A DNA stretch of 46,195 nucleotides from Alphaproteobacteria bacterium. Lineage in GTDB: Bacteria > Pseudomonadota > Alphaproteobacteria > Puniceispirillales > Puniceispirillaceae. The stretch's first letter is position 1. Each line of letters starts with the position of its first letter. Positions 1-46,195 of the stretch are shown here, piece by piece. The stretch lies in the NCBI GenBank assembly GCA_038139365.1, contig JAYOST010000002.1, positions 1-46,195 of the forward strand, in the 5' to 3' direction. A program made the position numbers and the translations under genes. The notes under the pieces are model-generated. The model searched no databases, was not told the origin of the DNA, and saw only the letters and a list, made by a program, of their open reading frames with translations.

Positions 1-1653
1 CATCTTGTCGACCGGGATGCCGGTCCAGCTGCTGATCACGGCGGCGATCTGCGCGTCGGTCACCTCCTCGTCGACAAGGTCGGAATCCGAGACCGCCGAT
101 TTCGCCGCGGCGAGTTCCTGATCGATCGACGGAATGCGCGAATAGGCAAGCTCTGCGGCCGCCTCGAGCCGGCCTTCACGCTGCGCCACTTCAAGACTGT
201 GCCGCGCATCCTCAAGCGCCTGCTGCAACCGCCCGACCTCGGCCATCTGCGACTTCACCTGCTCCCACTGCGCGGTCAGTTCGGCCGAATCCGCCTCAAG
301 CCGCGTCAGTTCGGTGGCGATGGCATCAAGCCGCTTCTTGGTTGAACCGCCGCTTTCCTTTTGCAGCGCCGCCTGCTCGATCTTCAGCTGCATGATGCTA
401 CGGTCGGTCGCATCGAGCGTGGCCGGCTTGCTGTCGGACTGGATGCGAAGATGGCTTGCGGCCTCGTCCATCACATCGATCGCCTTGTCGGGAAGAAACC
501 TCTCGGCGATATAACGATGCGACAGCTTCGCCGCCGCGATCAGCGCGTCGTCGGTGATGCGCACGCCGTGATGCAGCTCGTATTTCTCCTTCAGCCCGCG
601 CAGCACGAAGATGGTGTCCTCGACTGTCGGTTCATCGACAAACACAGGCTGGAAGCGGCGGGTCAGCGCCGCGTCCTTTTCCACATATTGCCGGTATTCA
701 TCCAGCGTCGTAGCGCCGATGCAGCGCAGCTCGCCGCGCGCCAGCGCCGGTTTCAAGAGGTTCGAGGCGTCCATCGCCCCGTCGGTCTTACCAGCACCGA
801 CAAGCTGGTGCATCTCGTCAATGAAGAGGATCACCTCGCCATCGCGTGACTGCACTTCTTTCAGAACGGATTTCAGACGCTCCTCGAACTCGCCGCGATA
901 TTTCGCGCCGGCGACCAGCGCCCCCATATCCAGCGAGAGCAACGCCTTGTCGGCAAGCGCCTGTGGCACGTCACCATTGACGATGCGCTGTGCCAGCCCT
1001 TCGGCGATGGCGGTTTTGCCGACCCCGGGCTGGCCGATCAGCACCGGATTGTTTTTCGTGCGGCGGGCCAGGATCTGGATGGTGCGGCGCACCTCGGCCT
1101 CGCGCCCTATGACCGGGTCGAGCTTGCCGCGCCGTGCCGCGTCGGTAACATCGGTGGTGAATTTCGACAACGCCTCATAGCCTTCTTCGGCGGCATCACT
1201 GTCGGCAGTGCGGCCCTTGCGCATATCCTTGATGGCGGCGGCAACACGGGCGGCATCCACCCCGGCCCCGGACAGGATGCGGCCGATCTCACCCTTGCTC
1301 TTGACCATGGCAAGAAGCAACGCATCCACCGCCAGAAAACTGTCGCCGAGGGTTTTCGATTCGCCTTCCGCAGCCTGCAGCACCCGCGCCAGATCCATGT
1401 CGATCTGCAGCTGGTCCGCCCCCGACCCGGTGACCGACGGAATGGCTGCAAGCGCCTTGTCGAGCGCCGCCGACAGCCCGTCCAGATCACCGCCAGCACG
1501 GCCGATCAGGCTGCGCACCGTCACATTGTCATCGGCCAGCAGCGCGCGCAGAAGATGCATCGCGGTGATCTTCTGGTGGTTGGCGCCAAGCGCGTCATTC
1601 TGGGCCGCCAGAACAGCGTTGCGCACAAGAGCAGTAAATTTGTCAGTCTGCAT
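1..1653 (-). CDS. clpB: ATP-dependent chaperone ClpB, N-terminal ~550 aa; runs off the left window edge
   Basis: Hand translation gives [18 protein letters not shown]..., [18 protein letters not shown] (Walker A), [14 protein letters not shown] (Walker B), [14 protein letters not shown], a coiled-coil M domain and [20 protein letters not shown] precedes the ATG at 1653. Missing from the ORF track because there is no stop in the window. Confidence 0.96.
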
Positions 1654-1936
1654 GATCATACCCCTTCCCGGCCTGGACGCTGTCATCTGCGGGACCATCA
1701 CGCCTGCACCCAGAGGTGATGTATCGCGCAGTATGCGCCAATCGGCCGACACTTGCCCCCCGCAGGCACCGTCTTTCGACATTTTTTATGCTAGGAGCGT
1801 TTCGTATGTGTTTTAGTTATGTATTGAGGGTCAGGGCTTCAAGTCCCGCCGCCGCGGCCCGCGCTGGCCAAAAAAAGCCTGGGCCTTGATGCGATCCGGC
1901 TTGCCGGGGTGCTGTGCGCGTGGTGAAATCGCCGCC

Positions 1937-3259
1937 ATGTCAGATCCGCGTTCCGAAGTTGCAACGCCTGCCACAATTCTACCGGCATCGACGTTCGATT
2001 TCATGCGGGTCGAGTGGCGCTTTCTGCTGTTCGGCATGGCGATGGCCTTCTGCTCGTCGCTTGGACAGACCTTCTTCATCTCGCTGTTCTCGGCGGAAAT
2101 CCGAGGTGAACTCGGCCTCAGCCATGGAGCGTTCGGGACCTATTACGCCATCGCCACCACGGCAAGCGCGATCAGCCTGCTGTGGCTTGGCAAGCTTGCT
2201 GATACGATGCGGGTGGAGAAACTCGCCCTGTTTGTCATTTGCGGCCTGTGCGCATCGGCGCTGATGTTCAGCCAGGTGAATTCGGTCATCGCGCTTGTCG
2301 GCGGGCTGTATCTGTTGCGGCTGTTTGGCCAGGGCATGACCAGTCACACCTATACAACGGCGATGGCGCGGCGCTATGTGGCGGCACGCGGGCGGGCGCT
2401 GTCTTTGGCACAGCTTGGCATCAACATCGCCGAGTCGATCGGGCCAGCCTCGATCGTGGCGTTGCTGGCGGTGTTTGACTGGCGGTTGTTGTGGCTGTGT
2501 TTGCCCGTCCTTCCGGTGATCGGGCTTCTTCCTTTCCTCAGAATTTTGACGCGGCGCACGCGCTATCAGGATGGTGGCGGGCTTGAAGCGGTAATGGCCG
2601 CCGCCGCCGCGCAGGGTGTTGATGACCGGGCGGATGCCGACATCATCACCATTGACGGGGTCGATCACTGGCGACGACGCGCGGTGATGCGGGACAGGCG
2701 GTTCTGGCTTGGCCTTGTCTGGCTGACCATGGTGCCGGGGTTCACCGTCACCGGCATGCTTTTCCATCAGATCTATCTTGCCGAACTTGCCGGCGTATCG
2801 CTTGCCAGCTGGGCGGCGATGTATGTGGTCTATGCCGTCTGCGCGGTGATCGGCACGCTGGTGTCGGGCCAGCTTGTCGACCGCTACACCGGACGGCGGG
2901 TGGCGGCGCATATGATGCTCCCGATCACCCTTGCCTGTCTGGCGCTGTGGCTGGTCGAGGGGCAGGCCGGGGTGTTTCTGTTCTTTGTGTTTTTCGGCTT
3001 CGCCTCCGGCATGCCGAACACCGCCGTCGCCGCGACGATGGCCGAGATGTACGGCACCCGCTATCTTGGCGAGGTAAAAGCCATATTTCTGCCACTCGGT
3101 GTGTTTAGTTCAGCATTGTCGCCAATGGCGATGGGGGTGCTGATTGATCTTGGCTACGGCATGGGGGTTCTGATGCTTTTGAATATCACACTCGCCCTGC
3201 TGGCACAGGCAGGTGGTGTCTGGATGCTGGGACAGCCCGCACGGATCACAGCAAGATGA
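1937..3259 (+). CDS. MFS transporter
   Basis: About 12 hydrophobic segments; GKLADTMR and GQLVDRYTGRR motif-A loops. Start is uncertain (1889 or 1937). Confidence 0.88.
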   Translation: MSDPRSEVATPATILPASTFDFMRVEWRFLLFGMAMAFCSSLGQTFFISLFSAEIRGELGLSHGAFGTYYAIATTASAISLLWLGKLADTMRVEKLALFVICGLCASALMFSQVNSVIALVGGLYLLRLFGQGMTSHTYTTAMARRYVAARGRALSLAQLGINIAESIGPASIVALLAVFDWRLLWLCLPVLPVIGLLPFLRILTRRTRYQDGGGLEAVMAAAAAQGVDDRADADIITIDGVDHWRRRAVMRDRRFWLGLVWLTMVPGFTVTGMLFHQIYLAELAGVSLASWAAMYVVYAVCAVIGTLVSGQLVDRYTGRRVAAHMMLPITLACLALWLVEGQAGVFLFFVFFGFASGMPNTAVAATMAEMYGTRYLGEVKAIFLPLGVFSSALSPMAMGVLIDLGYGMGVLMLLNITLALLAQAGGVWMLGQPARITAR

Positions 3260-3777
3260 CCCCGAATCACAGCATGGCGAAAATGTTACGTCTCGCCATC
3301 ATCATGATGATGGCTGCGCCGTTGGCAACGCTGTCCGCGGTGACGGCGACTACGGCAATGGCCGATGATCGCTGGGGCGGAACCTGGTTCACCTGTGAAT
3401 TTGCCCGCAGCCAGACGCCACCTGATGATGGCTGCGCGATGTTCGACGATGAAGGCTTCCGCTTCACCGGTGGTCGCTTCACCTATGTGCGGATCACCGA
3501 GTCGGACGAAACCGCCTGCCGCGGCGCGAAGGTTGGCCAGTGTTTTCGCCGTGACCGCCCGGCCATCACCATCAAGACAAGCGACCGTGGGGGGCTCGAT
3601 CTCGGCCCTGACCGGATCAGGGTGACGTATCTGTTCTGCACACAGACCTTCTATTTCAAGGACACGGACCAGTACCGTGAAATCTGGCCGGACGAGACCC
3701 GTTGCTTCTGGGCGCGGAAACGCCACTTCTATATAGCCCGCTACGAGGGCGAGATTACCGAGAGAGCAAAGCCATGA
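3256..3777 (+). CDS. Hypothetical secreted protein with 6 Cys
   Basis: Signal peptide ending in A-M-A; ATGA overlaps with both neighbouring genes; GC-rich third codon positions. Confidence 0.75.
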   Translation: MTPNHSMAKMLRLAIIMMMAAPLATLSAVTATTAMADDRWGGTWFTCEFARSQTPPDDGCAMFDDEGFRFTGGRFTYVRITESDETACRGAKVGQCFRRDRPAITIKTSDRGGLDLGPDRIRVTYLFCTQTFYFKDTDQYREIWPDETRCFWARKRHFYIARYEGEITERAKP

Positions 3778-4664
3778 GCCCGTCTGACACCGCCGGATTG
3801 ATAGCACGGGACGACAGCCGCCGGGTGATCCGGGTCGACGGCGAGGAGGCATGTGATTTCCTGCAGTCGATTCTGACCGCGAATGTCGAAAAGCTGGCTG
3901 TTGCGGAACTTTGCGCTGGCGCACTACTGACCCCGCAGGGCCGGATCCTGGCTGACATGATGATCCATCGCACCGCCGACGGGTTCCTTCTGGATTGTGA
4001 CGCGGCGCGCGCCGAAGATCTGTTCACCAGGCTGCGCCGCTATCGGCTGCGCCGTCCGATTGCCCTCGAGATGATGGACGACCATCAGGTCTGGCTTGGC
4101 TGGAACGGAGCAGCGATGCCAGCTGGCGGCGCCATTGACCCGCGCCACCCGGACCTTGGCTGGCGCTGGATCGGGATAGCTGGCGCGGTGCCGGAGACCG
4201 ATGCACAATCAGCCCCGGCCGATGACTGGCATGTTGTGCGCATCGGCGCCGGCGTGCCGCAGGGACCTGTCGACCTGCAGCCGGAACGGGCATTGATGCT
4301 CGAAGCCGGTCTCGACAGGCTTGGCGCGGTCGATTTCGAAAAGGGCTGCTATGTCGGTCAGGAGGTCACCGCGCGCACCCACTATCGCGGGCTGGTGAAA
4401 CGGCGGATCGTGCCGCTGGCGATTGACGGTACGCGCCCAGGTGCAGATTGCGAGATCCGCGAATCCGACAAGGTGATCGGGCGGGTGCTGAGCCATGCCG
4501 ACACCGCTGACGGCGCGCTATGCCTGGCGGCGATGAAACTGTCCGACATTCACCGGCTGATGGAGAACCCGGAGTCGCTCACCGTCGACGGCGCACCAGC
4601 GCGCCTGGTGATCCCGGACTGGATGCTGCCGCTTCCGTCACCGTCGCGAACGGATGGCGGCTAG
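3774..4664 (+). CDS. ygfZ: Folate-binding Fe-S cluster repair protein YgfZ
   Basis: KGCYVGQE signature; LLTPQGRI and FLQSILT motifs. Confidence 0.92.
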   Translation: MSPSDTAGLIARDDSRRVIRVDGEEACDFLQSILTANVEKLAVAELCAGALLTPQGRILADMMIHRTADGFLLDCDAARAEDLFTRLRRYRLRRPIALEMMDDHQVWLGWNGAAMPAGGAIDPRHPDLGWRWIGIAGAVPETDAQSAPADDWHVVRIGAGVPQGPVDLQPERALMLEAGLDRLGAVDFEKGCYVGQEVTARTHYRGLVKRRIVPLAIDGTRPGADCEIRESDKVIGRVLSHADTADGALCLAAMKLSDIHRLMENPESLTVDGAPARLVIPDWMLPLPSPSRTDGG

Positions 4665-4849
4665 GATTTGTCGCCAAACAGCGCCGCCGCCGCCGCGCTC
4701 ACCGAACCCTTGCCGGCGATAATGGTCTCGACCCTGACGATCTCGGCCTTCATCGCATCGACATAGGCCTGCAGGTCCTCAAGATTCCAGCGCTCCATCT
4801 CGGCGCCGGCGCCGGCTGGTTTCAGCGCCTCCAATTCATCATTCATCAC
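4661..4849 (-). CDS. DUF1192-like small coiled-coil protein
   Basis: 62 aa with the pattern LEDLQAYVDAMKAEIVRVE...SAAAAALF; GGGAGG RBS upstream. Confidence 0.75.
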   Translation of the reverse strand: MMNDELEALKPAGAGAEMERWNLEDLQAYVDAMKAEIVRVETIIAGKGSVSAAAAALFGDKS

Positions 4850-4911
4850 GCGCCTCCCTGCGGCTATTGTTGCGGCAGTATCGGCGATTCCGCCTGCCGC
4901 CGCAAAGCCCT

Positions 4912-4940
4912 TTGCAAAACAGCCTGTTCGCGGCTATATA
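4912..4940 (+). promoter_or_regulatory. Sigma70-type promoter upstream of trcR
   Basis: TTGCAA-N17-TATATA, with the GC-TATA context typical of alphaproteobacterial housekeeping promoters. Confidence 0.55.
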
Positions 4941-5010
4941 GAGGCATCCCCGCTATTTAACGCGAGAATGCGCAGTCCGGTCCCGCCGGTCTTGCAGCAG
5001 AAAGCAGGTT

Positions 5011-5577
5011 ATGATGACACAATTGCTGATGCCAAAGGCGACCGCGGTCTGGTTGATCGACAACACCGCCCTGTCCTTTGATCAAATTGCCGATCTTTGC
5101 AGCCTTCACCCGCTGGAGGTGCAGTCGATTGCCGATGGTGAGACCGGTATCGGGATCCAGGGTTACGACCCGGTGCAGAACGGGCAGCTAACCCGTGAGG
5201 AGATCGAGCGCTGCGAGGGTGACGCCACAGCGCGCCTCGAACTGGCCACTTCCAATCTGCCGACGCCGAACCGCCGCACCAAGGGACCGCGCTATGTTCC
5301 GGTGGCGCGGCGCGGCGACAAGCCTGACGGCATCGCCTGGCTGGTCAAGCACCATCCCGAGCTGAAGGATTCGCAGATCGTCAAGCTGATCGGCACCACC
5401 AAGGAAACAATCACGAAGATTCGCGAGCGCACCCACTGGAACATCAGCAACATTTCGGCGAAACATCCGGCGATGCTGGGGCTGTGCAAGCAGACAGATC
5501 TCGACGCGGCCATCGAAAAATCCGGCGGCACACCGCATGTCGAGGAGCAGGTATCGGATATCAGCGAACTCCCCTGA
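5011..5577 (+). CDS. trcR: DUF1013 family cell-cycle transcriptional regulator TrcR
   Basis: LMPKATAVWLIDNTALSFDQIA, KGPRYVPV, DSQIVKLIGTTK and RTHWN motifs. Confidence 0.88.
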   Translation: MMTQLLMPKATAVWLIDNTALSFDQIADLCSLHPLEVQSIADGETGIGIQGYDPVQNGQLTREEIERCEGDATARLELATSNLPTPNRRTKGPRYVPVARRGDKPDGIAWLVKHHPELKDSQIVKLIGTTKETITKIRERTHWNISNISAKHPAMLGLCKQTDLDAAIEKSGGTPHVEEQVSDISELP

Positions 5578-5628
5578 AACGGCAGCCTGCAAGGCTGACA
5601 AAAGGGCTGCAACACGGGAACGGAACCG

Positions 5629-5844
5629 GTGAGCGACGCCGAGATTGAGGAACAGCGGCTTTTGAAAGCACGGCTTGAGGCACTGGAAAGCGAGCATCGC
5701 GATCTTGATGACGTCATCGAAAGGCTGGCCGACGACATGCCGTTCGACCAGCTGAAGCTGCAGCGGTTGAAAAAACGCAAGCTTGCACTGAAGGATGAGA
5801 TCATCCTGATCCGCAGCCGGATCCTTCCCGACATCATTGCCTGA
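5629..5844 (+). CDS. DUF465/YdcH-family small coiled-coil protein
   Basis: EHRDLDDVI...LQRLKKRKLALKDEI...PDIIA; commonly found next to purE. Confidence 0.85.
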   Translation: MSDAEIEEQRLLKARLEALESEHRDLDDVIERLADDMPFDQLKLQRLKKRKLALKDEIILIRSRILPDIIA

Positions 5845-5873
5845 ATTAATGTCTGAATGATTGCCTGAAACGA
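5838..5873. repeat. Degenerate 3 x 12-bp tandem repeat upstream of purE
   Basis: TGCCTGAATTAA / TGTCTGAATGAT / TGCCTGAAACGA. Confidence 0.5.
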
Positions 5874-5887
5874 GAGTTCCCGAAACC

Positions 5888-6385
5888 ATGTCGACTTCTT
5901 CTTCCAGCCGCCCCGTCGTTGCCATCTGCATGGGAAGCCAGTCCGACTGGGCGACCATGCAGGAAGCGGCGCATATGCTTGAAATGCTCGAGGTACCGCA
6001 CGAGGCAAAAATCATCTCGGCCCACCGCACGCCTGACCGGCTGGCCGCCTTCGCCCGCGGCGCTGCGGATGCCGGTTTCAACGTGATCATCGCCGGCGCC
6101 GGCGGCGCGGCCCATCTTCCGGGCATGATCGCGGCGCATACCGATCTTCCTGTACTTGGCGTTCCGGTGGAATCCAAGGCGCTGAAGGGCATGGATTCAT
6201 TGCTGTCCATCGTGCAGATGCCAGCCGGGGTTCCGGTCGGAACACTTGCCATCGGCATTCCCGGTGCCCGCAATGCGGCGCTGATGGCGGCGCAGATATT
6301 GGCACTCGGCGATGCGGCGCTGGCAGGCCGGCTTCACAGCTGGCGGCAGGCACAGACGGATTCGGTGGCAGACGCGCCGTCATGA
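5888..6385 (+). CDS. purE: N5-CAIR mutase PurE
   Basis: [25 protein letters not shown] and [11 protein letters not shown] motifs. Confidence 0.97.
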
Positions 6386-7440
6386 CCACCACGATCGGCA
6401 TCCTTGGAAGTGGCCAGCTTGGGCGCATGCTGGCCATCGCGGCGGCGCAGCTCGGACTGGCAACGCATGTCTACGCTCCCGATGCCGACAATAGCCCGGC
6501 AGGGCAGGTGGCGACCACCACGACCACAGCCTCCTATGACAATGCCGAGGCGTTGCGGGCCTTTGCAAGAAGCGTCGATGCCGTGACCAGCGAGTTCGAG
6601 AATGTGCCGGCGGCGGCGATGGAGGTGATCGGCGCCATCTGCCTGGCAAGTCCGGGGGCCGCCGCGCTGCATGCAGCGCAGCATCGCATCGCCGAAAAGA
6701 CTCTTGCCGCAGGGCTTGGCATCCCGACGCCACGCTTCTGGCAGGTGCGCAATCTCGACGATCTGACGCTGGCGATGGAGGCTCTTGGCGGCAAGGCGAT
6801 ACTGAAGACATGCCGCATGGGATATGACGGCAAGGGACAGGTCAGGCTGTCACCTGGCGATGATCTGGCTGCGGCGCTGGCCTCGATCAACAGCGATGAC
6901 ACCATTCTGGAAGAGCTGATCGGCTTCGACGGCGAGATCAGCGCGCTGCTGGCCCGCGATGCCAATGGTGCCATCCGGCATTTTCCACCGTCGCAAAACC
7001 GTCACGAGAACGGCATTCTGGCGCGCAGTGTGGCCCCGGCGCCGGTGATTCCAGCGGTGGCCGAAGCGGCGCAGACAGCGGCAAGCGCGCTTGCCGAGGC
7101 TGTCAATCTTGTCGGCCTCCTGGCGGTCGAATTCTTCATCGCCACCGATGGCAGGCTGCTGTTCAACGAGATGGCGCCGCGCCCACACAATTCATTTCAC
7201 TGGACCATCGAAGGGTGCGCCACCAGCCAGTTCACACAGTTGGCGCGGGTTCTGGCCGGGCTCGGATTTGGCGATACTGCCACTTACGGCCGCTGGCAGA
7301 TGGATAATCTGCTGGGTCAGGATATGGACAGGGTTCCGGAATTGCTGGCCCGGCCCGGGGCGCATCTTCACCTCTATGGCAAGCCGGAAACGCGCCAGGA
7401 CCGCAAGATGGGGCATGTCACCTGCCGCCTTGGCGACTAG
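6382..7440 (+). CDS. purK: N5-CAIR synthetase PurK
   Basis: [34 protein letters not shown] and RKMGH motifs; ATGA overlap with purE. Confidence 0.97.
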
Positions 7441-7458
7441 GCCGGACCACCCAACACT

Positions 7459-8376
7459 TCAGTCCTTTGCCAGACTTTCCAGATCAAACGGCGTCGCCTG
7501 ATACAGATCATTGAGCCAGTTGCTGATCAGCAGAAACGCATAGGGACGCCAGAAATTCACCGGCGTCGCCTGCGGGTCGTCCCCCGGAAAATAGCCGTGC
7601 GGCAGAGCTGTCTTGAGCCCCTGCGCAACGTCACGGTGATATTCAGCGCCCAATGTTTCAGCGTCATATTCCAGATGATTGAGAACAAACAGATCGCCGC
7701 TGACCGGCTCGCGCGCCATGCCGATGCCACCGGCATCGCTCTGCGCCAGAATCTCGATGCCGGCAGCCTCCAGATCGGCACGGCGGTTTTCCGTATAGCG
7801 CGACACAGGCATCGGAAAATTGTCGGTAAAGCCGCGCATCAGCCGTTCCGGAACAGGTTTCAGCTGGTGCTCAAAGACGCCGAACAGCTTGTCACCACAA
7901 TCATGCTTCGGCACCTGGTGAAAATGATAGAGCAGCGCCTGCGCGCCCCAGCAGATGCCAAGCCGCCTGAAGCAATGCGTGCGTGACCACTCCATGATTT
8001 CGGTCAGCTCAGTCCAGTAGGCGACCTCCTCGAACGGCAGACGTTCGATCGGCGCGCCGGTCACGATCAACGCATCGAAAAATTCCTCGCGCACATCCTC
8101 GAGTCGGCGATAGAAACGGCGAAGATATCCCGGCTCGGTATGGCGCGGGGTGTAGCTTGCCGTTGTCATCAGGATGAGTTCGATCTGGAGCGGCGAATTG
8201 CCGAACAGGCGGGCAAACTGGATTTCCGTTTCCTGCTTCTTCGGCATCAGGTTCAGCAGCAACAGCCGCAGCGGGCGGATATCCTGGCGAAGCGCCTGCT
8301 TCTGCGCAATCACATCGACCTGCTCGGCGTTAAGGTCCGCGAGGGCTGGCAGATTGTCTGGCACCTTGATCGGCAT
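7459..8376 (-). CDS. metA: MetA-family homoserine O-acyltransferase (probably acetyltransferase)
   Basis: QDIRPL, LNLMP, TGAPIE, ICWGAQA (catalytic Cys) and HLEYD motifs. Confidence 0.95.
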   Translation of the reverse strand: MPIKVPDNLPALADLNAEQVDVIAQKQALRQDIRPLRLLLLNLMPKKQETEIQFARLFGNSPLQIELILMTTASYTPRHTEPGYLRRFYRRLEDVREEFFDALIVTGAPIERLPFEEVAYWTELTEIMEWSRTHCFRRLGICWGAQALLYHFHQVPKHDCGDKLFGVFEHQLKPVPERLMRGFTDNFPMPVSRYTENRRADLEAAGIEILAQSDAGGIGMAREPVSGDLFVLNHLEYDAETLGAEYHRDVAQGLKTALPHGYFPGDDPQATPVNFWRPYAFLLISNWLNDLYQATPFDLESLAKD

Positions 8377-8390
8377 GAGGGTCCCTTAGT

Positions 8391-8450
8391 CTGAATAGCG
8401 GCCTGAATAGCTGGCTGAATAGCGGCCTGTATAGCTGGCTGGATAGTGGG
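8391..8450. repeat. 5 x 12-bp tandem repeat (alternating A/B units) in the metA leader
   Basis: CTGAATAGCGGC CTGAATAGCTGG CTGAATAGCGGC CTGTATAGCTGG CTGGATAGTGGG. Confidence 0.9.
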
Positions 8451-8543
8451 CAAGATGCCCACTTGGCTGGCGTTTATAGCGCAGACAGCGGTCTAAAAAC
8501 CACCCCTGTCAGGTTGCGGCAAAGGATGGTGCGACGTGACCGG

Positions 8544-9224
8544 TCAGCGGCGGATCCGGCCGACCATCTGGAACATGCCTTCGGCAATCCGCTGGCCGGT
8601 GTTGACGACGCTGCGGATCGGCGCCGTGGCTTTGGGTATCTGCGCCACTTCGCGAAGCCTGCGGTCAAGGAACCCCTCGATCACCGCCGGATCTCCGGTG
8701 GTGTCGGCGATCCAGGCCAGAAGTGTCGCGCTGTAGACAGCCGCAAGGGTCGCCCGCTTGCTGTAGAAGGAAAAGTCGGTGTCGCTCTGGCCGGCAGCGC
8801 GCCACATCGCGTCGACGGTGGCATAGAGTGCTCGTGCCGACGCCAGCGCATTGCCGGGAACGGCAAGAATGGTCAGCCCGCGCCGCACAGCTTCCTTGTG
8901 CGGGGCCGCCTGCTGTAAACGGATCAGGATCATCGCGCGAATCATCAGATGCACCCGATCAGGCTTGTCGGGCATCGACTCGAACGCCGCGACCATGGCG
9001 CTGTCAGCGATCGCAGAATGCATGATGATGGCGTCGAGCGCCCCACCAGGAAACAGGCGGGTGACATCATCATCCGTGCAGCCGGCATCACTGGCACCGG
9101 CGCGCAGTGCCGCGTCGCTCCAGCCATCAAAAGGCACATGTACCAGAGCGGCTTCTATGATCGAGGCCGCCTGCGGATCAATCGCACGGCCAGTTGCCCC
9201 ATGAGGGTTGTCGTCTTTGGTCAC
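8544..9224 (-). CDS. COQ9-family (rpsU-divergent) ubiquinone biosynthesis protein
   Basis: HVPFDGWS, TVDAMWRAAGQSDTDFSFYSKRATLAAVY and FLDRRL motifs; GTG start with a GGGG RBS; divergent from rpsU. Confidence 0.9.
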   Translation of the reverse strand: MTKDDNPHGATGRAIDPQAASIIEAALVHVPFDGWSDAALRAGASDAGCTDDDVTRLFPGGALDAIIMHSAIADSAMVAAFESMPDKPDRVHLMIRAMILIRLQQAAPHKEAVRRGLTILAVPGNALASARALYATVDAMWRAAGQSDTDFSFYSKRATLAAVYSATLLAWIADTTGDPAVIEGFLDRRLREVAQIPKATAPIRSVVNTGQRIAEGMFQMVGRIRR

Positions 9225-9559
9225 AGCAGTCCCCGCTTTCCGACCTTGAGCGTGTCTAGCCCTCTTACGTCCCTTTCCAGTTATAGCGCGCGGTCCGGGG
9301 TTTTCCAGTCTCAAACTGACGCAGCGTCTGCTCGTCGCAGGCATCGCCTGCTGGCGTGGCCCACCGGCGGCGTCTGCCTGACGCGCCGCACACCCTGTTC
9401 GGGCTTTACATTCACGCCGCAGGTATGATACCACACGCACCTTGTCGCGACCTGCCTTATGGCGGGCGCACCATCACCTTGTTTCCCGGGATATCGGGGA
9501 CCCCGGCCACCGGGACATGGCGATGGCGATGAAAACCAGACCGAAAGGTGTGATCGACC

Positions 9560-9763
9560 GTGTACGTAACCGTACGAGACAACAATGTTGACCAGGCGTT
9601 GCGCGTTCTGAAAAAGAAGCTGCAGCGTGAAGGCGTGTTCCGCGAGATGAAGAATCGTCGCTCCTATGAAAAGCCGTCTGAGCGCCGCGCCCGTGAAGCT
9701 GCCGAATCGACCCGTCGGGTCCGCAAGCTGATGCGCAAGCGGATGGAGCGCGAGGGCTACTAG
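9560..9763 (+). CDS. rpsU: 30S ribosomal protein S21
   Basis: [33 protein letters not shown]. Confidence 0.98.
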
Positions 9764-9803
9764 AGCTTTCGCCGCGAACCGCCTAGCGTGGTGACATGCG
9801 AGG

Positions 9804-9840
9804 AAAGCCGCCCTGGCCCTGCCATGGCGGCTTTTGTTGT
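9804..9840 (+). terminator. Intrinsic terminator after rpsU
   Basis: AAAGCCGCC-CTGG...CCA-TGGCGGCTTT stem followed by TGTTGT. Confidence 0.7.
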
Positions 9841-10054
9841 TGCTGGGGGTGCTGGGTAGCCCGGCTGACGTCCTGGCCCATATTTGTCACGATCCGCATG
9901 TGACAGAATATCTCTCTGCGAATTATAGCGATTCGCGCAAAAATCCCTTACCAACTCCGGGGTTGTGCACTGGCCCCCTGCCGGTCCACATTGCAGCATG
10001 GAAATTCGGGGCCGTCCCGACCCACAGATTGGAAAACAACATAAAGGCTGGGAC

Positions 10055-11620
10055 ATGAAGGTTGGATGCCCAAAAGAGACGGTTGCAGGCGAACAGCGCG
10101 TGGCCATGACTCCCGACAGCGTTCGGCAGATCCAGAAGCTCGGCTATGACTGCGTGGTGCAGTCGGGGGCTGGTGCCGCCGCCGGATTCGATGACGCCGC
10201 CTATGAAGAGGCCGGCGCCGCTGTGGTGAAAACCGCGGCGAACCTCTGGAAACAGGCAGACATCGTGGTCAAGGTCCGCGGCGTCTCCTCCGCTGAGGAA
10301 AAAAACCTGCGCAAGGGACAGACTGTGATCAGCATGTTCTGGCCGGCGCAGAACCAGGCGCTTCTGGATACCTTCAAGGCCGCGAACAGCAACGCCATCG
10401 CCATGGATATGGTGCCACGGATCAGCCGTGCGCAGAAAATGGACGTGCTGTCCTCGATGGCAAATATCGCCGGCTATCGCGCGGTGATCGAATCGGGCAA
10501 CCAGTTCGGACGTTTCTTTACCGGCCAGATTACCGCCGCCGGCAAGGTGCCGCCGGCCAAGGTGCTGGTGATCGGTGCCGGTGTCGCCGGTCTGGCGGCG
10601 ATCGGCACAGCCACATCGCTTGGCGCCATCGTCCGTGCCTTTGATGTGCGCCCGGAAGTGGCCGAGCAGATCGAATCAATGGGCGCCGAGTTCCTGATGC
10701 TGGAATTCGAGGAAGATGGATCGGGCGAAGGCGGCTATGCCAAGCCCGCCTCGCCGGAATTCATCGAAAAGGAAATGGCGCTGTTCCGCGAACAGGCACC
10801 GGAAGTCGACATCGTCATCACCACGGCGCTGATCCCGGGCCGCCCGGCCCCAAAGCTGTGGCCTGCCGAGATGGTTGGTCTGATGAAGCCCGGGTCTGTC
10901 GTTATCGACCTGGCGGCCGAGCAGGGCGGCAATTGCGACCTGACCGTTGCCGACCAGATCGTCACCTCGGACAATGGCGTGAAGATTGTCGGCTATACCG
11001 ATTTCCCGAGCCGGATGGCGGCGCAGAGCTCGACCCTCTATGCCACCAATATCCGCCATATGCTGGATGACCTGACCCCGGAAAAGGACGGCCAGATCAC
11101 CATCAATATGGAAGATGACGTGATCCGCGGGGCCACCGTGGTTCATGCTGGCGAGATCACCTTCCCGCCGCCAGCCCCGAAGGTCCAGGCCATCGGCAAG
11201 GCGCCTGCCGCGCCAAAACCGGTTGAACTGACACCCGAGGAAAAGGCGGCGCAGGAACGCGAGGCCCACCGCAAGGCTGGCCAGCGCCAGTTTGGCATGC
11301 TGGTCCTTGGCGGGCTGTTCATGCTTCTTGTCGGGGCCTATGCGCCGGCCAGCTTCATGCAGCATTTCATCGTCTTCGCGCTGGCCTGCTTCGTCGGCTT
11401 CCAGGTGATCTGGAATGTCAGCCACGCGCTGCATACACCGCTGATGGCGGTGACCAACGCCATTTCGGGGATCATCATCCTCGGGGCGCTGTTGCAGATC
11501 AGCTCCAGCAACCAGATTGTGATGATCCTCGCCGCAATCTCCGTCCTCATCGCCACGATCAACATCGTCGGCGGTTTCATGGTGACACGCCGCATGCTGG
11601 CGATGTTCCAGAAAAGCTGA
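10055..11620 (+). CDS. pntA: NAD(P) transhydrogenase subunit alpha
   Basis: [40 protein letters not shown] and [14 protein letters not shown] motifs. Confidence 0.97.
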
Positions 11621-11653
11621 CCAGACAGACTGATCAGGGAAAGTTGATCCGAG

Positions 11654-13027
11654 ATGAGTGCTAACATCGTCACAGCCATCTATATCGCCGCCAGCGTCTT
11701 GTTCATCCTGTCGCTCGGTGGCTTGTCCAACCAGGAAAGCGCAAAGCGTGCCGTGTGGTACGGGATCGTCGGCATGGCGCTTGCCGTCGGCGCGACCATC
11801 TTCGGCCCGCAGGTGGCAATTTCCAACATCCTGATCCTGATGATCGTGATCGGCTCGGTGATCGGCATTGTCGTCGCGCGTCGGGTCGAGATGACCGGCA
11901 TGCCGCAGCTTGTCGCCGCGCTGCATACGTTCGTCGGCGCCGCGGCCGTCTTTATCGGCATCAACTCGCATATCGCTCCACCGGCAGGTCTGGCAGGTGC
12001 GGAGCTGATCATTCATGAGGTCGAGATCTTCCTTGGCGTCTTTATCGGCGCGGTGACCACCACCGGATCGATCATCGCCTTCGGCAAGCTGTCGGGCATG
12101 CTCGACGGCAAGCCGCTGACACTGCCCGGGCGCAACATCCTGAACCTGATCGCGGTGCTTGGCTGCGTCTGGCTCGGCGGCATGTACCTGAACCAGCCTG
12201 CCGACTGGACGCTCTATCTGATGACAGCCATCGCGCTGATCTTCGGCGCGCATCTGGTGATGGCCATCGGCGGCGCCGACATGCCGGTCGTCGTCTCGAT
12301 GCTGAATTCCTATTCAGGATGGGCCGCTGCCGCCACCGGCTTCCTTCTTGGCAATGATTTGCTGATCGTCACCGGCGCCCTTGTCGGCGCCTCGGGTGCG
12401 ATTCTGTCCTACATCATGTGCCGCGCGATGAACCGCAACTTCCTGTCGGTGATCCTTGGCGGGTGGGGCACCACCGTCAGCAGCGCGCAGGAGGTCGAGG
12501 GCGAAATGATTGCCACTGATGTGGCCAGTGTTGCAGCCGACCTTCAGGACGCACAGGACATCATCATCGTGCCGGGCTATGGCATGGCGGTGGCGCAGGC
12601 ACAGGGCGCGGTTTCCGAAATCACCAGGCGCCTGCGGGCGCAGGGCAAATCGGTACGCTTTGCCATCCATCCGGTCGCCGGACGCCTTCCGGGCCATATG
12701 AATGTGCTTCTTGCCGAAGCGAAGGTGCCCTATGACATCGTTCTGGAAATGGACGAGATCAATCCAGACTTCCCCAACACGGATATGGTGATCATTCTTG
12801 GTGCCAATGACATTGTGAACCCGGCGGCACAGGACGACCCCGGAAGCCCGATCGCGGGCATGCCGGTTCTGGAAGTCTGGAAGGCCCGCCAGGTGATCAT
12901 CTCCAAGCGTGGCCAGGGTCGCGGTTATTCGGGGATCGAGAATCCGCTGTTCTTCAAGGATAACTCACGGATGCTCTATGGTGATGCCAAGGCATCGCTT
13001 GACCAGATCCTGACCAGCCTCGGCTAG
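11654..13027 (+). CDS. pntB: NAD(P) transhydrogenase subunit beta
   Basis: [27 protein letters not shown] and [18 protein letters not shown] motifs. Confidence 0.97.
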
Positions 13028-14391
13028 TCCGCCTTCTGCACGAGTTCGGCCGGTATGCCGGCCCTCTCGGCAACATCTTTCTGGCGCGCCGCCAGTGTCT
13101 CGCGGTCGAAATCATCGATCAGGTCATGGAACAGATTGTGCCAGTTGACCTCGGCCCCGAGATGCATGAAGACCGAACCAAGACCGACGGCGGCGCGGTC
13201 CATCAGCACAAATTCCCGTGGCGGCTTGATCCCGCCGATGCGTTTCAACTCGCCATGCACCTTGCCGGCAAGATCACGCCCGGCAGACCCGTTGCGAAGC
13301 GCCTGGATCGGGCGCACCCGGTCTTCCAGCAGCGGCGCATAGATGAATTCCGCCCACATGTTCAGAACCTCGATCGCCTCGCGGTCGAGCCCATGAAAGC
13401 CCCAGCTTTCGTAGGCATGAACGGCCAGCGCCTCGTCATTATCGCGAAGCGCGCGATACAGGTCGATCACCCCGCCGACAAAGGACGGGCGGAACAGCCG
13501 GATCGAGCCGAAATCCATCAGATTGATCCGGTTCTCCGAATCCAGCGAATAATTGCCAAGATGCGGGTCGCCATGAATGACGCCGTAATAATAGAAGGGC
13601 ACATACCAGACGCGGAACATGTTGCGGGCGATCTGGTTGCGCACCTCCTGCGACGGCTCTGTCTCGAGAAACGGCATCACACGGGTGCCGTCGAGCCAGC
13701 TCATGGTCATCAGCCTGCCGGTTGACAGCTCCGGACGATAGGCGGGAAGCCTCACCGCATCCTCATCCGCCAGCATGATCCTGTACATCTCGAGATTGGC
13801 AGCCTCGCGCCGATAGTCCAGCTCCTCGCGAAGCCGCTCCGACAGTTCATCATAGATGTCGCTTGTCGAGATCGCCGAATCATACCGCTCATAAAGCTGG
13901 AAGACGAGCCGAAGCTGGCGCAGATCGGCATCAATGGCCGAGGCCATGTCCGGATATTGAAGCTTCATCGCCAGCGCGTTGCCATCCAGATCAGTGGCGC
14001 GGTGGACCTGACCAAGGGACGCTGCGGAGACCGCCTCACGCGAGAAGGACTGCAGTTTCTGTTGCCAGTCGGGACCGAGTTCCGCCGCCATCCGCCGACG
14101 GGTGAACAGCCATCCCATGGCTGGCGCATCGGCCTGCAGGCTGGCCAGCTCTTCTGCATATTCCGGCGGCAGCGCATCGGGAATGGTCGACAGGATCTGC
14201 GCCACTTTCATGATCGGGCCCTTCAGCCCGCCAAGCGCGTCACGAAGATCGGCGGCATGTTTCGACCGGTCGATCTCAAGGCCAAGGTAACGCTCGCCAG
14301 CCATGCGCGCGGCAAGGCCGGTCATTGTTGTCGTTACCCGCGCATAGCGCCGCAGCCTGCCGCCGACGCGGCCATTATCCGGTGCCGCCAT
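13024..14391 (-). CDS. ABC1/UbiB (COQ8-like) atypical kinase
   Basis: KVAQ (KxGQ-like), [24 protein letters not shown] and DFG motifs; TGATG coupling to pepF. Confidence 0.9.
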
Positions 14392-16169
14392 CAGGACAGC
14401 CCTTCCAGCTCGTCGATCATTCCAGAAATCATGTCGAGCCCCATCGACCAGAAGGCCGGATCACGCGGATCAAGACCGAAGCGTTGCAGCGCCACATCAT
14501 AGCGTTCGGTACCGCCAGCGCAGAGAAGTTCGCGATAGCTGGTCACAAAGCCGTCGGCAGTGCCATTCTGCTGCGCCCCGGCATAGCTCTGCCACAGCGC
14601 GTTCACCAGGCAGTCGCCAAAAGCATAGGCGTAGACATAGAAAGGGGTATGCACGAAATGCGGGATATAGCCCCAGATCGGCCGGTAATCATCACCGGTT
14701 CGCACCGCCGGGCCAAGTGCCGCGCGCTGCGTCTCCATCCAGATGTCGGAAATCTCCTCGGCTGTCAGCTCGGCCGTGCGGCGCGCCTCATGAAAGCGGG
14801 TTTCGAAATTATGGAAGGCGATCTGGCGGACCACCGTATTCAGCATATCCTCGACCTTGCCGGCAAGCAGGCGGCGGCGGGTGCCGGCATCCTCGGCGCT
14901 GTCGACAAGCCGCCGGAAGGTCAGCATCTCGGCAAAGACCGAAGCCGTCTCGGCAAGTGTCAGCGGCGTATCCGCCATCAGATAACCGCGGTCGGCGGCA
15001 AGACATTGGTGAATGCCATGCCCCATTTCATGCGCCAGCGTCATCACATCGCGCGACTTGCCGGAGAAGTTCATCAGGATATAGGGGTGCGCCGAAGGCG
15101 TGACAGGGTGCGAGAAGGCGCCAGAGCTCTTTCCGGCACGCGGCGCCGCATCAATCCAGTTACGGGCGAAGAACGGTTCGGCAAGCTCGGCCATCTTCGA
15201 ATCGAACCCGGCAAAGCTGTCGAGGACAAGATGCTTGGCCTCATCCCAGGCAAAACTGCGGTCATCATCGTCGGGAAGCGGCGCGTTGCGGTCCCACCAG
15301 TCGATGCTCTCACCGCCCATCCAGCCGGCCTTCAGACGATAATAGCGATGCGCCAGGTCGGCATTGCGCGAGCCAACCGCGCTGACAAGCGCATCGACGG
15401 TTTCATCATCGACATCATTATCGAGGTTGCGCGCCGCAACCGGCCGGCTAAAGCCGCGCCAGCGATCCTCGACCTCCTTGTCCTTGGCGATGGTGTTCAG
15501 CACAAGCGACAACAGCCGTTCATTCGATTTCATCACCGAGGACAGCGACGCGCCGGCCTCACGCCGTTCATCGGCATCGGCGCTGGATAGCGAATTCAGG
15601 ATTTCCGCCTCGGTCACATCGGCACCCTGAAAGGGGAAACGCAGCGAGGCAGCGGTTTCGTCGAACAGCCGCACCCAGGCGCCGCGCCCGCTCGGCGCGC
15701 GCTCGGCCAGCATCCGTTCCATATCGGGGGCCAGCATATGCGGGGCATAGGCGCGCACCCGCCGAAGCCACGGAATCCAGTGGGCCAGCACCGCCACCTT
15801 CACCAGCTCGTCCATGCGCTCCTGCGGCATTGCCGCCAGCTCCAGCTCGACAAACAGCAGTGCCGACGCAATCTCGGCACCAGTCTCGCGGATCGACTGG
15901 TGATGACGGGCGATATCGGCATCAGTGGTATTGGCAGCGAATTGCAGCTGCGCATGGCTTGCCGCCTTGCCAAGGATTTCGGTGATCCGTTCATATTCGG
16001 CAATCACTGTCGCCAGTTCGGCGGCATCGGCGCTGGCGAGCCTGCCCTGCCAGGCCTCGGCAAGCGCCGCGGCGGCGGCTCGGGCCCCCTCGATATCAGA
16101 GGTGATCGCGGCATCGCCGATATCGGCATAGAGATCGGTCAGGTCCCAGATGGGGCAACTGTCAGGCAT
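14391..16169 (-). CDS. pepF: M3B oligoendopeptidase F
   Basis: GKSSGAFS, HPYILMNF, TLAHEMGHG (HExxH), LAETASVFAE and PFYVYAYAFG motifs. Confidence 0.93.
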   Translation of the reverse strand: MPDSCPIWDLTDLYADIGDAAITSDIEGARAAAAALAEAWQGRLASADAAELATVIAEYERITEILGKAASHAQLQFAANTTDADIARHHQSIRETGAEIASALLFVELELAAMPQERMDELVKVAVLAHWIPWLRRVRAYAPHMLAPDMERMLAERAPSGRGAWVRLFDETAASLRFPFQGADVTEAEILNSLSSADADERREAGASLSSVMKSNERLLSLVLNTIAKDKEVEDRWRGFSRPVAARNLDNDVDDETVDALVSAVGSRNADLAHRYYRLKAGWMGGESIDWWDRNAPLPDDDDRSFAWDEAKHLVLDSFAGFDSKMAELAEPFFARNWIDAAPRAGKSSGAFSHPVTPSAHPYILMNFSGKSRDVMTLAHEMGHGIHQCLAADRGYLMADTPLTLAETASVFAEMLTFRRLVDSAEDAGTRRRLLAGKVEDMLNTVVRQIAFHNFETRFHEARRTAELTAEEISDIWMETQRAALGPAVRTGDDYRPIWGYIPHFVHTPFYVYAYAFGDCLVNALWQSYAGAQQNGTADGFVTSYRELLCAGGTERYDVALQRFGLDPRDPAFWSMGLDMISGMIDELEGLS

Positions 16170-16236
16170 CGGTCACTCTTGCTTAGTCCGGTTGTCATTT
16201 GAAAAACGCGGCTGCCGGTATCGCCGCATGCACCCG

Positions 16237-16265
16237 ATATGGGGGTCAGGCGCCACCACCGCAAG
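16237..16265 (-). promoter_or_regulatory. Sigma32 (RpoH)-like promoter for the pepF-ABC1 kinase unit
   Basis: Minus strand reads CTTGCG-N15-CCCCATAT, ending 67 nt upstream of the pepF ATG. Confidence 0.6.
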
Positions 16266-16332
16266 CCATATCGTAACATCATCGCCATATGTCAGATTGT
16301 TTTAGCCTCACGGCGATGTGAGCCATTTGATC

Positions 16333-16361
16333 TTGCCTAAATCGGCTGACCAGCATAGTCT
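16333..16361 (+). promoter_or_regulatory. Sigma70 promoter of the glycine riboswitch / gcv operon
   Basis: TTGCCT-N17-TAGTCT, about 10 nt before aptamer 1. Confidence 0.6.
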
Positions 16362-16370
16362 TTGCCGGCT

Positions 16371-16625
16371 CGATACAGAGAAGGGGAGAGAGTCGCAGCG
16401 CAGGTTCCAGACGAGTGATCGACGGAACCAACGGCAGAGCCATCGCCGCGACCACCGAAGGAGCAACCGCCCGGGAAACTCTCAGGTACCCGTACTCTTT
16501 TTTGTGAGCACTCTGGAAAGCGGCACAGCAGTGCCCACCGACGGGGAAAGCCGTCTTGCCGGACTGATCTGTTGAAGATCACCGGCCAAGGCGGGAAATC
16601 TCTCAGGTTACGAGGACAGAGAGGG
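16371..16625 (+). ncRNA. Tandem glycine riboswitch (two aptamers)
   Basis: Aptamer 1: GGAGAG...CACCGAAGGAGCAA...GAAACTCTCAGG. Aptamer 2: CTCTGGAAAG...CACCGACGGGGAAA...AATCTCTCAGG...GGACAGAG. Lies directly upstream of gcvT. Confidence 0.95.
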
Positions 16626-16667
16626 CACTTTCGATCTTGTTGATTGACATGATCGAAGGTCCTTTTT
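16624..16667 (+). terminator. Riboswitch expression-platform terminator
   Basis: GGCACTTTCGATC...GATCGAAGGTCC stem followed by TTTTT, abutting the 3' P1 strand of aptamer 2. Confidence 0.7.
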
Positions 16668-16689
16668 GCGTCGCAACAGGAGAGCCACG

Positions 16690-17799
16690 GTGGAGACAAG
16701 CAAGACCCTTCTTCACACCACACCCCTTCATGCCTTCCATGTGGCGCATGGTGCCCGCATGGTGCCGTTCGCCGGCTGGGACATGCCGGTGCAATATGCC
16801 GACGGCATCAAGGCCGAGCATCTGGCAACGCGCGAGTCCGCCGGTCTGTTCGATGTCTCTCACATGGCCCAGGTCTGGTTGTCAGGCCCTGCCGCCGAGG
16901 CAATGCTGGAAGCGCTGACACCCACTGATGTCAGGGCGATTGGTGAAGGCCGGGTGCGCTATTCTTTGTTTCTGAACGAAACCGGCGGTGTTCTGGATGA
17001 TCTGATGATCGCGCGTCTTGACGGCGGGCTCCAGCTTGTCGTGAACGCCGGTCGTGCCGATCATGACATTGCGCATCTTCGTGCCCATCTTGGCGACGGG
17101 GTGGAGATGACGGTGAAGTCCGACCGTGCCCTGCTGGCGCTTCAGGGGCCGCAATCACCAGCCGTCCTTGAACGCCTCGGCCTCGACCTTGCCGGCTTTC
17201 ATTTCATGCAGATTGGTCATTTCAGCATTGATGGGGCCGATTGCATCGTCACCCGCTCAGGTTACACAGGCGAGGACGGGTTCGAGATTTCGATGCCGGC
17301 CGAGGATGCCGAAAGGCTGGCAACGCGGCTTCTCGCCGATGACGCTGTCAGCCTTGCCGGCCTTGGCGCCCGCGACACGCTGCGCCTCGAGGCCGGGCTG
17401 CCGCTCTGGGGGCATGAGCTTGACGAGACGATCAACCCGGTGGCTGCCGGTCTGCGCTTTGCCCTGTCAAAGCGTCGGCGTGAAGCTGGTGATTTCCCCG
17501 GGGCCGGGCCGATCCTTGACGATTTCGCCAATGGCGCGCCGCGCCAGCTTGTCGGGCTGCTGCCGCAGGGTGGCCGGCCAGTGCGCGACGGGGCCGAACT
17601 GGCACTGGATGGCACCATTGTCGGGATCGTCACTTCGGGCGGTTTTGCCCCCAGTCTTGATGCCCCGGCCGCACTCGGTTTCGTGGATTCCGAGCTGGCC
17701 GCCGCAGGCACCGAATTAATGGCGCTGACGCGTGGCCGCGAGACACCGGTCGTCACGGCGGCGCTCCCGCTTGTTCCCCATCGTTACATCCGCGGATGA
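16690..17799 (+). CDS. gcvT: Glycine cleavage system T protein
   Basis: [30 protein letters not shown] and [13 protein letters not shown] motifs; AGGAGA RBS before a GTG start. Confidence 0.97.
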
Positions 17800-17826
17800 C
17801 AGAAAACAGCACAGAAGGAGACCAGG

Positions 17827-18189
17827 ATGCTGCGTTACACCGAAGACCATGAATGGATCAATCTTGAGGGAGATACCGGCACGGTCGGCATTTCACCACA
17901 CGCCATCGAACAGCTTGGCGACATCGTCTTTGTCGAGCTTCCCGAGGCCGGCACCACGGTTGCCCGCGGCGAGTCGGTCGCGGTGTTTGAATCGGTAAAG
18001 GCCGCGTCGGACATTTACAGCCCGGCCGGTGGCGAAATCACCGAGATCAATGCGGGGCTTCTTGACGACCTGACAGCGATCACCCCGGAACGCGCCCGTG
18101 AATGCTGGCTTTTCAAGATCCGCATCGAAAACGCCAGTGACCTTGACGAGTTGATGGATGAGGAATCCTACAACGCGATGATCGCCTAG
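17827..18189 (+). CDS. gcvH: Glycine cleavage system H protein
   Basis: YTEDHEW, LGDIVFVELP and ESVKAASD (lipoyl Lys) motifs. Confidence 0.97.
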   Translation: MLRYTEDHEWINLEGDTGTVGISPHAIEQLGDIVFVELPEAGTTVARGESVAVFESVKAASDIYSPAGGEITEINAGLLDDLTAITPERARECWLFKIRIENASDLDELMDEESYNAMIA

Positions 18190-18292
18190 GGCCAGGCGGC
18201 CTCCCCCATTTGCCGCGCCCGTATGAGGAAACAAAAGAAAGGCTGATGAAATGCCGGGTGCCACCGGTCAGCACAAAGCAAAGGAGAGTGTC

Positions 18293-21142
18293 ATGTCACC
18301 ATTAGAGTCTGGATTTGCAGCGACCGGATCAGCGCCGCAGGCCCCCTTCTCGACCCGCCATATCGGATTGAACGCGCATGATATGAAACGCATGCTGGCG
18401 GCCCTGGATCTGCCGTCAGTCGACGCGCTGATGGACGAGGTCGTTCCGGTGAATATCCGCCGTGCCGACGAGATGCAGATCGGGGCGCCGCTGTCGGAGG
18501 CCGAAATCCTCGCCGAATTACGCGAGATCGCCAGCAGGAACAGGATCGTCACCTCGCTGATCGGCATGGGATATTACGGCTGCCATACGCCGCCGGTGAT
18601 CCTTCGCAATGTTCTTGAAAACCCGGCCTGGTACACCGCCTACACCCCGTATCAGCCTGAAATCTCGCAAGGGCGGCTCGAGGCCATTCTGAACTTCCAG
18701 ACAATGGTGATCGAACTGACCGGCATGGATATCGCCAACGGCTCGCTTCTCGACGAGGCGACAGCCGCCGCCGAGGGCATGGCCATGGCCTATCGCGCGC
18801 ATCGCGGCAAGGGCACCCTGTTCCGCGTTGACCCCGACACCCATCCACAGACGCTGGCCGTGCTGCGCACCCGCGCCGCGCCGATCGGCATCGAGATAGA
18901 GGTTCGTGACACCGCCGAGACCTATGACGAAGGATGTTTCGGGGCGCTGATCAGCTATCCCGGAAGCACCGGCGATGTACGTGACATCAAGCCCGAGATC
19001 GAGGCTGTCCATGCCGCCGGCGGTCTGGCGATCGTTGCCAGCGACCTGCTGGCGCTGACGATGATCGAATCCCCCGGCGCGCTTGGCGCCGATATGGTTC
19101 TGGGGTCATCACAGCGTTTTGGCGTGCCGTTCGGATATGGTGGCCCGCACGCCGCTTTCTTCGCCTGCCGCACGGCGCATCAGCGCTCGATCCCCGGCCG
19201 GTTGGTCGGCGTCAGCCAGGACAATTCCGGCCGCATGGCCTATCGTCTCGCCCTGCAGACACGCGAGCAGCATATCCGCCGTGAGAAAGCCACCTCCAAC
19301 ATCTGCACCGCGCAGGTGCTGCTGGCGGTGATGGCCGGATTCTACGGCCTGTGGCATGGGCCCGAGGGGCTGACCCGCATTGCCGGGCATGCACATGGCA
19401 TGGCCTGCCGTTTTGCCGCGGCGATGCGCGCAGCCGGGCGCACCATCCGTCATCACGGCTTTTTTGACACGGTCACCATCGAGGCCGGCGATGATGCCGA
19501 GGCGCTGGTTGCCGCAGCACTCGACGCCGGCATAAATCTGCGCCGTCTCGACGGCGCGGTGGCGGCAAGCTTTGATGAGACCAGCGATGAGAAGATGCTG
19601 GCAAATCTGCTGTCGGCGCTTGGTGCCGACATGGTTGACGAAGCCCCGATGGCGATCCCCGCAGGGCTGGCGAGATCGGACGGCTTCATGCGGCAGCCGG
19701 TGTTCCACCGCTATCGCACCGAGACCGAGATGCTCCGCTATATGCGGAGCCTCGCCGACCGTGATCTGGCGCTTGACCGCTGCATGATTCCGCTGGGGTC
19801 CTGCACGATGAAGCTGAATGCCACTGCCGAGATGATCCCGGTGACCTGGCCTGAATTCGCGCAGATTCACCCCTTTGCGCCGGCAGACCAGGCCGAGGGC
19901 TATGCCGAGATGATCCGCAAGCTGGAAGTGATGCTGGCTGATTGCACCGGTTATGACGCGGTATCGGTGCAGCCTAACGCCGGATCGCAGGGGGAATTTG
20001 CCGGGCTGATGGCCATTTCGCGCTATCACCAGTCACGCGGTGACCACCACCGCAATGTCTGCCTGATCCCGCAATCCGCACATGGCACCAATCCGGCGTC
20101 GGCGGCGATGGCCGGCATGAAGGTGGTCGTTGTGAAGTGCGATGATGACGGCAATGTCGATATCGGCGACCTGATGGACAAGACAGAGGCACATCGCGAC
20201 AATCTGGCGGCGATCATGGTGACCTATCCGTCAACGCATGGTGTGTTTGAGGAATCGATCACCGAACTGTGTGACATCGTCCATGAAGCTGGCGGCCAGG
20301 TCTATGTCGACGGGGCCAATCTGAACGCACTTGTCGGGCATTGCGCACCGCCGCAATTCGGTGCGGATGTCAGTCATCTGAACCTTCACAAGACGTTCTG
20401 CATTCCGCATGGCGGCGGGGGTCCGGGCGTTGGCCCGATCGGCGTCGCCGGGCATCTGGCACCGTTCCTTCCCGGGTCGCCACTTGGCGGCGAGGGGGCG
20501 GTCAGCGCTGCCCCCTTCGGGTCGGCAGGCATTCTGCCGATCACCTATGCCTATATCCGAATGATGGGAACCGACGGTCTTCGCGAGGCCACGTCGAGCG
20601 CCATTCTGGCGGCCAACTATATGGCGGCGCGGCTGAAGGATCATTACCCGGTTCTCTATAGCGGCGCGAACGGGCGGGTGGCGCATGAATGCATCATCGA
20701 CATTCGCGGCATCCAGGACCGCGCCGGCATCAGCAATGAGGATATTGCCAAGCGGCTGATCGATTTCGGCTTCCACGCGCCGACCATGTCCTTCCCGGTC
20801 GCGGGAACGCTGATGATCGAGCCGACAGAGTCGGAATCGATTGCCGAGATCGACAGGTTCTGCGACGCGATGCTGGCCATCGCCGCGGAAATCGCGAAGG
20901 TCGAGGAAGGGGTCTGGCCGGCAGATGACAACCCGCTCGTCAACGCACCGCACACCGCGGCCGACCTGATGTGTGATGACTGGGCTCATCCTTACAGCCG
21001 GGCCGAGGCGGGCGATCCCGAAGGCAACAAACAGGCGAACAAATACTGGCCACCTGTCGGGCGCGTTGACAACGCCTTTGGTGACCGCAACCTGATCTGC
21101 AGTTGCCCCAGCATCGATGAATGGGAGGCTGCCGCCGAATAA
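18293..21142 (+). CDS. gcvP: Glycine dehydrogenase (decarboxylating), single-chain P protein
   Basis: [39 protein letters not shown] and HLNLHKTF (PLP Lys) motifs; AAGGAG RBS. Confidence 0.98.
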
Positions 21143-21300
21143 CCAAAAGCCTATTGGCAAAATGCCGCTGACCACACCATATTGACCATCACATCAGGGG
21201 CGCGGACCGTGTCAAGCGGCGCGCGGCCCTGTTGGGTCGGCGGGCATTGCCGACATGATGAATGCCAAACATGTAAACCAAGATTGATAAGGCCTTGCAC

Positions 21301-22890
21301 ATGCGTAACCTCGAATTGCCGGGCCGGTCCCCGGTCGCCGCCCCGAACGGAATGGCAAGCACCTCTCACCCCCTATCCACCCAGGCTGCCGTGCGCATTC
21401 TCCAGGAAGGCGGCAATGCCATGGATGCGGCGCTTGCCGCCTGCGCTGTTCAGGCTGTTGTCGAGCCGCAATCGACCAGCATCGGCGGCGATTGTTTCTG
21501 CGTCTACGCGCCAGCTGGCAGGGACAGGATCATCGCCTTTAACGGATCGGGGCGCGCACCGCAGGGACTGGATTCGAACTGGCTTCTCGAGCAAGGCATC
21601 ACAAAAATCGAACGGCAGTCGCCGCATGCCGTGACCATTCCCGGCGCTGTCGATGCCTGGGTACAGCTCAGCCGTGACCACGGCACATTCGGGCTGGACC
21701 GGATACTTGCCCAGGCCATCGGCTATGCCCGCGACGGCTATCCGGTAACGCAGCGCGTGGCCTTCGATTTCGCCAATGAAGTCGGCGCGCTTGATGCCGC
21801 CGCCAGCGCGGTTTTCGCTCCTGGCGGGGTGCCGATACCGCTTGGCGCGCGCCATACACAGCCGGCATTGGCCAAGACCCTCGAGCGGATCGCACGCGAA
21901 GGCCGCGCCGGGTTCTATGAAGGCCCGGTCGGCGAGGAAATCCTGACACTGCTGCAAAGCCTTGGCGGGCGTCACCAGGCTGCCGATTTCGAGAACGCCA
22001 TTGGCGATTATGTCACCCCGATCAGCACCAGCTTCCGCGACCACACGGTCTGGCAATGTCCGCCAAACGGCCAGGGCGTGATCGCGCTGCTGCTACTCAA
22101 CATGATGAGCGGTGTCGACACCTATGGGGACCATCCGCTGTCCACCATGCGGATCCATCACGAGATCGAGGCCGGCCGCCTTGCCTATCGCGACCGCGGG
22201 GCGGTGCTGGCCGACCCGGCGCATGTCGATGTGCCGGTGGCGCAGATGCTGGACCCGGCCTATGCCGCCGCGCTTCGCGCGCAGATCAGTGACAAATCTC
22301 GCATCCACCCGCTGCCGCCAAGCGAGCTGCCGCGTCACAAGAGCACTGTCTATATCAGCGTTGTTGATCGCGACCGGAATGCCTGCAGCCTGATCAACAC
22401 CCTTTATGACGGATTCGGCTCGGGAATTATGGCGCCCGAAAGCGGTGTTCTGCTGCAGAATCGCGGACAGGGCTTTGTTGTCGATCCCGACCACCCGAAC
22501 GGTGTTGCCGGCGGCAAGCGCCCGCTCCATACGATCATCCCGGCGATGGTGACAAAGGATGGCCGCGCACAGATCAGCTATGGCGTGATGGGCGGCGAAT
22601 ACCAGGCCTTTGGACATATGCAGTTCCTGACGCGTCATTTCGATTACGGCATGGATGTGCAGATGGCACAGGACACGGCACGCTTCTTCCCCGAGCCCTT
22701 CAATGATTTTGTCGAGGTCGAGGGGCCAATCCCGGACTCCACGCGTGAAGAACTTCGTGCCCTTGGCCATGACATACGCCCGGCAAAAAAGCCGATCGGC
22801 GGATCGCAGGCCATTGCCATCGACTGGCAGACCGGGCTTTTGACAGCCGGGTCCGACCCACGCAAGGATGGCTGCGCCATTGGCTACTGA
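21301..22890 (+). CDS. ggt: Gamma-glutamyltransferase family (Ntn hydrolase)
   Basis: GGNAMDAA, IGGDCF, NGSGRAP, STVYISVVD (nucleophile Thr), KRPLHTIIP, GVMGG and SDPRKDG motifs. Confidence 0.92.
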   Translation: MRNLELPGRSPVAAPNGMASTSHPLSTQAAVRILQEGGNAMDAALAACAVQAVVEPQSTSIGGDCFCVYAPAGRDRIIAFNGSGRAPQGLDSNWLLEQGITKIERQSPHAVTIPGAVDAWVQLSRDHGTFGLDRILAQAIGYARDGYPVTQRVAFDFANEVGALDAAASAVFAPGGVPIPLGARHTQPALAKTLERIAREGRAGFYEGPVGEEILTLLQSLGGRHQAADFENAIGDYVTPISTSFRDHTVWQCPPNGQGVIALLLLNMMSGVDTYGDHPLSTMRIHHEIEAGRLAYRDRGAVLADPAHVDVPVAQMLDPAYAAALRAQISDKSRIHPLPPSELPRHKSTVYISVVDRDRNACSLINTLYDGFGSGIMAPESGVLLQNRGQGFVVDPDHPNGVAGGKRPLHTIIPAMVTKDGRAQISYGVMGGEYQAFGHMQFLTRHFDYGMDVQMAQDTARFFPEPFNDFVEVEGPIPDSTREELRALGHDIRPAKKPIGGSQAIAIDWQTGLLTAGSDPRKDGCAIGY

Positions 22891-22914
22891 CCGGCACAGG
22901 CGGGGAGACACTGC

Positions 22915-23697
22915 ATGTCGCGTATAGATCATGTGATCGACCTGTCCGCCTGTCCGCTTGGCGATGACGGGTTCATCGCCGCCTGCCGTGATCGGCTTGA
23001 CCGTGACGGCGTCCTGACAATCCCCGGGTTCCTTCAGGAGGCCGCGCGACTGGAGCTTGTGGCGGAGGCCGAGGCGGAATCGCCGAACGCCTTCTTCACC
23101 AGCTCGACGCACAATGTCTATCTGACACCGCCGCGACCCGAGCTTGGCGACGCCCACGTCTTCAACCGGCAGATTTCCTCGTCCAAGGGGTGTATCACAA
23201 CCGATCAGGTGCCGACCGGCTCCGGACTTCATACCATCTACGAAGCACCGGAATTCCGCAGGTTCCTGGCGCGCGTCGTCGGCGAGGCGGCGCTTCACGA
23301 ATATGCCGACCCGTTATCCTCGATCAATGTGCATTACGCCGCCGCCGGCCAGGAACTCGGCTGGCATTTCGACAATTCATCCTTTGCCGTGACGCTGTTG
23401 CTGCAGGCCCCCGAGAATGGGGGCGAGTTCCAATATGTCCGCGACCTTCGCGATGCGGATGCCGGCGAGCTGAATTACAGCGGTGTCGAGGCGGTGCTGG
23501 ATGGCAGGACGCCGCCGGAACTGCTTGACGCAACACCCGGGACACTGGTCCTGTTCCGTGGTCGCAATTCAATGCACCGGGTCACCCCGACCATTGGCAA
23601 GCGCACCAGGATTCTAGTGGTTCTGGCCTACAATTCAGAACCCGGGGTCGCCCTGTCAGAGGCGGCACGGATGACTTTCTACGGACGGCTCGGCTAG
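22915..23697 (+). CDS. Fe(II)/2-oxoglutarate oxygenase, BesD/HalD-like fold, HxD type
   Basis: LGWHFDN (HxD), GGEF and FRGRNSMHRVTP (distal His) followed by a 2OG-binding Arg; GGGGAG RBS. Confidence 0.8.
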   Translation: MSRIDHVIDLSACPLGDDGFIAACRDRLDRDGVLTIPGFLQEAARLELVAEAEAESPNAFFTSSTHNVYLTPPRPELGDAHVFNRQISSSKGCITTDQVPTGSGLHTIYEAPEFRRFLARVVGEAALHEYADPLSSINVHYAAAGQELGWHFDNSSFAVTLLLQAPENGGEFQYVRDLRDADAGELNYSGVEAVLDGRTPPELLDATPGTLVLFRGRNSMHRVTPTIGKRTRILVVLAYNSEPGVALSEAARMTFYGRLG

Positions 23698-23793
23698 ATC
23701 GGCTTCCCGCTTTACCCTGACGCGTCGTCACACTGGTGGACGCACTCGCCGTCACATCGAAATGCGCCATCGCGGCACCTGCCGGATCACGCC

Positions 23794-25932
23794 TCACAGT
23801 GACAACCGCAGCCTGACTCCGGTTTCGACCAGGGCGATGCCCTTTGCATGTGGTGCCTGATGCCGCCATTCAACGTAGCTTTCGGCGCGCAGCTTGCCGC
23901 CAAGGCCTGCCCGCCGGAAGAACAATCCCAGATCAGTCTCGCGCCTGGCAGGGCGCAGATCGACATGGCGTTCCTCCTGCAGCACGGTGCCGTCGAGCTG
24001 GCGTGCCACCGGTAGACGATAGTGCATCTGGGCGGAATCGATCTGGACCGGGCGGCTGAGACTGACCCCGAACAACCCGCCTGCCGCAGGATGCGTCAGA
24101 CCAAGGCTGGCGGTGCTCGAGGTCACGATGCCGGGCTGTGCCAGCAGACTCGGAGCCTCTCCCGTCTCAAGCCTGGTCACAGCACCGCCAAGCTGTGCGA
24201 ACAGGCCAGTCGCGCCATCGCCAAAGCCATGCCGGAAATTCGCCAGCGCATAGGCGGTACTGCTGGCTGTCACATCACCGAGAAGCCCAGACAGGCTGTT
24301 GCCGAGGAACCCGCCAGTCTCCTGTCCGGCGCCGCCGATCAGGGACCAGCCGCGATGCAACGGAACGCGAAGTGCCACATGCCGCGCCGGATCAAGATAG
24401 CCAGCATAACCATCAGTCAGGCCGCCAGCGGCAGCAACACCGCCCCTGCGGGTATCGATGGCGGCAAGGCTGAGGCCGAGATCGAGATAGAAATCGCGAT
24501 CATGGCTGTCCAGAATCATCACACCGGACAAGGCCGCGCTTGCCGCCGCACCAATCCCGGCGAGCGCGCCAGATGCCAGAGGCCTGAGCCGCGCTGCTGT
24601 CACATCATCCCCCTGCGGTACACTGACATCACCGACCGGACTGGTCGCCGCCGCCATGTCAAGCAGCCCCTGGCCATGGCTGTGCTCGGCATAGCCGGGG
24701 ATCGTCCTGTCGGCGCTCTCAAGAAGGATCGTGGCAAGCTGCCGGCCATCCAGATGCGGCCACATCTGGCGGAGCAGGGCGAGCCCGCCCGACACCACTG
24801 GTGCCGCCATGCTGGTTCCGCTCAACGCCGCATAGCCGCCATCAAGATAGGTCGAGACAACACCGGTTCCCGGCGCCAGCAGAAAACTGTCGCTGATCTT
24901 CGCGGCGTCGGCGCAGGCACCATTCTGCCAGGTGGTACAGACATTGCCGGCGCGGTTGCCACGAATCTGGTTGGTGGCCGGGTCCCAATTACCGACGATC
25001 AGCATCTGCCGGTTCAGGATAAGATCACCACTGCCATCGGTGGCGGTGGCAAGCTGGTTCGCGGCGGCGCTGTAGTCGGTGCCGTTGTTGCCGGCCGCCT
25101 TGACAAGCACCTGGCGTAGACCAAGTGCCGCGCGCCACGAGGCGGCTTCGGCCTTCACCCCATAGAAGCCGGTCTGACCGTATCCCCATGGATCATCGAG
25201 ATAGTAGCTCGCCTCGCCGATCGGCACGAGAAAGGTCTCAAGATAGCGATCGCGCAAATAGGCGGCGCTGACATTCACCGCCACCGAGTCGGCCTTTGCA
25301 CCCCAGTCGGCGGCCTGACGCGCCAGCGCGAAGCTGTAGCTTGAAGAGCTCGCAACCTTGGCGATCGCAAGCGTGGCATCAAAAGCCGCGCCATGCATGG
25401 CTTGACCGTCGCGACGCGCGCCGACAATGCCGGCGACATGCGTGCCATGTCCATGCGTGTCATTGATACCGGTTCCGGTGAAATCGCGGGCATCAGAAAT
25501 GCCGGCGGCAAGATCGGGATGATCGGCATCGACACCTGTATCGGCAATGGTCACCAGGCTGCCAAGCCCGGTCCAGCCGCGCGCATAGGCGGTGCTGAAA
25601 TTGGTGGCGGCAAGAGGGGCCCTGCTGCCGCCATAGTGATATTCGGCTGTTTCATAGAAGGCAGGGTCGGGAACGGTGCCCGGGGTTGGCAGACCGACTT
25701 TGCCGGTCCCGCCATCACCGCCCGCGTCACGCGTCGTACCGCTTTCCGCCTCACCGCCGTCAAGCCGGTCGCTGTTATCGACATACACAACGGGCCCGGC
25801 AGCCGATAATCCACCACCGCCACCGCCACATGCTGCAAGGCTCAACAACAGACAGGCGGCCACAGGATGCAGAAAAGACAGCCGTGGTCCGTTTGGAAAA
25901 TCCGGTGCGGAGAAGACGAGAGGGCGGGACAT
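23794..25932 (-). CDS. Lipoprotein S8 (subtilisin-like) serine peptidase with a C-terminal beta-rich domain
   Basis: Lipobox LAAC-GGGGGG; triad DTG / HGTHVAG / GTSMAAP; oxyanion AAGN. Confidence 0.9.
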   Translation of the reverse strand: MSRPLVFSAPDFPNGPRLSFLHPVAACLLLSLAACGGGGGGLSAAGPVVYVDNSDRLDGGEAESGTTRDAGGDGGTGKVGLPTPGTVPDPAFYETAEYHYGGSRAPLAATNFSTAYARGWTGLGSLVTIADTGVDADHPDLAAGISDARDFTGTGINDTHGHGTHVAGIVGARRDGQAMHGAAFDATLAIAKVASSSSYSFALARQAADWGAKADSVAVNVSAAYLRDRYLETFLVPIGEASYYLDDPWGYGQTGFYGVKAEAASWRAALGLRQVLVKAAGNNGTDYSAAANQLATATDGSGDLILNRQMLIVGNWDPATNQIRGNRAGNVCTTWQNGACADAAKISDSFLLAPGTGVVSTYLDGGYAALSGTSMAAPVVSGGLALLRQMWPHLDGRQLATILLESADRTIPGYAEHSHGQGLLDMAAATSPVGDVSVPQGDDVTAARLRPLASGALAGIGAAASAALSGVMILDSHDRDFYLDLGLSLAAIDTRRGGVAAAGGLTDGYAGYLDPARHVALRVPLHRGWSLIGGAGQETGGFLGNSLSGLLGDVTASSTAYALANFRHGFGDGATGLFAQLGGAVTRLETGEAPSLLAQPGIVTSSTASLGLTHPAAGGLFGVSLSRPVQIDSAQMHYRLPVARQLDGTVLQEERHVDLRPARRETDLGLFFRRAGLGGKLRAESYVEWRHQAPHAKGIALVETGVRLRLSL

Positions 25933-25942
25933 GGCTGTGAAT

Positions 25943-26216
25943 CGTTGGAAGTTTGAAACTGACCAACGGGTAACATTTAAAGTTGAAAAAGTGAAATTTC
26001 TGTAAACGATTACAGATCTTTCAACTGGAAGTGACAGACCTGAAGGGTAATCACTTCGTATAGAATCCGTGAAATGATTGATATTTATTATATGATTTTA
26101 TTGTATTTTTATTGAACCTTGGAAAGCAAACTTACAGGTGCAATATCCGGCGTTGATTTGTGTTACACGACTATAAGTAGAATATATTTATTAACATTTA
26201 ATGAAAATGTTAATAA
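25943..26216. promoter_or_regulatory. AT-rich spacer with several inverted repeats upstream of the S8 peptidase
   Basis: TCTGTAA-ACGA-TTACAGA (25999-26016) nested within AGTTGAAA/TTTCAACT; perfect 12-5-12 inverted repeat TTATTAACATTT/AAATGTTAATAA (26188-26216). Confidence 0.6.
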
Positions 26217-26224
26217 TGCGCGTC

Positions 26225-29173
26225 TCAGCGCATCAGCCCGTCAAGATGCCGCGCCAGATGCAGGGCCTCACGCCCGCTTCCATCCTCGATCTGGCAGCGG
26301 CAGGAGGTGCCGTCGGCGACAATCGCTGTTTCGGCATCGGCGGCGCGCACCGCCGGCAGCAGCGCGGCCTCGGCCATGCGAATCGACACATCATAGGTCT
26401 CGCGGCCATAGCCGAAGGCGCCGGCCATGCCACAGCAGGATGTCTCGATGGTCTCCACCTCGGCCCCGGCAAGGTCGCGCAGCACCACCTCGGCCGGCTT
26501 CACCAGATCGAAGGCCTTCTGGTGGCAATGCCCGTGAAGCTTCACCGTCCCACCGGCCTTCGACAGGGGCAGCTCTGGTCGGTCCGAGGCCAGCAATTCG
26601 GCAAAGGTCATCGTCGCCTCGGCCACTTCACTGGCCTGCGCGCTGGCCAGAAGCGCCGGAATCTCGTCACGAAGGGCAAGGGTACAGGACGGCTCCAGAC
26701 CAACAATTCGGACCCCGCTGCGCGCCAGCGGGTGGAGTGCCGCGACCAGCCGTTCGGCCTCGGCACGGGCGGCATCGACCATGCCCGCCGACAGATAGGT
26801 CCGCCCGCAACAGAGCGGCCGTCCCCCGGCCGGGGCCGGGCTGAACGCATCATATCCGGCGGCGCGAAGCACGCGCACTGCGGCGCGCAGGTTTTCCGGC
26901 TCAAAATAGCGGTTGAAGGTATCGGCGAACAGCACCACCGGCACCCCGTCGCCTGTCGGCGTATCCCCGATTTCATCAGCATCAAAGGCATTGGCATGCC
27001 AGCGCGGAAGCGCCCGCCTGGTGGTAAAGCCGGTTACCCGCGAAACCAGCGCGGCAAGGCCGGGAACATGCCGCCAGCCGGATTGTACAAGATTGCTTAG
27101 CCCTGCCAGCTTCGAGGCCAGCGGCGCATAGGCGGGAAGATACGCAATCAGCCTGTCATGAAGAGGAACGCCGCGCGCCGCGGCGCGCGCCGCGGTCACC
27201 TCGATTTTCATCCGCGCCATGTCGATGCCGACCGGGCATTCGCGCTTGCAGGCCTTGCAGGACACGCACAGCTTCATGGTCTCGGCCATTGCATCGCTGG
27301 TCAGCGCGTCGGGCCCGAGTTGACCCGAGATCGCCAGACGCAGTGTGTTGGCGCGGCCACGCACAGCATCGCGTTCATTGCGGGTGGCGCGGTAGGACGG
27401 GCACATCACCCCACCCTCGAGCTTGCGGCAGGCACCGTTGTTGTTGCACATCTCGACGGCGCCCTGCAGGCCACCTGCAGCCCCCGGCCATTCGGCCCAG
27501 TCAAGCAGGCTGTCGAAACTTTCCACCTCATATCCCGGTGCGAAGCGGAACAGGCTGCGGTCATCCATCTTCGGGGCGTCGGTGATCTTGCCGGGGTTGA
27601 ACATGCCCTTCGGGTCGAACATCGCCTTCACCTGCCGGAACAGATCCGGAAGCACCGGACCGAACATACGGTCATTGAATTCCGAGCGGACGATGCCGTC
27701 ACCATGCTCGCCTGAATGCGAGCCGCCGAATTCGCGCACCAGCGCGAAGGCCTCTTCGGCGATGGCGCGCATTGTTTCCGCTCCGGCCGCCTGTTTCATA
27801 TCAAGCACCGGGCGCACATGAAGGCAACCGACCGACGCATGCGCGTACCAGGTTCCCTTGGCATTGTGCTTGTCGAAGATCTTCGTCAGCCTGTCGGTAT
27901 ATTCTGCGAGGTCCTTCAACTCGACAGCGCAATCCTCAAGGAAGGAAACCGGCTTCGCCTCGTTCTTCATGCTCATCATGATGTTGAGGCCTGACTTGCG
28001 CCATTCCGCGATCCGCCCCTGCATCGCCGGGTCGATGGCATCAACCACGCCGCCACGCCACTCATCGCCCTTGTCCCAGCCAAAACCGAGATCGCCCATC
28101 ATGGCATGGAGCCGGCGAAGGCGGTGTTCGTTCTCCGCCATGTCATCCTCGGCGAACTCTACCAGCAGCAGCGCCGCCGGGTCGCCGCGCACCGCCTCTT
28201 CCACCGTCGGCTGGAAGATCGCGATGGATCGGGCCAGCTCGATCATTGTATCATCGACAAGCTCGACCGCCACCGGATCCAGCGTGACAAGATGCTGCGC
28301 CGCGTCCATGGCCTTGTAGAAGGTCGGGAAGTGGCAGATGCCCATGAGCTTCTTTGCCGGCAGCGGCGACAGCTTCAGCTCGATCGCGGTGCTGAAGGCA
28401 AGCGTGCCTTCCGAGCCGACAAGAAGATGCGACAGGTTGATGCCGTCACCGGCCACCCCGCCAGGGCGAAGCGCCATCGCATCCGGCATCAGCGCATCGA
28501 CATTATATCCCCCGACACGCCGCAGAACCTTGGGGAAGCCTTCCATGATATCGCCGGCATGCGCCGCGCCCATTTCCAGAAGACGCGGCTGTAAATCGGC
28601 AAGAAGCCCCGTCGCCGAGGTGATGCCGATATCGCCGAACCGCGCTGTCGAACCGTCTGACAGGATGGCGTCGATGGCGGTGACATTATCGCGCATCATG
28701 CCATAGCGGATGGAGCGCCCGCCGCAGCTGTTGTTGCCGGCCATACCCCCGATCGTGGCCCGGCTGGAGGTCGAGACATCAACCGGAAACCACAGCCCGT
28801 GCGGCTTCAACTGCCGGTTCAACTCGTCAAGAACGATCCCAGGCTCGACAAGACAACGCCGCGCCGCAACATCAAGCTCGAGAATCCGGTTCAGATGCCG
28901 ACTGGTATCGATGACCAGAGCATGGTTCACCGTCTGTCCACATTGCGAGGTGCCGCCGCCGCGCGGCAGGATGGCCATGCCTTCGGCCCGCGCGAAGGAC
29001 AGCGTTGCCTCGACATCCTCGAGGCTTTCCGGCACCACCACACCATGCGGCATCATCTGGTAGATCGAGGCATCAGTGGCATAGCGGCCGCGCGCGAAAT
29101 CATCGTCGAACAGGCTGCCACGAAGCTCGGCTTTCAGCGGGGCCAGAGAGGGGACGCGGATGTCATTTGGCAT
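26225..29173 (-). CDS. FAD-binding, 4Fe-4S and CCG-domain 2-hydroxyacid oxidoreductase (GlcD/GlcF-like fusion, YdiJ type)
   Basis: PRGGGTSQCGQ, GSEGTL, HASVGCLHVRP, GEHGDG, CNNNGAC, CVSCKACKRECP, LCCG and SCCG motifs. Confidence 0.92.
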   Translation of the reverse strand: MPNDIRVPSLAPLKAELRGSLFDDDFARGRYATDASIYQMMPHGVVVPESLEDVEATLSFARAEGMAILPRGGGTSQCGQTVNHALVIDTSRHLNRILELDVAARRCLVEPGIVLDELNRQLKPHGLWFPVDVSTSSRATIGGMAGNNSCGGRSIRYGMMRDNVTAIDAILSDGSTARFGDIGITSATGLLADLQPRLLEMGAAHAGDIMEGFPKVLRRVGGYNVDALMPDAMALRPGGVAGDGINLSHLLVGSEGTLAFSTAIELKLSPLPAKKLMGICHFPTFYKAMDAAQHLVTLDPVAVELVDDTMIELARSIAIFQPTVEEAVRGDPAALLLVEFAEDDMAENEHRLRRLHAMMGDLGFGWDKGDEWRGGVVDAIDPAMQGRIAEWRKSGLNIMMSMKNEAKPVSFLEDCAVELKDLAEYTDRLTKIFDKHNAKGTWYAHASVGCLHVRPVLDMKQAAGAETMRAIAEEAFALVREFGGSHSGEHGDGIVRSEFNDRMFGPVLPDLFRQVKAMFDPKGMFNPGKITDAPKMDDRSLFRFAPGYEVESFDSLLDWAEWPGAAGGLQGAVEMCNNNGACRKLEGGVMCPSYRATRNERDAVRGRANTLRLAISGQLGPDALTSDAMAETMKLCVSCKACKRECPVGIDMARMKIEVTAARAAARGVPLHDRLIAYLPAYAPLASKLAGLSNLVQSGWRHVPGLAALVSRVTGFTTRRALPRWHANAFDADEIGDTPTGDGVPVVLFADTFNRYFEPENLRAAVRVLRAAGYDAFSPAPAGGRPLCCGRTYLSAGMVDAARAEAERLVAALHPLARSGVRIVGLEPSCTLALRDEIPALLASAQASEVAEATMTFAELLASDRPELPLSKAGGTVKLHGHCHQKAFDLVKPAEVVLRDLAGAEVETIETSCCGMAGAFGYGRETYDVSIRMAEAALLPAVRAADAETAIVADGTSCRCQIEDGSGREALHLARHLDGLMR

Positions 29174-29270
29174 GAAACACTCGATGAAAAAAGGCTGTGG
29201 CCTGAACCGTTGGGCATAGCGTCGCGGTAGCGCGTTGGACAGTTGTCACCGTGACCCGAAAAATCTAGGT

Positions 29271-29284
29271 TATTTGGTATTCCA
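29271..29284 (+). promoter_or_regulatory. Putative GntR operator 1
   Basis: TATTTGGTATTCCA, between the divergent oxidoreductase and aminotransferase genes. Confidence 0.65.
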
Positions 29285-29308
29285 TTCCAACGCGAAAGAT
29301 TACCGCAC

Positions 29309-30493
29309 ATGAGTTCCCCATCCTATCAGGCCGGCCGGCATTTTCTTCAAATCCCGGGGCCATCCAACGTTCCAGACCGAATCCTGCGCGCCATGGATCA
29401 CCCGACCATCGATCACCGCGGCCCGGCCTTTGCCGAGCTAGGCAGGAAGTGCCTTGACGGGATGAAGACCATTTTCAAAACCGATACTGCGGTGATCATC
29501 TATCCGGCCTCCGGAACCGGCGCCTGGGAAGCGGCGCTGGCCAATCTTCTGGCTGAGGGCGACAAGGTGCTGATGGTGGAAACTGGCCATTTCGCGACCC
29601 TGTGGAAAAAAATGGCCGACAAGCTCGGCATTGTCACCGAATTCCTTGAGACCGACTGGCGGCGCGGCGTTGACCCGCAAGCCATCGAGGACAGGCTTCG
29701 TGCCGACAGCGGCGGGGACATCCGCGCTGTCTGCGTCGTTCACAACGAAACCTCGACCGGATCGACGTCACGCATTGGCGAGGTTCGCACCGCGATGGAC
29801 GCTGCCGGGCATGGCGCATTGCTGATGGTCGACACCATCTCCTCGCTTGCCTCGATCGACTACCGCCATGACGAGTGGGGAGTCGATGTCACTGTCTCGG
29901 GATCGCAGAAAGGGCTGATGCTGCCGCCAGGATTGTCTTTCAACGCGCTTTCCGAGCGCGCCATAGCCGAATCCGGGTCCGGCGGACTTCGCCGATCCTA
30001 CTGGGACTGGCAGGAACAGCTGGCAGCAAATGCCGGCGGGGCGTTTCCCTATACCCCGGCGACAAACCTTCTCTACGGTCTGGCCGAGGCCATCGACATG
30101 CTTCATGAGGAAGGTCTCGACAATGTCTTCGCCCGCCACGACCGGCATGCCGAGGCGACCCGCCGCGCCGTTCAGGCCTGGGGACTGGAAGTGCTGTGCC
30201 AGGAACCACGCGACTTCTCCAGCTCACTCACCGCGGTGCTTTTGCCGGAAGGGCATGACGCCGACGCCTTCCGCGCCGCCGTGCTGAAACATTTCGACAT
30301 GTCGCTTGGCAACGGCCTGTCGCGTCTTGCCGGCAAGGTCTTCCGGATCGGCCATCTTGGCGACTTCAATGACCTGATGCTGACCGGAACATTGAGCGGT
30401 GTTGAAATGGGACTTCGCGTTGCCGATGTGCCGCACCAGTCTGGCGGTGTCGGGGCCGCGATGCAGTATCTGGCAGAAAGCGCCGCGGCCTGA
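29309..30493 (+). CDS. Class V PLP aminotransferase (serine/alanine-glyoxylate type)
   Basis: LQIPGP, ASGTGAWEAA, VHNETSTG, VDTISS, GSQKGLMLPPG (PLP Lys) and FRIGHLG motifs. Confidence 0.92.
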   Translation: MSSPSYQAGRHFLQIPGPSNVPDRILRAMDHPTIDHRGPAFAELGRKCLDGMKTIFKTDTAVIIYPASGTGAWEAALANLLAEGDKVLMVETGHFATLWKKMADKLGIVTEFLETDWRRGVDPQAIEDRLRADSGGDIRAVCVVHNETSTGSTSRIGEVRTAMDAAGHGALLMVDTISSLASIDYRHDEWGVDVTVSGSQKGLMLPPGLSFNALSERAIAESGSGGLRRSYWDWQEQLAANAGGAFPYTPATNLLYGLAEAIDMLHEEGLDNVFARHDRHAEATRRAVQAWGLEVLCQEPRDFSSSLTAVLLPEGHDADAFRAAVLKHFDMSLGNGLSRLAGKVFRIGHLGDFNDLMLTGTLSGVEMGLRVADVPHQSGGVGAAMQYLAESAAA

Positions 30494-30519
30494 GGCCGGC
30501 GCGCGAAAGGAATGACACC

Positions 30520-31323
30520 ATGAGTGAGGCTGTGAGCACCGACGACGAACTTCTCTACAGCGCCAAGGACGGCATCGGCCACATTGTGCTGAACAGGCCG
30601 CACCGCCGCAACGCGCTGACCTTCGGCATGTATGAGCAAATCAGGCAGATCTGCGCACGCGCCGGCACCGCCGATGATCCGGATGGGCTGAAAGTGCTGA
30701 TTTTCTCCGGCGGCGGCGATGCCGCCTTTGCCGCCGGCACCGACATCTCGCAATTCCGCACCTTCACCAAGGAAGACGCCATCAATTACGAAGAGATGGT
30801 CGACAAGGTGATGACAACCATCGAAGACTGCCGGATTCCCACCATCGCCGCGCTGAACGGGTTCTGCACCGGGGGCGGGGCGGCCATCGCCGCCGCTGTC
30901 GATCTTCGCATCGGCAGCCGTGACCTGAAGGTCGGTGCGCCCATCGCCCGCACCCTCGGCAATTGCCTTGCGATTGCCAATATCTACAGATTTGTGCGGT
31001 TGATTGGCGAGGCGAGGCTGAAATACATGCTCCTCACCGCTTCATTGATCGATGCTGAGGAAGCCGCCTCTGCCGGGTTCATCTCAGAACTTCTGGATGA
31101 CCGCGATGCGGTGCTGGCCCGCGCCGACGAGATGGCGCGCGGGATCACCGAACTGGCGCCGCTGACGCTTGATGCCACCATGCGCGGTATCCGCCGCCTG
31201 TCATCGGCCACACCGCTTCCCGACGATCACGATCTTGTCGAACAGACCTTCGGTAGTGCCGATTTCAAGGAAGGAATCTCCGCCTTTTTCGAGAAACGCA
31301 AGCCCGACTGGAAGGGCGTCTGA
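30520..31323 (+). CDS. Crotonase-fold (enoyl-CoA hydratase/isomerase family) protein 1
   Basis: LNRPHRRNAL, FAAGTDI, PTIAALNGFCTGGG and EGISAFFEKRKP motifs. Confidence 0.9.
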   Translation: MSEAVSTDDELLYSAKDGIGHIVLNRPHRRNALTFGMYEQIRQICARAGTADDPDGLKVLIFSGGGDAAFAAGTDISQFRTFTKEDAINYEEMVDKVMTTIEDCRIPTIAALNGFCTGGGAAIAAAVDLRIGSRDLKVGAPIARTLGNCLAIANIYRFVRLIGEARLKYMLLTASLIDAEEAASAGFISELLDDRDAVLARADEMARGITELAPLTLDATMRGIRRLSSATPLPDDHDLVEQTFGSADFKEGISAFFEKRKPDWKGV

Positions 31324-31383
31324 CCCGTCGCACCAGCGTGATTACCCTGTCCTCCGGCCATGACGGAAACATCGCCGGATGCT

Positions 31384-31411
31384 TTGCCTTCCTGTGAATT
31401 TGGTATACCAT
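31384..31411 (+). promoter_or_regulatory. Promoter overlapped by putative GntR operator 2
   Basis: TTGCCT-N16-TACCAT, overlapped by AATTTGGTATACCA (31397-31410, containing the perfect palindrome TGGTATACCA). Confidence 0.75.
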
Positions 31412-31456
31412 GACGCCAGGGTCCGGGGCTGGCCCGCCATTTCACAGGAGATACGC

Positions 31457-32881
31457 GTGGATTTTGCACATTATATCGGCGGCAACTGGGTTGCGGATTC
31501 GGATGTCACAACCAACCGCAATCCGGCGAATCAGGATGATGTGATCGGCACCTACGCGCGTGGTGGCGCGTCGCGGGTCGACGAGGCTGTGGCGGCGGCC
31601 ATGACGGCGCAGGATGACTGGGCCCATGCCAGCCCGCAGATTCGCCATGATGTTCTGGAGCGCGCCGGCGCGTTGATTGTCGAACGCAAGGACGAGCTTG
31701 GCAGGCTGCTGGCGCGGGAGGAGGGAAAGACCCTTGCCGAGGCAGTGGGCGAGACCATCCGCGCATCGCAGGTGTTCAAATTCTTCGCTGGCGAGGCGCT
31801 TCGCAACACCGGCGATGCCATCGCCTCGGTCCGTCCCGGTGTTGAGGTGATGATCGAGCGCGAGCCGGTCGGTGTGATCGGGCTGATCACGCCATGGAAT
31901 TTTCCGATCGCGATCCCCGCCTGGAAGCTTGCGCCGGCACTGGCCTTTGGCAACACGGTGGTGATGAAGCCGGCCGAGTTGACCCCGGGATGCGCCTGGG
32001 AACTTGCCAAGATTCTTGATGAGGCAGGCTGTCCTGCCGGCGTCTTCAATCTGGTGATGGGGCCGGGCTCACAGGTCGGCGCCCGCATTGTCGACCATCC
32101 TGACATCGCCGCTGTCAGCTTCACCGGGTCGGTGGCGACAGGCCGCCAGGTTGCGGTTGACTGTGCCGCCAGGGGCAAGAAGGTACAGCTCGAGATGGGT
32201 GGCAAGAACCCGATGGTCGTTGTCGATGACGCCGATCTCGATGTCGCTGTCGGCGCAGCGCTGAATGGCGCTTTCTTCTCGACCGGCCAGCGCTGCACCG
32301 CCTCATCGCGCCTGATCGTGACCGAAGGGATTCATGACGCTTTTCTCGACAGGCTGACCACCGCTGCCGCCGACCTTGTCGTTGGCGACCCGCTGGACGC
32401 GGCGACACAGATCGGCCCGGTTGTCGACCAGAGCCAACTTGACCAGAATCTGGGCTATCTGTCACTTGCCGCCGAGGAAGGGTGCGATGTGCGCGGCGGC
32501 GGTCTTGGCAATGGCAACGGCTTCTTCATGCATCCGGCTGTGCTGGCCGGCGCGACCAATGCCATGCGGGTCTCACGCGAGGAAATTTTTGGGCCGATCG
32601 CTTCGGTGATCAAGGTGGCGGATTATGACGAGGCGCTGGCCGTCGCCAATGACACCGAGTTTGGCCTGTCATCGGGAATCTGCACCAGCTCGCTGAAACT
32701 TGCCTCGCATTTCCGCAAACATGCCAAGGCCGGCATGGTGATGGTGAACCTTCCCACCGCCGGGGTTGATTATCATGTGCCCTTTGGCGGCCGCAAGGGA
32801 TCAAGCTATGGCCCGCGCGAGCAGGGAAGCTATGCCCGCGAATTCTACACCACTGTCAAGACAAGCTATATCGCCCCCTGA
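31457..32881 (+). CDS. NAD(P)-dependent aldehyde dehydrogenase, 2-oxoglutarate semialdehyde dehydrogenase-like
   Basis: ITPWNFP, FTGS, QLEMGGKNP (Glu), GQRCTA (Cys), EEIFGP and PFGG motifs; AGGAG RBS before a GTG start. Confidence 0.9.
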   Translation: MDFAHYIGGNWVADSDVTTNRNPANQDDVIGTYARGGASRVDEAVAAAMTAQDDWAHASPQIRHDVLERAGALIVERKDELGRLLAREEGKTLAEAVGETIRASQVFKFFAGEALRNTGDAIASVRPGVEVMIEREPVGVIGLITPWNFPIAIPAWKLAPALAFGNTVVMKPAELTPGCAWELAKILDEAGCPAGVFNLVMGPGSQVGARIVDHPDIAAVSFTGSVATGRQVAVDCAARGKKVQLEMGGKNPMVVVDDADLDVAVGAALNGAFFSTGQRCTASSRLIVTEGIHDAFLDRLTTAAADLVVGDPLDAATQIGPVVDQSQLDQNLGYLSLAAEEGCDVRGGGLGNGNGFFMHPAVLAGATNAMRVSREEIFGPIASVIKVADYDEALAVANDTEFGLSSGICTSSLKLASHFRKHAKAGMVMVNLPTAGVDYHVPFGGRKGSSYGPREQGSYAREFYTTVKTSYIAP

Positions 32882-32926
32882 CACAGAGATGGCATGACTG
32901 ATGGCGAAAGGAGCCAGACCAGACCC

Positions 32927-33844
32927 ATGACGACCCGTCCCTATTCCGGCATCTGGCCGGTTGCGCCCACCCCGTTCACCGAGACCGGTGCCGTTGATGA
33001 TGATGGCATGCGACGGGTGCTCGACTGCATGATCGACCAGGGATGCGACGGCATCTGCATTCTGGCGAATTTTTCCGAACAGTTCCTGATTTCCGATGCC
33101 GAGCGGGCGCATCTGACGCGCCTGTGCCTGGAATATGTGGATGGCCGCGTGCCGGTGATCGTCACCATCAGCCATTTCGCCACTGACATCGCTGTCGCAC
33201 GGGCGAAAGAGGCGAAAGAGCTTGGCGCCGCCATCGTGATGATGATGGCGCCCTATCACGGCGCCCTTCTGAAAGGCAATGCCGCGCAGACATTCGAGCA
33301 GTTCGCCCGCGTCGGCGAGGTTGGCATTCCGATCATGATCCAGGACGCGCCTCTCTCAGGTGTCGATCTTCCGGTGCCGCTTCTGGCGCGCATGGCAAGC
33401 GAGATCGAGATGGTCAAGCTGTTCAAGCTCGAATCCGCCGGCACCGCCACCAAGATGCGGGCACTTCTGGCGGCGGCAGGTGACGCGGTGGAAGGCCCGT
33501 TCGATGGCGAGGAAGGCATCACCCTTCTCGCCGATCTTGACGCTGGTGCCAGCGGGTCGATGACATCAGCCCTGATCCCCGATCTGATCCGGCCAGTGAT
33601 AACCGCACATGCCGCGGGCGACCGAGACACGGCGGTGGCCGGCTATACCGCCGTGCTGCCGGTGATCAATCATGAAAACAGGCAGTGCGGATTCCGCGCG
33701 GCAAAGGCGGCGATGGTGGCAGGCGGGGTGATCAAATCCGATTTCTGCCGGCATCCGATCGATCCGCTCCCCGCCCCGACGCGTGACGAGCTTATCGGGT
33801 TGATGCGCCCGCTTGATCCGCTGGTGCTGCGCTGGGGGCAATGA
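32927..33844 (+). CDS. DHDPS-family protein, L-2-keto-3-deoxyarabonate dehydratase (AraD of the non-phosphorylative pathway)-like
   Basis: CILANFSEQF, PYHGA, IQDAP, FKLE (Schiff-base Lys), DGEE, INHENRQ and DPLVLRW match my recollection of Azospirillum L-KDA dehydratase. Start could be 32894. Confidence 0.82.
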   Translation: MTTRPYSGIWPVAPTPFTETGAVDDDGMRRVLDCMIDQGCDGICILANFSEQFLISDAERAHLTRLCLEYVDGRVPVIVTISHFATDIAVARAKEAKELGAAIVMMMAPYHGALLKGNAAQTFEQFARVGEVGIPIMIQDAPLSGVDLPVPLLARMASEIEMVKLFKLESAGTATKMRALLAAAGDAVEGPFDGEEGITLLADLDAGASGSMTSALIPDLIRPVITAHAAGDRDTAVAGYTAVLPVINHENRQCGFRAAKAAMVAGGVIKSDFCRHPIDPLPAPTRDELIGLMRPLDPLVLRWGQ

Positions 33845-34572
33845 CCATGGCGAAGACGCGCAGTCTGACATCACTTGTCGCCGACGGCGAAATCAAACCA
33901 AGCCAGCGGCGTTCGCTGAGCACTGATACAGCCGAGAAGGTCCGTGAACTGATCCTCCTAGAAAAGCTGCCACCCGGCATGCACATCCCCGAGCGTGACC
34001 TTGCCGAGGCACTCGGCATCAGCCGTACCCCGATGCGTGAGGCACTTCGCATTCTTGAAGCAGAGGGTCTTGTAGACCACACATCGACACGCCGGTCACG
34101 CGTCGCCAACCCGTCGGTCGAGGAGCTGTCGCAGAGCATGAAGGTTCTCGCCACACTGGAGGCACTTGGCGGCGAACTGGCGTGCAGCCATGCCAGCGAC
34201 AAGCAGCTTGAAGCGATCGAGAAGCTGAACAGACGCATGGTCGAGAAGAGCGACGAGCTCAGCTCGATTGATTTCTTCAAGACTGACATGGGTTTCCATG
34301 CCGCCATCGTCGCTGCCAGCGGCAATGCGGCGCTGATCGATACCCATTCGAAATATAACGCAAGGCTGTGGCGCGCCCGCTTCCTGTCGTCACGCCGCAA
34401 GCTTGGCCGCGCGACAACCCTGCAGCAGCATCAGGACATCACCGACGCCCTGCTGGCACGGAACGTCGAGGCCGCCGCCACCGCCATGCGCGCGCACATC
34501 GAGACCGCGATCACAAATCTGGCGGCCGGCCATAACGAAGAGGGCCGTGACGAAGAGGAGAGTACGGAATGA
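33841..34572 (+). CDS. GntR-family (FCD domain) transcriptional regulator
   Basis: LPPG..IPERDLAEALGISRTPMREAL..LEAEGLV winged HTH; FCD-type D.GFH, QH and M.AH residues. Confidence 0.93.
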   Translation: MTMAKTRSLTSLVADGEIKPSQRRSLSTDTAEKVRELILLEKLPPGMHIPERDLAEALGISRTPMREALRILEAEGLVDHTSTRRSRVANPSVEELSQSMKVLATLEALGGELACSHASDKQLEAIEKLNRRMVEKSDELSSIDFFKTDMGFHAAIVAASGNAALIDTHSKYNARLWRARFLSSRRKLGRATTLQQHQDITDALLARNVEAAATAMRAHIETAITNLAAGHNEEGRDEEESTE

Positions 34573-35573
34573 AACCGCGTATCGGCATTATCCCTGGCGA
34601 CCCCGGGGGAATCGGCCCTGAACTGATCGCCAAGCTGCTGTCCGACGAGGAGGTACGCGCCAAGGCCGATATTCTTCTGATCGGCGACAGGCACCTGTTC
34701 GAAATGGGGCAGGCGCAGGCCGGTATCGAGGTCGAGATGACCGATTGCGATGCGCTGAGCGGCGACTGGACCAGCATTGACGGGCTTCCGCTCCATGTGC
34801 GTGATACCATCGCGCCGGAAGACGTGCAGCTTGCCGAAGTGACCATCGCCAATGGCCACTCGGCGCTTGGCAACCTCAACTGTGCACTGGAAATGGCGCG
34901 TGACGGCATCATCGATGCCATCACCTTCGGCCCGTTCAACAAGGCCGCGCTGATCCAGGCCGGGCTTGGCCATGAGGATGAGCTTCACTACATGGCGGAA
35001 TTCCTTGGCGTCGAGGGCTACATCTCCGAGCTCAACACGCTGAACGGCATCTGGACAAGCCGCGTCTCAAGCCACATCGCGCTGAAGGATGTCGCCGGCT
35101 ATATCACCGAACACCGCATTACCGAGGCGGTGCATTTGATTGACCGGACGCTGCGCCGCTCCGGGCTTGCCCGCCCACGGCTGTCGGTGGCGGCGCTGAA
35201 TCCGCATGCCGGTGACAACGGCAATTTCGGCATGGAAGAGATCGAGGTGATCACCCCGACGGTCGAGATGCTTCAGGGCAGGCAGGTTAATGTCGACGGT
35301 CCATGGCCTTCCGACACCGTCTTCCTCAAGGCGAAGGCTGGCGATGTCGACGGCATTATCACCATGTATCATGACCAGGGGCAGATCGCGCTGAAGCTGA
35401 TGGGGTTCGACCGCGGTGTGACCGTACAGGGCGGCATTCCCTTTCCGGTAACAACCCCGGCGCACGGCACCGCCTTTGACATTGCCGGCAGCGGTACAGC
35501 AGATGTCGGCGCCACCCGCGCCGCCTTTGACATCGCCTGCGACATGGTCAGCCACTGGAACGCCGCCGCCTAG
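34569..35573 (+). CDS. PdxA-fold decarboxylating dehydrogenase, divergent
   Basis: GDPGGIGPE, LNPHAG, GPWPSDTVF, MYHDQG and HGTAFDIAG motifs. Confidence 0.88.
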   Translation: MKPRIGIIPGDPGGIGPELIAKLLSDEEVRAKADILLIGDRHLFEMGQAQAGIEVEMTDCDALSGDWTSIDGLPLHVRDTIAPEDVQLAEVTIANGHSALGNLNCALEMARDGIIDAITFGPFNKAALIQAGLGHEDELHYMAEFLGVEGYISELNTLNGIWTSRVSSHIALKDVAGYITEHRITEAVHLIDRTLRRSGLARPRLSVAALNPHAGDNGNFGMEEIEVITPTVEMLQGRQVNVDGPWPSDTVFLKAKAGDVDGIITMYHDQGQIALKLMGFDRGVTVQGGIPFPVTTPAHGTAFDIAGSGTADVGATRAAFDIACDMVSHWNAAA

Positions 35574-35597
35574 TTTTGTTCAGAAGAGGCTCCAGCC

Positions 35598-36722
35598 ATG
35601 AAAATCACCGCAATCCGTGCCCATGCCGTGAACCTGCCGGTCACGCTGGATATCACCACGCCGGTAAAGACCCCGTCGCATCAGGCCTGTGTCGTCGAGA
35701 TCGAAACCGATGCCGGCATCACCGGACATGGCATCACCTCGATCGGACCGGCGGTGCCGATCAAGGCAGCCATCGACGCGGTGGCCACGCCGCAGATCAT
35801 CGGCATGGATCCGATGAACAATGACCGCATCTGGGACAAGCTATACTGGGCACTGGTGCCGCGCGGCCAGACCGGCATCGGCATGCACGCCATCGCTGCC
35901 ATCGATGTCGCCATCTGGGACATCAGGGGAAAGGCGCTTGGCCAGCCCATCTGGCGTCTTCTTGGCGGCGCGCGCCAGCGCTGCCCGGTCTACACCACCT
36001 TCGGGTTTGGATATTACGAGACGGACGAGCTGCCCCGCGCCGCAGAGGCCTGGCGCAAGCGCGGATTCTCGCGGCTGAAGATGACGGTTGGCAATTCCGC
36101 GCTGCAACGCCGCGACGAGCCACGCCTGCTGAGTGACGTGATCATTGAGGATGTGGCCCGCGTCGCCGGCGTCCGCGCCGCTGCCGGCGATGATGCCGAG
36201 CTGTTCATCGATGCGAATTGTAGCCTCGATTACTTTCATGCCGTTGAGTTGGCCGCCGCGCTGGCACCCTATCACATCAGCTTCTTCGAGGAGCCGATCA
36301 CACAGAATGATGTTCGCCAGATGGCCGAACTTCGCCACCAGACCGGCATGCGCGTCGCCTGCGGCCAGAATGAAGGACAACCCTATCGATTCCGTGACAT
36401 GCTGATCGCCGGCGCGGTCGACATCATCCAGCCGAATGTGGTCATCAGCGGTGGGTTCACCCAGTGCCAGAAAATCGCGGCGCTGGCGTCAGGGTTCAAT
36501 GTCGGCATCGATAATGGTGGGGCCTGGCCCTTTTTCAACGCGCATCTCCAGGCCGGCGTCGGCAATGGCGGGCTCGTTGAATGGCATTATGCCTCAGTCG
36601 AGGCATGCCGTCTGATCTATGACGATCTGCCCGAGGCGAAGGATGGCTGGTTCGAAATGAGCGAGGCGCCCGGTCTCGGCTTTGCGCTGAACACCGGACG
36701 CCTCGAAAAGTTCGTCATCTAG
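35598..36722 (+). CDS. Mandelate racemase / enolase superfamily protein, divergent active site
   Basis: AIDVAIWDIRGKALGQPIWRLLGG, IDAN, FEEP and PGLG motifs. Confidence 0.9.
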   Translation: MKITAIRAHAVNLPVTLDITTPVKTPSHQACVVEIETDAGITGHGITSIGPAVPIKAAIDAVATPQIIGMDPMNNDRIWDKLYWALVPRGQTGIGMHAIAAIDVAIWDIRGKALGQPIWRLLGGARQRCPVYTTFGFGYYETDELPRAAEAWRKRGFSRLKMTVGNSALQRRDEPRLLSDVIIEDVARVAGVRAAAGDDAELFIDANCSLDYFHAVELAAALAPYHISFFEEPITQNDVRQMAELRHQTGMRVACGQNEGQPYRFRDMLIAGAVDIIQPNVVISGGFTQCQKIAALASGFNVGIDNGGAWPFFNAHLQAGVGNGGLVEWHYASVEACRLIYDDLPEAKDGWFEMSEAPGLGFALNTGRLEKFVI

Positions 36723-36736
36723 ACGGCTGCGACGCT

Positions 36737-38227
36737 CTAGCCGGCTTTCTTGTTGCTGCCGGTAATCATCTTCACGATCTGCGATCCGAACAGGCCGAGG
36801 AAGGCCAGCACCAGGAACAGCAGCGCCAGCGGCTGGGTAAGGATCATCCACCAGGCACCGTCGAACATCTTCAGCGAGTTCTGCAGGTTGACCTCGACCA
36901 TGTGACCCAGGATCAAACCGACGGCGATTGGCGCGACCGAGAAGCCGTGACGCCGCGCAAAGAAGCCGACAACGCCGAAGATCAACGCGATCCAGACATC
37001 AAGAAGCGAAGCGCTCAGCGCATAGGCACCGATCACCGACAGCGCGAAGACAATCGGCCAGAGGATTGCGGTGGGCACCAGCGAAATACGGGCGAACAGC
37101 TTGGCGGCATACAGCCCCATCGCCAGGAAGATCACATTGGCAACAAGCATCGCCCCGAAAATCTGGTAGACCGTTCCGATCTGTTCGGTGAACAGATAGG
37201 GCCCCGGGCGAAGCCCGTGCACCATCAGGCCGACAAGGATGATGGCGGTGGTACCGCTTCCCGGAATGCCAAGAACCATGGTTGGCACCATCGCCCCGCC
37301 AGTGGCAGCGTTGTTGGCAGCCTCGGCACCGGCGATACCCTCAATCGATCCCTTGCCGAATTCCTCGCGGTTCTTTGACCACCTGCGCGCTTCTGAGTAG
37401 CCGATCATCGAGGCTACCGTCGCGCCCTCGGCTGGCAAAATGCCGATGAAGGTGCCGATTCCCGAGGATCTTGCGATGGTCTTCCAGATCTTCCTGTAAT
37501 CCTCTCGCGTCGGCAGCTTCACCGCCTTCAGCGTCACGATGTCGGCAACCCGGTGCGCGTTCTTTGACTGCACCAGAAGCTCGGAGATGGCGAACAGGCC
37601 GATCATCACCGGCACGAAGGACAGGCCCTCGTAAAGCTCGTAATTGCCAAACATGAACCGCTCGATCGAGGTCACACGCTCAGCCCCGATGGTCGCCAGC
37701 CAGACGCCAAAGATCCCGCCGATCAGGTTCTTCACCGCGCCGCCAGCGCCAATGCTTGCCAGCATCGACAGGCCGAAGACCGTCAGCGCGAAATATTCCG
37801 GCGGCCGGAATTCATAGGCCACCCGTGCCAGCATCGGCGCCGCCAGACAGAGCACAATGATCGAAAAAATACCGCCGATTGTGCTGGCCACAACAGCAAT
37901 GCCAAGGGCGCGGCCAGCCTCACCGCGCTGCGCCAGCGGAAAGCCGTCAAAGGTCGTCGCCGCCGCGGCTGATGTGCCGGGTGTGTTGATCAGAATTGCC
38001 GTAATCGAGCCGGCGAAGGTCGCCGAGACATAAAGCGTCGCCAGAACGGCGATGGCGTTCACCGGCGACATGGTCAGCGTAAAGGGCAACAGCAGCGCCG
38101 CGCCGGTTGTCGCGCCAAGACCCGGCAGCACCCCGATGACAATGCCGAGCACGGTGGTTACGGCGATCAGCATCAGAAGGAACGGGTCCCCGATGACCGA
38201 GGCCATGGCTGTGATGGCTTCAAGCAT
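36737..38227 (-). CDS. tctA: Tripartite tricarboxylate transporter large permease TctA
   Basis: GVLPGLG, AILINTPGT, DGFPLAQRG, EAANNAATGG, LGIPGS and GLRPGP motifs. Confidence 0.93.
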   Translation of the reverse strand: MLEAITAMASVIGDPFLLMLIAVTTVLGIVIGVLPGLGATTGAALLLPFTLTMSPVNAIAVLATLYVSATFAGSITAILINTPGTSAAAATTFDGFPLAQRGEAGRALGIAVVASTIGGIFSIIVLCLAAPMLARVAYEFRPPEYFALTVFGLSMLASIGAGGAVKNLIGGIFGVWLATIGAERVTSIERFMFGNYELYEGLSFVPVMIGLFAISELLVQSKNAHRVADIVTLKAVKLPTREDYRKIWKTIARSSGIGTFIGILPAEGATVASMIGYSEARRWSKNREEFGKGSIEGIAGAEAANNAATGGAMVPTMVLGIPGSGTTAIILVGLMVHGLRPGPYLFTEQIGTVYQIFGAMLVANVIFLAMGLYAAKLFARISLVPTAILWPIVFALSVIGAYALSASLLDVWIALIFGVVGFFARRHGFSVAPIAVGLILGHMVEVNLQNSLKMFDGAWWMILTQPLALLFLVLAFLGLFGSQIVKMITGSNKKAG

Positions 38228-38239
38228 GGTCTGGCCCCC

Positions 38240-38695
38240 TTACCCGTAATACCAGTTGGTGATGATTCCGCGCGGGAACCTGATCTTCAGAACTTCGTCA
38301 AACAGGATGAACAGTGTCAGCGGCACGGTGACCGAGACCAGCGCCGCGATATGGTAGCGCTTCTCGCCCCAGCTTACGCACAGCACGAACATCACCGCCG
38401 CGATGGCGATGAAGAAATCGGTGAAGGTCGTCAACAGATAAAAGGCGGCGAACAAGGCGATGGAGATCCAGGTCGTGATCCCCTCCAGCTTCACCGGCTT
38501 TGGCGGGTTGCGCATGACATCCCAGGCCAGCAGGGCAACCAGAACCAGGTTGATCGCCATCAGGAAGATCGGAAAGGATCGCGGCTGCATGCTGTGACCG
38601 ACAATCATCGGCGGCGACAGCTTCAGCTGCAGTGCCAGATAGATTACCACCACCGAAAAGACAGAGATGATCCCTGGTACGATCAAAGGTCGCAT
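38240..38695 (-). CDS. tctB: Tripartite tricarboxylate transporter small permease TctB
   Basis: 4-5 TM segments, P..FP motif, C-terminal LF...L...P.G; lies between tctC and tctA. Confidence 0.85.
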   Translation of the reverse strand: MRPLIVPGIISVFSVVVIYLALQLKLSPPMIVGHSMQPRSFPIFLMAINLVLVALLAWDVMRNPPKPVKLEGITTWISIALFAAFYLLTTFTDFFIAIAAVMFVLCVSWGEKRYHIAALVSVTVPLTLFILFDEVLKIRFPRGIITNWYYG

Positions 38696-38716
38696 CAAAT
38701 TTTCCCCCGGAGATCA

Positions 38717-38750
38717 CCAGCGGGCGACGCCTATGAGCGCCGCCCGCCGG
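38717..38750 (-). other. Strong intergenic RNA hairpin between tctC and tctB
   Basis: Minus strand CCGGCGGGCGGCGC-TCATAG-GCGTCGCCCGCTGG forms 14 bp including two G-U pairs; the plus strand would have A-C mismatches. Confidence 0.65.
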
Positions 38751-38768
38751 ATTGTTCAGGTCAGAAAC

Positions 38769-39743
38769 CTACTCGAGAAGGCCCATTTCCCTCAGGGCCG
38801 GACCGAATTCATTGACCATCATCGCGATCTGCTTGCCCCACTTCTCGGAGGACATCGGCGAGGTGGAGTCAAGTCCCGAATTCATCAGATAGGCCTGATA
38901 CAGAGAATGCCCCATGGCCTTCATCATCGCGGTCTCCAACTCGGCGCGGCGCTCTTCGGACACACCGGCATGGGTCACAAAACCACGTGTGGTCGACAGC
39001 ACAAGGTCGATGCCCATCTCGGGCGCTGTCTTCGCGGCCGGAATTGGCTCCATGCGATTCTCACCCAGGATAACCAGCGGGCAGAGATCGCCGGCATCGA
39101 TCGGGGCCGAAGCCTCCGACAGGTTCAGAACGCCGACATCGACGGCACCGGCAACAACCTGGGTCGCCAGCTCACCGCCACCGCCGAACGGGATGTAGGT
39201 CGGCATCGGCTGGCCAAGGCGCTTGGCCCAGAGGAAGACCGTCAGATGGTCGATGGTGCCGGACTGCGTGCCGCCATATTTGATCGCATCGCCATTCTTT
39301 ACACCGGCGACGAATTCCTCAGGCGTCTTGTAGGGGGTGGTCTTGCAGTTGACCATCAGGATCTGCGGGTCGTTGGTGCCACGCGCGATCGGGGCCATGT
39401 CCTCGACCTTCAGATCGGTCTTGCCCTGCGCCATGGTGATGGCATGGCCAACCGTGAAGGTCAGAACGGTGTTGCCGTCTGCCGGGCGGCTCTTGAAATA
39501 CTGCATCGCAGCCGCACCGCCGCCGCCACGCTTGTTGACAACGACCATGTCCTGCTTCAGTTCGCGGCGGGTCCGGATCATCATCATCCGCGAGTTCACG
39601 TCGGTACCACCACCGGCACCGGCATGGGTCACGACTTCAATGGTGCCTTCGGCGGCCACGACCGGGGCCGTGGACATTGCCATCACGCCCGCCATCGACG
39701 CGATGCCGACACCGACTGATAGAATTTGTTTCGTGCTGAGCAT
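38769..39743 (-). CDS. tctC: Tripartite tricarboxylate transporter substrate-binding protein TctC (Bug)
   Basis: Signal peptide; AGGGTD, VNKRGGGG, ADGNT and PFGGGGE motifs. Confidence 0.92.
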   Translation of the reverse strand: MLSTKQILSVGVGIASMAGVMAMSTAPVVAAEGTIEVVTHAGAGGGTDVNSRMMMIRTRRELKQDMVVVNKRGGGGAAAMQYFKSRPADGNTVLTFTVGHAITMAQGKTDLKVEDMAPIARGTNDPQILMVNCKTTPYKTPEEFVAGVKNGDAIKYGGTQSGTIDHLTVFLWAKRLGQPMPTYIPFGGGGELATQVVAGAVDVGVLNLSEASAPIDAGDLCPLVILGENRMEPIPAAKTAPEMGIDLVLSTTRGFVTHAGVSEERRAELETAMMKAMGHSLYQAYLMNSGLDSTSPMSSEKWGKQIAMMVNEFGPALREMGLLE

Positions 39744-39839
39744 GTTTTCCTCCCAGAAGTTTGCTTCAGATCGCTCATTTCACTTGCCGTACTGAAGAAA
39801 CGCCAGCAACGGCATTCAGGTCGTTTCGACGGCTTCCCA

Positions 39840-39869
39840 GCCGGTTGTCACACCGCCGGTTGTCACGCC
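39840..39869. repeat. 2 x 15-bp direct repeat in the tctC leader
   Basis: GCCGGTTGTCACACC / GCCGGTTGTCACGCC. Confidence 0.7.
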
Positions 39870-39914
39870 GATCGCCCTTTTATCAGGGCGCGTATGTCAC
39901 GCCCATTTCGAATA

Positions 39915-39928
39915 CGGTATACCAAATT
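39915..39928 (-). promoter_or_regulatory. Putative GntR operator 3
   Basis: Minus strand AATTTGGTATACCG, upstream of tctC. Confidence 0.7.
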
Positions 39929-40004
39929 TTTGAGCATAACAATGTGGAATGTGGCTCATTCTGACGCATGGCTGACAGCGCTGTCGGAAAGGTCACATCA
40001 CGGG

Positions 40005-40847
40005 TCAGTCGACGCTGACACCCGCCTCGCGGGCGCGCTCCACCATGTAGTCGCGGCCAGCCAGCATATCCTCGATGGTGCCGAAGCCATTGGTGTAATG
40101 CCCGGCATAGCCGGTGGCCTCGATCTTCTTGAACATCGCACCGAAATCGATCGTGCCCTCACCGGGAAGCTGATGGATTTCGTAGGATCCGTTATTATCG
40201 GCAAGCCGCACCTCGTGGCACAGGCTGAAATCCATCGCGTCGACAAAGGCCTCGATCCCGACCCCGGGAAGGAAATGCGCATGGTTCGCTGTAAAGGACC
40301 AGCGCACCGCCGGATTGTCGATCTCGCGGAAGAAATGCATGCATTCTGCCGGCGTCACCGGCATGTAGTTCACCTCGGCAAGCACAGGCTCCCAGTTCAG
40401 ATTCTCGAGCAGAAGCAAGACCCCGCGCGCAGCGGCGTAATCACCAATCCGTTTCAGCCTGTCAATGGCCGCCTGCATTCTGATCTTCTTGCAGGCTGTG
40501 AAGTGATAGCCACCATGGACAACGATCCATTTCGCCCCGAGCTTTGGCGCCAGATCGATATAGGCCTTCATGTAGGCATCAACCGCATCGCGGCAGAAAG
40601 GCGAGATTTCAGCTACATTCACGCCCGACAAGGTGTGCAGCCCGAAATTGATCCCGCTTGTCTCGAGAAGCTCGCGCACCCCGGCACATCGCGCCTCGTC
40701 GAAAGTCTCGAGCGCATTCGGCGCGATGTCGGTCTGCGCATCGATGAATTCGACACCATTCTCAGCCGCCCAGCGAATGCCATCCTCGAGCGGCAGCCGC
40801 CGCCCAAGATCAATCCCGATACGCTGCTTCAATGTCTTGCCGGCCAT
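40005..40847 (-). CDS. Xylose isomerase-like TIM barrel (sugar phosphate isomerase/epimerase family)
   Basis: LGAKWIVVHGG, LLLEN and H.LPGEGTIDF motifs; GGGAGG RBS. Confidence 0.85.
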   Translation of the reverse strand: MAGKTLKQRIGIDLGRRLPLEDGIRWAAENGVEFIDAQTDIAPNALETFDEARCAGVRELLETSGINFGLHTLSGVNVAEISPFCRDAVDAYMKAYIDLAPKLGAKWIVVHGGYHFTACKKIRMQAAIDRLKRIGDYAAARGVLLLLENLNWEPVLAEVNYMPVTPAECMHFFREIDNPAVRWSFTANHAHFLPGVGIEAFVDAMDFSLCHEVRLADNNGSYEIHQLPGEGTIDFGAMFKKIEATGYAGHYTNGFGTIEDMLAGRDYMVERAREAGVSVD

Positions 40848-40886
40848 GATGTCCCTCCCCGCAGGTGTCTTCCACCCGGCAACTGA

Positions 40887-41699
40887 TCAGCTGCCGGTAA
40901 AATTCGGCTTTCGCTTTTCCATGAAGGCGCGGCGGCCCTCGATATAGTCCTGACTGGCGAAACAGGCCTTCACCATCGCGTCCAGCGCCGCCAGATCCCG
41001 CTCTGATTCGTCGCCCTGAATGGATTGTGTGATGGCTTTTACCGACTCGATGGTCAACGGCGCGTTCTCAGAAATCCGCCGCGCATAATCATCGACATAG
41101 GCGGCCAGCATATGCGGTGCCAGCACCCTGTTCACCAGACCCATGTCATAGGCTTCCGCAGCGCTGAACTGGCGCGCGGTGAAGAAGATTTCCTTGACCA
41201 TCGCCGGCCCGACAAGGTGGGCGAGGCGGCGGATGCCTTCGTAGCCATAGCCGACGCCAAGCTTCGCCGCCGGCACGGCAAAACGGCTCTTGTCCTCGCA
41301 TAGGCGGATATCGCAGGCCACCGCCAGCCCCATGCCGCCCCCGATGCAATATCCCTGAATCACCGCGATGGTCGGCTTTGGAAAGGTGAACACCGCGTCA
41401 TAGAAGGTCTTACTGGCCTCTGCGTATCTGCTGACATCCTCGGCGCTGGACCTTTCCTTCTCGAATTTCGAGATGTCCGCTCCCGAGGCAAAGGCCTTGC
41501 CGCCGGCACCACGGATCACCAGAAGGCGCGCTTCAGGATCGGCGGCCATGCGCGTCACCTCGGCCGCGCCAGCCTGATACATCGCCATGGAGATGGCGTT
41601 GTGACGCGCGGGATTGTTGATCACCACATGGCCCACGCGGTCGACAATACCGGATAGCAGCTTGCCTTCGGCATGCGCGGTAAGTTGATCGAATTTCAT
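40887..41699 (-). CDS. Crotonase-fold protein 2
   Basis: NNPARHNAIS, FASGADI, PTIAVIQGYCIGGG and EGRRAFMEKRKP motifs. Confidence 0.9.
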   Translation of the reverse strand: MKFDQLTAHAEGKLLSGIVDRVGHVVINNPARHNAISMAMYQAGAAEVTRMAADPEARLLVIRGAGGKAFASGADISKFEKERSSAEDVSRYAEASKTFYDAVFTFPKPTIAVIQGYCIGGGMGLAVACDIRLCEDKSRFAVPAAKLGVGYGYEGIRRLAHLVGPAMVKEIFFTARQFSAAEAYDMGLVNRVLAPHMLAAYVDDYARRISENAPLTIESVKAITQSIQGDESERDLAALDAMVKACFASQDYIEGRRAFMEKRKPNFTGS

Positions 41700-42880
41700 G
41701 TTACGCCCCGTGCGGCGAAGTCGCTTATATCTGCTTCGGAATAGCCAAACTCGGCCAGAATTTCGGCCGTATGCTGACCCTTGGTCGGGGGCGGGCGGCG
41801 GATGTCCGACGCCGAACGGCTCATCTTGATGGGCTGGCCGACGATCTGCGACGGGCCGCGCTCCTGGCTGTTCACATCACGGGCAATGCCCAGATGCTGC
41901 ACCTGCGGATTCTCGAACACCTGCTGGATGTTGTTGATCTCGCCGCAGGGAACGCCGATTTCCGCCAACCTCTCGACCCAGTAGGCGGTGCTCTTCTGCG
42001 AGGTGTTCTCGTTGATGATGGCGTTCAGCGGCTTGCGGTTCTTGCTGCGCGAGGGTTGGTCAGCATAATCTTCATGATCCATCCGTTCATCGCCAAGCTC
42101 GCCCTTCAGGCGAAGCCAGATATGCTGGCCGGCGCAGGCGATGTTGATGAAGCCATCGGCGGTGGCGAAGACGCCTGTGGGGATCGAGGTCGGATGGTCA
42201 TTGCCGGCCTGCTGCGGCACGGTGCCATCCATCAGCCAGCGCGCCGCCTGGAAATCCAGCATCGCGATCTGCGCCTGCAGCAGTGACGTCTGCACCCATT
42301 GGCCTTCGCCGGTCTTCTCGCGCCCGAGAAGTGCCAGAAGCACCCCCTGCGCAGCAAAGCCACCGGCGGTCAGGTCGGCGATCGGAATGCCGACGCGCAT
42401 CGGACCTTCACCCGGGGCGCCGGTGATCGACATCAGCCCGCCCATGCCCTGGGCGATCTGGTCAAAGCCGGGACGCCCGGCCAGCGGACCATCCTGGCCA
42501 AAACCGGAGATCGAAGCATAGACGATGCCGGGGTTCAGCGCGCGAAGCGTCTCGTAATCGATGCCAAGGCGGAACTTCACATCTGGGCGGTAATTCTCAA
42601 CCACCACATCGGCGCTCTCGGCCATCTTCTTGAAAATCGCGACACCCTCCGGATCCTTCAGATTGAGGATCATCGAGCGCTTGTTGCGGTGCAGGTTCTG
42701 GAAATCCGATCCTTCGCGCGACCCGCCCATGTCAGACCCGGCGGTGTCCGGGTTCTCGATCTTGATGACATTCGCCCCCCAATCCGCCAGTTGACGCACA
42801 CATGTAGGACCGGAACGAACGCGTGTCAGATCGAGAACGGTGTAATGGGACAGGATGTCACTGGCTGGTTCAAATGGCAT
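41696..42880 (-). CDS. CaiB/BaiF (family III) CoA-transferase
   Basis: VLDLTRVRSGP, HRNKRS, DVVVENYRP, SISGFGQDGP and IADLTAG (catalytic Asp) motifs. Confidence 0.93.
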   Translation of the reverse strand: MPFEPASDILSHYTVLDLTRVRSGPTCVRQLADWGANVIKIENPDTAGSDMGGSREGSDFQNLHRNKRSMILNLKDPEGVAIFKKMAESADVVVENYRPDVKFRLGIDYETLRALNPGIVYASISGFGQDGPLAGRPGFDQIAQGMGGLMSITGAPGEGPMRVGIPIADLTAGGFAAQGVLLALLGREKTGEGQWVQTSLLQAQIAMLDFQAARWLMDGTVPQQAGNDHPTSIPTGVFATADGFINIACAGQHIWLRLKGELGDERMDHEDYADQPSRSKNRKPLNAIINENTSQKSTAYWVERLAEIGVPCGEINNIQQVFENPQVQHLGIARDVNSQERGPSQIVGQPIKMSRSASDIRRPPPTKGQHTAEILAEFGYSEADISDFAARGVT

Positions 42881-42942
42881 GTCAGACCTTCTTGCGCCCG
42901 ATAGGTGGTGGCAGAAAGCCACCCTCGACGCGGGCAAAAAAA

Positions 42943-42956
42943 TTGTATACCAAATT
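42943..42956 (-). promoter_or_regulatory. Putative GntR operator 4
   Basis: Minus strand AATTTGGTATACAA, between the divergent CoA-transferase and sulfatase-remnant/matB units. Confidence 0.7.
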
Positions 42957-42992
42957 AAAGTACGATCGCTTTTTTGAAGTCAATTCAAATCT

Positions 42993-43035
42993 TCAGCCCT
43001 GTGAAACCTGACCCTCAACCCTGTGACGCCTGACC
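42993..43035. repeat. 2 x 21-bp direct repeat (22-bp period)
   Basis: TCAGCCCTGTGAAACCTGACC / TCAACCCTGTGACGCCTGACC (18/21 identical). Confidence 0.65.
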
Positions 43036-43048
43036 GGATTCCTTGCCG

Positions 43049-43366
43049 ATGAAGACATTTTTCCTTCTGTTCGACAGCCTGAACCAGTCGGCGCTCGGCA
43101 CCTCTGGCGGGCAGAACCCAACACCACATTTCGACAGTCTGGCGGTCCGCTCGACAGTGTTCGATACACATTATGCCAGGTCGCTTGCCTGTACGCCCGC
43201 ACGCGCCGATGCCAAACGCGCGCCGCGACATGCAGACCGGGCGGCTTTGCGGATAGCCGCACTGTGCTGTATGATCTGGCCGCCGACCCGCGGCGACGCA
43301 ATCAGCGCCGAAATGGCGGCACATGAGGCACCGCCGGAATTGTATGACCGTTTTCACCTGACCTGA
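43049..43366 (+). pseudogene. Internally deleted, frameshifted formylglycine-type sulfatase remnant
   Basis: Fragments in three frames: MKTFFLLFDSLN...TPHFD...SLACTPAR, RRDMQTGRL, TVLYDLAADP and MAAHEAPPELYDRF. Confidence 0.82.
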
Positions 43367-43415
43367 CAATTGCCCGCCCAGCTGGGCGCCCTTCCCGCGA
43401 GCAGGACCATCACCG

Positions 43416-44921
43416 ATGACGAATTACCTTTATGACGGCGTCTTTGCGCCCCATGCTGACAGCGACAGGACGTTCCTGCACACCGCCGATGGTGAAATCA
43501 GCTTTTCTGAGTTCACCGCGCTGACCGACCGGATTGCGGCAATGCTTGTGGCGGCGGGACTCGCCCCCGGCGACAGGCTGGCGGTTCAGGCCGACAAGTC
43601 GGTGATGCTGTTCGCGCTGTATGCGGCGACGGTCAAGGCTGGCGGCGTCTACCTGCCGCTGAACACCGGCTACACCGCTGCGGAACTCGACTATTTTCTT
43701 GGTGACGCGAAGCCGCGGATTGTTGTCGTCTCCACCAGGGCCGAGGCGGCTGTCGCCCCGATCGCAGACCGCATCGGCGCGGCGATGATGACACTGGAGG
43801 CTGATGAAAGCGGCAGCCTTCGCGAGACCGCGATGGCGCATGCCGGGCCGTTCGCCGCTGTGCCGCGCGGCCCGGAAGACCTGGCGGCGATCCTTTACAC
43901 CAGCGGCACCACCGGCCGCTCGAAAGGCGCGAAACTGTGTCATCGCAACCTTCGCTCGAACGCCGAGGTGCTGCGCGACTACTGGCGCTTCACATCCGAC
44001 GATGTGCTGCTTCACATGCTGCCGATCTATCACACGCACGGTCTGTTCGTGGCCAGCAATCTGCTGGCAATGGTCGGCGGTTCGATGATCTTCCTGCCGA
44101 AATATTCGGCCGATCTGGCGCTGGAATGGATGCCAAAGGCAACCTCGATGATGGGCGTGCCGACCTTCTACACGCGGCTTCTCGACCATGAGGGTTTCAC
44201 CCGTGAGGCGAGCGCGCATATGCGGCTGTTCATTTCCGGATCAGCGCCGCTTCTGGCCGAAACCCACCGCCAGTTCGAGGACCGCACCGGCAAGGCCATT
44301 CTTGAGCGCTATGGCATGACAGAAACCAATATGAGCACCTCGAACCCGTTTGAGGGCGACCGCCGCGCCGGCACTGTCGGCTTTGCGCTGCCAGGCGTGG
44401 AGATCCGCATCGCCGATGCCCAGACCGGCGCCGCACTTCCGGATGGCGAGATCGGCATCATCGAGCTTCGCGGCGACAACGTCTTTCTCGGCTATTGGGA
44501 CATGCCGGAAAAGACCGCCGAATCCTTCCGCGATGACGGGTTCTTCATCACCGGTGACATGGCGGTCCGCGACTCTGACGGCTATATCAGCATCGTCGGG
44601 CGCGACAAGGACCTGATCATCTCCGGTGGGCTGAATGTCTATCCAAAAGAGGTGGAGGGCATGATCGACGCTGTCGAGGGTGTCCTGGAAAGCGCCGTGA
44701 TCGGCATCCCACACCGTGATTTCGGCGAGGCGGTGGTGGCAGTGATCGTGCGCAGTGACGAGAACCTCGAAGCATCGAGCATCGAAGCGGCACTGGCAGA
44801 TCAGCTGGCGAAATTCAAACAGCCGAAGGCGGTGCTCTTCACCGAGGCGCTGCCGCGCAACAGCATGGGCAAGGTTCAGAAAGCCGAATTGCGAAAGGCG
44901 CATGCCGGCCTTTTCACCTGA
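43416..44921 (+). CDS. matB: Malonyl-CoA synthetase (MatB)-like acyl-CoA ligase
   Basis: YTSGTTGRSKG, LPIYHTHGLFVA, MGVPTFYTRL, ERYGMTET and LPRNSMGKVQK motifs. Confidence 0.85.
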   Translation: MTNYLYDGVFAPHADSDRTFLHTADGEISFSEFTALTDRIAAMLVAAGLAPGDRLAVQADKSVMLFALYAATVKAGGVYLPLNTGYTAAELDYFLGDAKPRIVVVSTRAEAAVAPIADRIGAAMMTLEADESGSLRETAMAHAGPFAAVPRGPEDLAAILYTSGTTGRSKGAKLCHRNLRSNAEVLRDYWRFTSDDVLLHMLPIYHTHGLFVASNLLAMVGGSMIFLPKYSADLALEWMPKATSMMGVPTFYTRLLDHEGFTREASAHMRLFISGSAPLLAETHRQFEDRTGKAILERYGMTETNMSTSNPFEGDRRAGTVGFALPGVEIRIADAQTGAALPDGEIGIIELRGDNVFLGYWDMPEKTAESFRDDGFFITGDMAVRDSDGYISIVGRDKDLIISGGLNVYPKEVEGMIDAVEGVLESAVIGIPHRDFGEAVVAVIVRSDENLEASSIEAALADQLAKFKQPKAVLFTEALPRNSMGKVQKAELRKAHAGLFT

Positions 44922-44936
44922 ACCTCATCGCTTCTG

Positions 44937-45845
44937 TCACCGTCTGGCACCGGCCTCGCGGAGCTGGCGCTCACGCCGCAGGATGAAGATCGACGAGGCG
45001 ATGATCACCGCGCTTCCGATGACAATCTCGGTCGTCAGAACCTCACCAAACAACAGGATGCCGGCGGCGATGCCCATCGGGATCGACAGGTAATGCAGCG
45101 GCGCCAGGATACTGGCGGGAACAAGCTTGTGGCTGAAGGCGAGGCCGAATTGCTGGAAGCTCGAGAGCACCCCGATACCAATGAGAATCGCCAGATCCGA
45201 TGATCCCGTCGGGATCGGTGCCCCGACTGCCAGCACAATCACCGCGAAAATCACCGCACCCATGCCATTGTGCCAGACAGCGGTCGTCGCCGGGCTGTCA
45301 TGACGGCCTAGCCGGCGAAGCGTGATCATCATCAAAGCCCCGAAAAACGGTGATCCGAGGCCAAGCAGAATGCCGACCGGGGTCCAGCCACCGCTGGCCG
45401 GATTCAGCAGCAGCATGGTGCCGCCAAACCCGACTATGACAGCCGTCCAGCGCCGCCAGCCAACAGGCTCGCCAAGCATGAACGGCGCCAGAAGCGTGAC
45501 GAACAGCGTCAATGTCTGGAACAGAACGGTGACAAGCGACAGCGGCATCAAATCAAGCGCCGCATAGAAACAGGCAAGGCTGATCAATCCGGTGGCGATA
45601 CGAAGCGACAGGGTGCGCGGTTTGCTGATCTGGAGTGCAAGGCGGCCGCGCTGCCACACCGCCATCGCCAGAAGCAGGGGCAGACACATGGCGTAGCGGA
45701 ACAGCAGGATTGTTGATGTCTCGATCTCGGCAGAGACAAGCTTCACAAGCACCGACACCACCACCATCATGGTGATCTCACCAAGCGCGACGCTGACACC
45801 AAGCGGTAGGTTGACCTGGCCGCTGTCTCCTGCAGCCTCGCTCAA
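44937..45845 (-). CDS. DMT/EamA family transporter
   Basis: About 10 TM segments with two EamA repeats (LGEPVGWRRW, LFGEVL). Confidence 0.88.
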   Translation of the reverse strand: MSEAAGDSGQVNLPLGVSVALGEITMMVVVSVLVKLVSAEIETSTILLFRYAMCLPLLLAMAVWQRGRLALQISKPRTLSLRIATGLISLACFYAALDLMPLSLVTVLFQTLTLFVTLLAPFMLGEPVGWRRWTAVIVGFGGTMLLLNPASGGWTPVGILLGLGSPFFGALMMITLRRLGRHDSPATTAVWHNGMGAVIFAVIVLAVGAPIPTGSSDLAILIGIGVLSSFQQFGLAFSHKLVPASILAPLHYLSIPMGIAAGILLFGEVLTTEIVIGSAVIIASSIFILRRERQLREAGARR

Positions 45846-45878
45846 CAGCCGGTCTTTCGCGATGCGACGGGTGTCACC

Positions 45879-46195
45879 CTATTCCTCGATGTCGAAATGC
45901 GCGAGATGCTTGTTGCTGATGGTGATGCCAAGTCCCGGCAGATTGTCGTCAAGCTGCAGGAAGCCTTCATCATCGGCATCCGGATCTCCTTCGAAGATGT
46001 AATAGAACAGCTCGTTGCCAACCTCGACATCGAAGACCGGGAAATATTCCGCAATCGGACAATTCATATTGGCCATGGTCAGATGGTAGTTGTGCATCTG
46101 GCCGGCATGCGGGATCACCGGAATCTGGCACGCCTCGGCCACCGCGTTGATCTTCTGCGCGGCGGTGATGCCGCCAACCCGGTTGGTGTCATATT
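45879..46195 (-). CDS. C-terminal part of an enolase-superfamily acid-sugar dehydratase (L-rhamnonate dehydratase-like); start lies beyond the right edge
   Basis: [34 protein letters not shown] and PGLG; the frame is open to the window edge. Confidence 0.8.

What the first reader, a model, noticed from the sequence alone, without database searches (positions are those of the whole stretch)
26225..44921. ~19-kb single-regulator organic-acid catabolic cluster that matches no pathway I recognise
Seen: about six transcription units on both strands share an operator-like motif and encode TctABC uptake, an enolase-superfamily enzyme, AraD-like dehydratase, aldehyde dehydrogenase, PdxA-fold enzyme, TIM barrel, two crotonase folds, CoA-transferase, MatB-like ligase, FAD/Fe-S oxidoreductase and class V aminotransferase. 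Established: AraD plus KGSA dehydrogenase form the lower non-phosphorylative pentonate route to 2-oxoglutarate. The cluster has no sugar dehydrogenase, lactonase, IlvD-type dehydratase or kinase, and it adds a CoA-dependent arm. Inference: the substrate is an imported carboxylate (sugar acid or small hydroxy-dicarboxylate) degraded by an undescribed route. Five enzymes have altered catalytic residues.
Basis: partly seen in the sequence, partly recalled or inferred. Interest (0 to 1): 0.85.

Follow-up and report, generated by a model that had tools for sequence, protein, structure and literature searches.

The report
Marine regulon for vitamin-C breakdown acids
A conserved gene cluster with a shared operator-like motif in SAR116 marine bacteria likely imports branched acids left when vitamin C decays; about half of it matches a known route to 2-oxoglutarate, and the other half is a set of uncharacterised enzymes predicted to decarboxylate related hydroxymalonate-type acids.

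Summary
The cluster and its operator are real: four TGGTATACCA sites serve six transcription units (chance 0.2), and gene order is kept across SAR116 genera. 'No known pathway' is only half right. The PdxA-fold enzyme is of the type found in bacterial L-ascorbate clusters (13 of 13 plasmid hits at >=50% identity lie beside L-lyxonate dehydratase). The 'missing' dehydratase, LyxD, lies just past the finding (45879-46193, cut by the contig end), under the same operator in relatives. PdxA, LyxD, AraD and KGSA dehydrogenase likely convert 2-carboxy-L-lyxonate to 2-oxoglutarate. The upstream mutase was not found in 96 SAR116 genomes, so these cells likely scavenge the abiotic rearrangement product. 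The rest is uncharacterised: a TIM barrel, an enolase-fold enzyme whose closest outside relatives sit beside arylmalonate decarboxylase, two glutamate-less crotonases with CoA transferase and MatB, an FAD/Fe-S dehydrogenase and an aminotransferase. My inference is CoA-dependent decarboxylation of tartronate-type acids (about 0.35-0.4). The scan reported this cluster before on another genome (e1-3895334), with a similar core reading. No biochemistry or expression data support it yet.

The parts
26225..29173 (-). FAD-linked oxidase + 4Fe-4S/CCG fusion; likely a 2-hydroxy-acid dehydrogenase (glycolate/D-lactate/D-2-HG type)
   Evidence: PF01565, PF02913, Fer4, CCG; YdiJ 519 bits, below cut-off 1350; paired with the aminotransferase in Limimaricola
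29275..29284 (.). operator-like site 1 (divergent FAD/aminotransferase promoter)
29309..30493 (+). class V aminotransferase, likely glyoxylate-accepting (AGT/SGAT-like)
   Evidence: BhcA 446 bits, below cut-off 650; PLP-Lys motif GSQKG present
30520..31323 (+). crotonase-fold enzyme PRK06144 (ECH1), oxyanion-hole motifs kept, no catalytic Glu
   Evidence: 325 bits, cut-off 272; motifs
31401..31410 (.). operator-like site 2 (perfect palindrome) upstream of the ALDH-araD-gntR-pdxA-eno operon
31457..32881 (+). aldehyde dehydrogenase, likely alpha-ketoglutaric semialdehyde dehydrogenase
   Evidence: best hits KGSA DH 513/770 and 2,5-dioxovalerate DH 510/750, below cut-offs; start with SD at 31457
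32927..33844 (+). L-2-keto-3-deoxypentonate (L-KDA) dehydratase, AraD
   Evidence: PDB 7C0C/3FKK, E 4.5e-104, Schiff-base FKLE motif
33841..34572 (+). GntR/FCD regulator, likely binder of the motif
   Evidence: 50% identical to the GntR of the Qingshengfaniella tct-lyxD-araD-gntR-pdxA operon, which carries the same motif
34569..35573 (+). PdxA-fold enzyme without the GHTE phosphate motif; likely 2-carboxy-L-lyxonate decarboxylase
   Evidence: neighbourhoods
35598..36722 (+). enolase-superfamily enzyme of an uncharacterised subfamily (KMT, GQNE, QPN, NGG); predicted epimerase/dehydratase or decarboxylase
   Evidence: beside arylmalonate decarboxylase in L049 and L142
36737..39743 (-). TctA (36737-38227), TctB (38240-38698), TctC (38769-39743) carboxylate transporter
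39915..39924 (.). operator-like site 3 upstream of tctC
40005..40847 (-). TIM barrel of the D-tagatose-3-epimerase fold with three putative metal ligands replaced; predicted lactonase/isomerase upstream of PdxA
   Evidence: in a TIM-pdxA-lyxD-araD-tct operon in G042
40887..41699 (-). crotonase-fold enzyme PRK06127 (ECH2), both catalytic Glu absent
   Evidence: 355 bits, cut-off 291; alignment
41696..42880 (-). class III CoA transferase, catalytic Asp motif (IADL) present
42943..42952 (.). operator-like site 4 (divergent CoA transferase / sulfatase-matB promoter)
43049..43360 (+). sulfatase remnant with an internal deletion of about 1.1 kb
   Evidence: junction bridged by contigs in 4 of 4 runs laid
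43416..44921 (+). malonyl-CoA synthase (MatB)
   Evidence: NF005702 759 bits, cut-off 558
44937..45845 (-). EamA transporter, downstream of lyxD on the same strand
   Evidence: synteny
45879..46193 (-). 3' end (104 aa) of L-lyxonate dehydratase LyxD, cut by the contig end
   Evidence: 91% identical to full-length L024 protein, which hits PDB 3SQS/3STP at E about 1e-231; operator upstream in G084, G085, G021

Best explanation
The cluster is likely one GntR regulon that imports 2-carboxy-L-lyxonate and related hydroxymalonate-type acids left by vitamin C decay, likely burns the C6 acid through a known four-step route to 2-oxoglutarate, and is predicted to decarboxylate smaller tartronate-type acids through a CoA cycle. 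Arm 1 (homology plus synteny; about 0.75): TctABC takes up 2-carboxy-L-lyxonate (= 2-carboxy-L-threo-pentonate, a substituted tartronate that forms without enzymes from 2,3-diketo-L-gulonate). The PdxA-fold enzyme decarboxylates it to L-lyxonate, LyxD dehydrates that to L-2-keto-3-deoxypentonate, AraD makes 2,5-dioxopentanoate, and the aldehyde dehydrogenase makes 2-oxoglutarate. Accessory steps (inferred, about 0.3 each): the TIM barrel opens or interconverts the 2-carboxy-pentonolactones in place of the missing amidohydrolase/mutase. The enolase-fold enzyme handles the other decarboxylation product (L-xylonate) or stands in for LyxD where LyxD is absent. Arm 2 (inferred, about 0.35-0.4): MatB primes a malonate-type acid that has no 3-OH for the PdxA chemistry (tartronate, or its methyl/hydroxymethyl derivative). 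A glutamate-less crotonase decarboxylates the CoA ester using its oxyanion hole, and the CoA transferase passes CoA to the next molecule. The released 2-hydroxy acid (glycolate, lactate or glycerate) is oxidised by the FAD/Fe-S enzyme and transaminated to glycine, alanine or serine. Shown here: genes, motif, synteny, residue changes. Inferred: every substrate.
For: (a) All 13 plasmid-collection PdxA hits at >=50% identity (H1-H12, H17; 40 of 135 rows seen) lie within 2.5 kb of a LyxD hit; only 4 of the 27 rows below 50% do. (b) Those loci carry the gene set recalled for the ascorbate route: cytochrome b561 + SMP-30 lactonase + YncE propeller + PdxA + LyxD + KDP dehydratase in Sphingomonas; propeller + amidohydrolase in Paraburkholderia; propeller + SMP-30 in Ruegeria pomeroyi. 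Lower-route-only versions exist (Paracoccus albus; Qingshengfaniella). (c) They share the window PdxA's altered motifs (DE in place of GHTE; TVQGG; TPAHGT). (d) LyxD is at the cluster end and has the operator 40-55 bp upstream in G084, G085 and G021. (e) The same motif precedes the Qingshengfaniella operon and the lyxD|CoA-transferase divergent promoter in a Granulosicoccaceae locus, so the arms are linked under this motif in more than one lineage. (f) TIM sits directly upstream of PdxA in G042 (TIM-PdxA-LyxD-AraD-TctCBA) and in L028/L040 (TIM-PdxA-CoAT-ECH2-Tct). (g) A propeller mutase homologue was not found in 96 SAR116 genomes; no close homologue of the lactonase was found (best 37% identity; 0 of 15 in g3, 0 of 3 in g13). 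PMC11066805 (passages) says DKG rearranges non-oxidatively to 2-carboxy-L-pentonate and two lactones, which slowly yield L-lyxonate and L-xylonate. (h) Malonate theme: MatB is over its cut-off; MatB-GntR|CoAT-ECH2-thioesterase modules occur in Roseivivax and Octadecabacter; both crotonases lack the hydratase glutamates; the two closest non-SAR116 enolase-fold relatives with context in which I found it (57%, 49%) lie in clusters with arylmalonate decarboxylase and TctA. (i) ECH1 relatives lie near the aminotransferase in 4 of 11 class-level loci, with FAD/Fe-S + aminotransferase in Limimaricola and with glcDEF in Caballeronia, which points to glycolate/glyoxylate.
Against: No enzyme was assayed. 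I could not compare the PdxA directly with the characterised C. necator H16 protein (paper not held), so the link rests on neighbourhoods and recall. LyxD was not found in 15 of 15 g3 and 3 of 3 g13 genomes, and 2 of 2 g9 genomes have PdxA + AraD with neither LyxD nor the enolase-fold gene (they hold 4-6 other MR-family genes). G093 (97% complete) lacks AraD. The aldehyde dehydrogenase is missing from the cluster in several g3/g9/g13 loci and scores below the KGSA cut-off. CoAT-ECH2 is a widespread pair (CoAT >=50% next to ECH2 in 16 of 20 loci; ECH2 in 73 of 351 class genomes), mostly without PdxA, LyxD or MatB (MatB >=50% in 1 of 20), so it may serve an unrelated acid. Other enolase-fold relatives (L066, L072, L073, L143-L145; 37-52%) show no arylmalonate decarboxylase nearby. 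A canonical malonyl-CoA decarboxylase family gene exists elsewhere in 77 of 96 SAR116 genomes, so MatB may simply serve malonate. The sulfatase in 18 of 33 loci is not explained by unsulfated ascorbate debris. The motif is a generic GntR/FadR-type palindrome (recalled), and genome-wide 1-mismatch counts did not exceed the reversed control in 4 of 5 genomes.
Confidence: 0.55

Rival explanations
1. Arm 1 is as described, but the CoA arm is a separate module for other small acids that arrive with it (oxalate or oxalyl-threonate from oxidative ascorbate cleavage, plain malonate, tartrate-type acids), with glyoxylate as the common end point.
For: The CoA transferase is class III, related to formyl-CoA:oxalate and dicarboxylate CoA transferases. 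Oxalyl-threonate, oxalate, threonate and tartrate are ascorbate products (PMC6225978 passages). An L-threonate dehydrogenase lies about 5 kb past MatB in G008. ECH1 sits with tartrate dehydrogenase and glcDEF in Caballeronia. MatA is present elsewhere.
Against: No oxalyl-CoA decarboxylase or reductase was seen in any locus mapped; the Frc and oxalate-transferase models score far below cut-off. This reading gives the two crotonases no role.
Confidence: 0.2
2. One linear, undescribed pathway for a single larger substrate, for example a sulfated branched sugar acid of algal origin that is desulfated and split into a C5 part (to 2-oxoglutarate) and a C2/C3 part (to glycine).
For: One operator covers all units. 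Gene order is fixed in several genera at different chromosomal sites. A sulfatase precedes matB in 18 of 33 loci. Only one uptake system is present.
Against: The sulfatase is deleted here and absent in g6. The modules occur alone elsewhere. The enolase-fold gene, AraD, ALDH and LyxD are each lost in some carriers.
Confidence: 0.13
3. The PdxA-fold enzyme acts on a different branched or hydroxylated acid that also funnels to an L-pentonate, and the ascorbate link is incidental.
For: Identity to the ascorbate-type PdxAs is only 51-62%. No upper-pathway gene lies in the cluster. LyxD is absent from many carriers.
Against: The active-site motifs are nearly identical to those of the ascorbate-cluster proteins, and the GntR, motif and araD-gntR-pdxA order match the Qingshengfaniella lyxonate operon.
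Confidence: 0.12

Closest known systems
L-ascorbate catabolic pathway of Cupriavidus necator (Ralstonia eutropha) H16, Stack et al. 2020 JACS 142:1657 (citation seen in PMC11066805; content recalled, paper not held)
   Same: PdxA-family decarboxylase of the non-phosphate type, LyxD, a KDP dehydratase and KGSA dehydrogenase to 2-oxoglutarate; Tct/TRAP uptake in related loci.
   Different: No cytochrome b561 oxidase, gluconolactonase, propeller mutase or amidohydrolase lactonase in the cluster; adds a TIM barrel, a new enolase-fold subfamily, the CoA arm, FAD/Fe-S enzyme, aminotransferase and (in relatives) a sulfatase.
L-lyxonate pathway of Pseudomonas aeruginosa PAO1 / Labrenzia aggregata, Ghasempur et al. 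2014 (citation seen in PMC6372532 and mention in PMC6336799; details and the LyxD label for PDB 3STP recalled)
   Same: LyxD orthologue (E about 1e-231 to 3STP/3SQS for the full-length relative) and KGSA dehydrogenase.
   Different: The KDP dehydratase is of the DapA/AraD type rather than the FAH type; LyxD is dispensable in several SAR116 genera.
Non-phosphorylative L-arabinose route II of Azospirillum brasilense (AraD, AraE; PMC6336799 passages)
   Same: L-KDP dehydratase (PDB 7C0C/3FKK) and KGSA dehydrogenase.
   Different: No sugar dehydrogenase, lactonase or IlvD-type arabinonate dehydratase; entry is likely through a C6 branched diacid.
Malonate use by MatB + MatA, and crotonase-fold acyl-CoA decarboxylases such as E. 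coli methylmalonyl-CoA decarboxylase (recalled)
   Same: MatB ligase; crotonase fold with oxyanion-hole motifs and without hydratase glutamates.
   Different: No MatA in the cluster; a class III CoA transferase and two distinct crotonase subfamilies (PRK06127, PRK06144) with no characterised member found.
Arylmalonate decarboxylase gene clusters (PMC4996985, abstract and passages)
   Same: MR/MLE gene plus TTT transporter; the paper reports an MR/MLE gene in 61% of AMDase loci, and the window's enolase-fold protein has relatives in two such loci.
   Different: No AMDase here; PdxA-type and CoA-type enzymes would do the decarboxylation. I did not test whether the paper's MR/MLE genes are all of this subfamily.

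Membership tests
L-ascorbate pathway (Stack 2020) | PdxA-family 2-carboxy-L-lyxonate decarboxylase | tested here: inconclusive
L-ascorbate pathway (Stack 2020) | L-lyxonate dehydratase LyxD | tested here: met
   fragment 45879-46193, 91% to L024 protein, which matches 3SQS/3STP; absent in g3, g9, g13 relatives
L-ascorbate pathway (Stack 2020) | 2-keto-3-deoxy-L-pentonate dehydratase | tested here: met
   AraD type, E 4.5e-104 to 7C0C
L-ascorbate pathway (Stack 2020) | KGSA dehydrogenase | tested here: inconclusive
   best NCBIfam hits but below cut-offs
L-ascorbate pathway (Stack 2020) | WD40/propeller diketogulonate mutase | tested here: not met
   0 of 96 family genomes with the R. pomeroyi query (no positive control inside that search; the query hits the Sphingomonas protein at 44%)
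L-ascorbate pathway (Stack 2020) | amidohydrolase carboxy-lyxonolactonase | tested here: not met
   none in the cluster; only 29-37% homologues in 27 of 96 genomes, none in G000, g3 or g13
L-ascorbate pathway (Stack 2020) | cytochrome b561 oxidase and gluconolactonase | tested here: inconclusive
   not in any SAR116 locus mapped; in G000 (57% complete) no b561 hit and one 27% SMP-30 hit; not searched family-wide
L-ascorbate pathway (Stack 2020) | growth on or induction by ascorbate products | not testable with these tools
   needs culture or RNA data
PdxA / PdxA2 phospho-tetronate dehydrogenases | GHTE phosphate-binding motif and a partner kinase | tested here: not met
   HEDE in place of GHTE; no kinase in the cluster; all PdxA models below cut-off
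Enoyl-CoA hydratase | two catalytic glutamates | tested here: not met
   ECH2 has G and A at the GGGxE and QPE positions; ECH1 motifs likewise lack Glu
Crotonase-fold acyl-CoA decarboxylase | decarboxylation of a malonyl-type CoA ester | not testable with these tools
   PRK11423 model scores 165 and 110 bits, cut-off 257; the fold allows it, activity untested
Mandelate-racemase-subgroup acid-sugar dehydratases | Asp/Glu/Glu metal ligands and His-Asp dyad | tested here: not met
   against LyxD structures E->Q, D->N, H->N; conserved in the subfamily; residue roles recalled
D-tagatose 3-epimerase / AP_endonuc_2 metal-dependent epimerases | Glu, Asp, His, Glu metal site | tested here: not met
   fold met (TM about 0.77) but D->T, H->R, E->N against MJ1311, conserved in the family; residue roles recalled
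Malonyl-CoA synthase MatB | NF005702 above cut-off | tested here: met
   759 bits, cut-off 558
BhcA / beta-hydroxyaspartate cycle | BhcA above cut-off and bhcBCD nearby | tested here: not met
   446 bits, cut-off 650; no bhcBCD among the cluster genes

The most novel reading that the evidence does not exclude
SAR116 bacteria run a dedicated regulon for hydroxymalonate (tartronate-type) acids made by abiotic rearrangement of ascorbate and other oxidised sugars in sunlit seawater. It would use the NAD+-cycling PdxA enzyme for 2-carboxy-L-lyxonate and a natural tartronyl-CoA decarboxylation cycle (MatB, CoA transferase, glutamate-less crotonase, then glycolate dehydrogenase and glyoxylate aminotransferase), the reverse of the engineered tartronyl-CoA pathway. 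A metal-free TIM-barrel lactonase and a base-less enolase-fold enzyme would be new catalysts, and the latter's link to arylmalonate decarboxylase loci would point to tartronate-type acids as the unknown natural substrates of AMDase.
Probability: 0.25. Interest if true: 0.8.

Novelty: new variant of a known kind. Interest (0 to 1): 0.5.

Why it matters
It names a testable carbon source (abiotic vitamin C debris) for a widespread surface-ocean clade, in about a third of the 96 family genomes searched. It corrects likely misannotations (PdxA, 'L-rhamnonate dehydratase', 'enoyl-CoA hydratase'). It also puts four uncharacterised enzyme subfamilies (PRK06127, PRK06144, the GQNE/NGG enolase fold, the metal-less TIM barrel) into a context with a short list of candidate substrates. 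If the CoA arm acts on tartronate, it would be a natural counterpart of a synthetic pathway and a lead on the natural substrate of AMDase, which PMC4996985 (2016) calls unidentified.

Tried and rejected
Primary paper: Stack 2020 is not held. Nine literature searches gave no listing that describes this SAR116 cluster, a natural tartronyl-CoA decarboxylase, or a characterised PRK06127/PRK06144 member. Most subscription papers are outside the library and I opened no supplements, so this does not show absence from print. Expression: no RNA holder listed among 22 runs; no evidence either way. Sigma-70 promoter and terminator scans were not clearly above shuffles (8 vs mean 4.9; 20 vs mean 14.3). 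PDB sequence and Foldseek searches found no close solved relative for the enolase-fold protein (<=30% identity) or the TIM barrel (<=19% by Foldseek); the ESM Atlas gave only unnamed AP_endonuc_2 clusters. The TIM protein search returned 3668 hits, but the 120 shown were all 76-91% relatives with generic names. TIM was found in 0 of 400 phylum-level genomes. Rejected: assembly artefact for the sulfatase deletion (bridged in 4 runs from 4 studies, one of which may be the source sample); decay as the cause of the altered residues (conserved); PdxA2/threonate-kinase route; beta-hydroxyaspartate cycle; beta-oxidation by the crotonases. A strict 'enolase-fold gene replaces LyxD' rule is weakened by g9 (neither gene) and g1 (both). 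No complex prediction was sent, since no binding claim is made.

Full report
Setting. The window is contig C2 of a 57%-complete assembly. Loci with 95% identical proteins are titled Puniceispirillaceae/SAR116, and the DNA is held by seawater and estuary metagenomes (20 of 22 listed runs, 9 studies). GC is flat at about 0.60-0.63 across the cluster.

Observation. The palindrome TGGTATACCA occurs four times with at most one mismatch (29275, 31401, 39915, 42943) against 0.20 expected; these are 4 of the 8 such sites in the assembly. Two lie in divergent promoters, so six units are covered. The same sites recur at equivalent positions in relatives; in G021, 4 of 5 genome-wide matches to a 12-mer are in the cluster, though in 4 of 5 genomes the total count did not exceed the reversed control. 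Binding by the cluster's GntR is inferred, not shown.

Conservation. Of 33 loci found with the TIM barrel, 28 have CoA transferase and ECH2 directly upstream, 2 have them just downstream behind PdxA, and 3 lack them. The order FAD|AGT-ECH1-(ALDH)-(AraD-GntR)-PdxA-(ENO)|TctABC|TIM-ECH2-CoAT|(sulfatase)-MatB is kept in 10 of 11 genomes fetched, in three genera and three chromosomal settings, and in genera g6 and g9. The enolase-fold gene matched in 31 of 96 family genomes (one a 39% paralogue) and AraD in 38 of 96 (a few outside the cluster).

The missed parts. Past the finding's end lie EamA and the last 104 codons of a protein 91% identical to a full-length relative that matches PDB 3SQS/3STP at E about 1e-231. 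I recall 3STP as the L-lyxonate dehydratase of Ghasempur 2014 (citation only seen). In G084, G085 and G021 the operator lies 40-55 bp upstream of this gene. Between the CoA transferase and matB, 18 of 33 loci hold a sulfatase; the window keeps only its ends, with about 1.1 kb deleted, and contigs of 4 of 4 runs laid bridge the junction.

Arm 1 is a known route. The PdxA-fold protein lacks the GHTE motif of the phospho-substrate enzymes. Its 13 plasmid-collection relatives at >=50% identity all lie within 2.5 kb of LyxD, against 4 of 27 listed rows below 50% (40 of 135 rows seen). These loci include Sphingomonas (cytochrome b561, SMP-30 lactonase, YncE propeller, PdxA, LyxD, AraD1), Paraburkholderia (PdxA, LyxD, AraD, propeller, amidohydrolase), Ruegeria pomeroyi and Variovorax. 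That is the gene set I recall for the L-ascorbate pathway of Stack 2020, in which a PdxA-family enzyme decarboxylates 2-carboxy-L-lyxonate to L-lyxonate. The paper is not held; I saw only its citation and one sentence about it in PMC11066805. The window's altered motifs are shared by these proteins. Qingshengfaniella has tctCBA-lyxD-araD-gntR-pdxA with a 50% identical GntR and the same motif. AraD matches the L-KDA dehydratase 7C0C at E 4.5e-104; a homologue is reported as strictly L-KDP-specific (PMC6336799 passages), and L-lyxonate gives the same L-KDP because only C4 stays chiral (established chemistry). The aldehyde dehydrogenase hits KGSA dehydrogenase best but below cut-off.

No upper pathway. 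A propeller mutase query found 0 of 96 family genomes and the lactonase query only 29-37% homologues, none in G000, g3 or g13. PMC11066805 and PMC6225978 (passages) state that diketogulonate rearranges non-oxidatively to 2-carboxy-L-threo-pentonate (synonym 2-carboxy-L-lyxonate) and two lactones, which slowly give L-lyxonate and L-xylonate. Scavenging of these products fits a cluster that starts at the decarboxylase; lower-route-only operons also exist in Paracoccus albus. That phytoplankton supply ascorbate is my background knowledge and was not checked.

The uncharacterised parts. The TIM barrel folds like D-tagatose 3-epimerases (pLDDT 90.6; TM about 0.77) but has T, R and N where MJ1311 has D, H and E, conserved in its family. 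It is rare (0 of 400 phylum genomes). It precedes PdxA in G042 (TIM-PdxA-LyxD-AraD-Tct) and L028/L040, which places it where a lactonase or mutase would stand, but it also occurs with CoAT-ECH2-Tct alone in Roseomonas. The enolase-fold protein (pLDDT 96.3; no solved relative above 30%) lacks the third acidic ligand and the His-Asp pair of LyxD. It is present without LyxD in g3 and g13 (LyxD 0 of 15 and 0 of 3), absent where LyxD is present in g6 and G042, present with it in g1, and both are absent in g9, so substitution is suggested but not required. Its relatives at 57% (G496) and 49% (Ponticoccus) lie with arylmalonate decarboxylase above cut-off and TctA; six other relatives examined (37-52%) do not. 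PMC4996985 (abstract, passages) reports an MR/MLE gene in 61% of AMDase loci and an unidentified natural substrate.

The CoA arm is itself two modules. CoAT (>=50%) lies beside ECH2 in 16 of 20 class-level loci, with a TctA at 57-59% in 5 of 20 (I fetched 20 of the higher-scoring of 84 matches). MatB-GntR|CoAT-ECH2-thioesterase-Tct occurs in Roseivivax and Octadecabacter. ECH1 lies near the aminotransferase in 4 of 11 loci and near a different CoA transferase in 4 of 11 (11 of 12 outside matches fetched), with the FAD/Fe-S gene in Limimaricola and with glcDEF in Caballeronia. ECH2 matched 73 and ECH1 14 of 351 class genomes (each tally includes one hit from G682, flagged unpublished). Both crotonases keep the oxyanion-hole motifs and lack the hydratase glutamates. 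With MatB and a CoA transferase, the simplest chemistry is decarboxylation of a malonate-type CoA ester with CoA recycling, giving a 2-hydroxy acid for the FAD/Fe-S enzyme and a 2-oxo acid for the aminotransferase. 2-Carboxy-L-lyxonate is itself a substituted tartronate, so PdxA, MatB/crotonase and the AMDase-linked enolase fold point to one substrate class. This is inference. Against it: MatA-family genes exist elsewhere in 77 of 96 genomes, MatB rarely accompanies CoAT-ECH2 outside SAR116, and the sulfatase is unexplained.

Earlier scan notes. I recorded my reading before looking (notes). Note e1-3895334 describes the same cluster on another genome with the same core reading, and e1-5268537 the same PdxA assignment. 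They are AI notes and add no independent support. The few lines shown of them do not mention the TIM-PdxA operons, the AMDase link or the tartronate hypothesis.

Verdict. A real, conserved cluster with a shared operator-like motif; a new variant of the ascorbate/lyxonate route with several uncharacterised enzyme subfamilies attached. Interest 0.5; 0.8 if the tartronyl-CoA reading holds (probability about 0.25).

Noticed in passing
window 43049-43360 (+); intact in L013:3239-4738: Sulfatase upstream of matB is reduced to a remnant by an internal deletion in this population, intact in 18 of 33 related loci; its substrate is unexplained.
   Followed up: partly
window 16666-21142 (+): ORFs that look like glycine cleavage genes gcvT/H/P (recognised from sequence by recall, no family scan) lie about 5 kb from the cluster in genus g1; handy for glycine from the aminotransferase but not conserved in other genera.
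   Followed up: no
window 23794-25932 (-): Subtilisin-like protease ORF flanking the cluster, with an AT-rich spacer at about 25930-26220; seen only in the g1 loci mapped.
   Followed up: no
L067:165-1055 (G008): L-threonate dehydrogenase above cut-off plus an enolase-fold gene about 5 kb beyond matB; threonate is another ascorbate product.
   Followed up: partly
L025:7253-8296, also L026, L027, L033, L034, L053, L088: Fatty-acid-desaturase-family gene (PF00487) inserted between the TIM barrel and tctC in some g3/g9 genomes.
   Followed up: no
L084:179-4971 and L086:828-5515 (G023, G020): A second TIM-barrel paralogue (53-54%) with a TRAP transporter and another enolase-fold gene is inserted between the FAD/Fe-S and aminotransferase genes; a similar trio occurs in L044.
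   Followed up: no
L142:8294-16843 (G496) and L049:5003-14282: Arylmalonate decarboxylase loci with the same enolase-fold subfamily and a Tct transporter; G496 also has a class V aminotransferase.
   Followed up: partly
G000 contigs C48 and C19: Two versions of the same region (malonyl-CoA decarboxylase and neighbours) at about 75% nucleotide identity; possible bin mixing or old duplication.
   Followed up: no
L046:9602-20727 (Ruegeria pomeroyi DSS-3 megaplasmid, SPO_RS21090-21040): An ascorbate-type cluster (TRAP, propeller, PdxA, LyxD, AraD, ALDH, SMP-30) under generic or wrong labels in a genetically tractable marine model.
   Followed up: partly
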